Assembly (NCBI GenBank): GCA_041661625.1
Contig: JBAZUB010000003.1
Span: forward strand, 69,004 to 133,003
Direction: 5' to 3'
Length of the DNA stretch: 64,000 nucleotides
Source of the DNA: Patescibacteria group bacterium
GTDB taxonomy: Bacteria > Patescibacteriota > Patescibacteriia > JAHIZJ01
Part shown: positions 1-64,000 of the stretch, one piece after another
How the letters are laid out: each line of letters starts with the position of its first letter
Numbering within the stretch: the stretch's first letter is position 1
Notes under the pieces: model-generated
The model's database searches: none
The model's input: only the letters and a program-made list of their open reading frames with translations
Told to the model about the DNA's origin: nothing
Program-made: the position numbers and the translations under genes

Positions 1-2143
1 TCTGCCGGAGATCTTGGTGCGCGAGGATCAAACCCAGCCGGTACTTCCGTGCACCCGAGAGGATCTGCTCCATCGTCGGCGTGATGAAGTTCTGGAATTC
101 GTCGATGTAGACGTAGAACGGGCGGCGCTCGGCTTCGGCCACCTCTTGACGGCTCATTGCGATCTGCTGAAGCTTGGAGACGAGGAGACTGCCGAGAAGG
201 TGCGCGTTCTCCTCGCCGATCGCACCCTGGGAAAGCCGAGCGAGCAGGATCTTCCCCCCGTCCATCATCCGGCGGAAGTCGAGACGATCGTCCTTCTGCG
301 CGACCATGTACCGGATGAGCTTCGGCCGAAGGAAGGTATCGAGACGGGTGAGGATAGATGCCTGCGGGCTCCCTCTGAGGAGGGAGAACTCCTTCTGCCA
401 GTAGTACACGACGTCAGGATCGCGAACGGTTGCGAGGAATTCTTCTCGGAAACCCTTCTCGACCAGGAACCGACGCAGATCGATCAGAGTCCCGCCCCGG
501 TCGCTTTCAAGGAAGGCGAGGATCGCGTTCCCGAGGACCGATGTCATCTGATCGCCCCACGAGGTGGAGAGTCTCCGGAAGACGGAGGCGAGATCGGAAG
601 AGAGGAGCGTCTTTTCGAGTTCTGAGTGCGCCGAGAGGATGTTGAACCCCACCGGGAATTCGGCATCGGCCGGATCCAAGAGGATGACGTCGTCGATCCG
701 TTCTTCCGGCACTCGCTCCAGGATCTGGTCGATGAGATCACCATGCGGATCCAGAACGGCGATACCCTGGCCTGTCTTCAGATCCTGAAGGATGAGGTTC
801 AGAAGGAGCGTGGACTTCCCCGTGCCCGATGCGCCGATGACGTACATGTGCCGTGATCGCTGGTCCGCAGTGAGCGCCACTTGCGCGGTTTTTCCGGCGT
901 GGACATTCGCGCCGAGGAGTAATCCCTGTCCGGTGGCAATTGCCGGTGCGGCCCGTGTCTTCCGTTCCTCGCGTTTCAGTTTCTCGACACGCACGGAGGC
1001 CGAGGGCGGGTGAACCAGGGAGACGAGCTCCTCAGTCGAGAGGATCATTCCGCTCCGATGGCTCTTGCGGAGCAACAAATCCGACTGGTGCTCGGCGTCA
1101 TCGTACCCGTCGTTTGCTAGCGGCATGAACTCGTTCCCGGCCGGGTTGGCGAAGCTTCTGAGGCTACCACCGACCGCGCGGGCGATCTCCCAGGCGCGAC
1201 CCAGGTCCGGGCTCTTCACGCCGATCCGAACGACCGCCGCGAGGAGTGGATGCGCGATCTTGACCTTGGCAGCAGCGGCGATCTCCGGTGCATCCTCGAA
1301 GAAAGCTTTCCCCTCGTGATCCAGAACCGCCCGCATCATACTCTTGGCCCACGGATGACGGACCGCCTGGAAGAGCACTTGCACGACGGCTACTTCACCC
1401 ATTTCGAGGTCCGAATGCGCCGAAACGACACCGATCAGGGGATCGATCTCGAAACCCTTGAAGGTGCGAAGCGGCAGCATGAATTCGTGGGAGAGCCCGA
1501 AGTCGACCAAGATCGCGGCTCCATCCGGCGACGCTTCCCAAGTCGACCGGAGGAAGTCGTTCTCCTGGGTCAGAACGACTTCGGGAAAGTAGCCCTTGAG
1601 CTGCTGTGACACCTTCGCCGCGTCGGTCTCCCGAACGGCCAAATGGACCATGATCGAATCAGGTAGGCCGACGACCTCGAACGACAGCGGGCCGGCCGCG
1701 ATCGGAAGACTCGCGAGAAACTGCTCGACCGCCTCCCGAGAGACTTTGAGCGGAGGAGGGACCGAAAGCTTCAGTTCGACGATCGGGGAATCGTCATCAT
1801 CAACCTCGACTTCCGGCGTCTCGGGCTCCAGTTCGTCGAAATCCCACGACACCGTTGGCCGACGCTTGCCGGTGACGATCCGTTCGATACCCTCCGTGAT
1901 TCGGGAGACGAGCGTGGGTCTGCGTCCATCGTCGGTCCCCGGATCACGCGGCGGCACCCAGTGGTACCTGAACGGGACGAATGGCGGCTCGAGTTCGACC
2001 GGAAACGGGTGGAGAAGCCATCCTCGGCCGCGCTTCTCCCAGTCGTAGAACTGGGTGGTGAGACGTTCGACCTGGCTCGGTGCATATTCGTCGGCCGAGG
2101 TCTGGTCATCCTCCCAGGGGACGATGTCCCGTTCGTCCACCAT
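1..2143 (-). CDS. P-loop ATPase of the VirB4/VirD4/HerA(DUF87) conjugative-transfer superfamily; partial, C-terminus runs off the window start
   Basis: Manual minus-strand translation: ATG at 2143-2141, 8 bp after the stop of the upstream gene. Walker A is MYVIGASGTGKST (about 811-847), followed by VLDPHGD, then Walker-B-like YVYIDEFQNF (about 100-130). About 380 aa of N-terminal domain precede the P-loop, as in VirB4. Not in the ORF track because there is no in-window stop. Confidence 0.7.
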   Translation of the reverse strand, partial: MVDERDIVPWEDDQTSADEYAPSQVERLTTQFYDWEKRGRGWLLHPFPVELEPPFVPFRYHWVPPRDPGTDDGRRPTLVSRITEGIERIVTGKRRPTVSWDFDELEPETPEVEVDDDDSPIVELKLSVPPPLKVSREAVEQFLASLPIAAGPLSFEVVGLPDSIMVHLAVRETDAAKVSQQLKGYFPEVVLTQENDFLRSTWEASPDGAAILVDFGLSHEFMLPLRTFKGFEIDPLIGVVSAHSDLEMGEVAVVQVLFQAVRHPWAKSMMRAVLDHEGKAFFEDAPEIAAAAKVKIAHPLLAAVVRIGVKSPDLGRAWEIARAVGGSLRSFANPAGNEFMPLANDGYDDAEHQSDLLLRKSHRSGMILSTEELVSLVHPPSASVRVEKLKREERKTRAAPAIATGQGLLLGANVHAGKTAQVALTADQRSRHMYVIGASGTGKSTLLLNLILQDLKTGQGIAVLDPHGDLIDQILERVPEERIDDVILLDPADAEFPVGFNILSAHSELEKTLLSSDLASVFRRLSTSWGDQMTSVLGNAILAFLESDRGGTLIDLRRFLVEKGFREEFLATVRDPDVVYYWQKEFSLLRGSPQASILTRLDTFLRPKLIRYMVAQKDDRLDFRRMMDGGKILLARLSQGAIGEENAHLLGSLLVSKLQQIAMSRQEVAEAERRPFYVYIDEFQNFITPTMEQILSGARKYRLGLILAHQDLRQ

Positions 2144-2151
2144 CGTTCATC

Positions 2152-2862
2152 CTACCTGCGCAGAAGATCCCGCATGATCGGCTTCTTTTCGTCCTCGGTC
2201 ATCGCCCTCAGGCCCTTCGCCGTGGTGACAGCGTCGATCGACTCGTTCACCGCCGCGCTGACGGCGGACTGGAACATGAGTTTCGTGTCGATACGGTAGT
2301 AGGTCTCGGGGCGGAAGAAGTGCTCATATAGAGGACCTAGAAGCGGGACAGCCAGGATAGGGTCATCCGGATCCATGTCGAAAAGCCGTGTGATCCCTCG
2401 ATAGATAAGGTAGACCACGATGATCGTTGCCAGCGTGATGAGCAGCCGGATGAGCAGGCCTGGTCCATAGCGGTGGAACATCTGAACCCACAGGCGGGAG
2501 ACGACCTTGCCGACGCCGCTGCGAAGAACGAAGTATCCGATGATCGCACCAAGCAGGATGGCCCAGCAAAGGACCCGGTTCGGCCGTTTCTCGCCGAGCC
2601 ACCAAGAAAAGAAGTACCCGGTGCCGTAGGGTGCCGCGCAGAGGTCGAACGCCAGCTTCTGGCGGGTGAAGCGAAGGTACTCACGCTTGGCGGAGAGCGT
2701 CCCGCCCTCGTGGAGGTCGACCCGGGATACTGAGACGTCCGGAATCTGACGCTGTTGCACGGCGGCCTCGACCGAGGCGTAGAAATCCATGGCCGAAGTT
2801 TGGAATCCATCGAACGGCTTGTGCCAGTGCGAGAACATGTTGGCCAGCAAGGTCTTCGCCAT
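2152..2862 (-). CDS. Polytopic membrane protein, unknown function; co-oriented and nearly contiguous with the downstream ATPase
   Basis: 236-aa ORF with several hydrophobic helices (WAILLGAIIGYFVL, LLITLATIIVVYLIY). Its stop lies 8 bp before the ATPase start. Confidence 0.55.
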   Translation of the reverse strand: MAKTLLANMFSHWHKPFDGFQTSAMDFYASVEAAVQQRQIPDVSVSRVDLHEGGTLSAKREYLRFTRQKLAFDLCAAPYGTGYFFSWWLGEKRPNRVLCWAILLGAIIGYFVLRSGVGKVVSRLWVQMFHRYGPGLLIRLLITLATIIVVYLIYRGITRLFDMDPDDPILAVPLLGPLYEHFFRPETYYRIDTKLMFQSAVSAAVNESIDAVTTAKGLRAMTEDEKKPIMRDLLRR

Positions 2863-3124
2863 CTCCCCTCCCCATTGTGAACCGACAATCTCGATTAGGC
2901 ATTTCCCAGGCTAGTCCCCGACGCGCCGCAACGCAACCGCCAAGTGTTGCCCGTACCTAGACTCCCACTCCCCGTACTCCGGGACCGCGGAACAGAGGAA
3001 GGCAGAAGGCGGTGTCGTCGAAAACGAGGGAAAGAGCCCCTCGTTGGGGATGGGGAACGGTACTCCCAAAGAGCCGAGGAAGTCGGAACTACCGGGGGAC
3101 GGCGCACGACTATATTGAAGTCCG

Positions 3125-4294
3125 CTAGCTTCTCTTGAAGAGCAGGACATGCTCATGGGTTATTCTACTATTCCGAACATTGAACGAGCGCTTCGTCGCC
3201 TGAAGCGTACGAATCCATCTCTCTTCCAGAGGCATACCATGATTTCGAAACAGTTTGATGAATGTGTCACCCACAGGCACAGCGCGCTTATTGACGATCG
3301 CATCTCCGACAACAAACAAACACCTGCCACCCGGACGCAACACCCTGGACCACTCGCGCAGGCAATTCTCCATATCGGTAAAGTACTTGTCTGCGGTGGC
3401 CTTCGGCCGGGTGAACTCGTCGTGGCTTCCAATCTCGAGGTCACGAGCAAATGCGACGTCCCCGTCTAACCAGTGAATGCGTTGGCGGTGATACTTGTGA
3501 TAGTCATAGGCGTTCAGGTAAGGAGGCGATGTGACGATCAGAGTCACGCTCCGATCCCGAATGAATGGCACTTTGCGGGCATCAGCCAGCTTGAGTGTCA
3601 CTTTGGCGCGCGGCCCTCGTGGAGCGTCATCCAACCTTCTTACCGTGTCCAGCAGTCGAAGACGGAACAGCGAACCGACGTCCGCAACGGTCACGTCTCG
3701 TGGCACTCGCGCATATCTTGTGTCGCTATCCTGAAAGGAGACGCGCACAATAATGGACGAAAAGATGGACTGAAGCAAAACCTTCTCGGGTTGTTTCTCG
3801 CTAAGTATCAGTCCTTTGAGAGCCGCGAGCCGGTCCATGATGTCCTTGGTGAACCAATAGGGAACATGGTCGTTGCTCGGTATCAACTCCGGCCGGGCAA
3901 CCGCTGCAGTCAGCCAGTTCTCTACGGACTCTGCAAAGATCCGTAAACGGCTGATACTGCGCTTTGTATAGTGAAGAGTCTTGGCTCGGCTCACCAGTAT
4001 AGCAATGTCGTTATTGTCTGTCCCGATTGACGGCCGTCCAAGAATGCTGGCCTCGAGCAAGGTAGTACCGCACCCGCAAAACGGGTCGTATACCAGTTCT
4101 CCGGGCTTGCTCCACTGCTCGATCGCCTTTCGCGGTATCTGCGGAATAAACCGGGCAGGATAGGGATGCAGAGAATGAAGGTGCTCCTGCGTGTCGACAC
4201 CATGGAAATTCCAGCCCTTCCCGTTTGTGACGAGAGCGCCTTCATCTGCTGTTGTGTATATTGCTCGGCGTTCCATGGTTATGCTTTGAAACAC
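3125..4294 (-). CDS. SAM-dependent DNA amino-methyltransferase (N6A/N4C type)
   Basis: Motif-X-like HPYPARFIPQIPRKAI, motif I DPFCGCGTT, motif IV IVTSPPY. Overlaps the upstream MTase gene by 16 nt. Confidence 0.7.
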   Translation of the reverse strand: MFQSITMERRAIYTTADEGALVTNGKGWNFHGVDTQEHLHSLHPYPARFIPQIPRKAIEQWSKPGELVYDPFCGCGTTLLEASILGRPSIGTDNNDIAILVSRAKTLHYTKRSISRLRIFAESVENWLTAAVARPELIPSNDHVPYWFTKDIMDRLAALKGLILSEKQPEKVLLQSIFSSIIVRVSFQDSDTRYARVPRDVTVADVGSLFRLRLLDTVRRLDDAPRGPRAKVTLKLADARKVPFIRDRSVTLIVTSPPYLNAYDYHKYHRQRIHWLDGDVAFARDLEIGSHDEFTRPKATADKYFTDMENCLREWSRVLRPGGRCLFVVGDAIVNKRAVPVGDTFIKLFRNHGMPLEERWIRTLQATKRSFNVRNSRITHEHVLLFKRS

Positions 4295-5898
4295 AAGATT
4301 GTCTCGGCCGACCCCCGATTCTCCCGAAAGATATCACGCGACACTAGCAGCTCCATCGGGATCATTTCAAGGCCCTTCCAGCCAACCTGTTGTCCAATCG
4401 CAAACAGGAATCGGTCGGTAGGAATCTCCACCTTCTCACCGTTTACGGTGCTGCTGTTGTTCCCGACTACATAATACGCGTAGCTCCCCGGGGCCATGAG
4501 TGATCGCGCTGAGCGCATGGCATCGCTCATGGCGAGGAAGTATCGAGCCAGCAACGAGGGCAGGTTACGTCTACGAAAGCCGACATCCGGACCGTGGTTG
4601 TGCGACGCAATTCGCTCGATCAGTGAGATGGTTTCGCGAGGCAGTTCCTTCTTTCGGGTCTCGAACTGGCTCCATCCCTGGAGTCGTTCCTTGTCAGTGA
4701 TCTCTCGCGTGCCTACCATCAAGCTCTCAACATCCCCATGGCGTTGTCGCGAGAGGAGGCCAAGGACGACAAGGCTAAGCCTATCCGTGTCAATGTAAGG
4801 CAAGGCTGTCGCGTATGGAGGCGACGTCACCAGCAAATCGACCTTCCCCACATACTCGGGGAAAAGCTCATCAAGTTGCACCGCGTTGCCCTGCACGACT
4901 TTGAGGGTTCGCTTTCGGGACCGTGGAAGTACACAGAGGTACGGATAGATCCGGTCGGTCTGCTCCTCCACCTGGGTCCGAAACTTCTCCAGTGCTGCTC
5001 CCTGAAGATACGGTCTGACGTCCTTACGAACGCGGAGGTCCACCTCCTTTTGCCAGGATACTGAGCGCACGATCTCGCTCAGGCAGACTCGTAGGAAATC
5101 TCGGTAGAGAGCGGAATCGACTCTTTCTATGCTTCGTAAAATAGCCGCGATGTCCTTGAGGGCGGGTTCTGCAAACCACCGGCGCAGGTACGCAAGATCG
5201 TGCCCTTGCCAGAAGTGGTCGGGTTCGGAGTCCCGGAACTTCAGTTTGCGAAGGTATGCGTCGATGGTCTCGGCGAACACCTCGGGGCGTTCGCGGACAA
5301 TGCCAGCTTTCACCTTGGCAATAAGGACCGAGAGCGGGTTCAGGTCCGCTGCCAAAGCGGCGCGGCCGGCTGCTACTGTCTCGCATGGTGTTGTGCCGCT
5401 GCCGCACATCGGATCGAGGACTAGGCCGTCATCCGGCACCCCGGATATGTTCATCAGACTGCGAACGAGTTGGGGGAAGAACTTCCCCCGATATTCATGC
5501 AGGTCGTGAGGCCCGTAGCGAAGCCTTCGTGCCCGGTGAAGTTCGGTCTTCTCCGTGGTGCTCTCAGATCCGTTCTGAGTGAACTCAAGTGCGTTCTGCA
5601 CCGTAGGTTCAAGAACGGTTGTGCCGACCCGTTGCCAGTAGGTCAGGCGTTCCCGGAAGTACTGAACAGGTCGTCCTGAACGAACAAGGTGAAGGCCATA
5701 CTTCTCGGCAACCGGGCCGTCTCCCTGGAGAAGGGCTTGCAGTTCGCGAGTGGCCAGCTCGCGCTCGAATGGTTGGAGATAGGGTTTCATCTCAAACTTC
5801 AGTGAGTCCTTGTCGTTGGCGAGCAGCAACGGAGGGAAAATCGAAAATCTCCGCTGAATCATGTTCGCGATATCTATTGGCATCATGCGTTTTGGCAT
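4279..5898 (-). CDS. SAM-dependent DNA amino-methyltransferase (N6A/N4C type), second copy
   Basis: LHEYRGKFFPQLVRSL then motif I LDPMCGSGTT, motif IV LLVTSPPY. 539 aa. Overlaps both neighbouring genes by 16 nt. Confidence 0.7.
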   Translation of the reverse strand: MPKRMMPIDIANMIQRRFSIFPPLLLANDKDSLKFEMKPYLQPFERELATRELQALLQGDGPVAEKYGLHLVRSGRPVQYFRERLTYWQRVGTTVLEPTVQNALEFTQNGSESTTEKTELHRARRLRYGPHDLHEYRGKFFPQLVRSLMNISGVPDDGLVLDPMCGSGTTPCETVAAGRAALAADLNPLSVLIAKVKAGIVRERPEVFAETIDAYLRKLKFRDSEPDHFWQGHDLAYLRRWFAEPALKDIAAILRSIERVDSALYRDFLRVCLSEIVRSVSWQKEVDLRVRKDVRPYLQGAALEKFRTQVEEQTDRIYPYLCVLPRSRKRTLKVVQGNAVQLDELFPEYVGKVDLLVTSPPYATALPYIDTDRLSLVVLGLLSRQRHGDVESLMVGTREITDKERLQGWSQFETRKKELPRETISLIERIASHNHGPDVGFRRRNLPSLLARYFLAMSDAMRSARSLMAPGSYAYYVVGNNSSTVNGEKVEIPTDRFLFAIGQQVGWKGLEMIPMELLVSRDIFRENRGSAETILCFKA

Positions 5899-6911
5899 TG
5901 TGACACGTGATATGAAGCGTTGATCGCTTCGATCGGTGTCTTGTCGGATCCAAATGGCAGAGGGATGTCCCGCATTTGAAAAGCGGGAATATCCATCGGC
6001 AGCGTCCTCAAGTGTGATCGATATGCGGCCAGCCTGTCCGAACCAGCGGCGCGTATGGCGTCGTCCGTCTCTCTCAACAGGAGCGTCTCTACCTGGGCCG
6101 AAACCAGTGGCGAATGGATCGGTTTATCGCGAGCCGTTCTCTTAGCCGTGCCCATATAGGCGTCGATCTTGCCAGAAATGGCGAAGTCGCACCATCCGAT
6201 GGGAAGTGCGTCCGCGCAAGCAGCGATGATAGTGCCAATCCCCGGAGGGAAGAGCTCGGCATGCTCCAGTACCAGTAACGCTCGCAGTCGGAAATACTCC
6301 ATACTGATATATCCCAAACGAGGGCACTTTGCCGGGGCGACGATGTCAGTGGCAAGGTCTTCAGCGAGAGTTGGTGTCAGTTGGCCTGCCGAGCGAATGA
6401 CCTCGACGGCCAGCGCCATGGACAGGGTGAGTTCCGATTTCATTCGATGCCGTAGCATCGTCGCGCTGACGTCCTTGTCGTAAATCAGCCCGTCAGTTTG
6501 CCGCTTGTTCAGCAGAAGCGCGGAGTACCTAACGTGATCGATGCCGTTGGGGCGTAGCTGGCGCTCGATCCACCATCGGGTATGAATGGCATGGATGGTT
6601 GGTTGGAGGTACTGTCCTCCGAAGTGGTATAACTGATTGCCGTATTGTTCTGAGTAGGCAACTGGGACATCGTTGACCGTGAGAAGTTCCTCCATGATGC
6701 CGAGCCAGTCGTGCCGAATGTGTCCATCCAATACCAGGTCGATGAGCGACGCCTGCAGGCAGACGGAAGCGGCTGCCAAACCGTGGTCAGCCTGCTGGAT
6801 TGCATTCTCGCGCCATTCTTTCAGGTAAGCGGCATGGATTGGCAGAATGAAGCCCGGAGCTAGCGTGATCTGGGGTGTAATAATGTGTTCAGGCATTGTA
6901 AAAAGCCGCAC
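5883..6911 (-). CDS. Hypothetical protein, 342 aa, third gene of the 4-gene overlapping operon
   Basis: Long ORF, translationally coupled by overlap on both sides. No motif recognised. Confidence 0.5.
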   Translation of the reverse strand: MRLFTMPEHIITPQITLAPGFILPIHAAYLKEWRENAIQQADHGLAAASVCLQASLIDLVLDGHIRHDWLGIMEELLTVNDVPVAYSEQYGNQLYHFGGQYLQPTIHAIHTRWWIERQLRPNGIDHVRYSALLLNKRQTDGLIYDKDVSATMLRHRMKSELTLSMALAVEVIRSAGQLTPTLAEDLATDIVAPAKCPRLGYISMEYFRLRALLVLEHAELFPPGIGTIIAACADALPIGWCDFAISGKIDAYMGTAKRTARDKPIHSPLVSAQVETLLLRETDDAIRAAGSDRLAAYRSHLRTLPMDIPAFQMRDIPLPFGSDKTPIEAINASYHVSQCQNA

Positions 6912-8475
6912 AAGGATCAGGAGCTATCCGGTGAAATACTGCATACATCAGCAAAGGGAAATACCATCTACAGAGAGAGGATGATGCCCAGAAGTCGATA
7001 CGGGCGACGCCGGCTCCGGTGGGCTCGACGTGGGAGTATCTGTCCCCGTAGTTTGCCCGAAGAAGACTCGGTTGTTCGAGGGGCATATCAGCGACGTTGA
7101 GAGCCCACTCCTTTATGGGCAACGATACCTCGATAGTACGGAGTTTGCCGTCACCGCTGTTACCTCCGCGGAGCATCGGCACGCCGTTCTTGAGCGCGGT
7201 CACCACGAGTTCGGGGAAGTACTGGGAACCGACCTTCACTTTCCATGCGTCCAGGCAGTACTGGACCGGAAAGAGGCGTTGTAGCGAGCGGAGCATCAAT
7301 TCAAGACTGGTGCCCTCCGAGGATGTGAATCCCAGAGCGAGCGGACCAGGGCTCGAGTTGAACATCGTTATGAGCTTTTCTTTGGGCGTCGATCCTTCGG
7401 CTAGGTATAGGCCGGCTACATACGACCATAGTGGGTCGATACGAAGCGAGCGGTGAAGTACGACCTCGCTTGATTGTCGCCATTGGCCGACGAGATTATT
7501 GCCTACAGGCGCGAGGCGCAACGGTCGAGTGCAGTTGATTTGACCATAGGGATTATCGGCAAAGAACTGTGCGACGTCAATATGTTCGCCGACCGTGGAA
7601 GGGGTGGCGGCCCATTGGACCAGGCCCGAGCTCGAGGTCTGAGAGTCGCTCAGAATCGAGTCCTCGACCTCATGCATCATCTTCAGGAACAATTCCCCAA
7701 TACCGTTAAGACCGCCGACACCGAGTTCATCCGATCTGCTGGAGCCTCCTGGAAGTCTTGCGCCCTTCTTGAATGGTCGACGGACTGACGCGGCGACTTT
7801 GATATCCGGGCCGATGGGAATGCCGACGGCAGCTATTTGGGCCGTCTTTTCACGCGCGAGAATAATCTCCATCGCGGTCTTGTGCTGGTAGTAGAAAGAA
7901 AGGTGCTCTTCAGGGGTGCCAGGAACGTCCGGGCGCACTTCGGCCAAGTACCGCGAGTCTGGGTCCGTAAGTCTGGCGCGCACTGTGGCGAGGGGGACGG
8001 GAGCAGGGACGTCCGAATTGGCTGTTTCCCGATAATACAATCGGAGCCTATCGGCACCGACGCCGTCCATGAAGTAGGCACTATCCTCGCCAAGGTAGAA
8101 TGTGAAGCGGACCTGGCTCGGAAAGAATTTGCGGAACTGGTCGACCGCAAAACGGATGAGATTCTGTTCCTTTTGGGAAAAGGAAATCGTAGGGACGATC
8201 CGAGTGGTGTCGTGCCTGTCCTCAGACCCTTTCGCTCCGTCACCGCTATAGAGCCCCAAGAAGGCGACCAGCTCTTCATCGAGCTCGACTGTGCGCGGAA
8301 TCGTGACCGTATCGCCGAAGCCATCCTCGCGGCGCAGGACGAGGTTCTCACCCTCAATCGCGAAGGAATACCGCTGGCGGTACTTCCGGTCCTTCGCATC
8401 CGTGATGACGCTCCCGGTGACGAGCCCCTGTACTGCGATCAAGTATTGTTCTGTTCGTAGGTGTCCTAGAATCAC
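6889..8475 (-). CDS. Hypothetical protein, 528 aa, with two LAGLIDADG-like motifs (possible nuclease)
   Basis: FLGLYSGDG at about aa 72-80 resembles an intein/I-DmoI motif 1. VAGLYLAEGS at about aa 353-362 resembles I-DmoI motif 2 GLYVAEG. First gene of the operon, with a 320-bp intergenic region upstream. Confidence 0.45.
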   Translation of the reverse strand: MILGHLRTEQYLIAVQGLVTGSVITDAKDRKYRQRYSFAIEGENLVLRREDGFGDTVTIPRTVELDEELVAFLGLYSGDGAKGSEDRHDTTRIVPTISFSQKEQNLIRFAVDQFRKFFPSQVRFTFYLGEDSAYFMDGVGADRLRLYYRETANSDVPAPVPLATVRARLTDPDSRYLAEVRPDVPGTPEEHLSFYYQHKTAMEIILAREKTAQIAAVGIPIGPDIKVAASVRRPFKKGARLPGGSSRSDELGVGGLNGIGELFLKMMHEVEDSILSDSQTSSSGLVQWAATPSTVGEHIDVAQFFADNPYGQINCTRPLRLAPVGNNLVGQWRQSSEVVLHRSLRIDPLWSYVAGLYLAEGSTPKEKLITMFNSSPGPLALGFTSSEGTSLELMLRSLQRLFPVQYCLDAWKVKVGSQYFPELVVTALKNGVPMLRGGNSGDGKLRTIEVSLPIKEWALNVADMPLEQPSLLRANYGDRYSHVEPTGAGVARIDFWASSSLCRWYFPLLMYAVFHRIAPDPCAAFYNA

Positions 8476-8797
8476 AGCATCTGTTCCTGTTTAGTATTAA
8501 TAGCCGGCCTGATCCGACCATTCCTTGGCGAAGACGCCGGATATGCTACTGGTCCAAGGCGACCGCCTGTCACCCCTCATGTCGAATCTTCCTGAAGCCC
8601 CTCCAAGCCCATCCCAAGGACTGGGTCGGAATGGCGCGCCGCAGGACATCGGAAGTGGCGCAAGTTACAAAAAATCATCAGCTTACGCCTCTTTATCATA
8701 CCGATTTGTTCGAGCCTAGTCAATCTGCCACAACTCCGTAAGTTAGCGCAACTCAATAGAAAGAGGCTGGTCCTTCGGGGAGCAGCCTCATGGTGGA

Positions 8798-9526
8798 TCA
8801 GAGCGCGAGTGCGCTCCGGAAGGTGCTGGAGAGTCGGAGCCCGGAGTCCATTTGGACCCGCGGACTCCGGGACTTGCTGACTTCGGTGAAGGCGTTGTAG
8901 AGCGACCAGGCGGTCCGGGGAGCAAACTCCTCGTGGGCGGGCGTCTCCCACGCCTCGATCACCTTCGGGAGGTTCGAGGCTGGCAGGACGTCCTGCCGGA
9001 CGGCCTCGACCATGAGGTGGTCAGCCGCCTCGACGGAAAGCTCAAGCGCCTTCATCGCCACGATTTCGGCGTGGATCCGGCTCTGCATTGAGGAGACCTT
9101 CGAGAGCATGCGGTAGATCAGGTCCGGAAGATCCCGAAAGATGTTGATGGTGTGCCTGCGGGTCGCGGCGGCCTCTCCAGAGAAGGCGAGGTTGTCGCAG
9201 ACGAAGACGTGGTGGCCGGCGGTGAGATTTGCAGAGAGGGACCGGTCGTAGCTGTTTCGGAGACCGATCGCGAGGGCGTAGTCGGCGTGCTTCCCGCCGT
9301 TCCGGCAGGTCAGTACCCCGAACATCTGGGCGCCGTCGCGGGCAAGCGCGTAGCAGGCATCGGTGATCGTGAGGCCGAAGCGCGGAACATGGAGTTCGAC
9401 TTCCTCGACGAACCGGCCGTAGGGCACCGGGACGTAGGAGTCGGTTTCGGAAGGAACAGGGACGGAAGCCAGGTCGGCTTTGGTCGCCTCCCAACCTCCG
9501 CGATGGAGAATGAGCTGACTGGACAT
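8798..9526 (-). CDS. Conserved hypothetical protein typical of integrative/conjugative elements (DUF932-like?)
   Basis: 242-aa ORF containing HHVFVCDNLAFSG. The family assignment is from memory only. Confidence 0.35.
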   Translation of the reverse strand: MSSQLILHRGGWEATKADLASVPVPSETDSYVPVPYGRFVEEVELHVPRFGLTITDACYALARDGAQMFGVLTCRNGGKHADYALAIGLRNSYDRSLSANLTAGHHVFVCDNLAFSGEAAATRRHTINIFRDLPDLIYRMLSKVSSMQSRIHAEIVAMKALELSVEAADHLMVEAVRQDVLPASNLPKVIEAWETPAHEEFAPRTAWSLYNAFTEVSKSRSPRVQMDSGLRLSSTFRSALAL

Positions 9527-9551
9527 GACGGGGACCTTCCTTTCCAGAGTT

Positions 9552-10235
9552 TCAGATCAGACCGCGTTCACGAAACGACAGGTAGGAGCCGCCGGCGCCG
9601 ATGATCACGTGGTCGATGACCTCGATGCCGAGCATCTCGCCGGTGCGGACCAGCCGATGGGTCATCTCGACGTCGTCTTCCGACGGTTCGGGGTCGCCTG
9701 ACGGGTGGTTATGAGCCAGGAGCATGGAGGCGGCCGCCGCCTGGATGGCGGGTCGGAACACCTCCCGAGGATGGACGATCGATGCATTGAGGCTTCCCAC
9801 ACTCACCGTCTCGAACTTCAGGAGGCGGTGCCGGGTGGTGAGCAGAAGCGTGACGAACATCTCGCGCTTCAAGTCTCCCAGGACGGGACCGACGACCTGC
9901 ACGGCGTCCTGCGCCGTGCGGATGATGAGGTTCTGTTCGGTACGAGGAACGGCTGCGCGGCGCGAGAGCTCGAACGCAGCGAGCACCTGGGTCGCCCGGC
10001 GCCGTCCGATCCCCGGGATCGCGACCAGGTCGGCTGTCCCGGCGTCGGCGATGACATCGAGCGAGCCGAATCGGGAGAGCAACGCCGCGGCCGCGTTTCC
10101 GGAGCAGAGCACGGCGGAAAGCAGGCGCGTCACGGGCCAAGACCGGCAGTCTTCCCGACAGTGGATCAACGGGTCCTCCAGCATCGGGATTGCGGGATCG
10201 ATCATGTGAGCCTCCTTCTTCCGGCAAACGCTCAT
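9552..10235 (-). CDS. radC: RadC-like JAB/MPN domain protein
   Basis: N-terminal HhH (LLSRFGSLDVIADAGTADLVAIPGIGRRRA) and JAMM motif LLAHNHPSGDPEPSEDD. Confidence 0.85.
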   Translation of the reverse strand: MSVCRKKEAHMIDPAIPMLEDPLIHCREDCRSWPVTRLLSAVLCSGNAAAALLSRFGSLDVIADAGTADLVAIPGIGRRRATQVLAAFELSRRAAVPRTEQNLIIRTAQDAVQVVGPVLGDLKREMFVTLLLTTRHRLLKFETVSVGSLNASIVHPREVFRPAIQAAAASMLLAHNHPSGDPEPSEDDVEMTHRLVRTGEMLGIEVIDHVIIGAGGSYLSFRERGLI

Positions 10236-10321
10236 GCGTTTCCGGCGGGTTGAGAGATCGCTGGGTAGAGAAAGAGGGGGTCTTCAAGCGAAGACCCCGG
10301 GACGAAGTGGAAGGCGGGCGG

Positions 10322-11080
10322 TTACCCGCGCCACTGTTGGCAATGAGCGAAGTACTCACACTCGGAGCAGCGATACGAAGGATTCGGGAAGCAGCAACCG
10401 GACTGGATAGCCAGAGCCACGCTTTCGATCAGCCGGGCGGTCCAGGCAAGGTCCTCAATTGTGCGGGTGGCAGGCAGGTGCACCAAGCGCGGGACCTTGG
10501 TCTTCAGAAGCGCGTCAATGCGGAGAGGTGGAACCGTTCCGGTTGCGAGGAAACGAACGAGCGCGTAGGTGGAAAGCTGGAGGTGTCGTTCGAGCGAACC
10601 CGTGTCGAAGGTCCGGGCGGCAGTCTTGAGTTCCACGAGCGTGCCGTCCGCCTCGACCAGATCAATCACCCCGCGCAGTCGGATGTCGAACACTTCACCG
10701 GTTTCGGGATCCACGAGGTCGATCTCGAAGCGGTCCTCGGTCAGGAGCGGCATTGTGCCGGATGAATCCGCGACATACAGAGCAACGAGTTCGTGACCCT
10801 TCTCCGCGAGGATCTCCTTGGATTCCTTCTCGGCGAACACCACGGGCTCGAGGTTCTGTGCGAACCAGTCGGCATCGAAGATCTTCGCGACCGCCTCCGG
10901 TTCCGGCGTGCGTCCGGCCAGCCGTTCGCGGTGGAACCACTCTACGGCAGCATGGACGGAAGAGCCGAACACCAGCGCGGCAGGCCGCCAGGGCGGCGGG
11001 ATCTTGTCGATGTACTGGAAACGGTGCTTGAGTGGACAGGTGAGGTAGGTCTGAACCCGGCTAACGCTGAGGGGCTCCAT
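10322..11080 (-). CDS. Cas4/RecB-like PD-(D/E)XK exonuclease with Fe-S Cys cluster
   Basis: N-terminal YLTCPLKHRFQY, core IDLVEADGTLVELK, C-terminal CCFPNPSYRCSECEYFAHC. Overlaps the upstream recT-like gene by 20 nt. Confidence 0.7.
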   Translation of the reverse strand: MEPLSVSRVQTYLTCPLKHRFQYIDKIPPPWRPAALVFGSSVHAAVEWFHRERLAGRTPEPEAVAKIFDADWFAQNLEPVVFAEKESKEILAEKGHELVALYVADSSGTMPLLTEDRFEIDLVDPETGEVFDIRLRGVIDLVEADGTLVELKTAARTFDTGSLERHLQLSTYALVRFLATGTVPPLRIDALLKTKVPRLVHLPATRTIEDLAWTARLIESVALAIQSGCCFPNPSYRCSECEYFAHCQQWRG

Positions 11081-11744
11081 CGGGGGCCTCCTGCAGGAGC
11101 TGGTCGATCGCCTCCGTTGCCCTGGCTTTGCTGACCTGGGTAAGCGTCTCGACCCCGAAGAACTCCTTCAGGTACTCGTGGGCGGCGTCATTCTGAAGCC
11201 CTTGGCCGGCGAGAATCCGGAAGAGATACCGACGCTGAGCTTCGGTCATGAGCGCTCCGTTGCCATTGCCGTTGCCGCCGGGCTGCGGTGTTCGGGGAGA
11301 GGTCCGACCGTTGCCGCGGGCGGCGCGAACCGGCGCGGGTGCAGCACCCGATCCGAGGTCCGATTCACCTGGCGGGAAGCCATCGCCGTCCAGCTCCTCG
11401 AAGGAGACGATGCCGATATTTACGGCATCACGGAGGGCGCGAGCCTTCGCCCGGGTCTCGGCCATGCGGATCAGGTGTGGGACGATGAACGAGTTGACGT
11501 TCTCGGGATTGGCGTCGCCGATCCCGTCGAACTTCCCCTTCTTCGTCTCGACGAGCGCCTTGGCGATCGCCGTCCGGCCGTTCTCGTCCGAGGGGATCTG
11601 AACGAGCCGGGTAGCGATGCGCTGCAAGCCTTCGTCGTGGGCCTTGCTGAGGAGGCCCTGGTAGGTGACCACCTCCTTCGTGCCGACGACGCGGCCGGTC
11701 CGGTCCTTGATCTCGATCGTGCGGATGAGGCCGTTCTGGGTCAT
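11061..11744 (-). CDS. RecT-family single-strand annealing protein (SSAP)
   Basis: Start chosen at the ATG at 11744, preceded by AGGAGG. The RMAETRAKARALRDA helix resembles RecT EMAKKTAIRRL. Paired with the exonuclease immediately downstream. Confidence 0.5.
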   Translation of the reverse strand: MTQNGLIRTIEIKDRTGRVVGTKEVVTYQGLLSKAHDEGLQRIATRLVQIPSDENGRTAIAKALVETKKGKFDGIGDANPENVNSFIVPHLIRMAETRAKARALRDAVNIGIVSFEELDGDGFPPGESDLGSGAAPAPVRAARGNGRTSPRTPQPGGNGNGNGALMTEAQRRYLFRILAGQGLQNDAAHEYLKEFFGVETLTQVSKARATEAIDQLLQEAPDGAPQR

Positions 11745-11950
11745 GGGGACACCTCCTGTTCCGTGGGGGGATTTGGAAAGGGCGGGCAAGACGGAGAGCG
11801 AGTCTCCACCCTTCACGGTACGGGAGGTGGGCCTTGGGACGTAGGGAGGGCGATGCGTCGTTGAGCGCACATCCTGTGGAAAACCCACCGTCGTAAGGCC
11901 TTCACAGAACCGAATGATTATGGTAAGGTTGCTTACCTTGATATTGATCT

Positions 11951-12172
11951 ATGCAGACGATGACAAACGTACCCCAAAACACGTACGCCAACCCGACCGA
12001 CGGCAATACGTACTACCTTGCTTCGCTTGAGGACGGGAACAGCAAGGTTCTTTGGGCGTGTCCGACAAACCGCGACGGCTCGGCTGATTTCGTTTCAGCC
12101 ATCCCGGAAACCGACTTCGCCGAACCGCTCACACCCGATGATCGGGAGCGGATCGTGCGCGCTCTCACATAG
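11951..12172 (+). CDS. Small hypothetical protein (73 aa), opposite strand within a 460-bp intergenic region
   Basis: ORF in an otherwise noncoding gap. No motifs recognised. Confidence 0.3.
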   Translation: MQTMTNVPQNTYANPTDGNTYYLASLEDGNSKVLWACPTNRDGSADFVSAIPETDFAEPLTPDDRERIVRALT

Positions 12173-12207
12173 GAAAGCGCAAGGGAATCGTGAAGACGTG
12201 ATGCGCT

Positions 12208-12732
12208 TCACGAGTTTTGTCGTCTGGATAATTGGACGGCTACCGCAACTGCGAGTGCGTCAAACATATGAAGCCAGTACCTATCCTTGGGCTTGTAGCC
12301 GAGGACGGGATGCGGTGGCTCCTTCGGGAGCTTGATCCGAAGGTCCTCAAAGCCCATGCGGACGATGGCGTGTGCGACGTCGAACTTTTTCGCGTGGCGA
12401 TCACCGACCACGACTCGCCGCACGTCGGGCGGCGCTATCTCCAACACCCGGATGCCGAGTTCGCGAGATCGTGCCTGAAGTTCCTGGACGATCACCGAAA
12501 CGAGAGCGGCGCGTTTCGTAGGGACAAGCAGGGGCTTTTCGATTGCGACGACCGAGGGAGCGTGCTCGGCGACATACGACAGAATCACCCGACGAGCCTG
12601 GCCGATCACGTCGTGCGGCCGTTCTCCGTTGTGGAGGGTGTGGACGCCGAAGCCAAGAAGGGTCGAGCCCGTGATGACCACCGCTCCCATGTATTTCGTT
12701 CCAGGATCGATGCCGAGGATTTTTTCTTCCAT
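12208..12732 (-). CDS. RuvC-like Holliday-junction resolvase (phage-type), copy 1
   Basis: LGIDPGTKYMGAVV, VVAIEKP, C-terminal MFDALAVAVAV (RuvC D/E/D/H layout). Confidence 0.7.
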   Translation of the reverse strand: MEEKILGIDPGTKYMGAVVITGSTLLGFGVHTLHNGERPHDVIGQARRVILSYVAEHAPSVVAIEKPLLVPTKRAALVSVIVQELQARSRELGIRVLEIAPPDVRRVVVGDRHAKKFDVAHAIVRMGFEDLRIKLPKEPPHPVLGYKPKDRYWLHMFDALAVAVAVQLSRRQNS

Positions 12733-12904
12733 TGTTAATTGGCCGTTTAGATGGTGAGTACGAACGGGTTCCCTCCCGAGAGACCGCGACGGTGTGGACC
12801 CGGCTTGCGCGGGTGACCACGATGTCCGCGGCGGCGGTCCGCAAGACGGAAACCGCCTGGCTTTCCAGCCGAAGAATCGGCTCCGGGAGGGCTGTATGAG
12901 TGGT

Positions 12905-13405
12905 TCAGGCGGCCGTGGCCTGATGGTGAAGAGCGAGGGCGACGGCGTCGAACATGTTCTGGAAGTACGCTTCCTTCCAGCGGCGGTCTTGCGTGAGATA
13001 GACCCGCAGGGCGGGCAGGCGTCCGGCGACAGCCTCGGCCGTCTGGCGTTTGTTCGCCCAGCCGTGGCCGACGAGGCCCTTGCGGACGGTCTGGGGCGCG
13101 TATGTCGCGACCGTCAGCCCTTTCAGGGCAGCCATGCGGCGAACCCGACGGGCCAGACGGTCCAGCCGATCCAAGGAGTTCACGCGGTTCGGGTGGGTGG
13201 CTTCAAGGACGACGATCGAGGGTCTGAACTGACCGATCCAGTCGCCGATGGCCTTCACGGCGGCGGGGAGGCGCTGCTTCGATGGCAGCAACCGGAGCGG
13301 GAGGACTCCCGACTCGATCAGGGATCCTCCTCGGAGAATGGCGTACCCGAGGTCCCGGAGGCCGGGATCAAGGGCGAGGATCGTCTTCGCTGTGGCTTTG
13401 GGCAT
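12905..13405 (-). CDS. RuvC-like Holliday-junction resolvase, copy 2 (paralog)
   Basis: ILALDPGLRDLGYAIL, IVVLEAT, MFDAVALALHH. Start reassigned to the ATG at 13405; the track start at 13558 adds an implausible extension. Confidence 0.6.
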   Translation of the reverse strand: MPKATAKTILALDPGLRDLGYAILRGGSLIESGVLPLRLLPSKQRLPAAVKAIGDWIGQFRPSIVVLEATHPNRVNSLDRLDRLARRVRRMAALKGLTVATYAPQTVRKGLVGHGWANKRQTAEAVAGRLPALRVYLTQDRRWKEAYFQNMFDAVALALHHQATAA

Positions 13406-13922
13406 GGCGTTTGAGTAGATAAAGAAATAAAGCTGTGCGTGAGCGGCGGATCTCGGCCGCCGGAACGGCGAGGGTGCCGGCGAGCGCGCGTTTGATGATC
13501 GCGTCGTCGTGGAGCTCAAGCGCCGATTCGAGCGCTCCACGGTCCCCGTTCTCCCCAAGTGCTCGCTCCAGCTTCCCGATGGTGAAGAACCGTTTGATTT
13601 CCGGCGGCGATTCAGCCTGCGCCGGCAGCTGGGGAAGGTGCCGGACAGTCACGCGAACGGTTTGTCCGGAACGCTGGAGCCTCACATAGCGACGCGTTCG
13701 GAGATGGCCAAGCCAGCTTCGGACGGTTCCGTCGGGGAGCCCCATGGCGGAGGCGATCTCCGCCGTGTCCAGCTCCAGCGTGTTCTGGCCGGCGGGCAGT
13801 CGGACCAGAAGTCCGAGGTAGAGCCAGACGGCCGACCGCATCCGGCGGATGTGGAGCGCCTGCGGGTGCTCCAAGAGTCCTCGGTCGAGTCGGATTATAA
13901 TGGGCATCGGGTTTCGGGTCAT
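13368..13922 (-). CDS. Winged-helix DNA-binding protein (replication/regulatory), paralog A
   Basis: HTH IASAMGLPDGTVRSWLGHLRTRRYV. C-terminal motif IRRSRTALFLYLLKRH is shared with the next gene. Confidence 0.5.
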   Translation of the reverse strand: MTRNPMPIIIRLDRGLLEHPQALHIRRMRSAVWLYLGLLVRLPAGQNTLELDTAEIASAMGLPDGTVRSWLGHLRTRRYVRLQRSGQTVRVTVRHLPQLPAQAESPPEIKRFFTIGKLERALGENGDRGALESALELHDDAIIKRALAGTLAVPAAEIRRSRTALFLYLLKRHAQSHSEDDPRP

Positions 13923-14536
13923 AGGTGGCTGTCGATCTTCGTGATGAGGTAGCGGAAGAGAGCGAGCTTGGATTTCCTGATCTTCTCGAGCGGCGTGTTG
14001 CGTACCCGGTCGAGAGCGCGGGTAACATGATCGGGCGAGTGACGAGCGAGGATTGCTGGCAGCTCCGTTTCGACCTCGGGTCCGACAACCTCCCGGGCCA
14101 GCCGCGCCAGCGCCCCTTCCCCCGCACCCCCATCCCCGATAGCTATAGCCTGCTTGCCTGATAATTGCTTAGAACAGCTATTGCTATAGCTATCTTCAAT
14201 ATGTGATCCGGGAAAAGCTTCGGAATTGCTCTGATTCTCGCGCTCCGACGCCACTTCGCCAGACCACGAAACGAGGTGCGCGACAAGGTACGGCAATGGC
14301 GACTGCACGCGCACGAGTCCGGCATCAACGAGGCGAGATAGCCACCGATCGATCCGGTCTTCCTCCACACTTAGCTCCCGGGAAAGGCGGGCGCGGGTAC
14401 GAATCACCACTCCGTGTGATCCCGCGTGACGGATGAGAGCGAGGTAGAGAAACGCGCTGTTGCCGATCCGGTCAACGGGACGAGAAAAGTCGAGCACGGC
14501 GTCGAGAGCGCGGGTGGGAATACGTCGCTCGGTCAT
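13919..14536 (-). CDS. Winged-helix DNA-binding protein, paralog B
   Basis: LSRELSVEEDRIDRWLSRLVDAGLVRV. C-terminal IRKSKLALFRYLITK. Overlaps its neighbour by 4 nt (ATGA). Confidence 0.5.
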   Translation of the reverse strand: MTERRIPTRALDAVLDFSRPVDRIGNSAFLYLALIRHAGSHGVVIRTRARLSRELSVEEDRIDRWLSRLVDAGLVRVQSPLPYLVAHLVSWSGEVASERENQSNSEAFPGSHIEDSYSNSCSKQLSGKQAIAIGDGGAGEGALARLAREVVGPEVETELPAILARHSPDHVTRALDRVRNTPLEKIRKSKLALFRYLITKIDSHL

Positions 14537-14808
14537 CCTTCTTCGTGCTTAGATTTATCCTCACGCTTAGGGAAGTAAAGGGCAGCGTAAAGCGACTCCG
14601 CCAACGTCCCGAGGGATCGGGCCAGGCGGAACACGTTCGGCAGGCTCGGCAGGGAGCAGCCCCGCTCCCAGGCCGACACGATTGGCCGGCTCCTACCGAT
14701 AAGCTTTCCCAACATGGTCTGGGTGAGGCCAGCCCGAAGCCGGTATTCGCGGATGCGGTTCGGAAACCGGGCTGTGACTCTTGATCGGCGAAGGGTGAAT
14801 TGAAACAT
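14533..14808 (-). CDS. XRE-family HTH transcriptional regulator (repressor-like)
   Basis: IREYRLRAGLTQTMLGKLIGRSRPIVSAWERG. Start moved to the ATG at 14808 (MFQFTL). Confidence 0.7.
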   Translation of the reverse strand: MFQFTLRRSRVTARFPNRIREYRLRAGLTQTMLGKLIGRSRPIVSAWERGCSLPSLPNVFRLARSLGTLAESLYAALYFPKREDKSKHEEG

Positions 14809-14874
14809 GTACCAAGAATACAGACACGAACAGAAACCGAACAGAGGGGGTGAGGTGCATAACTGTTCGCCTCC

Positions 14875-14899
14875 TGTGGACAGCGGGCAGATATCCACA
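14875..14899. promoter_or_regulatory. 6-bp inverted repeat TGTGGA-N13-TCCACA in the divergent xre/small-ORF region; candidate operator
   Basis: Read directly from the sequence. Confidence 0.3.
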
Positions 14900-14965
14900 A
14901 AACAAGCCGCTTTCTGGACCTCTCGCACTCTACGACCGTTCCCGGAAGTGTGAGACGATTCGGGC

Positions 14966-15166
14966 ATGAATACCCCAAACGAGCCGTCCGACCATGATGC
15001 CGGGACCATACTCCCCCAGAAAGCAATCGACGACCTCAAGGCGATCTACCGCCGGAAATGCGGGTCGGATCTCTCCGACCATGACGCCAGGGAGATGAGC
15101 AACCGCCTCCTTCGTGTTTTCGCCGTGCTGACGCGCGAACCGACGGACCGGCGAGACCGAGTTTGA
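14966..15166 (+). CDS. Small hypothetical protein (66 aa) divergent from xre
   Basis: ORF only. Cro/antirepressor-like position. Confidence 0.35.
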   Translation: MNTPNEPSDHDAGTILPQKAIDDLKAIYRRKCGSDLSDHDAREMSNRLLRVFAVLTREPTDRRDRV

Positions 15167-15245
15167 ACCGCGTCCACCCGCCTATCTTGACGGGATCCGG
15201 GAGTTAATTCTACACTTCAACACTAAACATCTGACACCTAAGTCA

Positions 15246-16760
15246 TTGCCTTCCTATATCCTCTATGCGCGCAAGTCCTCCGAATCGGAGGATCGTCAAG
15301 TTCTCTCCATCGATTCGCAAGTCCGCGAATTGGAGGCCTTCGCGCAATCCCAGAACTTCACGGTTGCCTCGGTCCTGGCTGAGTCCCGCTCGGCCAAGGC
15401 CCCCGGCCGGCCGATCTTCGCGAAGATGCTCCGATCCGTCAGCCAGGGAAAGGCCGACGGCATCCTCTGCTGGAAGCTCGACCGCCTCGCCAGAAACCCG
15501 GTCGACGGGGCCGCCCTCATCTGGGCGGTCGACGAAGGCAAGCTCCGGGAGATTGTCACCCGGGACCGGGCCTTCCAGAACACCGGGAATGACAAGTTCT
15601 GGATGCAGCTCGAGTTCGGCATGGCCAAGAAGTACGTGGACGATCTCTCCGACAATGTCAAACGCGGCAACCGAGCCAAACTGGAGCAGGGCTGGCTCCC
15701 GGGGCTGCCCCCAATCGGGTATCTGAACGACGCGGTGACGCGGAAGATCGTTCGCGATCCGGACCGGTTCGACATTCTGCGGAAGATCTGGGACGCCGTG
15801 CTGGCCGGTGAGTCTCCCCTCGAAGTGCTTTCGACCGCCACCGACGAGTGGGGGTTACGCACGCGAAAACACCGGCGCACGGGGGGTAAGCCGCTCGGCC
15901 GGAGCAACTTCTATGTCATGCTCTCCAACCCATTCTACTATGGGCTGCTTGTTCGCAACGGTGAGTCCTATCCTGGATCGCACCCTCCCATGATCTCGCA
16001 GGACGAGTTCGACCGCGTCCAGGAGCTACTCGGCCGTCCGAATCGGGCACCGCAACGGCGGCACGAATTCGCCTTCACGGGACTGATCCGCTGCGAGGAG
16101 TGCGGCGCTTCGATCACCGCCGCGGAGACGGTGAATCGGTACGGCTACCACTACGCCTACTACCACTGCACGAAACGGAAGGCCGGCACTTCCTGCAGAC
16201 AGATGCCGATCCGCGAGGAAAAGCTGGAAACACAGATCCGCGAGGTATTGAGCCAGGTGGCCATTGACGACGACTATCGCGACTGGGCTTTGGAGAACCT
16301 TCGGATTGTCCACGAACGGGAAAGCAAGAGCCGGCAAACGGTGGACCGTTCCCTGGACGAGACTCACCGGGACGTTCAGAAGCAGATCGACGCGCTCCTC
16401 CAGGTCCGCCTCCGTGGATTGGTCACCGACGAGGAATATGCCGCCAAGAAGCACTCTCTTGTTTCCGAGAGCCTTCGATTGAAGGAACGCCTCGTCGACA
16501 CCGATGGCCGAGCCACCCGTGGGTTGAAACTTTTCGAGCAAGCGATATTGTTCGCACACCTAGCCCCGAAACGCTTCGCGGAGGGAACAACCGCGGAGAA
16601 GCGCGAGATTCTCATGGCCCTCGGTTCCAACCTCTTGCTCAAGGACAGAACTCTGCGAATCCAACTGCAAAAACCCTTCCACCTGATCGGGGAAGGGCGG
16701 CACAGTATTTCCTGGTACCGGAGGAGGGACTTGAACCCTCAATCCCTTACGGGAACGTGA
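15246..16760 (+). CDS. Large serine recombinase (integrase)
   Basis: Resolvase-domain catalytic region YARKSSESEDRQVLSIDSQ, recombinase domain, zinc ribbon CEECGASI...YHCTKRK, C-terminal coiled-coil region. TTG start. The last about 16 codons are encoded by the tRNA-Leu sequence. Confidence 0.85.
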   Translation: MPSYILYARKSSESEDRQVLSIDSQVRELEAFAQSQNFTVASVLAESRSAKAPGRPIFAKMLRSVSQGKADGILCWKLDRLARNPVDGAALIWAVDEGKLREIVTRDRAFQNTGNDKFWMQLEFGMAKKYVDDLSDNVKRGNRAKLEQGWLPGLPPIGYLNDAVTRKIVRDPDRFDILRKIWDAVLAGESPLEVLSTATDEWGLRTRKHRRTGGKPLGRSNFYVMLSNPFYYGLLVRNGESYPGSHPPMISQDEFDRVQELLGRPNRAPQRRHEFAFTGLIRCEECGASITAAETVNRYGYHYAYYHCTKRKAGTSCRQMPIREEKLETQIREVLSQVAIDDDYRDWALENLRIVHERESKSRQTVDRSLDETHRDVQKQIDALLQVRLRGLVTDEEYAAKKHSLVSESLRLKERLVDTDGRATRGLKLFEQAILFAHLAPKRFAEGTTAEKREILMALGSNLLLKDRTLRIQLQKPFHLIGEGRHSISWYRRRDLNPQSLTGT

Positions 16761-16799
16761 TTTTGAGTCACGCGCGTATGCCAATTCCGCCACTCCGGC
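16713..16799 (-). tRNA. tRNA-Leu (anticodon CAA), 87 nt including encoded CCA
   Basis: The reverse complement gives GCCGGAGTGGCGGAATTGGCATACGCGCGTGACTCAAAATCACG...GGGTTCAAGTCCCTCCTCCGGTACCA. It has a long variable arm and a T-loop TTCAAGT. G1-U72 is a wobble pair at the acceptor end facing the island. Confidence 0.85.
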
Positions 16800-16868
16800 A
16801 TGATTTCTTAAACTTACATTGTCAACGATTTTGCCCAGCACCACTCACTTTGTTCGGATGCTGGGCGC

Positions 16869-16881
16869 GAGTCACGCGCGT
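16869..16881. repeat. 13-nt copy (GAGTCACGCGCGT) of the tRNA-Leu D/anticodon-arm segment, about 100 bp beyond the tRNA 5' end
   Basis: Identical to 16765-16777. The following about 14 nt are also similar to the tRNA. Confidence 0.5.
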
Positions 16882-16945
16882 CTTCCAACTTGCCCCGTAA
16901 CGAACGAGCCTGGCGAGTTCTGTTGCGGGGTTCCCCCCGGGGCTC

Positions 16946-16992
16946 GTCCCGCTCAGCGGGACACGCCCGTCCCCGCCTGCCAAAGCACAGCG
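16946..16992. repeat. GC-rich element: hairpin GTCCCGC-TCA-GCGGGAC plus the 21-mer CCCGCCTGCCAAAGCACAGCG, which is also found next to tRNA-Val
   Basis: The 21-mer at 16972-16992 is identical to 35862-35882. Confidence 0.6.
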
Positions 16993-17127
16993 GCGGGCAG
17001 GTCGATGGCCGCGAGTGAAGCAGTTCACTCGCTATCCCGCACGGCGGGATGCCATCTCGACCCACTCCGGCCTCAATTGGGCAGGATGTATTATGCTCTA
17101 AAATGTGCGATAACGTGTTTGCTGGTT

Positions 17128-17157
17128 CGTAGGCGAACAAGCGCTTGTTCGCCTACG
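17128..17157. promoter_or_regulatory. 30-bp perfect palindrome CGTAGGCGAACAAGC|GCTTGTTCGCCTACG upstream of parA. An AT-rich tract with TTAATTA repeats follows at 17220-17340.
   Basis: Read directly. Possible operator, terminator or origin-proximal element. Confidence 0.4.
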
Positions 17158-17396
17158 GTTGTGTTTAAACGAACGACCGTGTTTCCACAAATGCAGGATG
17201 CTCTGCTATTGGCGTGTAATTCGCATTAATAATATGTAAAATAAGCCGATTTGTCAATTATTCCAGTTAATTAACCATTTAATTAAAAGGTTAATTGGCG
17301 GGTGTGGTCTATCGCTCGATAAACATTGAATAATCATCGTTTTCCTTGTATAATAATAGCAGTTGCTAAGACAATGACGCAGCTTGTGTTATACCC

Positions 17397-18176
17397 ATGG
17401 CGAGAATTATTTCCATAGTCAATCAGAAAGGCGGAGTCGGAAAAACCACCACCGCGATCAACCTGGGTGCCAGCCTGGCGGCCCAAGGTAAATACGTTTT
17501 GTTGGTCGATATTGACCCGCAAGCCAATGCCACCAGCGGTCTGGGGATCAACCATCGGGAATTGCCGCACGGCATTTACGAAACTCTGGTGTCGCCGCTA
17601 TCGATCCGAGAGGTCATCAAAGACACCAATATTTACGGGTATAGCATCGCGCCCTCGACCATGTCGCTGGCCGGCGCCACGGTCGAGCTGGTGGATTTAC
17701 CCCGCCGGGAGCATCTTTTGGCCGATAATTTGAAGGAAGTAATTCACGATTACGACTATATTCTGATAGATAATCCTCCCTCACTTGGTTTATTGACCAT
17801 CAATGGCTTGGTAGCCTCCAACGAGGTGTTAATCCCGGTGCAATGCGAGTATTACGCGCTGGAGGGCTTGAGCCAGCTGATGAACACGATTAATCTGGTG
17901 CGGGACAATTTACAGCCCGATTTGAAGATTCTGGGAGCCATCATGACGATGTATGATCCGCGGTACAAGCTGACCCAGGCGGTAATGGACGAACTCTATA
18001 AGTTTTTCCCAAATCGGATATTTCGCTCGGTGATACCGCGCAATATTAAGCTGGCCGAGGCGCCCAGCCACGGCCGTTCGATCCGGGAATACGCTCGGCA
18101 TTCTCGAGCCGACAAGGCCTATGAACGTTTGGGCCGTGAATTAATTGATACAGAAACTAATACTAAACTATCATGA
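17397..18176 (+). CDS. parA: ParA/Soj chromosome-partitioning ATPase
   Basis: KGGVGKTTTAINLGASLA deviant Walker A. 259 aa. Confidence 0.9.
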   Translation: MARIISIVNQKGGVGKTTTAINLGASLAAQGKYVLLVDIDPQANATSGLGINHRELPHGIYETLVSPLSIREVIKDTNIYGYSIAPSTMSLAGATVELVDLPRREHLLADNLKEVIHDYDYILIDNPPSLGLLTINGLVASNEVLIPVQCEYYALEGLSQLMNTINLVRDNLQPDLKILGAIMTMYDPRYKLTQAVMDELYKFFPNRIFRSVIPRNIKLAEAPSHGRSIREYARHSRADKAYERLGRELIDTETNTKLS

Positions 18177-19030
18177 GTAATTTTCAAGGATTGGGACGGG
18201 GATTGGGTTCGTTGATTCCGGGAGCCGGAAACAACTCAGTATCGGTTAACGGCATAAAAGGCAAAGAAGTGGCCGAGATACCCCTTGAACAGATTGAGGC
18301 TAATTCCCGCCAACCGCGGGCAAAAATCGAGCGTCACGAGCTGGAGGATTTGATGAATTCCATCAAGGAACATGGTATACTTCAGCCGGTACTGGTTACC
18401 CCGACCAAATCGGGTTACCAGCTGATCGCGGGCGAACGGCGGTTCCAATCGGCTAAAATACTGGGTATGAAGACTATTCCGGCCATTGTCCGGCCGGTGG
18501 ACGAACTGGAAAAGCTGGAATTAGCCCTGATTGAGAACGTTCAGCGCCAGGACCTCAACGCCCTGGATCGGGCACGGGCGTACCAGCAGCTGGTCGACGA
18601 ATTCGGGTTGACCCAGGAGGAAGTGGCCAAAAAGATCGGTTTCAGCCGCAGTCAGATCACGAACACACTCCGGCTGCTGACCTTGCCGGCCGAAGTGCAG
18701 CAGGCGATTGCCGAGCACAAAATCACCGAAGGCCACGCCAAAGCCTTATTAGCCCTGGATTCACCGGCGGAACAGATCGCCTACTTGAAAAAGATTGTCG
18801 TCAACGAGTTATCAGTCCGGGATGTCGAGATGCAGGTGCGCCAGATTCAGTCTCGAACCAAAGCCCGCCGGCCATCGACTGACCCGGAGGTGGCTCAACA
18901 CGAACAGGCAATAGCGGATGTGCTGGGCACAAAGGTTAAAATCCGGCGCCGAGCCGGACGGGGACAGCTGACCATTGAGTTTTATTCCGATGAAGAATAC
19001 AAAGCTTTAATAGATAAACTGACTAAATAA
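18173..19030 (+). CDS. parB: ParB/Spo0J
   Basis: GILQPVLV, GERRFQSAKILG, HTH region. 4-nt overlap with parA. Confidence 0.9.
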   Translation: MSNFQGLGRGLGSLIPGAGNNSVSVNGIKGKEVAEIPLEQIEANSRQPRAKIERHELEDLMNSIKEHGILQPVLVTPTKSGYQLIAGERRFQSAKILGMKTIPAIVRPVDELEKLELALIENVQRQDLNALDRARAYQQLVDEFGLTQEEVAKKIGFSRSQITNTLRLLTLPAEVQQAIAEHKITEGHAKALLALDSPAEQIAYLKKIVVNELSVRDVEMQVRQIQSRTKARRPSTDPEVAQHEQAIADVLGTKVKIRRRAGRGQLTIEFYSDEEYKALIDKLTK

Positions 19031-19040
19031 TTAAGCACCT

Positions 19041-21386
19041 ATGGACGAACACACTCAGAATCTGGGGGGAACCGCGAGCGAAACAAACAAACCAAAGTCA
19101 TCATCGGGTTGGTTAAAATGTATTTCATTGTGGTCGGTATGGGCGGCTATTTTTCTGATACCGCTGTTCTTTTTACCGTCCACGGCTAATCCATTCGATC
19201 AGAACAAGGCGCTGCTTTTCGGCATTCTGACAGTCATTGCCGCCTTGGCTTGGCTCGGTCGAATAGTGTTTTACCGTACGGGCAGTTTCGTACGCACGCC
19301 GCTCGATCTGCCGATTATGATTTTCGGCCTGTTATATGCCGTTACCACGTTTTTTTCCAAGAACTGGTACGCCAGCTTAGTCGGCCAGACCGGCTATGTG
19401 CACAATTCGACCATTGTGGTGCTGATGTTAATCATTTGGTATTTCCTGCTGACGAATTTAATCAATTCGAAGGAGCGGTTGCGGCGCGCTATTGAAATAC
19501 TGCTATCATCTGGTTTCGTCGTGTCGGTGTTGGCTCTGATATATATGCTGGGCGGGCGAATACTGCATTGGGACTTCATGCAAAGCAATAGTTTCAATAC
19601 CGTTTTCAATTCCAATATTATCCTGGGACTGTTTTTGATATCGCTAGTGCCATTCCAGCTAATCTGGCTGGTGACGCGTCGGCAGAATATCTGGCGCTGG
19701 TTCCTAGTGGCCTCATTATTGGCTGAAACGGCCGCATTTGTCCTGATTGACGCGAATGAGGTTTGGTATGCTCTGATTGGTGTATTGGTGGTGGTGATGG
19801 CCGCGATGATAGTACGCACGGGAAAATTCGACCCGCGCTGGGTGATATTACCCACGATCATGTTGATCATCTCGCTGTTGCTCGTGTTCATCGATGCCAG
19901 CTCACTGACCAAGCACAGCCTGCCTTCCGATATTATTCTCGATCAGGGCTCCTCGGCTAAGATAGCTGGTTCGGTATTATCAAAGGCGCCACTCTATGGT
20001 ACCGGGCCGGGACTGTTTTCATACGCTTTCAACGCCTATCGTCCCGTCAGTTTCAATAATACCAGTTATTGGAGTCTCGGGTTTATCAAAGGCGGCAGCG
20101 AGTTCTGGCAGATGCTGGTGACAACCGGCGTAATTGCTACCGGCGTGTATATTCTAGTAGCGCTGATATTTCTAATATCAATAGGTCGGAAACTATGGCG
20201 CGAACGTTCCGCGAACGAAGACTGGTTGAATCAAGCGGCGCCGTATATTGCCTGGCTGGTGCTACTCGCCTTTGGATTCTACTACCCGTACAGTTTTGTG
20301 TTGGCGTTTCTGTTTTGGACGTATTTGGCACTGGGTATGCGGCACAATGGAATGGCCAAAGATTCAGTGGCACAAACGGCAGCCAGCAACACCACCAGCT
20401 TGGTCAGCTCGCTGGCCTTCTCGGTAGTAGCTGTTCTATCGGTGGCCTTCGTGTACTACGGCATTAGGCTCTGGATGGGCGACTATCATTATGCCCGCGG
20501 TAATGCCGATCTCAATGCCGGCCAATACCAATCAGCCCAAAAGGAGTATAGCAAAGCAATCGACAACATCAGCCGCCGGCCGGAATATTACTTCGGCTTG
20601 GCTCAGTCGTATATCGAAGAAGTTACCGCCTCAAACACAACCGATCAGGCGGAGATTGCTAAATTACGGGATAAAGTCACCGCTGCCATCGCGGCCGGTA
20701 ATAGCGGCATTGACGTCGATCAGAATAATGTCAGTTCGTATCAGGCTATGGTGGGCGTGTACCAGCAGCTCAATGGATTCTCCCAACCGAGTCAAAAGAC
20801 CGTTGTCGAGCTGTATGACAAATTGATGGCCAAGAATCCAAATAACCCGCTGGTTTGGTTGGGTTCGGGCGACGCCTTAGTGGCGTATGGTCAGGTATTG
20901 GAACAAAATATGCCTAAAGACGACGAGACCCTGAAATCTCAATATCAGACCGAAGCGCAAAAAGCCTATACGACGGCGGCTGATCGCTATCAACGAGCCG
21001 GTGAATTGAAGCCCGATTACCAGACCGCCTTGCTCAGAAAAGCCGCCTTACCGGAGCTGACCGGCGATGACGATCTGACCTTGACCCAGGTTGGCGAATT
21101 CTTGAAGAAATATCCAAACAATATTGACGCCCAGTACGAAATGTCCCAGCTTTATCTCAAAAAAGGCGATAAAGCCAAAGCCAAAGAATATTTAGTAGCG
21201 GTATTGAATCTGAATCCACAACACGCCAATGCCGGCTATCAGCTGGGCAGCATCGTCATGGAAGAGGGCGACAAAGAAACCGCCAAGGCGCTGTTTACGC
21301 GGGTATTCATCAACAATCAAACCAATCAACAAGTACGCGACAAGCTGACGGCGCTGGGTGTGAACCCCGACGATTTGCTCAAGTAA
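19041..21386 (+). CDS. Polytopic membrane protein (O-antigen-ligase/Wzy-like) with C-terminal TPR repeats
   Basis: More than 10 TM helices, then Y/A/L-rich TPR-like repeats (YYFGLAQSY, AYGQVLEQ, LYLKKGDKAKAKEYL). Confidence 0.5.
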   Translation: MDEHTQNLGGTASETNKPKSSSGWLKCISLWSVWAAIFLIPLFFLPSTANPFDQNKALLFGILTVIAALAWLGRIVFYRTGSFVRTPLDLPIMIFGLLYAVTTFFSKNWYASLVGQTGYVHNSTIVVLMLIIWYFLLTNLINSKERLRRAIEILLSSGFVVSVLALIYMLGGRILHWDFMQSNSFNTVFNSNIILGLFLISLVPFQLIWLVTRRQNIWRWFLVASLLAETAAFVLIDANEVWYALIGVLVVVMAAMIVRTGKFDPRWVILPTIMLIISLLLVFIDASSLTKHSLPSDIILDQGSSAKIAGSVLSKAPLYGTGPGLFSYAFNAYRPVSFNNTSYWSLGFIKGGSEFWQMLVTTGVIATGVYILVALIFLISIGRKLWRERSANEDWLNQAAPYIAWLVLLAFGFYYPYSFVLAFLFWTYLALGMRHNGMAKDSVAQTAASNTTSLVSSLAFSVVAVLSVAFVYYGIRLWMGDYHYARGNADLNAGQYQSAQKEYSKAIDNISRRPEYYFGLAQSYIEEVTASNTTDQAEIAKLRDKVTAAIAAGNSGIDVDQNNVSSYQAMVGVYQQLNGFSQPSQKTVVELYDKLMAKNPNNPLVWLGSGDALVAYGQVLEQNMPKDDETLKSQYQTEAQKAYTTAADRYQRAGELKPDYQTALLRKAALPELTGDDDLTLTQVGEFLKKYPNNIDAQYEMSQLYLKKGDKAKAKEYLVAVLNLNPQHANAGYQLGSIVMEEGDKETAKALFTRVFINNQTNQQVRDKLTALGVNPDDLLK

Positions 21387-21410
21387 ACCAAGAAAGAATA
21401 TAGAACCAAA

Positions 21411-21440
21411 GCTCCGTCGTCAGACGGAGCTTTTCGGTAG
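21411..21440. terminator. Bidirectional rho-independent terminator between the convergent membrane-protein gene and topA
   Basis: GCTCCGTC-GTCA-GACGGAGC followed by TTTTCGGTAGTTTT, with an A-rich tract on the other side. Confidence 0.6.
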
Positions 21441-21459
21441 TTTTGAGTGCGATAGTATA

Positions 21460-23697
21460 TTACTCCCTGTCCGTTGATTTAGTGTATTTGCACGTTTTGT
21501 TGCTACAGGCGATCAAACCTTTTTTGCCGAAGACCAGAAGTGATTCGCATTCGGGGCATTTTTCGCCGGTCGGTTTTGACCACAGGGCGAATTTACATTC
21601 CGGATATTTGTTACAGGCGTAAAAGTTACGACCCTGGCGGCTACGTTTCTCAATAATTTCACCTTCGTGGCATTGAGGACAGCTCACGCCCGTTTTCTTT
21701 TCGATATTCTTGATGTATTTACAATCGGGATAACCAGTGCAACCGTAGAATGGCCCAAACCGACCGACCTTCTTTTGCAGCGGTTTACCGCATTCGGGAC
21801 ATTTTTCATCAATGGCTTCAGTAACTTCCACCTGGCCATCTTTGGCCAGCTGTTTGGTGTTTTTGCAATCCGGGTAACCACTACAGGCCAGGAATTTACC
21901 AAACCGGCCGATCTTGATAATCATCGGTTTACCGCACTTGTCGCAAACTTCGTCAGTCTGGCTTTCGGTTAGGTCTTTCTTGGACAATTCCTGCTCTTTC
22001 TGGGCCAGGGTCGCCTTGAACGGCTCGTAGAATTCCTTGATCACCGGCGTCCAAGCCATCTCGCCCTGGGCAATTTTATCCAGATCTTCTTCCATGTGGG
22101 CGGTGAACTTATAATCAACGATATTGCCAAAGTGTGTCACTAAAACGTCATTAACCAGCTGGCCGATCTCGGTAGGCTTGAGGCGTTTCTCCTCCTTTTC
22201 AACATATTTACGCTCCACGATTGTGGAAATAGTCGGGGCGTAAGTCGAGGGGCGTCCGATGCCGTATTCTTCCATCGCTTTGACCAGCCCGGCTTCGGAG
22301 TAGCGGGCGGGCGGCTCAGTAAATTTTTGTTGGGGATCCAGTTTCTCGAGTTTAACTTTTTCCTGGTCCGCCAAAACCGGTAAAATTGCGTCTTTCTGGT
22401 TGGTCTGGTAGATTTTCTGATAGCCGTCGAATACGATCACCGAACCGTTGGCGCGGAATATATCGCCGTTCTTAGTACTGATATCGACGGCGGTCTGCTC
22501 GAAGACGGATTCGGGCATCTGTGATGCTACCGCTCGGCGCCAGATCAGGTCGTACGTTTTCCACAACTTTGGTTCCAGAAACTCTTTGACTGATTCCGGT
22601 GTGCGGCCGACATCCGAGGGACGGATAGCCTCGTGAGCTTCCTGCGCCAGTTGCTGTTTTTTAGCGAAGGTGCGCGGTTCCGGCAGCGCGTACTTATTAC
22701 CCAGTTCCTTAGTTAAGTAATCCTTGGCTTCGTTTAAAAATTTAACCGAGAGATTGACCGAATCGGTTCGCATATAGGTGATCAGACCGACCGAGCCGGC
22801 GCTGCCCAATTGCATACCTTCGTATAACTGCTGGGCAAAATACATGGTTTGGCGTGATGAATAGCCGAAGCGCCGGTTGGCCTCCTGTTGCAGTGTAGAT
22901 GTGGTAAACGGAGGCAGGGGCGAGCGCTTGGCCTGCTTCTTGTCCACTCGGCTGATGTGATATTCGGCCGTCTCAAGACCGGCTACGATTTTCTTAGCTT
23001 CATCGCCCTGCGATAATGAAAACTTATCTAATTTCTTGCCCGCTTGTTGCACCAACCGTCCGGTTATATTTGGTTTGTTGCCATTGATTTTGGAAAACTC
23101 CGCTTCGATCGCCCAGTACTCTTGGGGTTTGAATTTTTCGATTTCCTGCTCGCGATCAACGATCAGACGCAGGGCGACTGATTGCACCCGTCCAGCTGAT
23201 AAGCCCTTGGCCACTTTTTTCCAGAGAAAAGGAGACAGCTCATAGCCCATTAATCGGTCGAGGACGCGCCGAGCTTGTTGGGCATCCACCAGGTTTTGAT
23301 CGATTTTACGAGGGTGGGTAATTGCATCTTTGATCGCCGACTCGGTAATTTCATGAAAGGTGATCCGCTGTACTTTTTCTGACGGGGTATCGAGCAATTG
23401 GGCCAAATGCCAGGTAATCGCCTCGCCTTCGCGATCTTCGTCAGTCGCGAAGTAAATCACAGCGGCTTTTTTGGCGGCTTTTTTCAGTTCAGTCACTTTC
23501 TTGCGGCTTTTGGTCGGAATGACGTATTGCGGCGCGAAATCGTGTTCGATATCAATGCCCATCTTGCTTTTGGGCAGGTCGCGCACGTGGCCGTTGGACG
23601 ATTGAATATCAAAATCTTTCCCGAGAAACCGGGAGATAGTCTTGGCTTTGGTGGGTGATTCGACGATGACGAGATGTTTGGGAATGAGTTTGGGCAT
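21460..23697 (-). CDS. topA: DNA topoisomerase I
   Basis: LVIVESPTKAKTI, TOPRIM and cap domains, C-terminal Zn ribbons (CDKCGKPM, CPECGKPL). Start moved to the ATG at 23697; the track start at 23739 is TTG. Confidence 0.9.
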   Translation of the reverse strand: MPKLIPKHLVIVESPTKAKTISRFLGKDFDIQSSNGHVRDLPKSKMGIDIEHDFAPQYVIPTKSRKKVTELKKAAKKAAVIYFATDEDREGEAITWHLAQLLDTPSEKVQRITFHEITESAIKDAITHPRKIDQNLVDAQQARRVLDRLMGYELSPFLWKKVAKGLSAGRVQSVALRLIVDREQEIEKFKPQEYWAIEAEFSKINGNKPNITGRLVQQAGKKLDKFSLSQGDEAKKIVAGLETAEYHISRVDKKQAKRSPLPPFTTSTLQQEANRRFGYSSRQTMYFAQQLYEGMQLGSAGSVGLITYMRTDSVNLSVKFLNEAKDYLTKELGNKYALPEPRTFAKKQQLAQEAHEAIRPSDVGRTPESVKEFLEPKLWKTYDLIWRRAVASQMPESVFEQTAVDISTKNGDIFRANGSVIVFDGYQKIYQTNQKDAILPVLADQEKVKLEKLDPQQKFTEPPARYSEAGLVKAMEEYGIGRPSTYAPTISTIVERKYVEKEEKRLKPTEIGQLVNDVLVTHFGNIVDYKFTAHMEEDLDKIAQGEMAWTPVIKEFYEPFKATLAQKEQELSKKDLTESQTDEVCDKCGKPMIIKIGRFGKFLACSGYPDCKNTKQLAKDGQVEVTEAIDEKCPECGKPLQKKVGRFGPFYGCTGYPDCKYIKNIEKKTGVSCPQCHEGEIIEKRSRQGRNFYACNKYPECKFALWSKPTGEKCPECESLLVFGKKGLIACSNKTCKYTKSTDRE

Positions 23698-23707
23698 GAT
23701 TCTAAGT

Positions 23708-24817
23708 CTAGATGTTGAGTGTGTAAACGTCGGGTCCAACCGGGCGGATTTTGCCCGAAACCTCTAAAAACGTTAACGTTGAGTTAATGACGCTAATACC
23801 CAGTTTACACTGATCGCTGATTTGGTCAACTGATAGAGGCTGTTGGGCGAGTAATTCGAGTATCACAGCTTCGTCTGGATTGGCTGGAACCGGTGGCGGT
23901 TTTCGCGCATGACCGGTTTGAATGGCTGGTCGGTAATTACCGGTTGCTCGATAAGATTCCCAGATATCTTCCGCACCGGTGACCGGCCGCGCGCCTTGCT
24001 TGATCAGCCGGTTGGGACCGTAAGCATTTGGGGAAAACATATCGCCCGGTACGGCCAGTACATCGCGGTTTTGTTCGAGTGCAAACTGGGCGGTAATCAG
24101 CGCACCCGAATGTTCGGGCGCTTCGACTACCAGCACCGCTTGGCTTAAGCCGGAGATAATCCGATTGCGGGCTGGGAAGTGGTGGCGTAGCGGTTCGCTT
24201 CCCAGAGGATATTCCGATAGAATCAGCCCACTCGACTTGATTATCGCCTCGGCCACGTGGCGGTTTTCAGTTGGGTAAATCTGATCCAAACCACAGCCCA
24301 GCACGGCCCAGGTGCGCAGTTTATTGTCCAATGCGGCTTGGTGCGCCACGGTATCGATGCCCAATGCCAAGCCAGAAACAATAGTCAGGCCAGAGCCGGC
24401 CAGCTGGCTTACTAATTGTTGGGTGGAGCGCCGACCGTACAAAGATGTCTTTCTGGTGCCAACTACACCCAGAAAATTACCGGAGGCGCTTGTTAGATTA
24501 CCGCGATAGTATAGAAGGGTTGGCGGGGCGTATATCTGTTTCAATAACGCCGGATATTCACCTTCATCGGCAGTGACAAAACGACAATCAAACCGTGTCA
24601 ACCGGGTTAATTCAGATACCAGATCAATTTTGCTTCTCTTCTCCACCAACCGACGCGCTGGTTTTGGCGTCAAACCAGCCTGAATCAATTCGGGTTCACT
24701 CGCCGACCAAGCTTGGGCTAGCGAACCAAAGCGCTGTCGCAAAGCGATAATAATATCCAATTGGGTACAGCCGGCCAGCGTTAATGCCAGCCAATACTCA
24801 CGTTCATTGAATGCCAT
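23708..24817 (-). CDS. dprA: DNA-processing protein DprA/Smf
   Basis: IVSGLALGIDTVAHQAAL. Rossmann-like DprA core. Confidence 0.85.
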   Translation of the reverse strand: MAFNEREYWLALTLAGCTQLDIIIALRQRFGSLAQAWSASEPELIQAGLTPKPARRLVEKRSKIDLVSELTRLTRFDCRFVTADEGEYPALLKQIYAPPTLLYYRGNLTSASGNFLGVVGTRKTSLYGRRSTQQLVSQLAGSGLTIVSGLALGIDTVAHQAALDNKLRTWAVLGCGLDQIYPTENRHVAEAIIKSSGLILSEYPLGSEPLRHHFPARNRIISGLSQAVLVVEAPEHSGALITAQFALEQNRDVLAVPGDMFSPNAYGPNRLIKQGARPVTGAEDIWESYRATGNYRPAIQTGHARKPPPVPANPDEAVILELLAQQPLSVDQISDQCKLGISVINSTLTFLEVSGKIRPVGPDVYTLNI

Positions 24818-25193
24818 AAAACAGGGTGAATCACCCTGACGCCACTACTAGTTTAGCAGATTCTACAAAACTGACAAGAAAAATAGAATCAAGATTAGCT
24901 AAACAACATTACGCAAAACGTTGGATTGAAATATTGGCAAACCTTTTCGCGAAAACCTGCCCGCTCGTGTCTCGCAGTGGCAGGCGGGGGTGAAAAGGTG
25001 CTAATATTGGCTTAATAATAGATGGTACCGTTGACATAGTTGAGTGTTTACACTAACATCACATATTCTGGCTCTTTAATAATTCTGGCAGTCTTAGCCA
25101 ATAGCGTTTGATAACATCAAGGGTTACTGGCTATGACTGCCACAAAAGTGGTGGCCCTCTGGCAATGTGTTCAAAACCCAAAGGAGGCCAGCC

Positions 25194-25844
25194 ATGTCGA
25201 GAACCAAGTCGTGCGCTAAGAGTGGGACTGTGGAGGTTGGGTTGGAGGTTCTTTCTTTCCATAGAGTTTGTAAAGTGATAAACAACCTGAACAAGAGGCT
25301 TGAAGGCATGGTGGGGCCAGTGTGGCTCCGCGCGCTTGAGGAATTACTCCTTCAAAACCCATGTATCAACATTCAAACGACAATGACCGTCGAGATAGTC
25401 ACCGACGGGCGGGATGGTAAACAGGCCGTCGAAAACCTGGAGCGGGGTGGCTATCAAGTGGAGGAGGAAGTGAAGGAACTTATTCGTGGTGGTGTGTTCT
25501 CCGCCACGGTTGGCAAGACCTACAAGCTCGCCGTGGTTTACAGCGAAGAAGGCGCCACCAACCAGAACATAAGAGCCAAGGCAGCCGCTCGTGGTTACCT
25601 CACGCCACCGATGGAGCTCGCGTCTTACTTGCGCGAGTTATTCACGAACGCGGATCTTATGCTGATGGGCGTCTGGGATCTCGTCCTTATGCACGAGCCC
25701 GTCGCCCATTCGAGCGGCTGCCCGGTTATGCTCGGTGTCAACCGTCATGGCGGTGATCGTACGCTGGGCACCTACCTTGGTCGTCCTGGCGGCAAGTGTG
25801 ACGATGAGGTTGCTTGCCTATTCCTTGTCCCAAGTGACGAGTAA
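25194..25844 (+). CDS. Orphan hypothetical protein (216 aa), GC-richer than the surrounding chromosome
   Basis: Strong SD AAAGGAGG 7 nt before the ATG at 25194. A terminator follows. No recognisable motif. Confidence 0.5.
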   Translation: MSRTKSCAKSGTVEVGLEVLSFHRVCKVINNLNKRLEGMVGPVWLRALEELLLQNPCINIQTTMTVEIVTDGRDGKQAVENLERGGYQVEEEVKELIRGGVFSATVGKTYKLAVVYSEEGATNQNIRAKAAARGYLTPPMELASYLRELFTNADLMLMGVWDLVLMHEPVAHSSGCPVMLGVNRHGGDRTLGTYLGRPGGKCDDEVACLFLVPSDE

Positions 25845-25867
25845 AGTACTTGGGTTTCGATTCAACG

Positions 25868-25904
25868 ACCCGCACTGGCTACACCGGTGCGGGTTTTCTT
25901 TTTA
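25868..25904 (+). terminator. Rho-independent terminator
   Basis: ACCCGCAC-N11-GTGCGGGT followed by TTTCTTTTT. Confidence 0.7.
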
Positions 25905-25926
25905 TAGTGTAGTCAAAATACTTAAC

Positions 25927-26077
25927 GCAAACCTCCCCCATACTCACCGGCTTATTCAAATAACACAAAGTGGGCTGGTACTACAAACGGTCCTCTCCTT
26001 AATTAAGGAGGGGACGCGTTGGAGTATCATGCTATACTTGAAATTGCTTTAGGGTTTGTGAGTATGGGGGAGGTTTG
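25927..26077. repeat. About 150-bp element bounded by 21-bp perfect inverted repeats (GCAAACCTCCCCCATACTCAC / GTGAGTATGGGGGAGGTTTGC)
   Basis: Arms at 25927-25947 and 26057-26077. An inner palindrome CCTCTCCTTAATTAAGGAGGGG. It lies just 3' of the mfd stop codon. Confidence 0.6.
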
Positions 26078-26086
26078 CGTGTCGGT

Positions 26087-29000
26087 TTACTCTTCCTCAT
26101 CTTCATCAATCGGCTCGGGTTTGACTCGGAAAATCTTAATTACCTTTTCCAGGCGCTCGAGCCAAGGCTGGGGCAATTTGGCCAAATCGATCTTGATCTG
26201 ATTTTCACCCAGCACCCAGTCGGGATTCATATCGAGCAATGACTTGATTTGCGGCGGGGTGTAAGTTTCGGAGAATTTGATCAACAAACGATTGGTCGGT
26301 ACGCCGTACTCAGTGCGCTGGACGGTTTCAATGCCGTCGATCTTGGTGTCCTGGGCGATAATTTTCAGGCGCAGTAACTGTTTCAAGTTCAACACATTGG
26401 GCGGCAATTCGCCGTACCGCTTGGCCAGATCCTGGAAATGCACTTCCAGTTGATCGATGTCGGCAATCTCGGTTAACTCGCGGTATGCCTGTAACCGCTG
26501 TTTCTCGTTATTGATGTAATCAGTCGGTATGGTGATGGCTACCGGCATATCCATCATGATATCGCGCAGGACTTTGACCGGCTGGCCCGTCTCCAGTTCG
26601 GTGACGGCCTGGTTAACCAAACGGAGATAGAGGCTCAAGCCCACCGCGTTAACCCGGCCGTGTTGTTCCCGGCCCAGGATATTGCCTACGCCGCGAATTT
26701 CCAGGTCGCGCATGGCCACCTGGAAACCCGAACCCAGTTCTTTGGCTTCCATCAATGCTTGCAAACGCTTCTTGGCCTCGCCGGTGACTTTGCGCTGCGG
26801 ATATAGAAAATAAGAAAATGCCTGGCGCTGGCCGCGTCCGATCCGGCCGCGCAACTGATATAATTGGGCTAAGCCAAACCGGGTGGCGTCTTCCACCACC
26901 AGCGTATTAACGTTGGGCAGATCCAATCCGTTCTCAATGATGCTGGTAGCCACCAGGATGTTGGTTTCATTCAAGTCAAACTCCGACATAGTCTTGGCTA
27001 GCTCGTTTTCCGGCAGGCGGCCGTGGACAATGCCGATATTTGCTTCTGGAATCAACTTCTTAATCTTACTGGCGGCCAGATTGATGGTTTCGACGCGATT
27101 GTGCAGGTAATAAGCCTGTCCGCCGCGGCGCAACTCAAACATCAGCGCCTCTTTAACTGTCTCATCGGAAAACGGCGCCAGCGCGGTTTCGATCGGCTGC
27201 CGGCCTTCCGGCGGAGTGCGAATCACGCTCATATCGCGCAAAGCGGCCAGCGCGAGATTGAGCGTGCGTGGAATCGGGGTGGCGCTCATCGTGAGCACTG
27301 GCGTACTGACCCGGATGCTTTTTAATTTCTCCTTATGCCGAACACCGAAACGCTGCTCTTCATCAACGATGATCAGACCGAGATTTTTAAAGTCCACATC
27401 TTTCGAGAGCAAGCGATGCGTGCCGATAATAATGTCGATTTCTCCGGTTTTTAGTTTGGCCACTGATTCTTTTTGCTGGGCGGCGGTTTTGAACCGGCTC
27501 AATGACTCGATAGCTACCGGAAAGTTCTTCAAGCGCTGCACGAAAGTATCATAGTGCTGTTGCGCCAAAATAGTCGTGGGAGCCAAAATGGCCACCTGGC
27601 GCTTGTTCATGACCACTTTGAAAGCCGCCCGGATTGCCACTTCGGTTTTGCCAAAGCCGACATCACCACAGACTAATCGGTCCATTGGCCGGGCGTTTTC
27701 CAGGTCTTCGTTCACGTCCACGATCGCCCTCATTTGATCGGGTGTTTCTTGGTATTTGAAGCTCTTACCCAGCTCCACCTCGGCCTGAGTCATGCGCTTG
27801 CACGGTTCAGTGCGGGCGTTTTGGCGCTCGGCGTAAAGTTTGAGCAATTCATCGGCGATCTTTTTTGTTTCAATCTTGATCCGGCGCTTGAGCTGGTGCC
27901 AGGTAGAATTTGACAGCCGATGGACGATGGGTGAGTCGGAGCCGATATATTTATCAATCTTGTAGGCCAACTCAATCGGCACGGACAGCTTGTCGTTGGC
28001 GGCGTATTCGAGTTGGAAATATTCCTTGGTGATACCATCGATAGTGTGCGTGGCCAAGCCTTTGAATCGGCCAATGCCATGGTCGAGATGGACTACGTAA
28101 TCACCCGGGGTCAATTCGGCGATGAAGCTGACGTCGAGGCGCTTGGCCCGGCGGTGGCTGGGCGGTTTAATGTTGGTTCTTTCACTCCGGCCATACAACT
28201 CATATTCGGTTATTAAGACGGTTTTTTCTTGGGCAGAAATGAAGCCCAGCTCCGGTGTCAGCAGGGGGCTAAGGTCGATATATTTTACGGTCAGGGGCGC
28301 TTGCTCGTTACGTTCTTTTTTCCAGAGCCGTTCAATATCGTGCGCCAGGTTTTTGGGAGAGTAGATATTCCAATGCTGATTTTGCCAGATGGCCAGTTGG
28401 TCGAGGAAGGCGTTGATGTTTTTATGAAACAGGGGCGCGGCGGCAAAGTCAAATATGTTTTGATGCTGACGCCGACCTGGTAAAGTGTGGAATATGATCC
28501 GGGGCTGTGCGCTGATCTCTTTTTCTATTCCCGACCACTGTGAGCTAGAGCGGGCGATATCGTCCGGGTCGCTGTAAATATGAATGTTCTGGCATTTGAA
28601 CGCTAGATCCAGATAATCGCGCAAGGAGGATTCGGTAGCGGTCTGGTCGATACGAGCCGGCAGAATAAATGCTTCACGAAGCAAACGCTGAGTTTTATTG
28701 GAGGCGCTTTCAATAATATAGATGTTTTCAATCGTTGAGTGGCCGAACTCAATCCGATACGGCCAGCTGGTATCGGGTGGAAAAATGTCGACGATATTGC
28801 CGCGGCGGGAAAAAGTTCCCGGCGCGTCCGCGGTCACGTTGAAATCGTAACCAATCAAAACCAGCTCGTGGGACAGCTGGGCGGGGGAGGTGATATCGTT
28901 TTTTGTTAACTGTAGCGCTTGTTTTTTAAATAACTCCGGTTTGACGAACGGGTGGGCCAGATATTCAACCGGTATAATCAAGAATGAATCTGTGCCCTCG

Positions 29001-29266
29001 ATCAGTTCCCACAGGCAGAGCGAGACATTATCCCGGCCGAATAGGCGCACTTTGCGATCATATCCCGCCTCTTTAAGCCAAGCCGTCAAAAGACTGGCCA
29101 GAATCTGTCCTTCGGCCAAATTACCGACATACCACAAAACCCGCCCGTCATTTAGTCTCGGGGAGCGCAGTCGTGACAATAAAAAACTTTTGGCGGAAAC
29201 AGACGAGGTGCCGGTCACGTGAAAAACGTCACCGGTATCCGGTTCCAGGATGAATTCCTTTTTCAT
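26087..29266 (-). CDS. mfd: Transcription-repair coupling factor Mfd
   Basis: 1059 aa. DVGFGKTEVAIRAAF helicase motif I, DEEQRFGV, and C-terminal TRCF domain. Confidence 0.9.
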   Translation of the reverse strand: MKKEFILEPDTGDVFHVTGTSSVSAKSFLLSRLRSPRLNDGRVLWYVGNLAEGQILASLLTAWLKEAGYDRKVRLFGRDNVSLCLWELIEGTDSFLIIPVEYLAHPFVKPELFKKQALQLTKNDITSPAQLSHELVLIGYDFNVTADAPGTFSRRGNIVDIFPPDTSWPYRIEFGHSTIENIYIIESASNKTQRLLREAFILPARIDQTATESSLRDYLDLAFKCQNIHIYSDPDDIARSSSQWSGIEKEISAQPRIIFHTLPGRRQHQNIFDFAAAPLFHKNINAFLDQLAIWQNQHWNIYSPKNLAHDIERLWKKERNEQAPLTVKYIDLSPLLTPELGFISAQEKTVLITEYELYGRSERTNIKPPSHRRAKRLDVSFIAELTPGDYVVHLDHGIGRFKGLATHTIDGITKEYFQLEYAANDKLSVPIELAYKIDKYIGSDSPIVHRLSNSTWHQLKRRIKIETKKIADELLKLYAERQNARTEPCKRMTQAEVELGKSFKYQETPDQMRAIVDVNEDLENARPMDRLVCGDVGFGKTEVAIRAAFKVVMNKRQVAILAPTTILAQQHYDTFVQRLKNFPVAIESLSRFKTAAQQKESVAKLKTGEIDIIIGTHRLLSKDVDFKNLGLIIVDEEQRFGVRHKEKLKSIRVSTPVLTMSATPIPRTLNLALAALRDMSVIRTPPEGRQPIETALAPFSDETVKEALMFELRRGGQAYYLHNRVETINLAASKIKKLIPEANIGIVHGRLPENELAKTMSEFDLNETNILVATSIIENGLDLPNVNTLVVEDATRFGLAQLYQLRGRIGRGQRQAFSYFLYPQRKVTGEAKKRLQALMEAKELGSGFQVAMRDLEIRGVGNILGREQHGRVNAVGLSLYLRLVNQAVTELETGQPVKVLRDIMMDMPVAITIPTDYINNEKQRLQAYRELTEIADIDQLEVHFQDLAKRYGELPPNVLNLKQLLRLKIIAQDTKIDGIETVQRTEYGVPTNRLLIKFSETYTPPQIKSLLDMNPDWVLGENQIKIDLAKLPQPWLERLEKVIKIFRVKPEPIDEDEEE

Positions 29267-29856
29267 ATTCTAAGGTAATGATAGCACAGTTCCTGTAAAG
29301 ACGCAATATTTATTCCGGAAAAAGCGTGCCCGGCTTCATAATCAAGCTGAAATTAGGCCAATCTTCAGGTGCCGGGCGCTTGACAAAAACAGCTATTATG
29401 CTAAGATGCCCCACTATGTGACTGGCCGGTCAGAATTGGTTGGCCGGTTTCTACCTGCAAGTGGCGAACCGGCGGTAACCCCTCCTTAACTGCCTAGTAG
29501 CCAATAAGTCAGGATCCGCCCGATTTCGGGTTTATTCTGCGCTTGCGGGTAGTGACTGGATAATCAAGGCTGACTGACTTCGGTCAGCGCGGCTGGTTCC
29601 AGAAGCAGTCTGGTCGTTCGGTTGGGTGGGGTAGTGATGGGAGGTTGATGTTTCCCCGGCATCTTGGGCGACCAGCCCTATTTCCGCGTCAATACGACGT
29701 ACGTGTTCATGGTTCTTTGCGGACATAATTAGGGGCGAGACCCCACATCCGCAGATATTCCAGCGTCTTACATTCTATGATTCCCGCGAGGATCTGATGT
29801 CGGGCGCTTTTCTTATTGAAAGTAAGAATTAAGAAGTAACAAGTAACAAGGAAGGA
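29267..29856. other. Unassigned 590-bp noncoding region upstream of mfd: candidate ncRNA or long leader with GC-rich stem-loops
   Basis: No ORF beyond 64 aa. Plus-strand sigma70-like TTGACA-N16-TAAGAT at about 29375-29405. Several long hairpins. No match found to tmRNA, RNase P or SRP signatures. Confidence 0.25.
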
Positions 29857-29874
29857 AGCTCCCGTAGCGGGAGC
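29823..29874 (-). terminator. Rho-independent terminator (hairpin GCTCCCG-TAG-CGGGAGC, with a T-rich tract on the minus strand) ending the lcp-der-pth-orf operon
   Basis: Hairpin at 29858-29874. The minus strand downstream reads TTCCTTCCTTGTTACTTGTTACTTCTT. Confidence 0.6.
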
Positions 29875-29960
29875 TAAAATGATTTATTAAAATAAATAGG
29901 AGAGACAGAAACCAACACATTAAAACCCATTGACGCTTAAAAACTTTTTATCTGTCCAAC

Positions 29961-30356
29961 CTATTTATAGATTACAGCGGCATCATTGATAGTAATCTGA
30001 TCGGTCACGTCTCCAATCTGATACCAATATACGCCATTACTTCCGAAAGCATAAGAAAAAACTTCGTTCGGTTCGATCATAACGTCATTATCCTGATTGG
30101 CAAAGTCGGCATGAAATCTGACAGCGTGGTCGGTTAAATTGCGCCACACGACCGTATTGGGATTGGAACACTGGCCACGATTGATTGTAAAGCCTTGCAT
30201 AGACAGGCCGTCTTTCATGTACAAGTTGGTGTTTTTGTATTCTTCGGAATTGAGCAGCCTGTAATCAATAGTAAACTTTTCTGCTTGTTTACAGCCATTA
30301 CGATCGGCAATTATTGACCACATAAATAACGTGGCTATAGTCGCTACAATAACCAA
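29961..30356 (-). CDS. Small secreted/membrane-anchored hypothetical protein
   Basis: N-terminal hydrophobic segment VIVATIATLFMWSIIA. TTG start in the track; an in-frame ATG at 30323 is an alternative. Confidence 0.45.
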   Translation of the reverse strand: MVIVATIATLFMWSIIADRNGCKQAEKFTIDYRLLNSEEYKNTNLYMKDGLSMQGFTINRGQCSNPNTVVWRNLTDHAVRFHADFANQDNDVMIEPNEVFSYAFGSNGVYWYQIGDVTDQITINDAAVIYK

Positions 30357-30411
30357 ACATGCCAGAAGAAATGTTCTATTCGGGTGTAACCTTGATATGA
30401 TTATTTAAACA

Positions 30412-30987
30412 TCAGTTAAAATGATTCATCGCCGTCGGCAGGCCCTGCTCGAGCGCGAGAATGATGGCTTCAACGGTACGGCCGACCAGCTCGGGCAATT
30501 TGGCGGCTTGTTCGGCTGACCAGGGATTGAGCACGTAGTCGCCGGTGTCGTTGTTCTGGATCAGGTGCTCGTTGTCCATCGGTCGAATGCCGAACTTAAA
30601 CCGCGGAAAGCGGTCAGTGCCCAGCTGTTCAATCACTGACATGACGCCTTTATGACCCGCGGAAGAACCAATTGCCTTTATTTTCATGGCGCCGAATTCA
30701 ATATCGATATCGTCATAGACCAGCCAGATATTCGAGGGATCGATTTTATAGTAGCGCGCAATCATACTGACGGATTCACCGGAGTCATTCATGAACGTGG
30801 TCGGCTTGGCCAGATAGATCCGGTGATGCTGGTGGGTGGTTTTGCCGAGTTCAGCGTGGAATTCCTTGTCATCACGCAGATCCGTGCCGAGGCGCCGGGC
30901 CAGGGCATCGACCACATTAAAGCCGATGTTGTGGCGTGTGTGAGCGTACTTTGGCCCGGGGTTACCTAGGCCGGCGATGAGTTTCAT
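30412..30987 (-). CDS. pth: Peptidyl-tRNA hydrolase
   Basis: MKLIAGLGNPGPKYAHTRHNIGF. Confidence 0.9.
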   Translation of the reverse strand: MKLIAGLGNPGPKYAHTRHNIGFNVVDALARRLGTDLRDDKEFHAELGKTTHQHHRIYLAKPTTFMNDSGESVSMIARYYKIDPSNIWLVYDDIDIEFGAMKIKAIGSSAGHKGVMSVIEQLGTDRFPRFKFGIRPMDNEHLIQNNDTGDYVLNPWSAEQAAKLPELVGRTVEAIILALEQGLPTAMNHFN

Positions 30988-32336
30988 TGTCGTCCTTTAT
31001 ATTGGGTAAAATTAAACTGCAGTGGCGCACCGGTAAAATCGAAGTGTGCCCGCAGCGTGTGTTCAATATAGCGATAGTAGAATTGGGGCAGACTGCCGGG
31101 CAAATTTGATTTGATCGTGAAGGTGGGCGGTTCGATACCGGTCTGGCTCATTTTAAGTTTGGCTGGCTGGGTACGCTTGGCGGTGATCAGCGGCGCGCGC
31201 TGTTTGCGCTGGAGCAGATCGGTGATTTCCAACAGGGCGGCCGGATCCACCCAGCGCTTCATGGCATCCTGCACCAGTCCGGCCATAGGCAGAAGCTTGG
31301 CGACATTCCAGCCCGACTTAGCGGATAGCGGCAGGATCGGCGCCCAGTTCAGGAATGGCAGAGAACCGCGAATTACCTCACTGATGGCGACGGCGGTTCG
31401 CTTATCTTTTGGGACCAAATCGGCTTTGTTAGCCACTACGACCAGGCCTTTATGCAGGTCGGCGATGGTTTGAGCCAGGCGCTTATCCTGGGCGCTGACA
31501 TTTTCGGTTAGATCCAGCATCAATATGGCTACGTCGCACTGCTTTATGGTCAGGGTAGTTTTGGCCTCGCTTTCCCGCTCCAACGGACTTTCCGGTCCGC
31601 GGGCATTGCGAATCCGAGCCGAACGGCGCAGGCCGGCCGTGTCGATCAAACAGTAGTCGCGTCCGTTGTTTTGCAGCAGCTCGTCATGCGATTCGCGGGT
31701 GGTGTAGGGCGTCGAGGCGACAATCGAGCGTTCCTCGCCCAGCAGGCGATTAAATAGAGAAGACTTGCCGACATTCGGCCGGCCGATCAGGGCCAGTTTC
31801 ACGGCGTCGACGGGCGGCCGGGGGACCAATGTCGGCTTCATATGCGCCACGATAACGTCGAGCAGGTCGCCCGACGACCGGCCGTTCAGGCCGGAGACCA
31901 TGGCAATTTCCGGCAGTCCCAGTTTGTGGTAGTCGGGACTGCAACGGCGCTCCTTTTGGGTGCTGTCGATTTTATTGATCACCAAGATAGCCGGCCGTTT
32001 CATTGCCAGAGCGGTACGAGCCGACTGCCGGTCGAGCGGCGTGGGATCAACTTTGCCATCTACCATCACCAAGACAACATCGGCCGTCTGCATCGCCCGC
32101 TTAATGTGTTTGTGAATATTCTGCTCGACTTCGCTATTGGGATTGGTATCAAAACCGCCGGTATCGATCAGCTTAAAGGCAATGCCGCGCCATTCCACGA
32201 TGGCGTGGTTGCTGTCCCGGGTCGTGCCGGGTATGGCAGATGTTATCGCTTGAGATTTTTCGATCAACCGGTTAAACAGGGTTGATTTCCCAACATTGGC
32301 CCGTCCGATAATAATTGCGTTGGGTAGGGAGGTCAT
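30984..32336 (-). CDS. der: GTPase Der (EngA), two tandem GTP-binding domains
   Basis: GRANVGKSTLFNRL and GRPNVGKSSLFNRLLG G1 motifs, DTGG, NKID/NKAD, and a KH-like C-terminal domain. Confidence 0.9.
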   Translation of the reverse strand: MTSLPNAIIIGRANVGKSTLFNRLIEKSQAITSAIPGTTRDSNHAIVEWRGIAFKLIDTGGFDTNPNSEVEQNIHKHIKRAMQTADVVLVMVDGKVDPTPLDRQSARTALAMKRPAILVINKIDSTQKERRCSPDYHKLGLPEIAMVSGLNGRSSGDLLDVIVAHMKPTLVPRPPVDAVKLALIGRPNVGKSSLFNRLLGEERSIVASTPYTTRESHDELLQNNGRDYCLIDTAGLRRSARIRNARGPESPLERESEAKTTLTIKQCDVAILMLDLTENVSAQDKRLAQTIADLHKGLVVVANKADLVPKDKRTAVAISEVIRGSLPFLNWAPILPLSAKSGWNVAKLLPMAGLVQDAMKRWVDPAALLEITDLLQRKQRAPLITAKRTQPAKLKMSQTGIEPPTFTIKSNLPGSLPQFYYRYIEHTLRAHFDFTGAPLQFNFTQYKGRQ

Positions 32337-32344
32337 AAAATAAC

Positions 32345-34087
32345 TTAATGGCTGTTAGTATTAGAGTTTCGGTTGGAGTTGGTAATTACGTTCTGATTTA
32401 CGGTCGCGTTGGCATTAGAATTCCGATTTGTGTTGGAGTTAACGTTTGTATTGGTATTTGAATTGGTATTGGCATTTCGATTGGTCACAGCTGAGTTGAC
32501 GTTCAGATTGCTATTCGTATTTAAGTTGGCACTGATGATGGTATTGGCATTAGTATTGGTTGTTTTGGATTTGGTCGCCAGTTGATCCGCGCCCAGCACA
32601 ATCACAATATCGCTAGTGGTCGATTGGGGATTCGGCTGTTGTTCGTTAACCAAGGTGGAGCTGGTGGGGTATGACGAATTATTTGTAACATTCTGCGACA
32701 GGTCTTTATTGGTGGGCACGACCGCCGGCCGTTGCTGGTACACTTGGGCGTGCAGCGTCTTTCGAAGATATTCCACCGTCGCTGGTTTCTGTCCCAGGGT
32801 CAGGTCATAGATCACCGTCGTTTTGGTATTGCGATCCTGGGTGGCTGATTGACTTGATATTGTTAAGCCAATATCGATCAGGTCGCTGGCAATGCGCTGG
32901 CTGATGGCGGTATTCTTGGTCCCGTTTTGGATCTCAATACGGGCCTGTTCCTTGATCAGCAAGCTGCGTTCAAATATCGTGCCGGCCAGATCTCGGATCT
33001 CGGAATAATTACCCAGGCCGGCATTAGGTTCGAGTAAATAGGCTCCATCGGTGCCGGTGGTAGTATGGAGCAGGCCAGTGGCTGAATTATCCAATACATG
33101 GGTGATGATCTGGCTCTGGTCAATGTCTTTCGTCAGGTCGACCAGACGCAATAATTCCCAAATTTCCATATCGGTTTTGAGATGCTGGCCGATGGTGTCG
33201 GTAATATCCATGATCTTTTTCGGGTTGGCCAACGTACCCAGCGACAAAGCCTTTTTCTTTACGGCGGAAATAATCTTTTGCTGCCGCTTGGAACGGGCAA
33301 AGTCGGAACCCTCGCCGTTATTGCCATGACGCGAACGGGCGTACTTCAGGGCCGTTTCGCCATCCATATGCTGGAGGCCGGCTTTGAAGCTGATGGTCTG
33401 GTAGCCGTAATTGGTCGTGGGATATTCATAATCGGTAAAAGCCTGGTCGACTGTCACGTCCACGCCGTTCAGTTGGTCGATCAGTTTCTTGAAGCCAGAA
33501 AAATCCACCGACCCATAATAGTCGATTGGCTGCTGTAAGACATCTTCCAGTATGCCGGCTAGTATCTTCTCGCCACCTTGCTTCGGGTCGGTTTGGTAGC
33601 CGAAGGCATTGGCATTGTTTATCTTACGCCAGCCATAATCAGGAATATTTACCACCAGATCCCGGGGGATGGACAGCATGGCCACTTCATTGGTCGACGG
33701 CTTGATGCTGGCCACAATGATGGTATCGGCCAGATAGGCGCCGTCATGTCCGGCACCGCCCATACCGACCAACATGATATTTACCCGGTCCCGAGATTCA
33801 CCCTCGATCTGCTTGTCATTGCTTGTCACCAGGTGTTTGAGCTGATCCAACGGGCTGCTGCTTTGCCGACTGAAGATGCCGCCATTGGAAAAAATAACCT
33901 TATACGAAAAAGCAAAACCCAAAATTACAATGATCGCGATAGTGTATAAAAAAATCTTCAACACTAAAAACGGCCAGCGCTGGTTTGGTTTTTTATTAGC
34001 GTTGGCGGCTGCGATGTTAGAAGCGGGTGGGGGAGTCGGCGGAGTCTCCGCGGGTAGCTTGATATCCAACTTTGTTTTTTTGGCCAT
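32345..34087 (-). CDS. LytR-CpsA-Psr (LCP) family protein with an about 60-aa N/T-rich low-complexity C-terminal tail
   Basis: N-terminal TM, VNIMLVGMGGAGHDGAYLADTIIV, LSIPRDL. The tail (NTNSNLNVNSAVTNRNANTNSNTNTNVNSN...) is encoded at about 32345-32530. Confidence 0.8.
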   Translation of the reverse strand: MAKKTKLDIKLPAETPPTPPPASNIAAANANKKPNQRWPFLVLKIFLYTIAIIVILGFAFSYKVIFSNGGIFSRQSSSPLDQLKHLVTSNDKQIEGESRDRVNIMLVGMGGAGHDGAYLADTIIVASIKPSTNEVAMLSIPRDLVVNIPDYGWRKINNANAFGYQTDPKQGGEKILAGILEDVLQQPIDYYGSVDFSGFKKLIDQLNGVDVTVDQAFTDYEYPTTNYGYQTISFKAGLQHMDGETALKYARSRHGNNGEGSDFARSKRQQKIISAVKKKALSLGTLANPKKIMDITDTIGQHLKTDMEIWELLRLVDLTKDIDQSQIITHVLDNSATGLLHTTTGTDGAYLLEPNAGLGNYSEIRDLAGTIFERSLLIKEQARIEIQNGTKNTAISQRIASDLIDIGLTISSQSATQDRNTKTTVIYDLTLGQKPATVEYLRKTLHAQVYQQRPAVVPTNKDLSQNVTNNSSYPTSSTLVNEQQPNPQSTTSDIVIVLGADQLATKSKTTNTNANTIISANLNTNSNLNVNSAVTNRNANTNSNTNTNVNSNTNRNSNANATVNQNVITNSNRNSNTNSH

Positions 34088-34286
34088 ACGTCAGCAAATT
34101 ATACTATAACCAGGGGGCAAAGTCAAAAGAAACATTAATTCACCGAACCCAATACATTGGATAGTGAAATCCTAATATCTAACTTCAAAATCCTAAATAA
34201 TATCGAATTACCAATCTCGAATATTTCAAACATTAAAAAAATCGAGATTGGAATTTGTTTAGTATATCGATATTCTAATTTCGAAT

Positions 34287-35231
34287 TTATTGCGGCACTT
34301 GCTTCATGCCCGCCTTGATGTCCGATAGTTTCATACCGCGCAGATTGGTCAGGATCAGGGCAATACTTAATGGCGCCAGAAAACCGATGGTACGGGACAG
34401 GAATACCACAATGGTGGCCGGTTCATTGGCAATGCCCAACTGGCCGTACAGAAAAAGCATCGACAGATCCATCGCGCCCAATCCCAGGGGCAGGAATGAA
34501 AATATCGCCGCCAGCGTGCCGATTGCCTCCACGCCGATGACTGCCAGCGGAGAAACGTGGACGCCCAGTGCCGCCAACGTGGCCCAAGACAACATCGCTT
34601 GGGTCGACCAGGTAGCAATGCTATGAAATGTAGTCCAACCCATCGCGCGTAATCTTCCGGTGGCGCGGGAATCGTGCAATTGCAGCAATGCCGGCCGCCA
34701 GCGTATCGGTACGAAACGAATAAACATGGAAATATATCGAAAAACCAGCAGCAAACCCAGCATCAAGAGTAATAGCAGGCTAAACAACCAAATCAACCTC
34801 GAGTCATTTAGCACGATATACACAAAAACAATCGAAGCCGCGCTTAAAAAAAGAAAATCGAATATCCGTTCAAAAATTGTCGCAGCCGTACCGGTTACCG
34901 CCGGGATAGATTTTTGATGCAATAAATATATCTTGCTGGCTTCACCCAGCCGTCCCGGCGTCATCATGGCGATGGCGATCGCGGTCATCTGGATAAAAGA
35001 CAGGTCGCGCCAAGGCAATCGGAAACCAAAATAGTTGGTCACGCTGCCCAGTCGGGCAATCTTGAAATAGAGACTGAATAAATAGGCTACAATACCCAGC
35101 AATAGCCACCAAAGATTAGCACTGCGAAAAAGACGACCCATCGTGGCATAGTCGAGCCGCGATAGAAAATAGATCAAAAAGCCAATAATAACTACGTTCA
35201 GAGCGATAAAAATTATCTTGGCTTTTTTCAT
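34287..35231 (-). CDS. UPF0104 / flippase-like (lysylphosphatidylglycerol-synthase TM-region type) integral membrane protein
   Basis: About 8 TM helices. MKKAKIIFIALNVVIIGFLIYFL start. ATG at 35231 preferred over the TTG track start at 35246. Confidence 0.5.
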   Translation of the reverse strand: MKKAKIIFIALNVVIIGFLIYFLSRLDYATMGRLFRSANLWWLLLGIVAYLFSLYFKIARLGSVTNYFGFRLPWRDLSFIQMTAIAIAMMTPGRLGEASKIYLLHQKSIPAVTGTAATIFERIFDFLFLSAASIVFVYIVLNDSRLIWLFSLLLLLMLGLLLVFRYISMFIRFVPIRWRPALLQLHDSRATGRLRAMGWTTFHSIATWSTQAMLSWATLAALGVHVSPLAVIGVEAIGTLAAIFSFLPLGLGAMDLSMLFLYGQLGIANEPATIVVFLSRTIGFLAPLSIALILTNLRGMKLSDIKAGMKQVPQ

Positions 35232-35346
35232 GAGAGAAATATTCAATTGATAGATGATACAAAAACGTTGTCAGTATATCAGCTAACCGGATATATAGCC
35301 ACGTAAGGGTGTCATCCGCCTTCGGTAAAGGGTCGAATATTGACAT

Positions 35347-35375
35347 TTGCAATTACTTAAAAAAAGTGCTATACT
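35347..35375 (+). promoter_or_regulatory. Sigma70-like promoter TTGCAA-N17-TATACT upstream of the tRNA-Val locus
   Basis: Read directly. Confidence 0.35.
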
Positions 35376-35491
35376 ATACCTACTTTTTGCGAAAGTTAGC
35401 CAAGAATTGAGAGTTAATTAGTATAATTGGTTAATTAGTTGATTAGGTTTCGATTACTAAGTTAGTTGCTTTCACAACGTCTTTTATTTAA

Positions 35492-35614
35492 GGGTGATTA
35501 ACTCAGTTGGGCCCCGCTTTGCGGGGCGGGCAGGAGTGAACCAGCCCATAGGGCGCAGTGAACGTCGGCTGCTCCGAGCGTGCGCAGGAGCAGACGCTGC
35601 CCAGGATAGAGCGC
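35492..35614 (+). pseudogene. Truncated tRNA-Val-like 5' fragment (GGGTGATTAACTCAGTTGG ... TAGAGCGC) with a 95-bp GC-rich insert in the D-loop
   Basis: 18 of 19 nt are identical to the real tRNA-Val 5' end, and the segment after the insert resumes with tRNA D-stem sequence. No anticodon, T or acceptor 3' parts follow. The insert (35511-35605) starts with the hairpin GCCCCGC-TTT-GCGGGGC. Confidence 0.55.
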
Positions 35615-35645
35615 ACCATTGAAATATATATCAATGTTTTTTCGA

Positions 35646-35722
35646 GGGTGATTAGCTCAGTTGGTTAGAGCGCTGTCCTCACACGACAGAGGTCCCTGGT
35701 TCAAATCCAGGATCACCCACCA
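35646..35722 (+). tRNA. tRNA-Val (anticodon CAC), 77 nt including CCA
   Basis: GGGTGATTAGCTCAGTTGGTTAGAGCGCTGTCCTCACACGACAGAGGTCCCTGGTTCAAATCCAGGATCACCCACCA. Cloverleaf checked by hand. Confidence 0.9.
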
Positions 35723-35861
35723 GTCTACGCTTATAGCGAAAGATGTCCACCGAAGCTTCAAGCGTAGGTGGACAAAAGTATTGTTTGTTGCTTTATCCAA
35801 TCATGATACTTCGGCTGGCGGGGCCCCCTAGGAATGAGCGCACGATTCACACCCGCCTGCC

Positions 35862-35938
35862 AAAGCACAGCGTCTGCCTGTCGGCAGACAGGGCAGACAG
35901 GGCGGGCGGGTTCGTGAGGTCGCCCCGCTAAGCGGGGC
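35862..35938. repeat. GC-rich element downstream of tRNA-Val: the 21-mer CCCGCCTGCCAAAGCACAGCG plus hairpin GCCCCGC-TAA-GCGGGGC, an inverted copy of the start of the 35511-35605 insert
   Basis: The 17-nt GCCCCGCTT(T/A)GCGGGGCG is shared, inverted, with 35511-35528. The 21-mer is shared with 16972-16992. CAGACGCTG / CAGCGTCTG is also shared. Confidence 0.6.
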
Positions 35939-35983
35939 ATCGTCCACCACGGGCCAAAGCTCGAAAATTAATACGCTAAACCA

Positions 35984-36418
35984 TTGGAAAATATTTTCAA
36001 TAATCTGATACTGGAGTTACACGTTCCGGATTTCGTAAAAGCGCGTAAGTTTTATTCTACGTTTAATTTCCATCAAATAAGTTATATTCCAGCTGGCAGC
36101 GAATTAGGATATATGGTATTGGCACGCATCGACACAATTGGAAAAACGTGTATAAATTTCTATGGTGATAACGAGAGAGTGGCTCGACATACACATTTTG
36201 CAGATTATCCCACAGGAACGCCGCGTGGGTATGCTGTGGAAATTACAATTCCAGTATCAAATGTCGAAGAATTATGGAAATTAGCAAATAGCGTTTTGGA
36301 TTCATCTCAGATCGCTCAACCTCTGGAACTAAAGCGCTGGGGTAAAAAAGATTTTAGAGTAGTCGATCCATTTGGTTTCTATGTCCGATTTACAGAGCTA
36401 GTCGACTGGTTCAATTAA
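35984..36418 (+). CDS. VOC/glyoxalase-bleomycin-resistance family protein
   Basis: VDPFGFYVRFTE C-terminal motif. 144 aa. TTG start. Confidence 0.6.
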   Translation: MENIFNNLILELHVPDFVKARKFYSTFNFHQISYIPAGSELGYMVLARIDTIGKTCINFYGDNERVARHTHFADYPTGTPRGYAVEITIPVSNVEELWKLANSVLDSSQIAQPLELKRWGKKDFRVVDPFGFYVRFTELVDWFN

Positions 36419-36456
36419 TTCTCCAATAAACAAATTAACTTAATCATCACTACCCC

Positions 36457-37110
36457 ATGACATTCTTAGACAAAATCAATCAACCGAGAACGGGTACGCC
36501 CGAAGAAGCGAAGTCCGATAAGCAAATGGAGTCTAAGGGTGGTCTGTCATTTTTCGCGTCGATGGGCGGATTCGCCCTGGAAATAGTCAAGGTGGTGGTA
36601 ATATCACTGGCGATTATCATTCCCGTGCGGTATTTCCTGATTCAGCCGTTTTACGTCAAGGGCGCGTCGATGGAGCCGAGTTTTTACGATAATCAATATC
36701 TGATGATCGATGAAATAAGCTATCGGTTTGCCGAACCGCATCGGGGTGATATCATAGTTTTCAAATATCCCGAGAATCCCAGTCAGTTTTTCATCAAGCG
36801 GGTGATCGGCGTACCGGGTGAGACGGTCGAAATCCGCAACGGCCACGTGATTATTTATAATACGCAGGCACCGCGCGGCGAGGTATTGGACGAAAGCCCT
36901 TATTTGGCAGCCGATGTCTACACTTCGGGCAATGAAACCGTCGAATTAAAATCAAACGAGTTTTACGTGATGGGCGATAACCGCGAGCAGAGTCTGGATT
37001 CGCGCCGGATTGGCCCGATCACGAAAAACTATATTGTTGGTCGGACCTGGATCAGAGCTTGGCCGCTAAACAAATGGCAGGTATTTCACGACCCAGCCTA
37101 TAATCTGTAA
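36457..37110 (+). CDS. lepB: Signal peptidase I
   Basis: GASMEPSF (catalytic Ser), GDIIVFKYP, FIKRVIGVPGE, MGDNREQSLDSR. Confidence 0.9.
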   Translation: MTFLDKINQPRTGTPEEAKSDKQMESKGGLSFFASMGGFALEIVKVVVISLAIIIPVRYFLIQPFYVKGASMEPSFYDNQYLMIDEISYRFAEPHRGDIIVFKYPENPSQFFIKRVIGVPGETVEIRNGHVIIYNTQAPRGEVLDESPYLAADVYTSGNETVELKSNEFYVMGDNREQSLDSRRIGPITKNYIVGRTWIRAWPLNKWQVFHDPAYNL

Positions 37111-38487
37111 ATGATGAAACCATCTATGGAAAAGGAAAAGAAAGAACCCAGCAAGGCCAAATTCACCCAGCCGCGGCTGGTGCGGGGTATGAAAGATATC
37201 CTGCCCAGCGAACAGGCTTATTGGGATTGGATTCGCACGCGGGTGTTTGAATTGGCGCGGGATTACAGCTTTGGCCATATTACCACGCCGGTATTGGAAC
37301 AAGAGGCCCTGTTTGTCCGATCGATCGGCGAGGGCACTGACATCGTGGAAAAAGAAATGTTTGCTTTTTCCGACCAGGGCGAGGACAAGCTGGTCATGCG
37401 TCCCGAAGCCACCGCTTCGATTGTGCGCGCCTACAATGAACACGGCATGGTCAATCTGCCCCAGCCGGTTAAATTATTTTATTACGGCCCGATGTTCCGG
37501 CGGGAACGGCCCCAGGCCGGGCGATATCGGGAATTCAACCAATACGGTTTCGAAGTATTGGGCGAGGAACAGCCGATCGTAGACGCCCAATTGATGGTCA
37601 TGGCCTATAATTTCTTCAAAGAACTGGGCTTGCCGGTCAGTCTTCAGGTCAATAGCTTGGGCAATGCCGCCAGCCGCACCAAATACCGCAAGGAACTAAA
37701 CGATTACTTCAAGCCTCGTCGCAATCAGCTGTGCGATGATTGCAAAAAGCGTTTATTGACCAACCCACTGCGGGTGCTGGATTGCAAAGTGCCGACCTGC
37801 CAAGAGTTGGCCGTGGACGCACCGCAAATCGTGGATTATCTCGATGAGGTAGACAATAAGCACTTTACGCAAGTATTGGAATATCTCGAAGAGCTGGAAG
37901 TGCCGTATATCCTGAATCCGCGCATTATTCGCGGGCTGGATTATTATTCGCGCACCACGTTTGAAATCTGGCCGGAAAACGAAGCCGATGCCCGGCAAAG
38001 TACGCTGGGCGGCGGCGGCCGCTATGACGGTTTGGCTGAAATGCTGGGCGGACGGCCCACGCCGGCCTGTGGATTCGCGGTCGGGATCGAACGGGTGATA
38101 TTGAAACTGAAAGAAGCCGGTCTCACTACACCCAGTCTGCCGGCACCAGAAGTATACGTGGCTCAACTGGGCGACCAGTCCCGCCGCAAGGCCCTGTTGC
38201 TCTACGAGCGTCTGCGCCGCGAAGGTTTCCTGGTGGCGGAAAACTTTTCCAAGGAGGGGATCAAGGCGCAATTGGAATCGGCCAACCGCCAGGATATCAA
38301 GATCGCGTTGATCCTGGGCCAAAAGGAAAATATCGATGGCACGATCCTGATCCGCGACATGGAAAGCGGCACCCAGGAAGTGCTGAACTTCGAAAAGGTG
38401 ACCAATGAGCTCAAGCGCCGATTGCGCAAGAATGGCAATGGCGCCACGAACGGAAATGGCACCACCGAGAAGCCGCCAGTGGCTTAA
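37111..38487 (+). CDS. hisS: Histidyl-tRNA synthetase
   Basis: RGMKDILPSEQAYW, class-II motifs, anticodon-binding C-terminal domain. Confidence 0.9.
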   Translation: MMKPSMEKEKKEPSKAKFTQPRLVRGMKDILPSEQAYWDWIRTRVFELARDYSFGHITTPVLEQEALFVRSIGEGTDIVEKEMFAFSDQGEDKLVMRPEATASIVRAYNEHGMVNLPQPVKLFYYGPMFRRERPQAGRYREFNQYGFEVLGEEQPIVDAQLMVMAYNFFKELGLPVSLQVNSLGNAASRTKYRKELNDYFKPRRNQLCDDCKKRLLTNPLRVLDCKVPTCQELAVDAPQIVDYLDEVDNKHFTQVLEYLEELEVPYILNPRIIRGLDYYSRTTFEIWPENEADARQSTLGGGGRYDGLAEMLGGRPTPACGFAVGIERVILKLKEAGLTTPSLPAPEVYVAQLGDQSRRKALLLYERLRREGFLVAENFSKEGIKAQLESANRQDIKIALILGQKENIDGTILIRDMESGTQEVLNFEKVTNELKRRLRKNGNGATNGNGTTEKPPVA

Positions 38488-38580
38488 AGCTCTACACTCG
38501 ATCTCTATAAAATGCGATAATACCTGGCTTAATCGGGGTATTTCGCATATACTCTAGTTAAGTGAAATAAATCCTCTCTT

Positions 38581-39252
38581 ATGAACGGTGTTTGTATGAT
38601 TTTTTCAGCGGTCATTCTTTCGATCATTTATATCGGCTACTATCTTTTTGCTACTGGAATACCCGAAGCTGCTATCTCTAGTAGTGAAATATTAGGTTTC
38701 GTTTATGCTATAGCAATATCTATTATTGCTGCTGGTATTTTTTATCTATTCCAAGTTTATATACCAGAAAAAAAACGAAAGGACATTATAAGGGGTAATT
38801 TTAAATTGAATTACACACACTTTAAGGAAGACAGCATTTCAATCTTTTTATCTGCTCTAGGCCATAGCCACGACGTGCAATTACTAAAGAAATTGTCAGG
38901 GCTGGAAGAATTCAAAAACTATTTCAAAGAGAACCATAAAGAAGGGCGGGACAGGTGGAACGGCGTACTCAATGGCTTAAATGAATCCTTACTCAAAGAC
39001 CTTCTGGTTCAATTTGAAATATTAACTCAAGAAATTGATTTTTACCTCAGTAATATTTCATTGCACGACGAAGAAGTGTTTTCCTTCTTAAAGAGATTGA
39101 AAATTACGACTCAAACCCTAAAAAATACCAGCCTTAATTACGATGAAGTTAAGAGGCTTTCTGGATTTTTGTGGGAGCTATTTTCAGGTTGGAGTTTTAT
39201 TTCAGGGTATCGAAAGAATGACATATTTGAAGAAATGCTCGATAGGGTATAA
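38581..39252 (+). CDS. Hypothetical membrane-anchored protein (223 aa), very AT-rich
   Basis: N-terminal TM helices. No motif. Confidence 0.5.
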   Translation: MNGVCMIFSAVILSIIYIGYYLFATGIPEAAISSSEILGFVYAIAISIIAAGIFYLFQVYIPEKKRKDIIRGNFKLNYTHFKEDSISIFLSALGHSHDVQLLKKLSGLEEFKNYFKENHKEGRDRWNGVLNGLNESLLKDLLVQFEILTQEIDFYLSNISLHDEEVFSFLKRLKITTQTLKNTSLNYDEVKRLSGFLWELFSGWSFISGYRKNDIFEEMLDRV

Positions 39253-39319
39253 TTGTGTAGGATTTACTTCACTTAACACGGGCTAGCCGGTTCGCTTACC
39301 AAATAATTAACCAAAGAAT

Positions 39320-39511
39320 ATGATTACTGCACTCGGTATTGCAACAGTCGTTCTACTAATAATTATTGCCTATTTGTTACTAAGCATCAAAGGAACGCTT
39401 GAGGGTTTTTACGAAAGGGTATGGAATCATCTTTACTACGGAAAACAAAAGAGTCCGAGTGTTCTTGATGCTCTTGATAAGGTGATTAAGGACAAAGAGG
39501 CAAAGGGTTAA
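39320..39511 (+). CDS. Small TM protein (63 aa)
   Basis: ORF with one hydrophobic helix. Confidence 0.4.
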   Translation: MITALGIATVVLLIIIAYLLLSIKGTLEGFYERVWNHLYYGKQKSPSVLDALDKVIKDKEAKG

Positions 39512-39619
39512 AAATCTCCGCTCACCCAAATTGCTCCTTCATTCCGGCGGTGTGCTCCGCACAATTGTACCGCCTCCATTCCGTCGCAACTTCGGCTAGC
39601 CCGAAACGTTATGTGACAT
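39512..39619 (+). repeat. attC-like element 1 (long form). Its 3' end reads CCGAAACGTTATGTGACAT; no matching 5' box.
   Basis: Shares a central module (CTCACCCAAAT...CCGCACAATTGTACCGCCTCCATTCC...CTTCGGCT) with elements at 41077 and 43833. Confidence 0.45.
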
Positions 39620-39678
39620 ACTGCCCAATCTCAACAATTAATAATTTATCTACCTTATAACAATTATTTTAATCAAAC

Positions 39679-40035
39679 ATGGCGCATGAAACAGGTTCGG
39701 AACATATCGTTAATTTAGAGAGGTTTAGAAGTGCTCTAGCGACGAAAGCTGAAGAATATGCTGAAGCATCCTATACTACTTTTAACCTGAGCACAGATCT
39801 TAAAGATGTGGCTCATAAACAGGAACTATCAGCGGGGCTTCTTCAAGAGCTTTTAACTACTTGTGCGGTAGAACTTCAACAATCTCCTGACCCAGATGAA
39901 ACGATGATAATAATTAAAGAAGCTCTCGTTGATTACCAGCATGAAAATGGTACCTTGCTATTCTCTGACAGTGGTAAAGCAAAATTCTACCACGATTTAG
40001 TGATAGCAATTGCACGGCTGAGTAACCGGGCCTAG
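39679..40035 (+). CDS. Hypothetical protein (118 aa)
   Basis: ORF. Confidence 0.45.
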   Translation: MAHETGSEHIVNLERFRSALATKAEEYAEASYTTFNLSTDLKDVAHKQELSAGLLQELLTTCAVELQQSPDPDETMIIIKEALVDYQHENGTLLFSDSGKAKFYHDLVIAIARLSNRA

Positions 40036-40052
40036 ATATTGGGCAGTACATC

Positions 40053-40105
40053 ACATAACAGCGTGTATTCGATATTTTTACATCGCATACACGCAAACGT
40101 TGTAC
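40053..40105 (+). repeat. attC-like element 2: ACATAAC-AGCGTGTATTCG...CATACACGC-AAAC-GTTGTAC
   Basis: 5' box and 3' box, with inverted L segments. Confidence 0.5.
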
Positions 40106-40129
40106 GCCATAACAAATTATTGCAAGTTT

Positions 40130-40423
40130 ATGTTCTATACCTTGATATATAAAATATTTAAACTAGTCTCTAAAGAAAAACCTGTTCCAGCTATGATTCA
40201 AGGAGGTAAGATCATAGACTCAAAAATTGAAGACAATCGTGTAGATGGAGGGACCTTGCTGAATGTAAAGGAACTGCAAAATACTTCAGTTAAAAGAAAC
40301 TGGGTGAATCTTCCGTCACCGAGAAAAATATCTTGGTTTTGGAAAGCCCTCATAGATCTTGCTATCTTAATTATTGGGGGTTTTATTCTCTACAAAACTG
40401 GCTGGAATGGATCACAGCAATAA
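40130..40423 (+). CDS. Hypothetical small protein with C-terminal TM helix
   Basis: ATG at 40130 preferred over the TTG at 40100, which lies inside the preceding repeat. Confidence 0.4.
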   Translation: MFYTLIYKIFKLVSKEKPVPAMIQGGKIIDSKIEDNRVDGGTLLNVKELQNTSVKRNWVNLPSPRKISWFWKALIDLAILIIGGFILYKTGWNGSQQ

Positions 40424-40435
40424 TTTGTTACGGGC

Positions 40436-40488
40436 GTACAACACGGCGTATCTGGCTCAGCAAGGAACACCAATTTGAAACGTAGAAA
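40436..40488 (+). repeat. Degenerate attC-like element (GTACAAC-ACGGCGTAT ... GAAACGTAGAAAAT)
   Basis: 5' half conserved, 3' half decayed. Confidence 0.3.
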
Positions 40489-41076
40489 ATGGCTAACTTA
40501 CGACCAAACGAAAAAGAGAAAGCGTTTCTCAATCTGGCATATAATCGATTCTATGATATTTTTGAGGAAATCGAAAAAGATGATTTTTGGCAGAAAGAGG
40601 ATTGGCACCGATTCACCAAGATACGTGACGCCTTTCTAATATATACTGAACTACTTAACTATGAACCGATCCAATGGATAATTGAACAGATCAGAAAACA
40701 CAGGCCACCAATGGAGGCAGAAATCGGTAGCGATTTATTCAAGTTTGTTAGAAACATCATTTCACATTTCCCATTCTACGAACGTTGGAATGATGTGTGG
40801 GTTTCAAAAGACCTGGTGAATTGGTACAAAGATGGCCAATCTATAGACAAATTTATTGAAAAGTACAAAAATCATCCCGAGGTAAAATATCGAGTTTGGC
40901 AACCAAAAAAGAAGTTGATGACATATCTAAGTATCAATTTCCCTCAAAAATATCAAAGCGACACTAAGCTGTATTTACGAGAATTACTTACAGAAAAAGA
41001 AGGTATCATCTTTTCTATGACTTTCATGAAACAGATATTGGATATACAAGTTGAAGAAATGAAGGTTCCAAATTGA
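40489..41076 (+). CDS. Hypothetical protein (195 aa)
   Basis: ORF. Confidence 0.5.
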   Translation: MANLRPNEKEKAFLNLAYNRFYDIFEEIEKDDFWQKEDWHRFTKIRDAFLIYTELLNYEPIQWIIEQIRKHRPPMEAEIGSDLFKFVRNIISHFPFYERWNDVWVSKDLVNWYKDGQSIDKFIEKYKNHPEVKYRVWQPKKKLMTYLSINFPQKYQSDTKLYLRELLTEKEGIIFSMTFMKQILDIQVEEMKVPN

Positions 41077-41185
41077 TGTCCCCAGCTTCGCCCATATCTC
41101 TCGTTCGTTACGGGGTGCGCCCCGCGCAATTCTACCCCTTCACTCACTTCGAGACATCAGATACGCCGAAACGTTATACGGCATA
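41077..41185 (+). repeat. attC-like element 3 (long form) ending ATACGCCGAAAC-GTTATAC
   Basis: Central module with GGGGTGCGCCCCGCGCAATTCTACCCCTTCACTCACTTCGAG. Confidence 0.45.
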
Positions 41186-41278
41186 TTGCTCTTGACGAAA
41201 AGTACATCTAGCACTAAGATTGCGTATTAGTTATTTGACAGCAAAATACTCTCGGGGAGGCGAATCAAAGGAGGGCAG

Positions 41279-41434
41279 ATGTTTAATTATCTGATTGGAC
41301 TGATTCTGGGTGCAACAATCTCAATAGTCACAGTAAATATCAAGATCAGGCCGGGCGATGCGCTTTTGTGGGTACTCCTCTTACTCCTTGTCGTAAGTGT
41401 GATTCTCAACGCCGTTCGTATCAACAACAAGTGA
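41279..41434 (+). CDS. Tiny TM peptide (51 aa), below the track threshold
   Basis: ATG...TGA ORF encoding two hydrophobic helices. Followed by hairpin GGGGAAG-N7-CTTCCCC. Confidence 0.3.
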   Translation: MFNYLIGLILGATISIVTVNIKIRPGDALLWVLLLLLVVSVILNAVRINNK

Positions 41435-41537
41435 AAACATACGACGCTGGAGAGCTCCGATGCTTCCTCGGGGAAGGTCTAAACTTCCCCACTCCCCAAG
41501 AGTATTTTGTACCATTCAAAAAACATAGCAATACACC

Positions 41538-41599
41538 GTATAACACGGCATATACGTCACTCCACGTTGTTCCGCGCCGCATACGCCGAAACGTTGTAC
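41538..41599 (+). repeat. attC-like element 4: GTATAAC-ACGGCATATACG...GCATACGCCG-AAAC-GTTGTAC
   Basis: Boxes and inverted L segments. Confidence 0.5.
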
Positions 41600-41619
41600 G
41601 AAATAATTAATCTACAAAT

Positions 41620-41877
41620 ATGGAAAGAATTAATTACCCAAATCCTAGAGAAGCTGAATCAATGGGCATAGAAGCCGCTGCTTCATTCGAAGGTCTTTAC
41701 AGTATTTTACGCACAATGCTGGAAGTTGTAGGTACGGCAAAAACCTATACACCAGATGAACTGATTACAAAGATTGAAGATGTTCGACGAGGCGATAGAG
41801 ATATCAGCTTTATCACCCGAAGTCATGGTTTACGCAACACCGTAGAACGACTATTAACGAATGAGCAGACTGATTAA
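41620..41877 (+). CDS. Hypothetical protein (85 aa)
   Basis: ORF. Confidence 0.45.
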   Translation: MERINYPNPREAESMGIEAAASFEGLYSILRTMLEVVGTAKTYTPDELITKIEDVRRGDRDISFITRSHGLRNTVERLLTNEQTD

Positions 41878-41884
41878 TTACTTC

Positions 41885-41938
41885 GTACAACAGCGTGTAT
41901 ACGATATTGAGACATCGTATGACACGCAAACGTTATAC
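41885..41938 (+). repeat. attC-like element 5: GTACAAC-AGCGTGTATACG...ATGACACGC-AAAC-GTTATAC
   Basis: Boxes and inverted L segments. Confidence 0.5.
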
Positions 41939-41962
41939 GCCATTACCACATTAATTGAAACT

Positions 41963-42361
41963 ATGAACAGCCCGGAATCTCCAAGCCCAAACGAGACTGA
42001 AAAAATAAAGGAATATAGTAGCTTTGATGACATCCCTAACGATCCCAGATCAGAAGGCTTGCGGCCTGATCACGGTTATGCCGGGGGAGATCCAGATGAA
42101 ATTATTGTTGTTAGTGGGATAAAGTACAGAAAAATAGTTGCCATGCGCGCTTATAACCAGCGGGGGGATGGGGTCATTACTTTGAATCGGCCCTATACTG
42201 AAAAAGAATATTTTTCGCACAGCACTGTCGACGTGGGTCCGGGGCCGGGCTGGGATCAGCTCATGACTTATTTACGAGATCTTGGTATTTTTGATTTTGA
42301 CCCTGACCACCTTTCTGATTTGCCATTCTATCGACTCCAGCCGGTTGAACAAAAGGGATAA
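41963..42361 (+). CDS. Hypothetical protein (about 132 aa)
   Basis: Start moved to the ATG at 41963; the track start at 41861 would run through the preceding repeat. Confidence 0.45.
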   Translation: MNSPESPSPNETEKIKEYSSFDDIPNDPRSEGLRPDHGYAGGDPDEIIVVSGIKYRKIVAMRAYNQRGDGVITLNRPYTEKEYFSHSTVDVGPGPGWDQLMTYLRDLGIFDFDPDHLSDLPFYRLQPVEQKG

Positions 42362-42373
42362 TGTCGTAATGGC

Positions 42374-42436
42374 GTATAACAGCGTATATCCGCCATGCGC
42401 TACCGCGACACAGCAGATGATACGCAAACGTTATAT
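42374..42436 (+). repeat. attC-like element 6: GTATAAC-AGCGTATATCC...GATACGC-AAAC-GTTATAT
   Basis: Boxes and inverted L segments. Confidence 0.5.
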
Positions 42437-42590
42437 GACAGAACAACACATTCTTTCCGTCACTGCTATGACGGTTGGGAATCAGGGCAATTTTTCTTCT
42501 GCTGTTTGAAATCATAAATCTGCCTGGATCAAGTCGTGTGTGTCCGACCCGACCCAGGCAGCTAGACTGTGCAGACGATGATGTGAGAGC

Positions 42591-42944
42591 TCAGTCAGTG
42601 CTTTCGTTGTCCCATTCACGCTGGAAGTTCGTTCCATCAGGGAAGGCGATGTAGAGCGTGAACCGAGCCAGAAACTGGTGGGGAAAAAGCTTCGGCAACA
42701 GCTCGCCGAACCGGGCATACGCCTTGGTCGAGACGGACAACCCCCGAATTTCAGGAAGCGATCCTTCCGCGGCATCGTCGAATGTCCCGACAGGGAATCT
42801 GAGTGCCCAACGCGGAGGTCGCTCGCATTCGAAGTCAAAGCCTGCGGGGATGTTGACGTTCGGAATCGCAGGTTTCCTCTCTTCAATGACCGCATAAGCG
42901 CGGACTGTGGCCTGGGGTTTCTGCGCTTCGTTCACCTCAGCCAT
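42591..42944 (-). CDS. Hypothetical protein (117 aa), opposite orientation, GC-rich cassette
   Basis: ATG at 42944 with SD GGGAGGG. Confidence 0.45.
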   Translation of the reverse strand: MAEVNEAQKPQATVRAYAVIEERKPAIPNVNIPAGFDFECERPPRWALRFPVGTFDDAAEGSLPEIRGLSVSTKAYARFGELLPKLFPHQFLARFTLYIAFPDGTNFQREWDNESTD

Positions 42945-43194
42945 GATCCCTCCCTTTGCTGAATCAATGAGCCGACCGGCGTCTTCGCCGATCACTGCTT
43001 ATCAGTATTGGATACCACCATTACCCTGCTTAGCAGCTGTCTACCGACACAATCGACAGTTCAGCTGACAACCAAGAAAAAGATACTTAAATATAGGCTT
43101 TTCGATAATTTTGTCAAGTCAAAAACACGAAGAAAGATTGACCTGATTCCCAAAACCCTTCCCTTTGGTCAGGTAAAGAATGTATTGTTCCATC

Positions 43195-43284
43195 ATATAA
43201 CAGCGTATATCTGGCTTCGGTTCGCCTCCGGCGAGCCTCCGCCCATATCGCTAGCGCGACATCAGATATACGCAAACGTTAAAC
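43195..43284 (+). repeat. attC-like element 7: ATATAAC-AGCGTATATC...GATATACGC-AAAC-GTTAAAC
   Basis: Perfect GTTRRRY 3' box. The central part resembles element 3. Confidence 0.5.
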
Positions 43285-43408
43285 GAAATGTTGGTCAACA
43301 AATAATTTCAGATATTCGGATTGGGCTCTTTTCAATTTTTCTTATAAAGAAGTTCGCGCCACCCGAGGAATCTCGAATGGCGCGTTACAAGCAGGGCCGT
43401 AGGGCGCT

Positions 43409-43702
43409 CTACTGTTCGGACGAAAGGGCGTTGTACAGCTCTTGGGGCATATTGGGAGAGTTAATGCTTAACTCCCACTGATCCGCGGTCAGATGTAGTT
43501 CCGCGAGAACGCTCTCCCGCTCATTCTCCGGGATGGCCATATCTCGCAGCACATCGAGCAGGACAGAGATTGCCCCAAGGGAACTGAAGTAATTGTATGT
43601 GCGGCTTTCTGTGCCCCCCATACATTCGAGCTCTTCGATTCGCTCCTTCAGCCTCTGTAGGATCACCTCGTGTGCTGGTCGCTTTGCCTGCTGGTCGGTC
43701 AT
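43409..43702 (-). CDS. Hypothetical protein (97 aa), opposite orientation
   Basis: ATG at 43702 with SD AAAGGAGGG. Confidence 0.45.
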   Translation of the reverse strand: MTDQQAKRPAHEVILQRLKERIEELECMGGTESRTYNYFSSLGAISVLLDVLRDMAIPENERESVLAELHLTADQWELSINSPNMPQELYNALSSEQ

Positions 43703-43832
43703 ATCGCGCCCTCCTTTCTGGTTTTCGCGATATTCCTGTATATCACAAGTATACTTTCGCGTCAATACTTGTTCAATAAACAATTAAAAGAGCCCATAAA
43801 GAAAAGGTTGATTATTTGTTGCCCAAAACATC

Positions 43833-43994
43833 GTTTAACAGCGTATAGCAGGTTCAGGAAAATGCGCCTATAATAAGGGTATTAAGGTCGCGCATGTTCC
43901 TTCACCCAAATCGGCTTCCGTTCCAGCGGTGGCGCTACCGCGCAAGTATACCGCTTCCACTCCAGCCGACTTCTGCTATACGCAAACGTTATGT
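43833..43994 (+). repeat. attC-like element 8 (162 bp, long form): GTTTAAC-AGCGTATAGC...CTATACGC-AAAC-GTTATGT
   Basis: Perfect RYYYAAC 5' box. The central module is shared with elements 1 and 3. Confidence 0.45.
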
Positions 43995-44062
43995 GACATT
44001 TTTGTGGGCTGGTGTAGATAGCTACTTGCCCGAGGGATCCGCTCCTCTTTTTCACTCAATAT

Positions 44063-44701
44063 ATGGACAACAGCCAAAAAGCAGTTCAGGTATACAACAA
44101 AATAGCTGAGGACTATGCTAGTGTGTTTTCGAAACCTTCGGAATATCTTGATGAGTTTTTGGAACTCGTACCAACCAATGGAAAGATTCTCGATGTTGGC
44201 TGTGGCAACGGCGTTGATTGCCTTTATGTGAAACAAAAAGGCTTCAATGTTGTCGGTGTCGACATGTCAGCAAAGATGCTTGAAATCGCACGAAGCAAGG
44301 CTCCAGGTATTGAATATCGTCAGGGAGACATGAGGAACCTTCAGTTCCATGAAAACGAATTCGACGGTATTATTGCTTCTTGCTCTCTAATACATATCCC
44401 AAAACAGGACGTTCCAAAAACTCTACAGCGGTTTACGGGGTTTCTCAAACAAGATGGGGCGATCTACATTCAGTTACAGTCCGGTACGTCAGAGGAGGTC
44501 TTTGTCGATGAACCCTTCAAGCCTGACGAAAAGCTATTTGTGAACGTCATTTCGCCTGACGAAATCGAACTGCTTTTACGCAACGCTGGTTTTGAGATTG
44601 TACATAAACATGAAATACAATCACTGAAAAAAGAGGAGCTAGACTATACTCACTTAATCGTCATTGCCCGATATACCAGCGCCCACAAAAACATCACATA
44701 A
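44063..44701 (+). CDS. Class-I SAM-dependent methyltransferase (small-molecule/RNA type), paralog 1
   Basis: ILDVGCGNGVDCLYV motif I; acidic motif II VVGVDMS. About 75% identical to the 48914-49540 product. Confidence 0.75.
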   Translation: MDNSQKAVQVYNKIAEDYASVFSKPSEYLDEFLELVPTNGKILDVGCGNGVDCLYVKQKGFNVVGVDMSAKMLEIARSKAPGIEYRQGDMRNLQFHENEFDGIIASCSLIHIPKQDVPKTLQRFTGFLKQDGAIYIQLQSGTSEEVFVDEPFKPDEKLFVNVISPDEIELLLRNAGFEIVHKHEIQSLKKEELDYTHLIVIARYTSAHKNIT

Positions 44702-44748
44702 CAGCGTGTATACGATATTATCACATCGCATACACGCAAACGTTGTCC
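44696..44748 (+). repeat. attC-like element 9: ACATAAC-AGCGTGTATACG...CATACACGC-AAAC-GTTGTCC. The gene stop codon lies inside the 5' box.
   Basis: The TAA at 44699-44701 sits within ACATAAC. Confidence 0.5.
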
Positions 44749-44805
44749 GAAGATCAGCCTCCAGCGCAGTAGGATAAGCACGGGTGCTAAAATAGTTAGA
44801 AAAAG

Positions 44806-45585
44806 TTGTATAATACTATGCCAAACGTTGCACACAGAATAAGAAACAACCAGCGAGCATGGGATAGAGTAGCCGATCTTTTTCTGGAAGCTACCGCCCT
44901 ACCAGCGTGGGCTGTCTTTGGTGTTGGAAAAGATTTAGGGCTTATCCCAACAATTAAAGGGAAATCGTTCCTAGAAATAGGGTGTGGCAGCGGGCGATCA
45001 ATCGCATACCTAGCGCGCCATGGAGCAAAGAAAATTTACGCCATTGACGCATCACCCACACAAATACGCGAAGCCGCAAAATTCAATCACGTCGCACATC
45101 AGCGAGAAACCGTAAAATTGTTTACTGGTCCGATGGAAAAAAAGTACCCGATTCCACCAGTAGACATAGTTTTTTCAATTTACGGGCTGGGTTGGACACA
45201 AAGACCAGAAATTACTTTGAGACACATTTATCGCTACCTGAAGCCTGGGGGACGATTCATTTGGAGCTGGGACCACGCTCTCTTTTTCGATGTAGGTTAT
45301 GAAAAGGATAAATTCGTCGTTCAGCATTCGTATCACGATGAGCGTGTATTACACCGTAAAGATTGGAAAAGACCTGGAGTCAATATATTCATTACCTATC
45401 GCAAAACTGAAACATGGTTTCGGCTTTTGACCGAAGCAGGATTTAATATTATCGAATACCACGAGCCAAAGCCAAAAAACACCGATCGTGCTCATCGTGA
45501 TCCCAAAAAATATTACTCCCTCCAGAAGGCAAAACTCATACCCGCATCATTTATTTTTGTCTGTCAGAAACCAATAAAGTCTTGA
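44806..45585 (+). CDS. Class-I SAM-dependent methyltransferase (259 aa)
   Basis: FLEIGCGSGRSIAYLARHGAKKIYAIDAS. Confidence 0.7.
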   Translation: MYNTMPNVAHRIRNNQRAWDRVADLFLEATALPAWAVFGVGKDLGLIPTIKGKSFLEIGCGSGRSIAYLARHGAKKIYAIDASPTQIREAAKFNHVAHQRETVKLFTGPMEKKYPIPPVDIVFSIYGLGWTQRPEITLRHIYRYLKPGGRFIWSWDHALFFDVGYEKDKFVVQHSYHDERVLHRKDWKRPGVNIFITYRKTETWFRLLTEAGFNIIEYHEPKPKNTDRAHRDPKKYYSLQKAKLIPASFIFVCQKPIKS

Positions 45586-45677
45586 AACCGCTCTTATCTT
45601 TATTGGGTGGGAGGCAAATCATCGGACAACAGCACATGATATACTAACATAATCAGCCACTAATTTATTCATATTGT

Positions 45678-46139
45678 ATGAATAGCATCAAAAGCATTGA
45701 ATACCTGAAAGGCAAAAACGTTTCTTTTCGGGTCATCAAATTTGCCAAAATTCCTAAGACCGCCGCCGATGTTGAACGCATATACAACTGTCCCTTGAGA
45801 GAGGTTTTGAAAGCCCTACTATTCATTGGTAAAGACAAGCCCTTTCTCGTGGTTCTAGAGGGCGACAAACGATTAGACTACAAAAAACTGGGTCCGGTTG
45901 TTCAAGAGGAGAAAATGAGAATGGCTAGACTAGAGGAGGTATTGGAAATCACCGGTTATTCGGTCGGTAGCGTGTCGCCATTCTCACTAAAGCAAGACAT
46001 CCTAAAGATCATGGACAACAACGTATTCAAGAACAAAAAGATCAACATCGGTAGTGGTGATCCTTATGCAGGAATCGAAATGGAATCCGTGGAATTACGA
46101 AAGGCGTGGGATGGCAGATTTGCTGAAATCTCGGGATAA
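45678..46139 (+). CDS. YbaK/ProX-like aminoacyl-tRNA deacylase domain protein
   Basis: 153 aa. GSVSPF and INIGSGD segments. Confidence 0.5.
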   Translation: MNSIKSIEYLKGKNVSFRVIKFAKIPKTAADVERIYNCPLREVLKALLFIGKDKPFLVVLEGDKRLDYKKLGPVVQEEKMRMARLEEVLEITGYSVGSVSPFSLKQDILKIMDNNVFKNKKINIGSGDPYAGIEMESVELRKAWDGRFAEISG

Positions 46140-46182
46140 TTTAACAACGTAAAACACGGCGTATACGCCGAAATGTTATGTG
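46140..46182 (+). repeat. attC-like element 10 (short): ATTTAAC-AACG...CGGCGTATACGCCG...AAAT-GTTATGT
   Basis: Perfect RYYYAAC box. Palindromic core CGGCGTATACGCCG. Confidence 0.45.
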
Positions 46183-46223
46183 AAATATGCCAGGCTCAAA
46201 TTTAGTCATTATTGACAATATCA

Positions 46224-46547
46224 ATGGGAACATCATCGAGAAACGATCGTATCAAAGCGTTTATCCTGTGGTACATCGGCACTGGAGCGCTTGTTTACAT
46301 CGTTGAGATTGCTTTTCTGCATGAACGACAATGGTTAGGCACGGATGGAAATTTTTCCTTCCTACAGTTATTACTTCAAATTCTCAGCCGTGCGGTGGCT
46401 TGGCCGATGCAAGTTCTTTTTGGTATCAACGGACTTGGTTTCAGCGCGGAGGGATTGTACGGTTCCTGGTATCTCATTGGCATAACGATTGTTTCTCTTT
46501 TTATTGGGTGGTGGATAATTCACACAAAGACTAAAAAACCCGCTTAG
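46224..46547 (+). CDS. Small polytopic membrane protein
   Basis: ATG at 46224 preferred over the TTG at 46212. Three hydrophobic helices. Confidence 0.45.
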   Translation: MGTSSRNDRIKAFILWYIGTGALVYIVEIAFLHERQWLGTDGNFSFLQLLLQILSRAVAWPMQVLFGINGLGFSAEGLYGSWYLIGITIVSLFIGWWIIHTKTKKPA

Positions 46548-46701
46548 CATGATGTTTGGACGTTATACGAAAGGATGCCATGAAATTTAAAATATTCTTT
46601 GCGTGGTTTGACTTTTGGGTCGGTTTTTTCTGGGATGCAAAGAAGCGGATACTATATTTTTGTCCACTGCCTTGCGTCGTTTTTTCGATCGCGTTCCCAT
46701 C

Positions 46702-46766
46702 ATCTAACAGCGCCAATACGCCATCCCATTAATTGGGGGCGGGCGCAGGAAGCTCAAACGTTATAC
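46702..46766 (+). repeat. attC-like element 11: ATCTAAC-AGCGCCAATACGCC...AAAC-GTTATAC
   Basis: Perfect RYYYAAC box. Preceded by a 47-aa ORF (46569-46709). Confidence 0.5.
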
Positions 46767-46802
46767 GACATCGAATAGCATCATTAATTAGCGCATAGAC
46801 AA

Positions 46803-47453
46803 ATGAAAAGAACCCTGGAAAAAGAGATAATGGACGACAAAGAACAGGTTACCGCCTACGCCCGGGCTGATTTTTCTACGACAAATAATTTATTTATTGC
46901 CAAAGTATCCAGATATAACAGAAAAAATATATTGGACCTGGGCTGTGGCCCGGCTGATATTCCAATCATTCTGGCCGGAAACAATCCCAATATCAGAATC
47001 ACGGCGGTTGACGCGTCCAGTGAGATGTTGGACTATGCCAGAAAACAAATAAAGTCGCGCAAACTGGATAAAAACATTACTTTGGTTAAGGGTAAAATTC
47101 CGGGGTTAGCCAAATCACTAAACAACCGACGATACGATTTTATTATTTCCAAAGATTTACTGCATCACTTGCCGCAACCGGCACCGTTTTGGGAGGAAAT
47201 CAAAAAGCTATCCAACAAAGGAACGGCGGTAATGGTCATGGACTTAATCAGACCCGATAATAAGGAACAGGCGAGAAAAATGGTTGAATCGGGTGCCAAG
47301 AATGAAGCGAAGATATTAAAAACTGATTTCTATAATTCCTTATTAGCCGCTTTTACCATTAAAGAAATTAAACAGCAGTTAAAAACGGCCAAATTGAATC
47401 TTAAGGTGGAAAATATAGGCAGCCGGCATTTTTTGGTCAAGGGTAAAATGTAA
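46803..47453 (+). CDS. Class-I SAM-dependent methyltransferase (216 aa)
   Basis: ILDLGCGPADIPIILAG motif I, AVDASSEML. Confidence 0.7.
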   Translation: MKRTLEKEIMDDKEQVTAYARADFSTTNNLFIAKVSRYNRKNILDLGCGPADIPIILAGNNPNIRITAVDASSEMLDYARKQIKSRKLDKNITLVKGKIPGLAKSLNNRRYDFIISKDLLHHLPQPAPFWEEIKKLSNKGTAVMVMDLIRPDNKEQARKMVESGAKNEAKILKTDFYNSLLAAFTIKEIKQQLKTAKLNLKVENIGSRHFLVKGKM

Positions 47454-47469
47454 GTATCGCCGACATTTC

Positions 47470-47500
47470 ACGTTATACAACAGACGTGGGCGTAAACGAG
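47470..47500 (+). repeat. Degenerate attC-like remnant (CACGTTATACAACAGACGTGGGCGTAAACGAG)
   Basis: Fused 3'-type and 5'-type boxes. Confidence 0.3.
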
Positions 47501-47533
47501 TTCAGGCGCATGGTAAAGTATTAATAAAGCTCC

Positions 47534-47950
47534 ATGGCAGACTTCAATAAAATCGGCGTACTAATACTAAACGAGGACGCGACGAAATTCCTGGTTTGCG
47601 AAGTGCATCCACGGGTTCTGCCACCAACATATCTCATGCCGGGCGGTGTTTTCCACGAGGATTCGATCGAAGAGTGCATCGCCAATGAAATAAAGGAAGA
47701 GCTGGACAGCGCAGTCGATACTTCCACAATAGAGTTTATTGGCGAGTATATCGATGTGGCCGCGACCAATCCCGATAAAACGGTGGCTATTCAACTCTAC
47801 AAAGGTGCGTTATTAAATGAGCCAAAGCCATCTTCCGAGGTTAAGCAGCTTCATTGGATCGGCAAAGAAGGGGAGAACCTTGAAGTTGTATCGCCGATTA
47901 TCCGGAATAAGATTATTCCCGATCTCATCAAACGAGGTATATTGAAATAA
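47534..47950 (+). CDS. NUDIX hydrolase
   Basis: GGVFHEDSIEECIANEIKEELD Nudix box. Confidence 0.7.
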   Translation: MADFNKIGVLILNEDATKFLVCEVHPRVLPPTYLMPGGVFHEDSIEECIANEIKEELDSAVDTSTIEFIGEYIDVAATNPDKTVAIQLYKGALLNEPKPSSEVKQLHWIGKEGENLEVVSPIIRNKIIPDLIKRGILK

Positions 47951-48021
47951 AATTCATCGTCCAAAAGTAAGCATTCCAAAATTTTTGATATAATACCATT
48001 CTACACATTACACACTACCAA

Positions 48022-48390
48022 ATGGAAAACGACGCAATGAAAAAACACACTTCCCCATTCATCGTAATAGCTGTTGTTATTCTTGCGGTGGGATTGGCAT
48101 TTTTCGCTTTTCAATTATTATTTATCCAACCGGACAGTAAAAAAGTCGCCTGTAGCGAACTTCCTTCGGCTGAACAAGTCCAAAATATTCTTACCGAGCA
48201 TACTGATATTATTCAGGAGCTGGGACGTCTCGGTCCCGAAAACACCATTCGATTTGATGCCGACGCGACTAGGTGTCCAGGTAAGGCCGACATTTTTATC
48301 ATTTACGGCACAGAGAAGCAACGTCATCAGATAAAAGATAGAATCGGCGATAATTTCTTCGGAATACCTTACCGAATGGCAAATATGTAA
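48022..48390 (+). CDS. Small secreted hypothetical protein
   Basis: N-terminal signal/TM IVIAVVILAVGLAFFAF. Confidence 0.4.
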   Translation: MENDAMKKHTSPFIVIAVVILAVGLAFFAFQLLFIQPDSKKVACSELPSAEQVQNILTEHTDIIQELGRLGPENTIRFDADATRCPGKADIFIIYGTEKQRHQIKDRIGDNFFGIPYRMANM

Positions 48391-48413
48391 TAAAACCTTG
48401 AGAGAATAGCAAC

Positions 48414-48872
48414 ATGTCCAAACTAGATCTCCAAAACGGCATTATCAAGAATTCGCGTGGACTAGTGTACAAAGTCGAAAATGGCCAACGGTTTTTTCTG
48501 TTGACGCAAGAGCTCGATGGCATCTACACGCTTCCGGGAGGCTGTAAGGATCTCGACGATGTCGACTCGCTGTCCGCCATGCAGCGTGAAATAAAGGAAG
48601 AATTAAACTTGAATACAACAGATTACGAAATACGTGGCTCGGATATCCAAAAGACATATCAGAATGTATATCCCGATCCCACCTCGGAAAGGTTCGGCAA
48701 GGACACAATCATTTGTTTGTTTCTTATTCAGTGTATTGATTCACAGTCAATCAAGTTATCAGATGATATAAAAAGTTTCCAGTGGTTTAATGAAATAGAT
48801 GCTTTAAAGTCGTTAACCACAAACCACATGAAGGAAATGTTTCGGCTCGGTATGGAGTTATTGCAGAAATAA
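48414..48872 (+). CDS. NUDIX hydrolase (second copy)
   Basis: LPGGCKDLDDVDSLSAMQREIKEELNL. Confidence 0.7.
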   Translation: MSKLDLQNGIIKNSRGLVYKVENGQRFFLLTQELDGIYTLPGGCKDLDDVDSLSAMQREIKEELNLNTTDYEIRGSDIQKTYQNVYPDPTSERFGKDTIICLFLIQCIDSQSIKLSDDIKSFQWFNEIDALKSLTTNHMKEMFRLGMELLQK

Positions 48873-48913
48873 TTTTACCCAAAGGTATCGTTTCATTGAT
48901 TCGATCAATAAAT

Positions 48914-49540
48914 ATGGACAATAGTATAAAAGCGGTTCATGTATATGACCGGATAGCTAACGCGTACGCCGACGTGTTTTCGGAACCTTCCGAAAATATC
49001 GATGAGTTTTTGGAACTTTTACCAACCAAAAGCAAGATTTTGGACGTCGGCTGCGGTAACGGAGTTGATTGTATTTACGTAAAAAACAAAGGTTATGACG
49101 TTGTCGGCGTCGATATGTCAGAAAAAATGCTTGATATCGCTAGAAGCAAATATCCTGAGATCGATTTTCGTCTGGGTGACATGAGAAAACTTGAGTTCGA
49201 CAAGAATGAATTCGATGGAATTATTGCAGCTTGTTCGCTGATTCACATACCTAAGCGGGACATTCCAAGTACATTGAATCAGTTTGCAGGATTTCTTAAA
49301 CATGGCGGCGCAGTATACATTCTGTTACAATCTGGAAAATCTGAAGAATTGTTCGTAAATGAACCTTTCAAACCCGATGAAAAGTTGTTTGTGAATGTCA
49401 TTTCGTCGGACGAAATCGAACGGTTGCTCCAAGACGCTGGTTTCGAGATAGTACATAAACACGAACGTAAATCTTTAATAGAGAAGGAGCTCGACTTTAT
49501 TCATTTGATCGTGATTGCTCGATATATAGGCGTCCATTAA
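48914..49540 (+). CDS. Class-I SAM-dependent methyltransferase, paralog 2 of 44063-44701
   Basis: MDNSIKAVHVY...ILDVGCGNGVDCIYV. Collinear with paralog 1 along its whole length. Confidence 0.75.
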   Translation: MDNSIKAVHVYDRIANAYADVFSEPSENIDEFLELLPTKSKILDVGCGNGVDCIYVKNKGYDVVGVDMSEKMLDIARSKYPEIDFRLGDMRKLEFDKNEFDGIIAACSLIHIPKRDIPSTLNQFAGFLKHGGAVYILLQSGKSEELFVNEPFKPDEKLFVNVISSDEIERLLQDAGFEIVHKHERKSLIEKELDFIHLIVIARYIGVH

Positions 49541-49543
49541 CAT

Positions 49544-50134
49544 ATGAACCGTCCATTTGATTGTATTACCGACTTCATTTTTATTGAAAATCAACCTGCC
49601 AAGGCTGATATTATTCTAATTCCGGGTGGTTTACGGCCCCAGCTGATGGATAAAGCCGTGGAACTCTATCGGCAAGGTTTTGCCCCATACATACTTCCAT
49701 CAGGAGGGGCTGGCCCAAAACTTAGTCGAGAAATAGAGGCCGGAACCGCACATTGGAAAAGTGAGTGGGAGTTTTTACAAAATATTGCCCTGCAAAAAGG
49801 AGTTCCGGAAAAAATGGTGTTGAAGGAAGACAAAGCCTTGAACACCTACGACAATGCTAGACTGTCGTGGCGAGTCGTTCAGCAACAGAATATCGAGGTT
49901 AATAAAGCCATCCTCGTGTGCAAGGCATTTCACGCTCGACGCGCACTACTGACTTATCAAGCCGCTTTTTCTTCAAAAATCGAATATATTATTTGTCCGA
50001 TTATTGACGATCGTGATGTTCGACGGGACAATTGGTTCTTGGATGAAAAAAAGATTGAGCTAGTGATGGGTGAAATGGAAAAAATCGGGAAATATTTTGT
50101 GAAGCGTATTACCCAGTTAAATAATAACGCCTAA
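49544..50134 (+). CDS. DUF218 (YdcF/ElyC/SanA-like) domain protein
   Basis: ADIILIPGG...ILPSGGAG...NTYDNARLS. Confidence 0.5.
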   Translation: MNRPFDCITDFIFIENQPAKADIILIPGGLRPQLMDKAVELYRQGFAPYILPSGGAGPKLSREIEAGTAHWKSEWEFLQNIALQKGVPEKMVLKEDKALNTYDNARLSWRVVQQQNIEVNKAILVCKAFHARRALLTYQAAFSSKIEYIICPIIDDRDVRRDNWFLDEKKIELVMGEMEKIGKYFVKRITQLNNNA

Positions 50135-50145
50135 ACAATAAACCC

Positions 50146-50481
50146 ATGGATTGCCTCTTCTGTAAAATCATTGAAAAAAGTATTCCCGGTGAGATTGTCT
50201 ACGAGGACGATCAAGTGATCGCGTTCAAAGATATCCATCCCAAAGCGGATATCCACGTGCTGGTAATCCCGAAGCGGCACATTCAGTCGCTGGCTGGTTT
50301 GAGTGAGGCCGACGCGGCTTTGATCGGGCACTTAATTGTGGTAACGAGCCGGTTGGCGAAGGAATTGGGGATTGAATCGGGTTTCAAAGTAGCGGTAAAC
50401 AGCGGGCTTAAGGCTGGCCAGGAGGTGGACCATCTCCACATCCATTTGATGGGCGGGCGCTTCCATAGTCACTTGGCCTAA
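50146..50481 (+). CDS. HIT-family (histidine triad) hydrolase
   Basis: HVLVIPKRH and HLHIHLMGG. Confidence 0.85.
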   Translation: MDCLFCKIIEKSIPGEIVYEDDQVIAFKDIHPKADIHVLVIPKRHIQSLAGLSEADAALIGHLIVVTSRLAKELGIESGFKVAVNSGLKAGQEVDHLHIHLMGGRFHSHLA

Positions 50482-50564
50482 TTTGACGCACGTTGCCATC
50501 CGTGGTATATTCAACACGTTAGTATTTTTTAAATTATCTTATATTCACAAGGGAGGTGAATAGA

Positions 50565-50837
50565 GTGGTCGAAGTCCGCCGCAAGGATGGAGAATCTGGA
50601 GAAAGTCTGCTGCGCCGTTTTACTCGAAAGGTTCAACAAAGTGGCACATTGATTCGGGCCAAGAAAAGACGTTTTTACGAACCGCCCAAGAACAAACGGG
50701 CCGTGCGCGAAGATGCAATTCGCCGGAGTGTTATTCGGGGAAAGCGCGAATATCTCAAGAAAATAGGCAAATTGGACGATTGGATGGAACGTAAAGGTTA
50801 TCGAACATACAAGGGTTCAAAAAGATCAGGTTCTTAA
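50565..50837 (+). CDS. rpsU: 30S ribosomal protein S21
   Basis: VEVRRKDGES...LLRRFTRKVQQSGTL...KRRFYEPP. GTG start at 50565, 7 nt after AGGGAGG. Confidence 0.8.
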   Translation: MVEVRRKDGESGESLLRRFTRKVQQSGTLIRAKKRRFYEPPKNKRAVREDAIRRSVIRGKREYLKKIGKLDDWMERKGYRTYKGSKRSGS

Positions 50838-50850
50838 AACATAGCTCGTT

Positions 50851-51306
50851 TTGATCCGAGAAAAAATTGAACAAAATTTGAAGTTAGCCCAGAAAAGCCA
50901 GGATGAGGCGACAGTTTCGACGCTGCGCCTGGTTTTGGCATCTATGAAGAATTTTCAGATCGAACAGCGGGGTCGCGATTTGACTGATGATGACATGATT
51001 ATGCTGTTGAAAAGGGAAGCCAAGAAGCGCACTGAAGCGATCGAGGCCTACACCAAAGGCGGCCGGGAAGAATTGCGCGCCAAAGAGGCTCACGAACTGC
51101 AAATTATTAGGGAATATTTACCGCCGGAAATGTCTGAAGAAGAGGTAAGTAAGGTCATCCAGGCGGTTATCGGTGATCTGGGTGTTACTGATCCCAGCCA
51201 ATTTGGCCGGGTAATGTCTGAGTCTATGAAACGCTTGGGTAACCAAGCTTCGGGCCAAATTGTTTCAGCGGTTGTCAAAAAGGCTCTCACTAAACCAAAA
51301 GACTAA
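50851..51306 (+). CDS. yqeY: GatB/YqeY domain protein
   Basis: Conserved rpsU-yqeY arrangement and typical YqeY helical sequence. TTG start. Confidence 0.7.
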   Translation: MIREKIEQNLKLAQKSQDEATVSTLRLVLASMKNFQIEQRGRDLTDDDMIMLLKREAKKRTEAIEAYTKGGREELRAKEAHELQIIREYLPPEMSEEEVSKVIQAVIGDLGVTDPSQFGRVMSESMKRLGNQASGQIVSAVVKKALTKPKD

Positions 51307-51322
51307 GTAATCGAAAGCGCCA

Positions 51323-54300
51323 ATGGGAGGACCAATACCAAAAACTAACCAAAAATACTGGAGAGGCTTTGTGCTGGGAGCCGGCATCTGGTGTCTGCTG
51401 CTTTTGGCCGTTATTCTAGTCTGGCCGTACCGATTTGCCTGGGCGGCGACTTTTGACAGTAATACCGGTAGTGCTCTGGGCTTAGGTACGGTGCCGTTGG
51501 ACCAGGTAGTACGGAACATTATCCGCTGGGCGCTGGGATTTTTGGGTCTGATCGCGGTGATTATGGTCATTTATGGCGGCTTTTTGTGGATGACCGCGGC
51601 GGGCAATGAGCAGCGGATCGAAAAGGCCAAGAAGATTATCATGGGCGCGATCATTGGCCTGGTTATAATATTGTTGTCTTTCGCCATAGTGCAGTTTGTA
51701 TTTTTCGGTGTGACAAATTCTACCGGAAACGGAAATGACAATACTAACGGCGGCCCACCGCCGGATGGTGGTGATAGCGCTCAGTTCTATGTCCGGCTCG
51801 TCTCACCGCACGAGGATGAAGACAATGTTTCATTATGCCGCTTCGTTCAGGGCGTATTTAACCGCCAGATCAACCAATCGACTGGCGCACTGACACTGAC
51901 CCAGGTGGACAATGGCCAAGCAGTCGCGGGCGCCATCACCTACCAGGATGGCAATAAGATAAAACTGGACCCGAGCGCCGATCTGGCTCCGCAAAAACAA
52001 TACCGCGCTTTAATACCCGACACAGTCGAGGATTCATCCGGCAATCAGCTGGATCAGCAGAAAGAGTGGTATTTTACGACCGGTTCCGAGTCGGATAATG
52101 AGCCGCCGCGGGTATTTGATACCTGGCCCGATACGGGCGCGACGGATATCTGCCTGTCCACGCCGATTGTGGTCGAGTTTAATGAACCGATGGATCTGTC
52201 TACTCTGATTGTGGCCAATGTCACGGTCGCCGGTCCCGGCAACCCGCAGGTCAGGTCGGTGGATATTCCCAACGATCGCACAATGGCGATCACATTGAAT
52301 TCGCCCTTGGAACCCAACCAGGATTACACGGTGACTTTAAACGGCGCGCCGGGGCATATTGCCGATGCCTGCGGTAATCCACTGGACGGTAATGGCGACG
52401 GTACGGGCGGTGATAATTATGACTGGTCATTTACGACCGGCATTGGCGCTGATTGCGCCCCCAAGATCAACTCGATCAGCGGATCGGGCTACTATGAGAC
52501 CGACGTGACGATCGAGGGCACGAATTTTACCAGCATTCCCACCACGACGGTGTTTAATAACGACGCTACGGCTTTTAATAACTGTTTCAATGCCAGCTAT
52601 ATTCCTAACGCGGTTTGTGTCAAAGAGTGGACTAATACGCGTATTAAAGTCACCCTACCGGCCAGCGGCGGCGCCAGCAACGGCGCCATCGACGGTCTGG
52701 TTAAGGTTAGGGTAGGTGCGCTGGAAAGCAACGGCAAGGATTTTGACGTCAAGGCGCCGCACGTCAGCCAGGTCAACCCGGCCAGCGGCGGACCGGGGCA
52801 ATTCGTCACCATCACGGGAACAAATTTCGGCAGCAGCGCCGGCCGGGTGCTATTCCGCAAGACCGGTGATCCGGATATCGAGGGTGATCGGCCATCCTGC
52901 TCGTCTTGGTGGCAAAATGATCAGATTATTGTCAAAGTACCGGAAGGTTTCAGCCTCAATGACGTTACACAAATACAGATTGATACTTCGGGCAACCGCC
53001 GTTCCAATCTGGAAGATTTTCAAATAACGAACCAAGTTGGGCCGGGATTATGTTCGATCACCCCGGCTTGCGGTGGTGCGGATACTGATGTCACATTAAT
53101 CGGCGAGGCATTAGGCGGCGCCGGCCAGCTGAAATTCGACGGTACAACGGCTGACACCACGGTCTGGACCGAAGGCCAGATCAAGGGCAAGGTACCGGAT
53201 ATCGCCGACAGCGTAAATCCTTATTCGGTCACCGCGACTGTCGGCGGACTGGTCAGCAATGGGCTGCCATTCCACAAACCCTGTGGAACCGGCGATGATG
53301 GCGAACACCGCGCCTGCGCTGGCGCTACTTGTATCACCGCTTCCGGTGAGGCGCCCGATGAATGCGCTAACGACTCGCAATGTACCGGCACAAACACTCA
53401 CTCAGAATGCGCCGGCGCGATGTGCAACGTAGTTGATGGCGCGGGCGCCAATCAATGCGACACACCCGATGACTGTGATGGCGAACACCGGGCTTGTGCC
53501 GGTACCAGCTGTATAACCGTTTCGGGCGAAGCGGCCGACGAATGTACCGACGATTCGCAATGTACAGACGCGAATACCCACTCGGAATGCGCCGGCGCGA
53601 TGTGCAACGTAGTTGATGGCGCGGGCGCCAATCAATGCGACACACCCGATGACTGTGATGGCGAACACCGGGCTTGTGCCGGCACAACCTGTATTACCGC
53701 CTCAGGCGAAGCCCCAGACGAGTGTTCCAATGATTCCCAGTGCACCGACGCGAATACCCACTCGGAATGCGCCGGCGCGATGTGCAACGTAGTTGATGGC
53801 GCGGGCGCCAATCAGTGTGCCGTGCCGGATGACTGTGCCGGATCGGGTACGGACTGCGACTCCGACCCTGCTACGCCGGCTTGCCAGCCAGGCGCCTGCC
53901 CTGTGGGAGAAACTTGCCGCGATACAGATTGCCGTTGTTGGGTATTGCCCTCCTATGCCTGCAGTACTACCCAGTGGAGCTGCACGCCCAATCCGGCGGG
54001 TTGCGCTGCTACGCAAGGATGTTTGAATGATTGTTCTTGCGCCGACAGGCCAACGTTGACGAGCAGCATTCCTGCGAATCTCAGTGTCGACATATGTCGC
54101 AATGTTCAGTTCAGCTGGACTTTTTCGGAGACAATGAGCGGTTCTTCGGCTGACAATGATGCTATTCAGCTAACGATCGATGGCGGAGCCGCGGCAGGTG
54201 CTGCATGCAGCGTGGACAAAGATTGCGCATCGGATAATTGCAGCAGCAATCTCTGTGTCGGCAGCGTAGTCAGGGGTAGCTACTCCCAGCCATCCGATAA

Positions 54301-55837
54301 GCACAACATCTATGGAAACTTTGGCTTACTGGAGGCTGACACGGATTATCGAACCAAACTGCTGGGTTTGGCCAACGGTGTTTTGAGCACCGACGGTTTG
54401 GGTATGACCAGCGATGTCGAGTATACGTTCAAAACCTCCACCGCGATTTGTGATGTCAATCAAGTTAGGGTCGATCCGAGCAGTTGGCAATTTGTCCAGC
54501 GGGATGCCTCGAGGATGTTTACCGCTTCGGCTTACCATGGCGACCAGATGATCCTGTCCATTCCCGGTGTGTATGAATACAATTGGACTTGGTCAACGGA
54601 TGACGCCACGATTATAGTTGTCGGTCCGATCAATGTTGCGGCGACGGTGGGAACCATCCAAAACAAGAACGGCAGCACCCGAATCAACGCCAAGGCTTCC
54701 GTGACTACCCCCGGCAAGGAAAAGGAGGTTACCGGCCGGGCGGAAATACGGGTCAATATGTGCGAACACCCCTGGCCCGATCCGGGTGCCGGATTATTCG
54801 TGCCATTTACCGATGCTGACACGCACTTTTCTTTCTGGTACTGCACTGACGATGGATTGCCGATGATTACAAATGTTACCAATGGATCCAGCGGTGCTGA
54901 CCTAATCAAGGAATATTTCTTTAATGGTTTGCATGTCTGTGAGGGCGCGGCCAAAGCCTGCACGGTAGACGCGGATTGTGACGGCATGGCCTGCACGGTG
55001 CTGCCGGATGCGGTTGGCGTACGTGTAATGACGAACCCGAATAGTCAATCACCCAAACTTTGGTATGAAAAAAGATTACCCAATGAGCCGATCCCCAGCG
55101 GCGCCGAGCGGACCATTGATGGTTTTCAGTCCATTCGAGTCGGTCGGACTAGCTATGTCGATGCGGCTAATTCCTACTTTGATGGTGCCTGGCATACTTA
55201 TACCAATATTTATCTACTGTCCTTCAGTGAGAATTCGAAATCTGTAACCCAGGAGGTAGCCAACGCATTGATCGGGAACTGGAAATTTGTCACCAATGCG
55301 GGTGTTGATTTTGGCGATTTTGCCAAACCCTGGCTGATACGTGACACCAAGCGGTTGGCCGACTTAGCCGATATTGAGCACTATCTGGACGATTATCGGG
55401 CTACCAGTAGCACCTATCCCAATCTGCAAGCCGGCAGCTATCTAACACGACGGTCCACTAGCGCCTGGCCATCATGGCAAGCTTCCTTGGGTAACGCATT
55501 GGGCAAGGGATTGCCCACTGACCCGTTGAACTTGTTTTTGTACGGCTCCGGCCCGGGTACGTGTGAGGTGCCGCCGTATGATCACGATACCTGTTGGTGG
55601 GGCAATAAGACTCTGTACCCGACTGACGGTGGCCGGTTCACCTGCCAGGCCAACTCGCATGTTTATATGTACAATTTCGTTCCCGATCCGGCCGACCCCG
55701 CGCTCGATAAGTCCTATTTGTACACGATGCTAGAATATCCGCAATGGGGTGCGCTGGCACCAGCTAATCCATGTGCCGGTTTAGCCGATGGCTCTAGTTG
55801 CGCTTGCTTTAATTACACCAGAGAAGTCACACCATAA
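51323..55837 (+). CDS. Giant (1504 aa) cell-surface protein: signal peptide, VirB2/TrbC-pilin-like two-helix N-terminal module, Ig-like/beta-rich region, three Cys-rich 60-aa tandem repeats
   Basis: AWA|A signal peptidase site. IYGGFLWMTAAGNEQRIEKAKKIIMGAIIGLVIILLSFAIVQFVF. Repeats DGEHRACAG.CIT.SGEA.DEC..DSQCT..NTHSECAGAMCNVVDGAGANQC..PDDC. Confidence 0.7.
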   Translation: MGGPIPKTNQKYWRGFVLGAGIWCLLLLAVILVWPYRFAWAATFDSNTGSALGLGTVPLDQVVRNIIRWALGFLGLIAVIMVIYGGFLWMTAAGNEQRIEKAKKIIMGAIIGLVIILLSFAIVQFVFFGVTNSTGNGNDNTNGGPPPDGGDSAQFYVRLVSPHEDEDNVSLCRFVQGVFNRQINQSTGALTLTQVDNGQAVAGAITYQDGNKIKLDPSADLAPQKQYRALIPDTVEDSSGNQLDQQKEWYFTTGSESDNEPPRVFDTWPDTGATDICLSTPIVVEFNEPMDLSTLIVANVTVAGPGNPQVRSVDIPNDRTMAITLNSPLEPNQDYTVTLNGAPGHIADACGNPLDGNGDGTGGDNYDWSFTTGIGADCAPKINSISGSGYYETDVTIEGTNFTSIPTTTVFNNDATAFNNCFNASYIPNAVCVKEWTNTRIKVTLPASGGASNGAIDGLVKVRVGALESNGKDFDVKAPHVSQVNPASGGPGQFVTITGTNFGSSAGRVLFRKTGDPDIEGDRPSCSSWWQNDQIIVKVPEGFSLNDVTQIQIDTSGNRRSNLEDFQITNQVGPGLCSITPACGGADTDVTLIGEALGGAGQLKFDGTTADTTVWTEGQIKGKVPDIADSVNPYSVTATVGGLVSNGLPFHKPCGTGDDGEHRACAGATCITASGEAPDECANDSQCTGTNTHSECAGAMCNVVDGAGANQCDTPDDCDGEHRACAGTSCITVSGEAADECTDDSQCTDANTHSECAGAMCNVVDGAGANQCDTPDDCDGEHRACAGTTCITASGEAPDECSNDSQCTDANTHSECAGAMCNVVDGAGANQCAVPDDCAGSGTDCDSDPATPACQPGACPVGETCRDTDCRCWVLPSYACSTTQWSCTPNPAGCAATQGCLNDCSCADRPTLTSSIPANLSVDICRNVQFSWTFSETMSGSSADNDAIQLTIDGGAAAGAACSVDKDCASDNCSSNLCVGSVVRGSYSQPSDKHNIYGNFGLLEADTDYRTKLLGLANGVLSTDGLGMTSDVEYTFKTSTAICDVNQVRVDPSSWQFVQRDASRMFTASAYHGDQMILSIPGVYEYNWTWSTDDATIIVVGPINVAATVGTIQNKNGSTRINAKASVTTPGKEKEVTGRAEIRVNMCEHPWPDPGAGLFVPFTDADTHFSFWYCTDDGLPMITNVTNGSSGADLIKEYFFNGLHVCEGAAKACTVDADCDGMACTVLPDAVGVRVMTNPNSQSPKLWYEKRLPNEPIPSGAERTIDGFQSIRVGRTSYVDAANSYFDGAWHTYTNIYLLSFSENSKSVTQEVANALIGNWKFVTNAGVDFGDFAKPWLIRDTKRLADLADIEHYLDDYRATSSTYPNLQAGSYLTRRSTSAWPSWQASLGNALGKGLPTDPLNLFLYGSGPGTCEVPPYDHDTCWWGNKTLYPTDGGRFTCQANSHVYMYNFVPDPADPALDKSYLYTMLEYPQWGALAPANPCAGLADGSSCACFNYTREVTP
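53297..53836 (+). repeat. 3 x 180-bp in-frame tandem DNA repeats inside the giant surface-protein gene; about 105 nt are identical between successive copies
   Basis: Period exactly 180 bp (53477 to 53657). Confidence 0.85.
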
Positions 55838-55839
55838 TT

Positions 55840-56472
55840 ATGCCAAACTCAACCAACCAGCCCAGTAGCGCGGAAGATATTTTTGCCCCAACCGATCCAG
55901 CCGGCACTCGAACTCCGTCCGTGCGTCCAACTCGGCGTCCGGCAGCACCTTATCATGACAGCCCCCTGCCACCGGTGCGCTCTGGTGGCTCTCGTAATCG
56001 CACCATATACCTAACAATAATCGTGATCGTGGTAGTATTGGTTGTCGGCAGCATAGCGGGGTTGGCTTGGTGGAAAAATCGTTCCCAGACCAGCGCTAAC
56101 GCCAGCAACCGAAACACCAATCAGCTAGTAAATCAGAATGCCAACTCTTCCATTGTTAATGTATCCAATCAGAACGCTAACGCAACAATCATCCCCAATG
56201 TCAATGAGTCGACCAATGCTCCTGCCGACAGTGATCGCGATGGATTGTCGGATACGGAAGAGGCCAGTCTTGGCACAAATCCGCAATTGAGCGATACTGA
56301 TGGTGATGGCTTATCGGATCTTCGCGAAGTCAGGATCTATCATTCAGATCCTCTGGTATCAGATTCCGATGGCAACGGCGTTTCGGATGGCGACGAAGTA
56401 TCAGCAGGTGATAATCCCACCGGCAGCGGCTCACTTTTTGATATTAGCAATAAGACCATAAATTCAAACTAA
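55840..56472 (+). CDS. Membrane-anchored surface protein with N-rich linker and thrombospondin-type-3-like DxDxDG calcium-binding repeats
   Basis: TM IYLTIIVIVVVLVVGSIAGLAWW. NASNRNTNQLVNQNAN linker. SDTDGDGLSD and SDSDGNGVSD repeats. Confidence 0.6.
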   Translation: MPNSTNQPSSAEDIFAPTDPAGTRTPSVRPTRRPAAPYHDSPLPPVRSGGSRNRTIYLTIIVIVVVLVVGSIAGLAWWKNRSQTSANASNRNTNQLVNQNANSSIVNVSNQNANATIIPNVNESTNAPADSDRDGLSDTEEASLGTNPQLSDTDGDGLSDLREVRIYHSDPLVSDSDGNGVSDGDEVSAGDNPTGSGSLFDISNKTINSN

Positions 56473-56726
56473 TGCCCGACCAGTCACCATATACGATGTC
56501 CAACAACCCAGCCCAGGGCATCAATAATACCGTCCCCGAAAATCCCACCGAGATTCGCGTGATGCCGGAACGGTTTTTAGCGCGCGGCGAGGCCAAAGGA
56601 TCGAGTCGCATGCGTTGGTGGATATATGTCGTTATTTTGATTGTTGTCGCCGGTTTGATCGGCGCGGGTATATTGTTGTTGAATCGCATAGTGGTGAATA
56701 ATAATACGGCACCGTATCGAATCTGA
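56472..56726 (+). CDS. Signal-anchor fragment (84 aa). Probably the N-terminal part of the following gene, separated from it by a frameshift in an AAT-rich tract near 56696-56704.
   Basis: TM anchor WWIYVVILIVVAGLIGAGILLL. The downstream frame is open from 56705 and encodes an N-rich linker. Confidence 0.45.
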   Translation: MPDQSPYTMSNNPAQGINNTVPENPTEIRVMPERFLARGEAKGSSRMRWWIYVVILIVVAGLIGAGILLLNRIVVNNNTAPYRI

Positions 56727-56806
56727 ATAACGCGGCTATTAACCAGAACAATAACGGCAACACGAACCTCAATACCAATAATTCTAATAACAATACCAAT
56801 TCTGTA

Positions 56807-58132
56807 GTGACGATAAAGGAATTGTCCGATACACTGCTGAACAAGGCCGACCTAGGAGAGGGTTATGAAGCCTACCAAGAACTGAAAATCACTACCGACA
56901 CTGGCAGTATTGCTGGCGTAGCTTTGTCGCGCGCCCAACGCATTTTTACGCTTGAGGATACGAAATCTAACAGCGTCAGTATTACCATAAAAGTTATGGA
57001 AGCCCCCTCAAAAACGGATGCAAACGCCGTATTTCAATCGGAAAATAGTGAACTGAAGCGTTCAGTTGGCAACCAGGAAGGCCGGTTTGTAAAAGCTTCC
57101 ACAGTCGGCGATCAATCACTGCTGTATGAACAAACCGACGGTAATAAAATCGAAACCATCTTTAGCTGGAAATATCTAATAGCCGATATCTCGATTGATG
57201 TATTCAAAGGCTCGGCACCATCGACTGAAGATGTGAAATCTTGGTTGGCGCGGCTACTTCAAAACTTTAAGGCCTATGATAGCACTAAGCCGGTTACCAA
57301 TACTAACGAAAACGATAACGCAAATATTAACGCGAACACCAACACTAATATAAATCAAAACGCGAACGGGAATATCAGCGCTCCACCACCGACCAGCAGC
57401 GCCGATCAGGATCAGGATAGCTTGACCGACACGGAGGAGCTGCTTTACAAAACCGATGTAGCTAAGCCGGATACCGACGGTGACAGTTATCTGGATGGTC
57501 CCGAAGTGGCCACTGGCTACAGTCCGATCGCAGCCTCAGGCGCGAAATTGGAGGCGTCTGGTTTGGTAAAAGTATTTTCCAGTCAAATCTACAATTATCG
57601 AATCCTGTATCCTTCGCCCTGGATAGTACAGAACGCTGTCGCCGATGGATCTAGCGTGGTCATGACTTCGGATACCGGTGAGTTTGTCAGCGTAACAATC
57701 GGTGAAAATTCGGAACGTTTGTCAGCTAAGCAGTGGTACATGAATCAAGCTCCTGGAATTGATGAGTCCAAAATTACTAGTGTCGTTGTCGGAGAGCTGA
57801 CGGGCGTGAAAAGTTCCGACGAATTGAATGTGTATTTAAGCAATGATACCGCCATATATATTATAACTTATAGTCTGGCCAACCACGAAACCGCTAATTT
57901 TCTGACTACCTTTGAAATGATGGTGCGCAGTTTCCGGGTAACCGGCTCACCACCGTCAATCAACGGTAATACCAACGCTAATACTAATACAAACACCAAC
58001 TCGAACGTTAATGCTGGCATCAACGTCAACAATAATGTCAATGTGAATACCAATACTCCAGATGGCACCTCTAGGGCGCCGAGCGGAACAGCCATACCGG
58101 CACCGATATTAAACACCGAACTTGGCATCTAA
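56807..58132 (+). CDS. Secreted/surface protein with N/T-rich linkers and a TSP3-like Ca-binding motif. The track start is GTG; the frame is open upstream to 56705.
   Basis: DQDQDSLTDTEELLYKTDVAKPDTDGDSYLDGPE. NTNENDNANINANTNTNINQNANGN. C-terminal NGNTNANTNTNTNSNVNAGINVNNNVNVNTN. Confidence 0.55.
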   Translation: MTIKELSDTLLNKADLGEGYEAYQELKITTDTGSIAGVALSRAQRIFTLEDTKSNSVSITIKVMEAPSKTDANAVFQSENSELKRSVGNQEGRFVKASTVGDQSLLYEQTDGNKIETIFSWKYLIADISIDVFKGSAPSTEDVKSWLARLLQNFKAYDSTKPVTNTNENDNANINANTNTNINQNANGNISAPPPTSSADQDQDSLTDTEELLYKTDVAKPDTDGDSYLDGPEVATGYSPIAASGAKLEASGLVKVFSSQIYNYRILYPSPWIVQNAVADGSSVVMTSDTGEFVSVTIGENSERLSAKQWYMNQAPGIDESKITSVVVGELTGVKSSDELNVYLSNDTAIYIITYSLANHETANFLTTFEMMVRSFRVTGSPPSINGNTNANTNTNTNSNVNAGINVNNNVNVNTNTPDGTSRAPSGTAIPAPILNTELGI

Positions 58133-58577
58133 TAAAAAAACGCAGCCAGCGATCAGCCTATCCGGTATTGCTGGCGGTTGCACGTCAGTAGAGCGGGTTA
58201 CGGTCAACCGGATTATCCGATCCGCCAATCAACTATGGCAGCGGACTCCCGCCGCCGAAGTAACAGCGAATTTTGTCAGCGCTCCGGTTATTCAGCAATT
58301 GAATCGGCAATACCGCCGGGTCAACCGACCGACTACCACGCTGTCCTTCGTCTACCAGGGGAGTGGCAGCCAGCGTGATCCCTGGATCGGTGAAATAATG
58401 TTTTGTCGCCGAGCCATTAAACAATGGGCAGAAGATTCAGGTAAAACCTACCTGATAGCCCTGGCTGATTTGACTGCTCACAGTTTGCTCCACATATTGG
58501 GCTATCACCACCAGAACGATACCCAGGAACGGACCATGGAGCGTTGGGCCAAAAGAATAACCAAATCAATAACATGA
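58122..58577 (+). CDS. ybeY: Endoribonuclease YbeY
   Basis: TTLSFVY, IMFCRR, HSLLHILGYHH metal-binding motif. TTG start. Confidence 0.8.
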   Translation: MASNKKTQPAISLSGIAGGCTSVERVTVNRIIRSANQLWQRTPAAEVTANFVSAPVIQQLNRQYRRVNRPTTTLSFVYQGSGSQRDPWIGEIMFCRRAIKQWAEDSGKTYLIALADLTAHSLLHILGYHHQNDTQERTMERWAKRITKSIT

Positions 58578-58930
58578 TCGAGAAGATCAGGCAAACAATC
58601 CGCAGTTTTCAATATGCCGCCCGTGGCCTGTGGTATGTTATTCGGCGGGAGCGCACTTTTCAAATCCATATTATTGCCACCCTTGTGGTGGTGGCCCTGA
58701 GTGTTGTCTACCCGCTGAAAACTTGGGAGATTATTATATTAATCATAATGATCGTGCTGGTGCTGGTGCTGGAAATTGCCAATACGGCGGTGGAAAAGAT
58801 TATTGACGCCCTCAAGCCGAGATTGCATTTCTACGTCCAAGTAGCCAAGGACCTGATGGCGGCAGCCGTACTGGTAGCGGCAATTGGCGCGATTATTATC
58901 GCACTATTGATATTTTGGCCATATTTTTAA
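58574..58930 (+). CDS. dgkA: Diacylglycerol kinase (prokaryotic DgkA family)
   Basis: Three TM helices. EIANTAVEKIIDAL. ATGA overlap with ybeY. Confidence 0.7.
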   Translation: MIEKIRQTIRSFQYAARGLWYVIRRERTFQIHIIATLVVVALSVVYPLKTWEIIILIIMIVLVLVLEIANTAVEKIIDALKPRLHFYVQVAKDLMAAAVLVAAIGAIIIALLIFWPYF

Positions 58931-59002
58931 ACTAGCTAGTTGTCTCATCGGTAAAAATATATTATAATAACTTTACTAAGATAGTCTAAAACAGTTCCGC
59001 GT

Positions 59003-60241
59003 ATGGCAAGAGAAGAAATTTATACCGGCCTTGATCTGGGTTCCAGCACCGTCAGGATCGTTGTCGGCCAACACAGCGAAAATGGCCAGTTCCAGATTTT
59101 GGGAGTGGCCGAGCATCCGTCTGAAGGAATCAGCCGGGGGGTGATTACTAGTATTGAAGACACTGTTTCCAGCATTTCCGGCGCTCTGGAGAAAGCCGAA
59201 CGTATGACCGGACTACCCATCGAGCATGCTTTTGTGGGAATTAATGGCAACCACATCACTTCGCAGAACAGCCACGGTGTCGTGGCCGTGTCTAAAGCGG
59301 ATGGTGAAATTAAGGAAGACGATGTGGTGCGAGTGATTGAGGCGGCTCAGTCGGTGGCCATTCCGCCAAACTACGAAACACTGCATGTGATACCGCGGTC
59401 CTTTTCGGTTGATAACCAATCGGGCATAAAGGATCCAGTGGGTATGACCGGTATACGGTTGGAGGTCGACGCTCAAATAATTCAGGGCTTATCGAGCCAG
59501 GTTAAAAATACCACCAAATGTATTTACCGCACCGGGCTGGATATAGATGATTTGGTACTGGGTGTTTTGGCTGCATCCGAGTCGGTATTGACCCACCGTC
59601 AAAAGGAATTAGGAGTAGCGCTGATTAATATCGGTGCGGCCACAACCAGTGTGGCGGTGTTCGAAGAAGGAGACATTATTCACATGACAGTGCTGCCGGT
59701 GGGTAGCGGTCATATCACCAACGACATCGCAATTGGTTTACGCACATCGATTGAAGTGGCCGAACAGGTCAAGATTGAGGCCGCCTCCTGCGTACCGGAA
59801 GAAGTCAACAAGCGCGATGAAATAAACCTAAACGAAATATCCGACAGCGAGAATACGGTGGTATCCCGGAAGCATATTGCCGAGATTGCCGAAGCCCGGG
59901 TGGAAGAAATTTTTACGATGGTGGATAAGGAACTGCAGAAAATAGAACGGAGCGGCTTGTTACCGGCTGGGGTAATATTAACTGGCGGTGGCGCCAAGTT
60001 GCCCGGCGCCATCACGGTGGCTAAGCAGATTTTCAAGCTTCCGGCCGCTCTGGGTACCCCGCGTGATATTGTTTCATCAATTGATAAGATAACCGATCCG
60101 GCCTTTGCCACGGCAATTGGTTTAGCGATCTGGGGTGCCCAGGCCAATTCCAAGAGCCATGCCTTTTCCGGCAGCAGCTTTTCCTCGGTCGCCGATGTGA
60201 CCGGAAAACTGCGTAAGTGGTTTCGATCCCTGGTACCCTAA
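59003..60241 (+). CDS. ftsA: Cell division protein FtsA
   Basis: YTGLDLGSSTVRIVVG actin-like fold motifs. Confidence 0.9.
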   Translation: MAREEIYTGLDLGSSTVRIVVGQHSENGQFQILGVAEHPSEGISRGVITSIEDTVSSISGALEKAERMTGLPIEHAFVGINGNHITSQNSHGVVAVSKADGEIKEDDVVRVIEAAQSVAIPPNYETLHVIPRSFSVDNQSGIKDPVGMTGIRLEVDAQIIQGLSSQVKNTTKCIYRTGLDIDDLVLGVLAASESVLTHRQKELGVALINIGAATTSVAVFEEGDIIHMTVLPVGSGHITNDIAIGLRTSIEVAEQVKIEAASCVPEEVNKRDEINLNEISDSENTVVSRKHIAEIAEARVEEIFTMVDKELQKIERSGLLPAGVILTGGGAKLPGAITVAKQIFKLPAALGTPRDIVSSIDKITDPAFATAIGLAIWGAQANSKSHAFSGSSFSSVADVTGKLRKWFRSLVP

Positions 60242-60361
60242 GGAAAATGTTGACGTCAGCCAGTTTTGCGTGGTAGAGTATAAGCCAGTACGTCGTATAT
60301 TATGAAATATAAGGCTAAACGGGACCCCTCTGTCGATGGTCTCTCACGAAGGAACACTCTC

Positions 60362-61522
60362 ATGGAAGTGAAACCAGCTATCGAAACCTTTGCGAAAATC
60401 AAAGTAGTCGGATTGGGAGGTAGCGGTGGCTCGGCTATCAATCGCATGATTGCCTCGAAAATAAAGGGCGTTGATTTTGTCGTGATCAATACCGACGCGC
60501 AGGCGCTGCATCACAATCAGGCGCCGACCAAGATTCAAATTGGCAAGACTACCACACGTGGCCTGGGTGCTGGCATGGACTCCGAAACTGGTCAGAAAGC
60601 GGCCGAAGAGAACCAGGATGAAATTTACGATAACTTAAAAGGTGCCGATATGGTGTTTCTGACCTGTGGCCTGGGCGGCGGTACTGGCACGGGTTCGGCG
60701 CCAGTGGTGGCGGATATCGCAAAGGATGTGGGTGCCCTGACGGTCGCCGTGGTTACCAAACCATTCCAGTTCGAAGGTGAGGAACGTCGCCGGATCGCCG
60801 AAGATGGCCTATCCAAGCTAATCGAGAAAGTCGACACCATCATTACCATCCCGAACGACCGCTTGCTCCAGATCATCGACAAGAAGACCTCTTTGCTCGA
60901 AGCTTTTGAAATAGTGGATGACATACTGCGCCAAGGCGTTCAAGGTATTTCAGATTTGATCACCGTGCCGGGCTTAGTCAACGTCGACTTTGCCGACGTT
61001 AAGGCGATTATGCAGAATGCCGGTTCGGCTCTTATGGGCATTGGCCGCGGTACCGGCGAAAATCGTGCCGTCGAGGCTGCCAAGCTGGCCATCGAAAGCC
61101 CGTTACTGGAAATGTCGATCGAGGGCGCCAAAGGCATCTTATTCACTGTTACTGGCGGTACCAGCATGAGCATGTACGAATTGAATGAAGCAGCCAAGAT
61201 AATTACCGGCTCAGCCGATCCGGGTGCTAAGATCATCTTCGGCTCGGTGATTGATGAAAATCTCAAAGATGAACTCAAGATTACCGTGGTGGCGACTGGA
61301 TTCGGTGACAAGCGGGTGAAAAAAGTGAAGCTGGAAACGGTCACACCATTTACTCGCGACGAGAAGCCACCCCTGAACACATTTCAGCGTCCCGCCCCGC
61401 AAAACGTAACTCCTAAACGGGTGTTCAAGGACGAAGAACCATCTATGGAGAGCGCGCCTCAAAAATCTAAAGAAGAGGAAGAGCTGGAAATACCCGCGTT
61501 CATTCGCAAGAAAATGATGTGA
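60362..61522 (+). CDS. ftsZ: Cell division protein FtsZ
   Basis: GLGGSGGSAINRM and GGGTGTGSAPVVA tubulin signature. ATG at 60362 with an AAGGAA RBS preferred over the track start. Confidence 0.9.
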   Translation: MEVKPAIETFAKIKVVGLGGSGGSAINRMIASKIKGVDFVVINTDAQALHHNQAPTKIQIGKTTTRGLGAGMDSETGQKAAEENQDEIYDNLKGADMVFLTCGLGGGTGTGSAPVVADIAKDVGALTVAVVTKPFQFEGEERRRIAEDGLSKLIEKVDTIITIPNDRLLQIIDKKTSLLEAFEIVDDILRQGVQGISDLITVPGLVNVDFADVKAIMQNAGSALMGIGRGTGENRAVEAAKLAIESPLLEMSIEGAKGILFTVTGGTSMSMYELNEAAKIITGSADPGAKIIFGSVIDENLKDELKITVVATGFGDKRVKKVKLETVTPFTRDEKPPLNTFQRPAPQNVTPKRVFKDEEPSMESAPQKSKEEEELEIPAFIRKKMM

Positions 61523-61545
61523 GCGTGAGTAAGATGATTGTTCGG

Positions 61546-61575
61546 CCCACTCTCCGGAGTGGGATTTAGTATTGA
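61546..61575 (+). terminator. Rho-independent terminator after ftsZ
   Basis: CCCACTC-TCCG-GAGTGGG followed by ATTTAGTATT. Confidence 0.5.
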
Positions 61576-61662
61576 CGATCCGGTTCGGTGGGCTCTTCAG
61601 CTCTTGTTCAGGTGAGAGTCGTTATATATACTGGTAGTGTCATATAATTAAAAAGTATCCAA

Positions 61663-62904
61663 ATGGATTCGCAAACAAATAAGCCCAACTTTATTAGTAA
61701 CGTCGTGCTGGTTAGTTTTGTCGTGGGGGGCGTGATGGGCGGACTGGTGGGGGCGGTGACCGGCGGTATTTCGGTGGATCATATCGTGCCTTGGTTTGAT
61801 CGGACATTTCTAGGTAAGGAGGCTACCGTAAACAATGCTAATACCACCTCAATAAGTACGACTAAAGTATCACAAGCCGAAGAAGAATCAGCCACAATTG
61901 ATACGGTCAAAGGTGTGTCGCCGTCGGTGGGTAGCATTATCGTCAAGCAGAACATTGTTCAGCCAAACACTGATCAACTTTCGCCGATCGACCTTTTCTT
62001 TGGTCAGCAACAACCCAATACAGATTCCAGTAGCCCAAGAGAGGTGGCAGCCGGAACCGGATTTATTATTTCCAGCGATGGCTATATTTTGACCAATAAA
62101 CACGTTATAAACATTAATAACGCGGCCTACACATTTGTGACTAACGAAGGCAATGAATATGACGCCAAACTAATCGCGACCGACCCATTTAACGATATCG
62201 CGGTCATAAAAATTGAAGCGAACGATCTGCCGGCGCTCGAGTTGGGCGATTCAGATTCGCTTAAGATCGGCCAGACTGTCATTGCCATCGGCAACACCTT
62301 GAGCCAATTTCCCAATACGGTCACCAAGGGCATCGTGAGCGGAATCGGACGAACCATTACGGCTGGTGATAGTCAGGGTAGCTCGGAAACGCTAGAACAG
62401 GTAATCCAAACCGACGCGGCCATCAATCAAGGTAATTCGGGCGGGCCGTTATTGACCCTGGATGGGAAAGTGGTGGGCATCAACACCGCTGTCAGCCAAG
62501 AGGGTCAATTGCTTGGTTTTGCCATTCCGATCAGCCAAGTTAAACCGGCCATTCAAAGCGTGCGGACGGATGGGAAAATTACCCGACCCTATTTGGGTGT
62601 GCGATATCAGATTATTACCCCGGAATCAGCTGAAGCGAATAATTTAAGTGTCGACTACGGTGCCTTGATTATTCGGGGGAGCAATAATTCGGTGGCGGTT
62701 CTGCCGGGTAGTCCGGCGGACAAGGCGGGTTTGGTTGAAAATGATATAATATTGGAAATGAACGGTCAGCGTATTACCGAAGACAATTCGCTGTCCCAAA
62801 TGATGAAGAGTCGGTCGGTGGGGGATTCCGTGACACTGAAATATCTTCATGACGGTGCCGAAAAGACTGCTACCACGATTTTGGAAGAGTATAAAGCCAC
62901 CTAA
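61663..62904 (+). CDS. htrA: HtrA/DegP-family trypsin-like serine protease with C-terminal PDZ
   Basis: N-terminal TM, TNKHVI (His), DIAVIK (Asp), GNSGGPLL (Ser), PDZ GDIILEMNG. Confidence 0.85.
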   Translation: MDSQTNKPNFISNVVLVSFVVGGVMGGLVGAVTGGISVDHIVPWFDRTFLGKEATVNNANTTSISTTKVSQAEEESATIDTVKGVSPSVGSIIVKQNIVQPNTDQLSPIDLFFGQQQPNTDSSSPREVAAGTGFIISSDGYILTNKHVININNAAYTFVTNEGNEYDAKLIATDPFNDIAVIKIEANDLPALELGDSDSLKIGQTVIAIGNTLSQFPNTVTKGIVSGIGRTITAGDSQGSSETLEQVIQTDAAINQGNSGGPLLTLDGKVVGINTAVSQEGQLLGFAIPISQVKPAIQSVRTDGKITRPYLGVRYQIITPESAEANNLSVDYGALIIRGSNNSVAVLPGSPADKAGLVENDIILEMNGQRITEDNSLSQMMKSRSVGDSVTLKYLHDGAEKTATTILEEYKAT

Positions 62905-62914
62905 CCAAAGTTTC

Positions 62915-64000
62915 ATGAAAGAACTAATCCAATCCATCCGCGATCTCAAGGACAAAGTCGAGCGGACTTGGGGGTTACTTTGACCTCGATCGAAAGAAGA
63001 CCGAATTAAAAGTATTGGGTATCGAAGCCGCCCAGCCCGAATTCTGGCAAGATCAGGAACGGGCGCGTTTGGTTAGCCGGCAGATGGAGGAACAGCGGCG
63101 CGAGATTGAAACATGGGAATCAATCGACCGTCGTTTGGTCGACCTATTGAGTATTGCTCGTGAGGCGGAGCATGATCACTCGGAAGGTATTCAAGTCGAT
63201 ATTCAGAAACAATATGATGAGCTCAATGGTGAATTTGACCATTTAGAATTTTTCGTGTTGTTGGGTGGGCCGTATGACGTTCGAAATGCTCTGGTGGCGA
63301 TTCATGCCGGCACGGGCGGTGTCGAGGCGCAGGACTGGGCGGCGATGCTACTGCGCATGTATTTACGTTATAGTGAAAAAAAAGATTGGTCGGTACGCAT
63401 TCTGGATCGGTCGGTTGGAGAAGAAGCGGGAATTAAAAGCGCCACGCTGGAAGTGCAGGGTCGCTATGCCTATGGTTATTTGAAGGCCGAGGCTGGCGTG
63501 CACCGATTGGTTCGGTTATCTCCCTTTGATGCCGATCATCAGCGCCACACTTCATTTGCCTTGGTAGAAGCATTGCCCGAGATTGCCGAGGTTGAAGAAG
63601 TTGAGATTGATCCAAAAGATTTACGAATCGATACTTTTATGGCCTCGGGACATGGCGGTCAGAGTGTTAACACCACTTACTCTGCTGTGCGCATTGTGCA
63701 CTTGCCAACTAAGATTACGGTATCGTGCCAGAACGAACGTTCCCAGCAGCAGAATCGGGAAACCGCAATGAAAGTATTGAAGAGCCGATTGCACGCGCTG
63801 GCTGAAGCTGAGAAGCAGTCTGAGAAACAACAACTGCGCGGGGCGTATACCTCAGCCGAGTGGGGGAATCAGATTCGTTCTTATGTGCTTCAACCATATC
63901 AGATGGTTAAGGATCATAGAACAAAACATGAAACCTCAGATACCGGGAAGATTCTCGATGGAGACTTGGATGAGTTTGTTGAAGCCTATTTAAAGTTTGC
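62915..64000 (+). CDS. prfB: Peptide chain release factor 2 with programmed +1 frameshift (site CTT TGA C at 62968-62974); 3' partial
   Basis: ORF0 MKELIQSIRDLKDKVERTWGLL-stop. SD-like GGGGG immediately 5' of TTA CTT TGA C. The +1 frame continues DLDRKK...SGHGGQSVNTT (GGQ motif). Confidence 0.9.

Follow-up and report, generated by a model that had tools for sequence, protein, structure and literature searches.

A GC-rich foreign element at the 3' end of a Patescibacteria tRNA-Leu gene, very probably inserted by a serine integrase that splits its own gene

As tools for genome engineering, serine integrases are highly valued, and to our knowledge the targeting of tRNA genes by these enzymes is barely documented; integration at tRNA or tmRNA 3' ends is rarely documented for them. 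Elements of the phiC31, Bxb1, and A118 type carry an integrase with Resolvase, Recombinase, and zinc ribbon domains, encoded by an int gene at the element edge, and their junctions share a short core with no long repeat. Among tyrosine recombinases, that of Myxococcus phage Mx8 has its attP inside the integrase gene, which passes from IntP to IntX. SSV1-type archaeal tyrosine integrases likewise have attP in their int gene, which is partitioned on integration (PMC8371274). In both the SSV1-type and Mx8 systems the targets are tRNA genes and excision restores what integration has split or altered. Classical tyrosine-integrase islands and prophages, in the scheme of Williams (2002), insert at a tRNA 3' end, leave the tRNA intact, lie next to their integrase, and are foreign in composition. 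Finally, the tycheposons of Prochlorococcus, in which a large serine recombinase occurs in 27 of 937, are cargo-carrying integrative elements at the tRNA and tmRNA genes of a streamlined genome, and we found no description of an intragenic attP in the paper that describes them (bioRxiv 10.1101/2020.12.28.424599).

The locus described here lies at one end of a 64,000-nt stretch of DNA, analyzed as a whole and called the window below (GCA_041661625.1, JBAZUB010000003.1:69004-133003). Positions 1 to 16712 belong to an element of 23,667 bp and make up its right-hand 16.7 kb; a further 6,954 bp lie to the left of the window and were taken from Logan and ENA contigs. Very probably the element came from outside the Candidate Phyla Radiation (CPR) and was integrated at the extreme 3' end of a tRNA-Leu(CAA) gene by the large serine integrase that it encodes. 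The element has the integrase domains, the edge position of int, and the short core of the phiC31, Bxb1, and A118 type; unlike these, it targets a tRNA gene 3' end (a contrast for which we draw on Mageeney et al.), and its predicted attP lies within the integrase coding sequence, such that integration truncates the protein. It shares all four features of the Williams (2002) islands named above, yet it has no tyrosine integrase and no tRNA-derived direct repeat of at least 15 nt, the shared identity being 6 bp (GTACCA). It resembles the SSV1-type and Mx8 systems in splitting int at a tRNA target, except that a serine recombinase is involved here and only a 47-residue C-terminal tail is lost. 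Tycheposons differ from it in host phylum, gene content, and composition. Our literature searches did not turn up a description of either the integrase clade or the element.

Both junctions were mapped. The integrase gene (15246..16760, plus strand) encodes a truncated, 504-aa protein with a catalytic domain (PF00239, E = 2.5e-19) in which Y7, R9, S11, and S14 are invariant in our alignment A1, a Recombinase domain (PF07508, E = 5e-8), and a zinc beta-ribbon (PF13408, Zn_ribbon_recom, E = 2.7e-11). An earlier note on this DNA, made by a model from the sequence alone, held that the open reading frame (ORF) reads through the 3' part of the tRNA and that the 3' end of the minus-strand tRNA-Leu(CAA) (16713..16799) is the element boundary, and it was right on both counts: the ORF overlaps 48 nt of the tRNA gene and is fused to its antisense strand. 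Residues 1 to 490 are conserved, and the final 14 come from the tRNA antisense strand; past W490, where 10 homologues carry the motif W-x-LVDGxRTFFxEHPxLIQWPxFC, the window protein reads YRRRDLNPQSLTGT. The conserved 47-residue tail is thus lost exactly at the CCA end of the tRNA, the Trp codon TGG being the complement of CCA. The missing tail, NWYTLVDGIRTFFDEHPDLIQWPRFCV, which shares 76-77% identity with the corresponding tails of homologues, lies 6.95 kb left of the window (window coordinate -6954; 19820-19740 in L005). When the two element ends are joined, they give an integrase ORF of 537 aa, the normal length for the family, with a 6-bp common core, and attP is therefore placed inside the int gene; the predicted attP, roughly 60 bp long, consists of CACAGTATTTCCTGGTACACCCTAGTGGACGG and its flanks.

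Besides the window, ENA contig k141_157927 and Logan SRR18595301 contain the right junction, attR (...agtatttccTGGTACcggagg...); the left junction, attL (...ctacctaatTGGTACaccctag...), occurs in two Logan assemblies, SRR18595301 and SRR6484324, and in ENA contig k141_58111. The sole sequence common to both is TGGTAC, which at attR (16713..16718) is the complement of tRNA nt 71 to 76, and so short a core is what one expects of a serine integrase. The second att site that the earlier note had anticipated upstream of the window thus exists, marked by the displaced int 3' end rather than by a repeat of the tRNA.

Based on these junctions, we posit that in the free circular form attP would lie within int, centered on the conserved Trp codon TGG about 47 codons before the stop, and that crossover with attB (the tRNA 3' end GTACCA and its flanks) would take place, crossover dinucleotide included, inside the common 6-bp core. 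Recombination would leave tRNA-Leu intact, would join integrase residues 1 to 490 to 14 residues from the tRNA antisense strand, and would leave the last 47 int codons next to the following host gene at the opposite junction, 23.7 kb away. In the empty site, a 197-aa gene would be expected to adjoin tRNA-Leu. The element may still be able to move, but exact-pattern scans of metagenome_contigs for attB, the empty site, and for the left junction, and of viral_contigs for attP, the circular junction, returned no match, and its present-day mobility and polymorphism are therefore unproven.

The DNA on both sides of the element is syntenic with CPR genomes. To the right lie parA, parB, topA, dprA, mfd, der, ftsA, and ftsZ, among them the housekeeping genes that the earlier note had recognized there (parAB, topA, mfd, and ftsAZ). 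The parA-parB pair (17397..19030, plus strand) keeps the order found in CPR relatives, and the synteny extends over LCP-der-pth-mfd-dprA-topA-TPR-parB-parA-tRNA-Leu. TopA is 100% identical to the TopA of a Patescibacteria metagenome-assembled genome (MAG) at NCBI, its next named relatives being Kerfeldbacteria. Based on the TopA matches and this synteny, we assign the host to the CPR/Patescibacteria. In four CPR relatives tRNA-Leu(CAA) lies 120-200 bp upstream of parA; beyond it, the three with longer contigs have one gene, tRNA-fMet, and tRNA-Met, and the contig of the fourth (L014) stops at tRNA-Leu. On its left, the element is flanked by tRNA-fMet and tRNA-Met and by genes for two proteins with 58% and 35% identity to their syntenic counterparts in L008, L010, and L012, three of these relatives. 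The insertion thus falls between tRNA-Leu(CAA) and tRNA-fMet, genes that are close together in related CPR genomes.

The compositional gap that the earlier note had seen between left and right is borne out, though its estimate of about 65% GC on the left was too high: the whole element has a GC content of 0.594, versus 0.484 for the host. In 1-kb windows, GC is 0.599 +/- 0.032 over positions 1-16000 and 0.484 +/- 0.047 over 17200-63200 (Mann-Whitney p = 6e-9), and just 4 of the 46 right-hand windows attain the left-hand minimum; GC3 is 0.61-0.83 in the element and 0.52-0.68 in the host. Tetranucleotide usage, normalized for base composition before chunks were correlated, agrees: left-hand chunks correlate with one another at 0.65-0.89 and with right-hand chunks at 0.06-0.52, and the host correlates with its CPR relatives at 0.72-0.85. 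At least three assemblies contain the element in identical form. Judged by its composition and junctions, it is confirmed as genuinely foreign and integrated in a Patescibacteria chromosome, and it appears barely ameliorated and cleanly delimited.

What does the element carry? Most of the mobile-element functions that the earlier note had listed on the left are there (serine integrase, Xre, exonuclease, RuvC-like proteins, RadC, and a type IV secretion system [T4SS]-type ATPase), whereas its RecT-like protein found no support. Next to int, a 66-aa ORF (14966..15166, plus strand; called in L001, no Pfam match) has equivalents of 61-69 aa at the same position in L015, L017, and L067 and is a candidate Cro-like or directionality factor. 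All remaining element genes named within the window lie on the minus strand. An Xre-type helix-turn-helix (HTH) regulator (14533..14808; PF01381, E = 5e-11) is followed by two winged-helix-like proteins of 205 and 184 aa (13368..14536), which are kept in the same three loci and of which the 205-aa protein weakly matches a phage replication-initiator family (phrog_270, E = 1e-5). Then come two RuvC-like resolvases (12905-13558 and 12208-12732, together spanning 12208..13558; PF02075, phrog_159) and a 227-aa protein with, downstream and overlapping it, a PD-(D/E)XK nuclease (10322..11744; nuclease PF12705, E = 4e-30). The 227-aa protein has no RecT or ERF match in Pfam, PHROGs, or PDB sequence searches and is possibly a single-strand annealing protein. 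RadC (JAB domain and HhH) and a DUF932 protein, both recognized by Pfam, occupy 8798..10235.

The cargo in the window (3125..8475, Pfam) comprises unknown proteins of 528 and 342 aa and type II DNA methyltransferases of 539 and 389 aa (PADLOC MTase_II, E = 1e-52 and 2e-50), and this region may be a restriction-modification module. Beyond an unknown 236-aa protein (2152-2862), the N-terminal 714 of the 1044 aa of a T4CP/FtsK-HerA-like ATPase (TrwB_AAD_bind, T4SS-DNA_transf, TraG-D_C) run from 2143 down to 1 and past the window edge. Left of the window is a CBASS system with both a CD-NTase cyclase (PADLOC Cyclase, E = 2e-91) and a NucC-type endonuclease effector (E = 2e-78), together with SMODS and AGS_C domains; the element also encodes a second serine recombinase (663 aa, C-terminal HTH domains) and a secreted protein tagged with a T9SS C-terminal sorting domain. 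The ATPase is the only conjugation-related gene among the scanned proteins, which include no relaxase or VirB4; the relaxase, VirB4, and mating-pore set of a T4SS-type integrative conjugative element, and with it a complete type IV secretion system, is not present. Nor does the element have the capsid, portal, terminase, and tail genes of a prophage: no phage structural gene appears in the PHROGs scan (10 proteins, excluding the smallest ORFs) or the Pfam lists, and the sole terminase-related signal is a weak P-loop similarity of the ATPase to the terminase large subunit in PHROGs. By its gene content, then, it looks like a mobilizable or plasmid-like integrative element.

Where did such an element come from? 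The earlier note had suggested an actinobacterial donor; the closest relatives belong instead to Candidatus Eisenbacteria and other FCB-group genomes. The closest relative of the element, on contig JAXDAY010000028.1 of Candidatus Eisenbacteria MAG POMEDNA-B04, shares 10 collinear core genes, from DUF932 (84% identical) to int, at 40-84% protein identity, as well as high GC and a similar tetranucleotide signature; it differs in that its integrase is full length, no tRNA is adjacent, and its cargo genes are others. The tetranucleotide usage of our element correlates at 0.86 with the Eisenbacteria element, at 0.75 with the chromosomal flank of the latter, and at 0.94 with L017, versus 0.36 with its own host and 0.27-0.69 with CPR genomes. 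The source would thus most likely be a high-GC FCB-group bacterium resembling Candidatus Eisenbacteria, an assignment based on a relative whose integrase is just 69% identical.

Could the element instead be a long-standing GC-rich mobile element of CPR bacteria, not one imported recently from a different phylum? Genomes of Patescibacteria and Saccharibacteria abound in related serine integrases, which are often located at tRNA or tmRNA 3' ends; the identical copies in several assemblies fit such residence, and at NCBI the gene with the T9SS domain is filed under a Patescibacteria MAG. However, the CPR-borne relatives are only 33-54% identical, and those at 50-69% come from Eisenbacteria, Zixibacteria, Ignavibacteria, and Gemmatimonadaceae. 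The core genes are collinear with those of the Eisenbacteria element, the tetranucleotide signature fits that element and its flank rather than CPR genomes, and a T9SS sorting domain is out of place in a cell that has no outer membrane. We therefore consider long residence in the CPR unlikely and favor import from an Eisenbacteria-like source.

A second question is which enzyme made the insertion. The 663-aa protein is another large serine recombinase on the same element, and insertion by it, or by illegitimate recombination, would make the split of the 537-aa int incidental. Against this, the conserved Trp codon at which the break falls is exactly the point where tRNA or tmRNA 3' ends are joined to 19 other family members, and an integrase normally lies beside its own att site. 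We judge such an incidental split very improbable and infer that the 537-aa integrase carried out the recombination. Among 49 related loci in other genomes, 19 have an integrase ORF ending in an antisense tRNA or tmRNA 3' end, 10-64 nt inside it (256 nt in one). A regular-expression search of the other tRNA-fused loci for displaced integrase tails found one, in L046, on an element of roughly 8.4 kb; the remaining tails are probably farther away than the 10-kb flank reaches. Of the best 120 close homologues, about 90% keep an intact tail, some on chromosome-sized contigs; states other than integration via an intragenic attP therefore occur in the subclade, and such integration is perhaps not the usual one.

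The 19 parallel cases nonetheless point to a whole clade with a tRNA-end habit, abundant in Patescibacteria. We speculate, with slightly less than even confidence, that in a broad clade of large serine recombinases attB is the near-universal tRNA or tmRNA 3' end and attP sits within the enzyme's own gene at a conserved codon for Trp, Met, or Leu, such that integration clips the C-terminal tail, possibly as a switch of activity. So conserved a target could allow elements to cross phyla, here taking CBASS and methyltransferases from an Eisenbacteria-like outer-membrane bacterium, possibly the physical host of the CPR cell, into that ultra-small cell. The genomes of CPR bacteria are tiny, and we know of few mobile elements described in them; here an element with relatives in another phylum brings defense systems into such a genome. 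If the donor lineage were tied to the host organism of the CPR cell, the element would be a marker of physical association. The locus also defines, precisely and in testable form, an attP/attB pair of a serine integrase whose target is the tRNA CCA end and whose own gene is split on integration.

On the classical scheme of a tRNA island, the element would have duplicated 20-50 nt of the tRNA and supplied its new 3' end, and the G1-U72 wobble would be the scar of that replacement. The element does abut the tRNA 3' end with an integrase alongside, as the earlier note had said, and the wobble is present. Yet the direct repeat does not appear: a search of the window for the last 26 nt of the tRNA, allowing 3 mismatches at most, and local alignment across the element and left flank gave chance-level matches only, and the junctions have just 6 bp in common. 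The integrase is a serine and not a tyrosine recombinase, and Pfam scans of the window ORFs and precomputed Pfam matches left of the window contain no tyrosine recombinase (Phage_integrase). Nor is there support for the wobble as a trace of att reconstruction: both junctions carry the T, and the closest relative, L014, has the same G1-U72 without the element, so the wobble is probably native to the host tRNA. That tRNA (ARAGORN; Rfam, 56 bits) is itself host-type, 92% identical to the tRNA-Leu beside parA in CPR relatives, and intact after integration. We judge the classical scheme very improbable.

The GC cliff that the earlier note had placed near 16.8 kb is not the element boundary. The best single GC change point is at 17,100 and the raw step at about 17.13 kb, some 400 bp right of the true boundary, because GC-rich host-type repeat DNA sits upstream of the tRNA; the step coincides with a perfect, terminator-like 30-bp palindrome, CGTAGGCGAACAAGCGCTTGTTCGCCTACG (17128..17157). 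All three Logan k=31 contigs that reach the palindrome, from two runs, stop or start inside it, which is uninformative because a perfect 30-bp palindrome alone breaks a k=31 graph. The earlier note also raised the possibility of an assembly chimera, which could have arisen if a tRNA sequence common to both, or the palindrome, had linked a high-GC contig to one from the CPR; although those contig ends, the deep compositional break, and a join at a tRNA gene (a classic chimeric-join point) would suit it, it is effectively refuted, on assembled-contig evidence, by syntenic CPR DNA on both sides of the high-GC segment, by the halves of one integrase gene exactly at the two junctions, and by a MEGAHIT k141 contig that crosses both attR and the palindrome. 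The palindrome itself is rejected as an att site or chimeric joint, since the true junctions are elsewhere and it is intergenic, on the host side of the tRNA.

Between tRNA and palindrome lies GC-rich, hairpin-rich intergenic DNA (16800..17127) that resembles other host intergenic segments and still has 59% GC; an Rfam scan of the GC-rich segments found tRNAs only. That this segment belongs to the element is ruled out by its two tRNA-Leu 5' fragments (17040-17071, tRNA positions 1-31, and 16869-16888, positions 16-35), by the native upstream flank alongside, which matches L014 at 17068-17086, and by a sibling near tRNA-Val, where positions 35852-35872 are identical to a 21-nt stretch of the segment.

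The high-GC DNA that ends at the tRNA-Leu(CAA) gene is a precisely delimited integrative element, foreign and non-CPR-like in composition, in a CPR (Patescibacteria) chromosome. The tRNA gene (16713-16799, minus strand) stands at the boundary as the earlier note had placed it, and the integrase ORF (15246-16760) reads into its 3' part, overlapping the last 48 nt. Ten integrase homologues share a conserved tail, W-x-LVDGxRTFFxEHPxLIQWPxFC, from W490 onward. In the window the integrase continues after W490 as YRRRDLNPQSLTGT, an antisense reading of the tRNA, and the W490 codon, TGG, is the complement of the tRNA CCA. The lost tail, NWYTLVDGIRTFFDEHPDLIQWPRFCV, which has 76-77% identity to the homologue tails, is encoded at the extreme left of the high-GC segment, with 21 bp between it and the start codon of a 197-aa host gene. 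The junction at the tRNA (attR) reads ...agtatttcc TGGTAC cggaggaggg..., and the far-left junction (attL) reads ...ctacctaat TGGTAC accctagtgg.... Joining the element ends yields a 537-aa integrase, a normal length for the family, and joining the host sides yields tRNA-Leu...GGTACCA, followed after 21 nt by the ATG of the 197-aa gene. In all, the element spans 23,667 bp, with a GC content of 0.594.

Thus, the main idea of the earlier note, an integrative element, stands, but the mechanism that it assumed gives way to an intragenic attP and a 6-bp core. A second tRNA-derived repeat had been expected; a search of the window, the element, and its left flank for a longer repeat of this kind returned none, and the identity common to attL and attR is only 6 bp. 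A 6-bp core without a long repeat is what is predicted for a serine recombinase. The insertion is most likely the work of a serine integrase whose own gene contains attP, acting at a 6-bp core at the CCA end of the tRNA. The predicted empty-site junction is CCCTCCTCCGGTACCAATTAGGTAGAATAATATC, and the predicted circle junction is CACAGTATTTCCTGGTACACCCTAGTGGACGG; neither the empty site nor a circular form turned up in the searchable collections. What part the second recombinase of the element plays, the crossover dinucleotide, and present mobility are matters that we infer. Of the 297 S-Int elements of Mageeney et al., 14 had a t(m)RNA gene as their site, a location that they called “not reported previously” and for which “experimental proof will be required” (PMC7192596), and 27 of 937 tycheposons carry a large serine recombinase (10.1101/2020.12.28.424599). 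Neither an intragenic attP of a serine integrase nor the present element was described in the literature searched.

On the minus strand at 16675-16705, 16 nt past the tRNA CCA, there is a hairpin (CCCUUCC...GGAAGGG, followed by UUUUU) that is supplied by the element and lies within the integrase coding sequence of the opposite strand. Once the element is integrated, this hairpin could serve the tRNA as a terminator; its fold z is only -1.8.

To what kind of chromosome does the tRNA gene belong? To its right lie parAB, topA, dprA, mfd, der, ftsA, and ftsZ, including all of the housekeeping genes claimed for the low-GC side (parAB, topA, mfd, ftsA, and ftsZ). At 100% identity, the host TopA matches a protein that NCBI assigns to a Patescibacteria MAG, and the next named relatives are from Candidatus Kerfeldbacteria, at ~60-63% identity. 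In four related CPR genomes compared for synteny (TopA 69-76% identical), the order LCP-der-pth-mfd-dprA-topA-TPR-parB-parA is kept, and tRNA-Leu(CAA) lies 120-200 bp upstream of parA in all four. Beyond tRNA-Leu, three of these relatives (L008, L010, and L012) continue with one gene and then tRNA-fMet and tRNA-Met; in the fourth, L014, the contig stops at tRNA-Leu. Because the window tRNA-Leu is 92% identical over its full length to the L008 copy, it is the host's own gene. The G1-U72 pair, which had been taken as a trace of att reconstruction, is also present in the closest relative, L014, and this wobble is therefore no integration scar.

The rival explanation of an assembly chimera draws its support from a 30-bp palindrome, CGTAGGCGAACAAGCGCTTGTTCGCCTACG, at 17128-17157, upstream of parA. 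The palindrome is perfect and has a T-rich tail after it, and each of the three Logan contigs extending this far (from the two runs SRR18595301 and SRR6484324) stops or begins inside it. A 30-bp palindrome by itself breaks a k=31 de Bruijn graph, and these contig ends mimic an assembly breakpoint; a MEGAHIT k141 contig (ENA ERZ27249449) crosses the palindrome uninterrupted. Searches by exact protein match showed that other assemblies contain this DNA as well. On the left, Logan contigs run 7.97 kb past the window edge, and within that stretch the high-GC DNA stops, giving way to a low-GC gene for the 197-aa protein, a membrane protein, and then tRNA-fMet. The ENA contig k141_58111 has the same left junction and 4.9 kb of extra flank with tRNA-fMet, tRNA-Met, and two proteins sharing 58% and 35% identity with genes beside the tRNA-Met pair in L008, L010, and L012. 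In several assemblies, then, syntenic CPR DNA flanks the high-GC segment on the left as well as on the right, which makes a chimera very unlikely. Two ENA contigs that are otherwise identical in their overlap differ at 28 positions in ~160 bp (L069 11340-11502 versus L005 13179-13341; window -478 to -316), in the proline-rich C-terminal linker of a type IV coupling protein (T4CP)-like ATPase; this mismatch reflects either local microdiversity or a second copy of the segment.

The compositional break in the window is real. GC content in 1-kb windows is 0.599 +/- 0.032 over 1-16000 and 0.484 +/- 0.047 over 17200-63200 (Mann-Whitney p = 6e-9), and base-composition-normalized tetranucleotide usage likewise separates the sides, with r = 0.65-0.89 among left chunks versus r = 0.06-0.52 between left and right. 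The earlier figure of ~65% GC on the left was too high, and the cliff put at 16.8 kb has its steepest step at ~17,100-17,160. That step lies to the right of the true boundary because host-type GC-rich DNA stands upstream of tRNA-Leu: 16800-17127 is 59% GC though on the host side of the gene. This DNA abuts the native upstream flank, recognizable in L014, and contains degenerate 5' tRNA-Leu fragments at 17040-17071 (tRNA positions 1-31) and 16869-16888 (positions 16-35). It shares a 21-nt identity (16972-16992 = 35852-35872) with a tRNA-Val flank and CCCGC-N3-GCGGG hairpins with the tRNA-Val flanks at 35.5-36.0 kb, and tRNA-Val is also preceded by its own 5' fragment (35492-35510, 18/19 matches). 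These GC-rich segments are repeat inserts of host type, outside the element. Upstream of each of the Leu-CAA and Val-CAC tRNA genes are thus a short 5' fragment of the gene and a GC-rich, hairpin-rich insert; such inserts, at 16800-17127, 35492-35645, and 35815-35960, are absent from relatives, and each could be a small tRNA-targeting repeat element or the scar of one.

Pfam confirmed most of the mobile-element genes listed earlier, the “RecT-like” assignment excepted. Within the window it identified a three-domain large serine recombinase, an Xre-type HTH protein, a PD-(D/E)XK nuclease, two RuvC-like proteins, RadC, DUF932, two DNA methyltransferases, and the T4CP-like ATPase, which crosses the left window edge. 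From the right end, the order is int, a 66-aa ORF, Xre, two winged-helix proteins, and two RuvC-like proteins; a 227-aa protein with the PD-(D/E)XK nuclease, RadC, and DUF932; and two unknown proteins with two type II methyltransferases, a 236-aa protein, and the 1044-aa T4CP/FtsK-HerA-like ATPase. To the left of the window, the element carries a second serine recombinase with HTH domains, a NucC-type effector and CD-NTase (CBASS), and lastly an NHL-propeller protein bearing a T9SS sorting domain, followed by the int tail. Among the proteins of the element that were scanned, none was a phage structural protein, a relaxase, or VirB4; the element is best described as integrative and carrying defense genes and is possibly mobilizable or plasmid-like. 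The second large serine recombinase (663 aa, two C-terminal HTH domains; L005 13865-15856, ~1-3 kb left of the window start) adjoins the ATPase, and beyond it GC falls from ~0.60 to ~0.55; the element may therefore be composite.

The closest genomic relative of the integrase, at 69% identity, is from a Candidatus Eisenbacteria MAG, and relatives at 50-55% are from Zixibacteria, Ignavibacteria, Gemmatimonadaceae, and one Patescibacteria MAG. The core of ten genes that runs from DUF932 to int is collinear with the Eisenbacteria element (40-84% identical), and the same core is found in the metagenomic Logan contigs L017 and L067. Tetranucleotide usage of the element correlates with that of the Eisenbacteria element (r = 0.86), that element's chromosomal flank (0.75), and L017 (0.94), versus only 0.36 with its own host; the host and its CPR relatives correlate at 0.72-0.85. 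T9SS sorting domains are a feature of FCB-group bacteria with an outer membrane. The actinobacterial donor once suggested is not supported. Judged by sequence comparison, the closest known relatives of the element are in another phylum, and the donor is identified only to the level of those relatives.

Is the split integrase peculiar to this locus? Among 49 loci with related integrases in species-representative genomes (genome_contigs; L031-L066), the integrase ORF ends inside an antisense tRNA or tmRNA 3' end in 19, mostly from Patescibacteria or Saccharibacteria, with an overlap of 10-64 nt (256 nt in one locus). The targets are tRNA-His (6), Gln (4), Ser (3), Ala, Arg, and Gly (1 each), and tmRNA (3). 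When the gene encodes its own CCA, TGG falls in frame as a Trp codon (9/9, including the window); at the other fused loci, a Met or Leu codon ends on the last base of the tRNA (11/11). Full-length homologues retain a W...V-x-D-V-R-T-F tail, and at one Saccharibacteria locus (L046) the displaced tail is ~8.4 kb away. Among the best 120 proteins of the closer subclade, judged by eye, ~90% retain the tail versus ~6% fused to tRNA antisense; the intragenic attP is therefore used, and the split state is not the commonest there. In L067 (SRR22387996), a 63%-identical integrase leaves the family sequence before the Trp codon (11040-11174) and then reads two apparent antisense tRNA 3' parts, neither of which is called by ARAGORN; such a sequence could come from an integrated relative whose target has decayed or is tandem.

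In the left host flank, outside the window, L069 3416-3452 duplicates 37 nt from the 3' part of elongator tRNA-Met without a mismatch, ~350 bp downstream of that gene, and is followed by another GC-rich hairpin; in L012 and L008, GIY-YIG genes lie between the tRNA-Met genes. These observations suggest that small mobile DNA has targeted the tRNA cluster repeatedly. Downstream of tRNA-Val, 38500-50000 has low GC (0.37-0.44), three class I SAM methyltransferases, and ORFs without a Pfam match (38581-39252, 40489-41076, 41861-42361, and 43008-43481), and it could be another variable region. At 51323-55837, a gene with a GC content of 0.55-0.60, above its surroundings, encodes a 1504-aa host protein that begins with a T4SS-pilin-like domain (PF18895) at its N terminus and has Big_5 and TIG domains after it.

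Follow-up and report, generated by a model that had tools for sequence, protein, structure and literature searches.

Two SPPY amino-methyltransferases, a predicted LAGLIDADG-fold protein and an alpha/alpha toroid in one conserved operon: a candidate Type II-like restriction-modification system

Two predicted DNA methyltransferases are encoded together with two further proteins in a 64,000-nucleotide stretch of Patescibacteria group bacterium DNA (the window, meaning the whole stretch analysed), raising the question of whether the four form a restriction-modification system, and which of them would then cut DNA. An earlier note had proposed a restriction-modification-like defence or anti-defence module at positions 3125-8475, made up of four tightly packed minus-strand genes. 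Recomputation of the open reading frames (ORFs) returned the same four, with identical coordinates and lengths. Start positions backed by homologs and one public gene call were then adopted, giving the following features, with the genes in the order R, T, MA, MB.

Positions 6889-8475, minus strand: R, 528 aa, predicted double-motif LAGLIDADG-fold endonuclease and candidate restriction subunit.
Positions 8227-8256, minus strand: R motif 1, GLYSGDGAKG (D79, K82), at the C-terminal end of helix 67-79; translation checked.
Positions 7381-7413, minus strand: R motif 2, GLYLAEGSTPK (E360, K365), at the C-terminal end of helix 348-360; translation checked.
Positions 5883-6896, minus strand: T, 337 aa (longest ORF 5883-6911, 342 aa), predicted alpha/alpha toroid of prenyltransferase/terpene-cyclase type.
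Positions 4279-5886, minus strand: MA, 535 aa (longest ORF 4279-5898, 539 aa), predicted amino-methyltransferase.
Positions 5389-5415 and 4813-4827, minus strand: MA motifs DPMCGSGTT and TSPPY, about 190 residues apart, with F.PQ(I/L) at residue 140.
Positions 3125-4294, minus strand: MB, 389 aa, predicted amino-methyltransferase.
Positions 4061-4087 and 3518-3532, minus strand: MB motifs DPFCGCGTT and TSPPY, with F.PQ(I/L) at residue 49.
Positions 8695-8723, minus strand: sigma-70-like promoter candidate, TTGACT-17-TATGAT (10/12 matches), in the 322-bp gap that precedes the first gene.

The overlaps of 16, 16 and 23 nt described previously hold for the longest possible ORFs; with the supported starts the junctions are tighter, yet the genes are still coupled. 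The R/T junction reads ATGCCTGA, an 8-nt overlap that places the T start at 6896, and T and MA meet at an ATGA with the MA start at 5886. MB may begin with GTG at 4294 (16-nt overlap) or with ATG at 4276, 2 nt past the stop. The promoter candidate is a consensus match only, and the regional count of such sites is no higher than in shuffled sequence. The operon lies on an integrative island that also encodes a serine recombinase, and its GC content of 0.561 is lower than that of the island flanks (0.612 and 0.619), as the earlier note had observed, with a range of 54-58% in place of its 50-55%; the rest of the window has 0.485.

Translation confirmed the motif-X-like F.PQ(I/L) segment, motif I and TSPPY that had been read in both methyltransferases. 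MA matched the PADLOC MTase_II profile PDLC03377 (1.4e-52 over residues 42-536), and MB matched PDLC03364 (2.2e-50 over residues 27-387) as well as Pfam N6_N4_Mtase (1.8e-21), in circularly permuted order. All 32 loci preserve motif I and (T/C)SPPY in MA, and 31 loci do so in MB. On the evidence of these profile matches, MA and MB are shown to be paralogous SPPY amino-methyltransferases of REBASE-type Type II families, with predicted AdoMet-binding and catalytic motifs intact. The full-length matches to REBASE-derived Type II DNA methyltransferase profiles argue that neither acts on RNA, in agreement with their earlier designation as DNA enzymes. RNA methyltransferase profiles (UPF0020, Trm14 and RlmL) were tried as an alternative and matched only some 30-45 residues around motif I, scoring 35 bits against an NCBIfam cut-off of 280; with no full-length match to any of these families, such an identity was ruled out. 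The SPPY motif suggests that the product is probably N4-methylcytosine, with N6-methyladenine as the alternative. Scanned against PADLOC-DB v2, the operon gave generic MTase_II matches and a weak mad2 match, confined to the methyltransferase domains, and R and T had zero matches to its system-specific profiles.

The two partner proteins had been described as devoid of recognisable nuclease signatures, which is wrong for R: it contains two LAGLIDADG-type motifs. Each of the corresponding helices ends in an invariant acidic residue (D79 or E360), located at the penultimate motif position where such a residue is conserved in LAGLIDADG proteins, and followed by an invariant lysine. Both motifs are invariant in 79 close homologs, and neither acidic residue varies in 20 distant relatives or in any of the fetched loci. 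Relatives at 24-41% identity keep both motifs, including the adjacent K82 and K365, and the motif 1 pattern G-x-Y-x-G-D-G-x-K is found in all loci, including a clade at 25-28% identity. The AF2 model of R is confident (pLDDT 89.6, pTM 0.89) and has the fold of a LAGLIDADG endonuclease: its N and C halves align motif on motif, and I-DmoI aligns with it over 168 of 183 I-DmoI residues. At the level of predicted model and motifs, R is thus shown to be a single-chain pseudo-dimeric LAGLIDADG-fold protein. The fold call rests on the predicted structure and a single search method. Foldseek against the PDB returned nothing significant (best LAGLIDADG match E 1.5), PDB sequence-profile searches gave no relevant match, solved LAGLIDADG chains included, and R of the window had no Pfam LAGLIDADG match even at E 10. 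Three of 21 relatives matched Pfam LAGLIDADG_3 faintly (E 0.045-0.29), exactly on motif 2.

T is modelled as an alpha/alpha toroid with the PF00432 fold. Its gene always lies directly downstream of R in the same direction, and hhalign of T with the toroid partner of the distant clade gave E 1e-3 at a probability of 20%, marginal as sequence homology. Identity to any enzyme is only 8-13%, and T of the window has no Pfam match. Inspection of the invariant residues by eye revealed neither DxDD nor an obvious Asp/Cys/His zinc triad, and no alpha subunit or isoprenoid pathway genes were found nearby. R is nuclease-like, but the 342-aa T has a non-nuclease fold, which makes it unlikely that the two are paired catalytic subunits of the BbvCI kind.

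Across genomes, 24 of the 25 loci that could be evaluated contained all four genes. These loci represent more than 10 phyla, among them Proteobacteria, Bacillota, Bacteroidota, Chloroflexota, Nitrospirota, Poribacteria, Latescibacterota and Bdellovibrionota. On a cut-off contig from a Thermoplasmatota archaeon, R is accompanied by a partial MB-like match. R and T stay adjacent in three loci where the methyltransferase pair is inverted or relocated as a unit (L010, L012, L020). The clade at only 25-28% identity retains an R-like gene, a toroid gene, MB and MA, and in two of its loci (L034, L039) the methyltransferases are fused into MB-MA proteins of 911-943 aa. R is broken or truncated in L024 and L028 with both methyltransferases intact, which follows the decay pattern of restriction-modification systems. 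The L015 locus, from an isolate genome, has an intact R but has lost T, MA and half of MB, a pattern unexpected if R alone were a lethal restriction enzyme. R had 368 and T 221 matches in a public protein search, and every source name seen was "hypothetical protein". Neighbours of the cassette in other genomes include Kiwa, GmrSD, McrBC, AIPR/Abi-type and AAA_15 genes. The anti-defence alternative is unsupported, with no match in 50,697 phage records and one locus in 2.9 million viral contigs.

The Type II profiles, the LAGLIDADG-fold R, the conserved cassette and its defence neighbours support the module proposed originally, and the operon is probably a four-component Type II-like restriction-modification system with R as its predicted nuclease, genetically linked to the methyltransferases. 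MA and MB may act jointly on one asymmetric site, one strand each, as suggested by their paralogy, constant adjacency and natural fusions. With its two putative active sites, R would cleave the two strands of a target that lacks methylation; MA and MB, by methylating the target, would prevent this. T may, as a weak inference, bind R as a subunit without nuclease function of its own, one on which R depends for activity, stability or the reading of its target. The operon would travel on mobile islands and defend them or the host against unmethylated incoming DNA. T is without a known counterpart in restriction-modification systems, which counts against this explanation, as does the conservation of R: it is the best conserved of the four proteins (mean identity 57%, the others 52%, 49.5% and 41.5%), which is atypical for restriction enzymes. 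Site length bears on it too. Classical LAGLIDADG enzymes recognize 14-40 bp sites and cleave in a Mg2+-dependent manner, leaving 4-nt 3' overhangs; a site of that length would be too rare for phage defence and hard to square with protection by ordinary methyltransferases. A more specific and distinctly tentative proposal is that R and T together form a restriction nuclease of a new class: a LAGLIDADG "meganuclease" scaffold re-tooled to read a short methylatable site, with T as licensing element. The re-tooling would come from two extra beta-modules of R and the obligate prenyltransferase-like toroid, and T would sense the methylation state or a flipped base, or bind a small molecule.

The cassette is unlikely to serve chiefly as a selfish element of the addiction or homing type, which would cut a rare long site in cassette-free genomes or kill cells that lose the cassette, and so gain its own spread or maintenance on islands, not broad anti-phage defence. 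The classical LAGLIDADG enzymes are homing endonucleases whose sites are long (PMC3384342), intense horizontal transfer is implied by the spread of the cassette over phyla at 49-68% identity, and the serine recombinase island found here fits this picture. However, homing needs no methyltransferases, two of which are strictly retained and sometimes fused, and insertion contexts vary by genome and are defence islands, with no single conserved target gene and no intron or intein context. The chemistry would be the same as in the restriction-modification explanation; the difference would lie in selective benefit only. It is similarly unlikely that R is a non-cleaving WhiA-like LAGLIDADG-fold DNA binder, serving as regulator or for target recognition, with T or a host factor as the effector and the methyltransferases as an epigenetic or exclusion device. 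WhiA is a non-catalytic LAGLIDADG relative that lost the metal-binding acidic residues (PMC3384342), whereas R keeps D79, E360, K82 and K365 down to 24% identity. The loss of R from loci that keep the methyltransferases suggests a costly or toxic component, and T as effector candidate lacks a nuclease-like fold.

That T is itself an active enzyme or small-molecule sensor, making or reading an extra DNA modification or gating the nuclease on a metabolite, is improbable. The toroid is shared by prenyltransferase, terpene-cyclase, LanC and glycosidase families, but the low identity to any enzyme speaks against it, as does the lack of a DxDD or obvious zinc triad on inspection by eye, and no further biosynthetic gene is conserved in the cassette. 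We give very little weight to the methyltransferase pair being a self-standing modification module with R and T as unrelated neighbouring cargo, as their want of family annotation might suggest: the four-gene co-occurrence, which persists despite rearrangements and extends to the distant clade, already contradicts it, and the overlapping gene junctions speak against it as well.

The meganuclease fold, LAGLIDADG, has been treated as the preserve of homing endonucleases, WhiA being an offshoot without catalytic activity, and the HNH, GIY-YIG and PD-(D/E)XK folds are already common to homing endonucleases and restriction enzymes. If R and T are indeed a new class of restriction nuclease, restriction enzymes would gain a sixth catalytic fold and the toroid family a first DNA-related role. 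A widespread methyltransferase-linked LAGLIDADG family would close the gap between the two kinds of enzyme. A name for the family would bring in a defence system unlabelled by PADLOC, Pfam and NCBIfam. The family could also yield naturally methylation-sensitive single-chain enzymes with two active sites, possibly rare cutters or nickases, and the conserved toroid partner poses a testable mechanistic problem.

Orlowski and Bujnicki list five restriction-enzyme folds, LAGLIDADG not among them (PMC2441816). R belongs to none of the catalogued folds (PD-(D/E)XK, HNH, GIY-YIG, PLD and half-pipe), and the literature searched has no earlier report of a LAGLIDADG restriction enzyme. R resembles LAGLIDADG endonucleases in its predicted core, in its two LAGLIDADG helices, both of which terminate in an acidic residue with Gly as the next residue, and in its single-chain pseudo-two-fold organisation. 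It differs from them in length, at 528 aa against about 180-250 aa for the core enzymes, the model having in addition two beta-rich modules of about 65 residues and one helical insertion of about 85. Homing endonucleases occur in group I introns, in inteins or as free-standing homing genes directed at their own insertion site; R is instead always found in the four-gene operon, in varied contexts. From the transcription factor WhiA/DUF199 it is set apart by its invariant D79, E360, K82 and K365 and by the absence of a detectable HTH. T has the same toroid fold as prenyltransferase beta subunits and class II terpene cyclases and differs in its DNA restriction-modification context, a role for which the literature searched describes no alpha/alpha toroid. 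Among restriction-modification systems, BbvCI, Bpu10I, BsrDI and BtsI are Type IIT/IIS systems with asymmetric sites, two methyltransferases and PD-(D/E)XK-type catalytic subunits, and nuclease subunits are the products of both their non-methyltransferase genes; in heterodimeric enzymes of the BbvCI/Bpu10I kind these are two related subunits that cut one strand apiece. The operon is alike in combining two methyltransferases with two further genes, and one methyltransferase per strand would fit. It differs in that the folds of R and T are unrelated: the candidate nuclease is LAGLIDADG-fold, with both putative active sites in the R chain, and its partner is a non-nuclease toroid.

Analysis of open reading frames in the block at 3125-8475 identified four minus-strand genes, at exactly the coordinates claimed for them in the earlier note, encoding a candidate nuclease (R), its partner (T) and two methyltransferases (MA and MB):

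6889-8475, (-), R ORF, 528 aa
5883-6911, (-), T longest ORF, 342 aa
4279-5898, (-), MA longest ORF, 539 aa
3125-4294, (-), MB ORF, 389 aa
Gap upstream of the first gene, promoter-like site TTGACT-17-TATGAT

The overlaps of 16, 16 and 23 nt that had been described hold for the longest possible ORFs, but with gene starts revised on the basis of homologs and one public gene call, the junctions become tighter, with coupling kept. At the R/T junction (ATGCCTGA), T starts at 6896 (337 aa), and at the T/MA junction (ATGA), MA starts at 5886 (535 aa); MB starts either at a GTG at 4294 or at an ATG at 4276, the latter 2 nt past the MA stop. The GC content is 0.561 for the block, 0.612 and 0.619 for the island flanks, and 0.485 for the remainder of the window. 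The block does lie below island GC, at 54-58% rather than the 50-55% first estimated.

Translation revealed all of the expected segments in the methyltransferases: F.PQ(I/L), DPFCGCGTT or DPMCGSGTT, and TSPPY. MB matched Pfam N6_N4_Mtase (1.8e-21) in permuted order, with motif X/I at the N-terminus followed by motif IV about 185 residues on. Both proteins matched REBASE-derived Type II methyltransferase profiles of PADLOC over their full length, MB to PDLC03364 (2.2e-50, residues 27-387) and MA to PDLC03377 (1.4e-52, residues 42-536), and both are labelled DNA methyltransferases by PHROGs. Among solved structures, the closest are those of a Thermus putative modification methylase and of N4-cytosine methyltransferases, with the match limited to the motifs; among amino-methyltransferase motifs, SPPY favours N4-cytosine. 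Since matches to UPF0020, Trm14 and RlmL were restricted to the motif-I segment, with scores far under the family cut-offs, identity as RNA methyltransferases, the alternative that the earlier note had asked to be checked by profile search, was rejected. MA and MB are DNA amino-methyltransferases, and motif I and (T/C)SPPY were intact in all homologs inspected (31-32 loci).

R and T gave no match in Pfam, PADLOC, NCBIfam or PHROGs, and phmmer and profile searches of both against PDB sequences returned nothing. A public protein search with R retrieved 368 matches, every one named 'hypothetical protein', and the mean column identity of the family is 71%. Its two invariant motifs, GLYSGDGAKG (D79, K82) and GLYLAEGSTPK (E360, K365), are of LAGLIDADG type, which overturns, for R, the statement that the partner proteins carry no recognisable nuclease signature. 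An exhaustive profile search against 1.84 billion representative proteins recovered only the R family and divergent relatives of 464-566 aa. At 24-41% identity to R, these retain Y76, G78, D79, G80, K82, G355, Y357, A359, E360 and G361, together with about 15 more positions.

The AlphaFold model of R is confident (pLDDT 89.6, pTM 0.89), and in it the motifs cap the C-terminal ends of predicted helices 67-79 and 348-360. The LAGLIDADG active site comprises an acidic residue penultimate in each motif and a nearby lysine, and these residues are lost in WhiA, a non-catalytic relative (Taylor and Stoddard review, PMC3384342). Unlike WhiA, R has kept the acidic residues and the lysines. Weaker observations agree with this. 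Aligned with each other by hhalign, the N-terminal and C-terminal halves of R fall into a sensible register that pairs motif with motif, SFSQKE with FTSSEG, and FRKFFP with LQRLFP, though without statistical significance (E 0.15); the SFSQKE segment may resemble the Q47 region of I-CreI. Faint Pfam LAGLIDADG_3 matches (E 0.045-0.29), located exactly on motif 2, were detected in 3 of 21 R relatives. When the R model was compared with the PDB by Foldseek, nothing significant emerged, the top hits being cyanuric acid hydrolases at a meaningless E of about 0.8. In the model, the core is broken by ~65-residue beta-rich modules (1-66, 286-346) and a helical insertion (132-216), and this interruption may be the reason for the absent match; the structural evidence for R is a predicted model throughout. 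The sole model segment with pLDDT <50 is a Gly-rich loop, LRGGNSGDGKLRT (residues 430-447, window about 7135-7188), in which G438, G441 and G443 are invariant down to 24% identity. The loop is probably flexible and functional, contacting DNA or a partner.

The public protein search with T yielded 221 matches, on the same contigs as R. The model of T is all-helical (pLDDT 86.6), with a predicted alpha/alpha-toroid fold of the prenyltransferase/terpene-cyclase type. The invariant residues R149, H150, R151, K153, D245, R253, F315 and G316 lie within three low-confidence loops of the model, and the loops with invariant charged residues could be surfaces that become ordered only upon partner binding. 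The partner proteins of a divergent R clade (25-28% identity to R) matched Pfam PF00432 (prenyltransferase alpha/alpha toroid) in two of five cases, with a best E of 1.9e-8. Alignment of the T family with this partner family by hhalign was marginal (E 1e-3, probability 20%), and homology between the two rests on fold and position rather than on sequence.

Loci were compared by tblastn, covering protein-homolog loci, one plasmid, 24 species genomes and one viral contig. The four genes are strictly linked: all were present in 24 of the 25 loci with sufficient flanking sequence, nearly always in the order R-T-MA-MB. Among the sources are Acidithiobacillus, Klebsiella variicola, Sideroxydans, Alicyclobacillus, Priestia, Lachnospiraceae, Bacteroidota, Nitrospiraceae, Anaerolineae, Chloroflexia, Poribacteria, Latescibacterota and Bdellovibrionales. 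Part of the cassette is also present on truncated contigs from Lyngbya, Myxococcales and a Thermoplasmatota archaeon. R and T are adjacent and co-directional in every case, while the methyltransferase pair shifts as a unit, as seen in comparison loci L010 (MB inverted), L012 (pair upstream) and L020 (pair convergent). Relative to the window proteins, identity averages 57% for R, 52% for MB, 49.5% for MA and 41.5% for T. A metagenome scan starting from the divergent clade found identical composition in all five judgeable loci, each with an R-like gene (464-503 aa), a partner gene (347-373 aa) directly downstream of it, and both methyltransferases. The two methyltransferases are joined, MB before MA, into a single protein of 943 aa in locus L034 (9517-12348, (-)) and of 911 aa in locus L039 (4099-6834, (+)), where the fusion is co-directional with R-T and upstream of it; in the unfused loci of the divergent clade (L031, L033, L038), MB likewise precedes MA, and the two run convergently to R-T. 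The fusions are Rosetta-stone evidence for joint action of MA and MB.

Neighbours of the cassette elsewhere include KwaAB (Kiwa), GmrSD, McrBC, AIPR/AbiJ, AAA_15/SMC-like ATPases and conjugation/integration genes. Megablast of the operon found no match in plasmids, and tblastn of R gave a single plasmid match, in Priestia. The option of a phage anti-defence module was discarded on account of near-absence from viral collections, with no tblastn match to R among 50,697 phage records and a single occurrence of the family in 2.9 million viral contigs. At metagenomic locus L004, a 74-aa ribbon-helix-helix gene (7790-8014) overlaps the start of the R homolog and may be a C-protein-like controller; in the window, no equivalent ORF was seen upstream of R.

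The operon resides in a mobile defence-island context. The island extends over roughly 1-16.8 kb, and the following features lie beside the operon or at the island end:

8798-9526, DUF932, island cargo
9552-10235, RadC-like JAB with HhH, island cargo
10322-11080, PD-(D/E)XK nuclease, island cargo
12905-13558, RuvC-like resolvase, island cargo
15246-16760, (+), large serine recombinase, 504 aa (Resolvase, Recombinase and Zn_ribbon_recom), island end
16713-16799, (-), tRNA-Leu(CAA), abutting/overlapping the serine recombinase

Integrative or conjugative elements typically carry cargo of this kind. GC steps from about 0.61 to about 0.485 near 16.8 kb, and the recombinase/tRNA-Leu boundary probably marks where an integrative island ends on the right, its left end lying before the window start. 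Outside the island, the window carries housekeeping genes (ParA, TopA, Mfd, Der, HisRS, FtsA), and the island stands 13 GC points above this part, which suggests that it was transferred horizontally very recently or that the assembly is chimeric. The housekeeping part (48.5% GC) also encodes a 1504-aa protein with a T4SS-pilin N-terminus and Big_5/TIG domains (51323-55837). Public entries with 100% identity to R and T belong to a Patescibacteria group MAG, a kind of host with which these features of the housekeeping part would agree.

Three loci have decayed. R is broken into three ORFs in L024, where T, MA and MB are intact, and R and T are truncated in L028, where both methyltransferases are intact. 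This is the usual restriction-modification pattern and marks R as the costly component. The exception is L015 (6375-8755), which comes from an isolate, Lachnospiraceae strain MSK.15.233. Its R gene is intact with all catalytic motifs present, and the locus has lost T and MA together with the N-terminal half of MB, suggesting that R alone is tolerated. Possible explanations are that T is required for R activity, that protecting methyltransferases are encoded elsewhere in the genome, or that the deletion is very recent.

The reading we favour, and hold to be somewhat likelier than all others together, is a restriction-modification system with a LAGLIDADG nuclease. One strand of an asymmetric site would be methylated by MA and the other by MB, and R would act as a single-chain pseudo-dimer with two active sites, making a double-strand break in unmethylated DNA with T as its non-catalytic partner. 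The earlier proposal of a restriction-modification-like module is supported, and sharpened by the nuclease signature of R; a BbvCI-like enzyme with two catalytic subunits was rejected because T is not a nuclease. Classical LAGLIDADG sites span 14-40 bp and a useful restriction site is short, which is the main difficulty for the proposed mechanism; speculatively, recognition may have been re-tooled by the extra beta-modules and T.

A role that is mainly selfish or homing-like, the chemistry being unchanged, would suit the mobile setting, and we regard it as unlikely. That R is a non-cleaving, WhiA-like protein is also rather improbable: R has the acidic residues and lysines that WhiA lacks. An enzymatic or sensing T, which would take the system beyond simple restriction-modification, is distinctly improbable. 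Adjacency of the four genes by chance can hardly be credited given their recurrence across phyla, despite the occasional rearranged locus. Membership of BREX, DISARM or MADS was rejected, with no system-specific matches.

Asymmetric-site systems such as BbvCI and Bpu10I comprise two methyltransferases and two further genes, a layout that the present operon shares; it is not a member of this group, because R and T have unrelated predicted folds and T is not a nuclease. In its proposed working and predicted fold, R resembles a monomeric LAGLIDADG endonuclease, but it matches no LAGLIDADG sequence profile and does not lie in a mobile intron or intein. The catalogued restriction-enzyme folds are PD-(D/E)XK, HNH, GIY-YIG, PLD and half-pipe (PMC2441816). 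Searches of the full-text literature, in which subscription journals are only partly covered, turned up neither a restriction enzyme or defence system built on LAGLIDADG nor a defence component resembling a prenyltransferase. The operon family is widespread, uncharacterised and open to simple experiments, and relative to that literature it would represent a restriction-modification system whose nuclease fold is new and whose accessory subunit has no precedent.

Follow-up and report, generated by a model that had tools for sequence, protein, structure and literature searches.

A short GC-rich palindrome in the flanks of two tRNA genes of a Patescibacteria genome, with copies in unrelated bacteria and phages

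Introduction

Patescibacteria genomes are tiny and streamlined, and are thought to contain little repeated or selfish DNA. We analyzed a 64-kb stretch of one such genome (here, the window) in which the flanks of a tRNA-Leu gene and a tRNA-Val gene share an identical 21-mer. What is this shared sequence, and does its position beside two tRNA genes say something about its nature? A sequence-only reading had assigned it to a family of small GC-rich elements that associate with tRNA genes, and had named MITEs, sRNAs and recombination sites as candidates.

Results and Discussion

A GC-rich palindrome with three copies in the window

The 21-mer, CCCGCCTGCCAAAGCACAGCG, occurs exactly at 16972-16992 and 35852-35872 and had no match in 100 shuffles; the identity of the two copies is as first described, but the second had been placed 10 nt off, at 35862-35882. 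It consists of the 5' arm, the loop and the first 3'-arm base of an imperfect GC-rich palindrome of approximately 30 nt with the formula CCCGCCTGCC-loop-GGCGGGCAGG, with 10 pairs, one C.A mismatch and one T.G wobble between its arms. The window contains the following copies.

16972-17001, plus strand: copy 1, CCCGCCTGCC-AAAGCACAGC-GGCGGGCAGG, with an additional C at 16971
35852-35910, plus strand: copy 2, a composite with the 5' arm and loop start of copy 1 and the 3' arm GGCGGGCGGG
24956-24988, minus strand: copy 3, CCCGCCTGCC-ACTGCGAGACACGA-GCGGGCAGG, followed by TTTT

All three copies are non-coding and have common arms and different loops, and copy 2 has a hairpin, GTCTGCC-TGTC-GGCAGAC, nested inside it. 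Copy 3 lies in the intergenic region between the divergent dprA and a 216-aa gene, where there is no tRNA; the inverted 11-nt core reported from the dprA leader, at 24978-24988 on the minus strand, turns out to be part of this full hairpin. Across the copies in the window and those from other DNA (see below), the bases 5' of the arms vary (cgtC, acaA/C, cacC, gtcaC, ttctC, ggatC). Block-shuffled and scrambled-arm controls gave nothing above noise, compared with three copies per 64 kb here, although the density is low (3 in approximately 47 kb of host DNA). With 2 mismatches allowed in the arms, the search returned only noise, and the heptamer GGGCAGG is not enriched in the window (11 occurrences versus 8.2 expected).

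Comparison of the tRNA-Leu and tRNA-Val loci revealed no extended homology outside the palindrome. Because the palindrome is all that they have in common, the loci do not represent a single island end in duplicate.

Copies in unrelated bacteria and in phage contigs

In genome and metagenome searches, the exact 21-mer was found in four contigs outside the window, two from Bacteroidota MAGs and two from metagenomes, so it is not confined to a pair of duplicated ends. An identical 31-mer is present in two Bacteroidota MAG contigs and one metagenome contig (L003, L004 and L006); L005, purine-rich low-complexity DNA with a variant 3' arm, was set aside as uninformative. The external 31-mer copies lie in unrelated surroundings and show no flank homology. 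In L004, two inverted copies flank a fragment of a GxxExxY gene.

The exact 21-mer had no match in IMG/VR. When we searched IMG/VR for the same arms with loops of 6 to 36 nt, we detected 44 copies in 37 stretches, with at most three per contig, versus 4 stretches for a control in which both arms were reversed (composition and pairing kept). One of the palindrome-rich phage contigs is IMGVR_UViG_3300024048_000009. The loops recur in a few forms, including RAAGC-NNN-GC as in the window. Phage capsid and portal genes lie beside these copies, some of which are located within homologous portal genes or just upstream of the ribosome-binding sites of capsid genes; copies in such positions could have a selected RNA or protein-coding role rather than reflect mobility. 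No transposase was among the 25 most frequent Pfam families (115 ORFs beside IMG/VR copies), and no Y1 or other transposase was seen in the part of the window ORFs that was scanned. In the literature, the arm sequences led only to unrelated papers on eukaryotes, and a search for palindromic repeats in Patescibacteria gave nothing relevant.

Within SPP1-portal-like ORFs, the palindrome takes a 27-nt form whose loop is AAGCCTT or similar; it lies at 1062-1088 of L044, where it is read in frame as ..RLPSLGGQVG.., and in homologous ORFs of L032, L037, L041, L043 and L048.

These distributions undo the proposed tie to tRNA genes: none of the four external 21-mer loci has a tRNA nearby, copy 3 has none, and the IMG/VR copies lie beside phage genes. 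Because the same palindrome is present in unrelated bacteria and phages, we regard it as a tiny mobile hairpin and not as a tRNA-specific signal. On balance, and with modest confidence, we favor the reading that it is a miniature non-autonomous palindromic insertion, similar to REP elements or GC clusters, that was acquired horizontally and collects in permissive DNA flanking tRNA genes. It would then be one member of a widespread family in which the arms are conserved and the loops vary, and would have inserted three times into non-coding DNA here, twice into the debris of old tRNA genes.

The tRNA-Leu flank: island, host DNA and relics

A GC-rich island of approximately 23.7 kb lies at the 3' end of tRNA-Leu. 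Positions 1-16712 of the window are its right part, and it runs approximately 6.95 kb further to the left (L016 10712-19817). It encodes a large serine recombinase of 504 aa (gene 15246-16760). Homologs of this protein end in ...W-L-x-LVDGxRTFFxEHPxLIQWPxFC, whereas the window protein ends in ...SISW followed by 14 residues of antisense tRNA-Leu. The C-terminus that it lacks, WYTLVDGIRTFFDEHPDLIQWPRFC, is encoded on a Logan contig of the source genome, at the left junction of the island, and the recombinase rejoined with it aligns to a homolog without gaps. Its location there places attP inside the 3' end of the recombinase gene, integration trading the last ~50 codons for tRNA antisense, and places the crossover core at TGGTAC (16713-16718), the 3' end of tRNA-Leu. 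With the crossover at TGGTAC, 16800-17100 is host DNA, and its earlier description as the host side of the island junction stands.

Relic B and the leader motif (see below) had suggested that 16713-17040, including the live tRNA-Leu, is part of the island; we rejected this reading because the native recombinase C-terminus lies at the island's left junction. A tRNA-like stretch at that junction (L016 ~19750-19817), considered as a displaced 3' half of tRNA-Leu, is the displaced end of the recombinase gene. The island cargo comprises a second serine recombinase, a VirD4-like coupling protein, DUF932, RadC, PDDEXK, two methyltransferases, SMODS+AGS_C (CBASS-like) and an NHL protein with a T9SS Por_Secre_tail; the palindrome is absent from the island. 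The recombinase protein is recorded only in Logan and ENA assemblies, and therefore the island may be absent from, or otherwise annotated in, the NCBI assembly; identical ParA (MFA6198564.1) and SigP are also found in a 206-kb NCBI MAG contig. The host proteins ParA, ParB and SigP mark the source as a Patescibacteria MAG.

The host side contains the following features, in addition to copy 1.

16713-16799, minus strand: intact tRNA-Leu(CAA), with its 3' end TGGTAC at 16713-16718
16869-16902, minus strand: relic A, a degenerate tRNA-Leu 5' half (approximately positions 7-35), inside a block conserved in L019
16876-16946, minus strand: conserved leader block, 90% identical to L019 2056-2125; two copies in L019
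16946-16962, no strand assigned: 17-nt hairpin GTCCCGC-TCA-GCGGGAC; its L019 counterpart is another small palindrome, GGCGACATCGCC
17011-17032, no strand assigned: hairpin GCGAGTGAA-GCAG-TTCACTCGC; its L019 ortholog is ATAAACTGAA-GCAG-TTCAGTTTAT
17034-17050, no strand assigned: 17-nt hairpin ATCCCGC-ACG-GCGGGAT, not in L019, at the place expected for the anticodon arm of relic B
17040-17071, minus strand: relic B, degenerate 5' part of tRNA-Leu (positions 1 to ~31), with GCCGGAGTGG exact
17074-17087, no strand assigned: CAATTGGGCAGGAT, ancestral leader motif of tRNA-Leu; a 14-nt inverted repeat of L007 and L019 has it as one arm
17128-17157, no strand assigned: 30-nt palindrome CGTAGGCGAACAAGCGCTTGTTCGCCTACG, conserved in L019
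17229-17257, minus strand: promoter-like site TTGACA-17-TATTAT (11/12 matches), with TTGACA kept upstream of tRNA-Leu in all relatives

The repeat of a tRNA-Leu segment at 16869-16881 that had been reported is real. Relic A has a 13-nt exact core there, GAGTCACGCGCGT, identical to tRNA-Leu 16765-16777; its alignment to tRNA positions 16-35 has a local score of 30, compared to a maximum of 22 in 200 shuffles, and the homology stops at the first anticodon base. Relic B is followed by the leader motif that adjoins the live tRNA-Leu in L007 and L019.

The distance from tRNA-Leu to parA is 135-205 bp in L007, L008 and L010 (ParA 78-83% identical) versus 597 bp in the window. In the closest relative, L019 (ParA 89% identical), this distance is 567 bp, and most of the window's extra DNA is common to both: the 16876-16946 block, the 17011-17032 hairpin, relic B with its motif (17040-17087) and the 17128-17157 palindrome. 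L019 differs in one further respect, a tandem duplication of 199 bp that spans the leader, the block and the 5' end of the tRNA. On its 3.7-kb contig, an ordinary gene adjoins tRNA-Leu and there is no island. Since relics A and B are common to L019, they are old 5'-partial duplications in host-lineage DNA and not scars of the present island. Of the two origins offered at the outset, a relic of a tRNA copy or of an att site, the former holds, and the latter does not hold for the neighboring island. The duplications could be tandem in origin, or could result from integration of small elements carrying the 5' part of a tRNA.

Because TTGACA is conserved across relatives, the site at 17229-17257 is likely to be the pre-tRNA-Leu promoter, in which case the tRNA-Leu hairpins would be transcribed.

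Two further observations concern this leader. In L007 (8-123) and L019 (1715-1827), a perfect 14-nt inverted repeat, ATCCTGCCCAATTG ... CAATTGGGCAGGAT, brackets tRNA-Leu and would lengthen the acceptor stem of the precursor; the window retains only the upstream arm, beside relic B. Two independent Logan contigs of the source genome start or end within the 30-nt palindrome at 17128-17157, which therefore breaks assemblies.

The tRNA-Val flank: a split relic

The features around tRNA-Val, in addition to copy 2, are as follows.

35492-35510, plus strand: 5' part of a relic tRNA-Val (tRNA-Val'), GGGTGATTAACTCAGTTGG; with 8 upstream bases, a 24/28 match to 35637-35664
35511-35605, plus strand: GC-rich insert of approximately 95 nt in the D-loop of tRNA-Val', with hairpins at 35511-35527 and 35569-35593
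35511-35527, within the D-loop insert: hairpin GCCCCGC-N3-GCGGGGC
35600-35620, plus strand: direct repeat 1, CCCAGGATAGAGCGCACCATT, a 17/21 match to 35827-35847
35646-35722, plus strand: intact tRNA-Val(CAC)
35827-35949, plus strand: direct repeat 2 and the 3' part of tRNA-Val' (D-stem to CCA), homologous to the 5'-truncated second tRNA-Val of L014
35922-35938, no strand assigned: 17-nt hairpin GCCCCGC-TAA-GCGGGGC, in the exact place of the 17-nt T-arm of the L014 relic, GGAGGTTCGATTCCTCC

The direct repeats at 35600-35620 and 35827-35847 bracket the live tRNA-Val segment, which parts the 5' and 3' parts of the relic, and the 3' end of the D-loop insert runs on into the relic's D-arm. In L014, the 5'-truncated second tRNA-Val directly follows the live one. 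When the halves of tRNA-Val' are joined, the insertions taken out and a canonical T-arm restored, ARAGORN calls a tRNA-Val(CAC); with the GC hairpin kept in place, it makes no tRNA call.

In the host part of the window, no non-coding stretch other than the two tRNA flanks reaches 77.5% GC. Both are long, fast-evolving leader or trailer DNA that holds relic tRNA pieces.

Several details of this locus deserve mention in their own right. Approximately 48 nt at 35567-35614 are near-identical to ~87-135 of L015, although SigP is 69% identical; this suggests constraint or recent transfer. The stretch contains the hairpin CTGCTCC-N11-GGAGCAG and then CGCTGCCCAGGATAGAGCGC, and the surrounding AT-rich DNA does not align to L015. 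An ORF of the glyoxalase superfamily (weak Pfam match) lies at 35984-36418, between the relic tRNA-Val and sigP, and is not present at that position in L013, L014 or L015. A second GC-rich element, TTAGGGCGCATGCCCCTTTCCCCAC-hairpin-ATGGGGNCCCC, is located upstream of sigP in L014 (3817-3951) and L015 (196-250), and L014 also has a 23-nt direct repeat, TCATTGCGCCCTGCAGGCTGCGC.

Partial copies of both tRNAs (relics A and B of tRNA-Leu; the split tRNA-Val relic with its 17/21 direct repeat) raise the question of whether the GC-rich stretches are scars of earlier integrative elements that targeted tRNA genes, with the 21-mer left over from related element ends. The resemblance to tRNA att-site scars is reinforced by tRNA-Leu being an attachment site at present, for the 23.7-kb island, by a GC content that is high as in the island, and by the glyoxalase-like gene, which follows the relic tRNA-Val and is missing in relatives. 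We nevertheless consider this quite unlikely as an account of the palindrome. The palindrome alone is common to both loci, with no element-end homology, and it lies outside any att repeat. The island lacks it and recombines at TGGTAC without duplicating the tRNA; the partial tRNA copies do not match this island, whose junctions are set by the split recombinase gene. In addition, L019 shares the relics and the conserved block, which are thus old host-lineage DNA, and relics A and B lie upstream of the gene and represent its 5' part, whereas an att scar is usually a 3' end. Such scars may explain the tRNA relics, but account neither for the palindrome nor for its occurrence in Bacteroidota and phages.

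If the palindrome is instead a small mobile insertion, two of its three window copies would have landed in the tRNA-Leu leader and the tRNA-Val trailer, which are made of decaying partial tRNA copies. Because these flanks are free of coding constraint, the tRNA association would be only apparent.

Filled and empty sites in relatives

Two sites can be compared with relatives that lack the palindrome. Site 1, in tRNA orientation, reads ..GGCCATCGAC, then the palindrome (CTGCCCGCC..GGCAGGCGGGGAC), then GGGCG.. in the window, versus ..GGCCGGAAC joined directly to GGGCG.. in L019; it sits in a conserved leader that is otherwise alignable to L019, which is without the 31-32-nt palindrome. Site 2, in the relic tRNA-Val, reads gagcgcacgattcaca, then 59 nt, then ttcgtgaggtc in the window, versus gagcgcacgatacaca joined directly to tttgtgaggtc in L014. 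The 59 nt are the composite copy 2, which interrupts the relic's anticodon loop. Neither filled site has a target-site duplication, and approximately 60 kb from seven relatives contain no copy of the palindrome. In principle, the relative could instead have lost the palindrome by deletion at either site; the intact tRNA-like anticodon loop of L014 argues against this.

Together with the identical copies in unrelated genomes, these two comparisons bear out the proposal of a family of small GC-rich hairpin elements, and the sequences support the view that its members behave as insertions. They do not fit the proposed MITE class (DDE-type), which has terminal inverted repeats and target-site duplications and measures 50-500 bp: we found neither feature, and the element is a single hairpin of 30-59 nt.

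The sequence-only reading had also pointed to small hairpins at both loci, and those at 16946-16962, 35511-35527 and 35922-35938 are present as described: the pattern GYCCCGC-N3-GCGGGRC has three matches in the window (16946, 35511 and 35922) versus 0.04 expected. Three 17-nt RYCCCGC-N3-GCGGGRY hairpins occupy sites that in relatives hold a 17-nt tRNA arm or a small palindrome. The hairpin at 17011-17032 likewise has the same center as its L019 ortholog, with outer stems that are fully compensated, GC-rich here and AT-rich in L019. Such replacements are what would be expected if hairpins formed in place, by template switching or quasi-palindrome correction together with GC-biased repair and without any transfer. 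This process may hold for the 17-nt hairpins only. It cannot yield the same 31-mer, with the same loop, in four genomes that are unrelated, or the tenfold excess of these arms over the control in IMG/VR, and we judge it very unlikely as the origin of the palindrome.

A possible role in RNA

Another possibility is that the hairpins are functional RNA modules of the pre-tRNA leader and trailer, selected for processing, stability or insulation, and that the palindrome recurs through a conserved RNA-binding factor. The conserved promoter-like site, running from 17257 to 17229, would place all the tRNA-Leu hairpins in the primary transcript. The hairpins at 17011-17032 (compared with L019) and 35511-35527 (compared with L015) keep their pairing by compensatory changes, and such changes between species near the palindrome hint at selection on structure. 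Folds of the hairpin regions have greater stability than those of shuffled sequences (z of -3.2 and -4.0), the 35567-35614 stretch is conserved in L015 beyond what the SigP identity would suggest, and the palindrome in phage contigs often lies just 5' of a capsid-gene ribosome-binding site.

For the palindrome itself, however, the same leader and trailer of the closest relatives lack it, and therefore it is not needed for the tRNAs; moreover, copies 1 and 2 differ in orientation relative to transcription. Rfam holds no matching family: only tRNA-Leu and tRNA-Val pass the gathering threshold, and the best match in permissive scans is the sodF sRNA, with 19 bits versus a threshold of 46. The suggested sRNA or recombination-site role found no support, and the search for an Rfam family of the hairpin elements came back empty. 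Nor is the palindrome an intrinsic terminator, because most copies are without a T-run: among the window copies, only copy 3 is followed by one (TTTT), and most IMG/VR copies have none. A terminator scan called neither copy 1 nor copy 2 in either orientation; its sole call near copy 2 was the nested hairpin at 35871-35890, on the minus strand. Overall, we regard selected RNA modules as a possible but improbable explanation. Under the insertion reading that we favor, the element is probably neutral or selfish; the hairpins probably do lie in pre-tRNA transcripts, where they may incidentally stabilize the RNAs or change their processing.

Comparison with known palindromic elements

The preferred reading, a miniature non-autonomous insertion, can be weighed against known systems. 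REP elements carry at their 5' end a conserved GTAG (or similar) tetranucleotide, the cleavage site of the RAYT protein. The palindrome resembles REP and REPIN elements in being a short (20-40 nt), imperfect, extragenic palindrome with several copies per genome, in which the arms and the mismatch are conserved and the loop is variable, and the L004 copies, inverted around a spacer, are like a REPIN. It differs in that none of the copies examined has a 5' GTAG, and in copy number (3 in 64 kb, versus tens to hundreds per genome). A RAYT or Y1 gene, usually flanked by REPs, is also a feature of REP/REPIN-RAYT genomes; none was found among the window ORFs that were scanned or in the most frequent families beside the IMG/VR copies. 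REP and REPIN elements are mobilized by RAYT (Y1) transposases (PMC3116915, PMC3337134). REPIN-RAYT systems are reported to be mostly inherited vertically within lineages (bioRxiv 10.1101/2022.05.22.493013); unlike them, the palindrome occurs with identical sequence in different phyla and is common in phage contigs.

The GC clusters and repetitive hairpin elements of mitochondria, described in yeast (PMC4478555) and sponges (PMC2800124), are likewise GC-rich palindromes of 30-60 nt that invade AT-richer non-coding DNA, with presence/absence polymorphism, nesting and no encoded enzyme. They are organellar and unrelated in sequence, and the likeness is descriptive only.

The palindromic elements of Rickettsia (named in PMC1779305) are comparable as palindromic insertions in a small-genome, host-dependent bacterium, and the 27-nt form within portal-like ORFs extends the likeness. 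At ~30 nt and with a cross-phylum distribution, the palindrome differs from these elements. The Rickettsia elements measure approximately 100-150 bp, are restricted to one genus, and are tolerated inside RNA genes and in-frame in protein genes. Integron attC sites, finally, have the R''/R' core sites RYYYAAC and GTTRRRY at the ends of the palindrome; we found no GTTRRRY in the arms CCCGCCTGCC and GGCGGGCAGG.

Because no transposase, target duplication or Rfam family was found, we infer the mobilizing mechanism. By analogy, the element would most likely be mobilized in trans via a hairpin in single-stranded DNA, as REP and REPIN elements are by Y1 (RAYT or IS200-type) transposases. A bolder version, which we consider unlikely though conceivable, is that of a horizontally mobile element of approximately 30 nt, spread by phages across phyla including the ultra-small Patescibacteria, that leaves no target duplication and inserts where a hairpin or loop already exists (the anticodon loop of a tRNA, the base of a leader hairpin). 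Its trans machinery would be one not yet linked to REP-like DNA, and the same process would also have produced the 17-nt RYCCCGC-N3-GCGGGRY hairpins found in place of tRNA arms.

A palindrome that is letter-identical in Bacteroidota contigs and abundant in phage contigs would mark recent DNA traffic into these epibionts, and would exemplify REP-like DNA that is not bound to a lineage. If it is merely a neutral insertion, it represents an ordinary case of small repeats gathering in unconstrained tRNA flanks. In either case there is a practical side: the hairpins and the neighboring 30-nt palindrome interrupt assemblies, and relic tRNA pieces can mislead the mapping of att sites and island boundaries.

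Other features of the window

Three additional features lie elsewhere in the window. At 39500-46800 there are several families of direct repeats of 24-76 nt (for example, ACATCACATAACAGCGTGTAT..CGCATACACGCAAACGTTGTACG), with irregular spacing and low GC (37-44%). Three tandem repeats of 180 nt occupy 53296-53835, 79-84% identical to the first copy and with approximately 60% GC. Finally, prfB (release factor 2), at ~62916-64000, has the classic +1 frameshift site CTTTGAC near 62978-62985.
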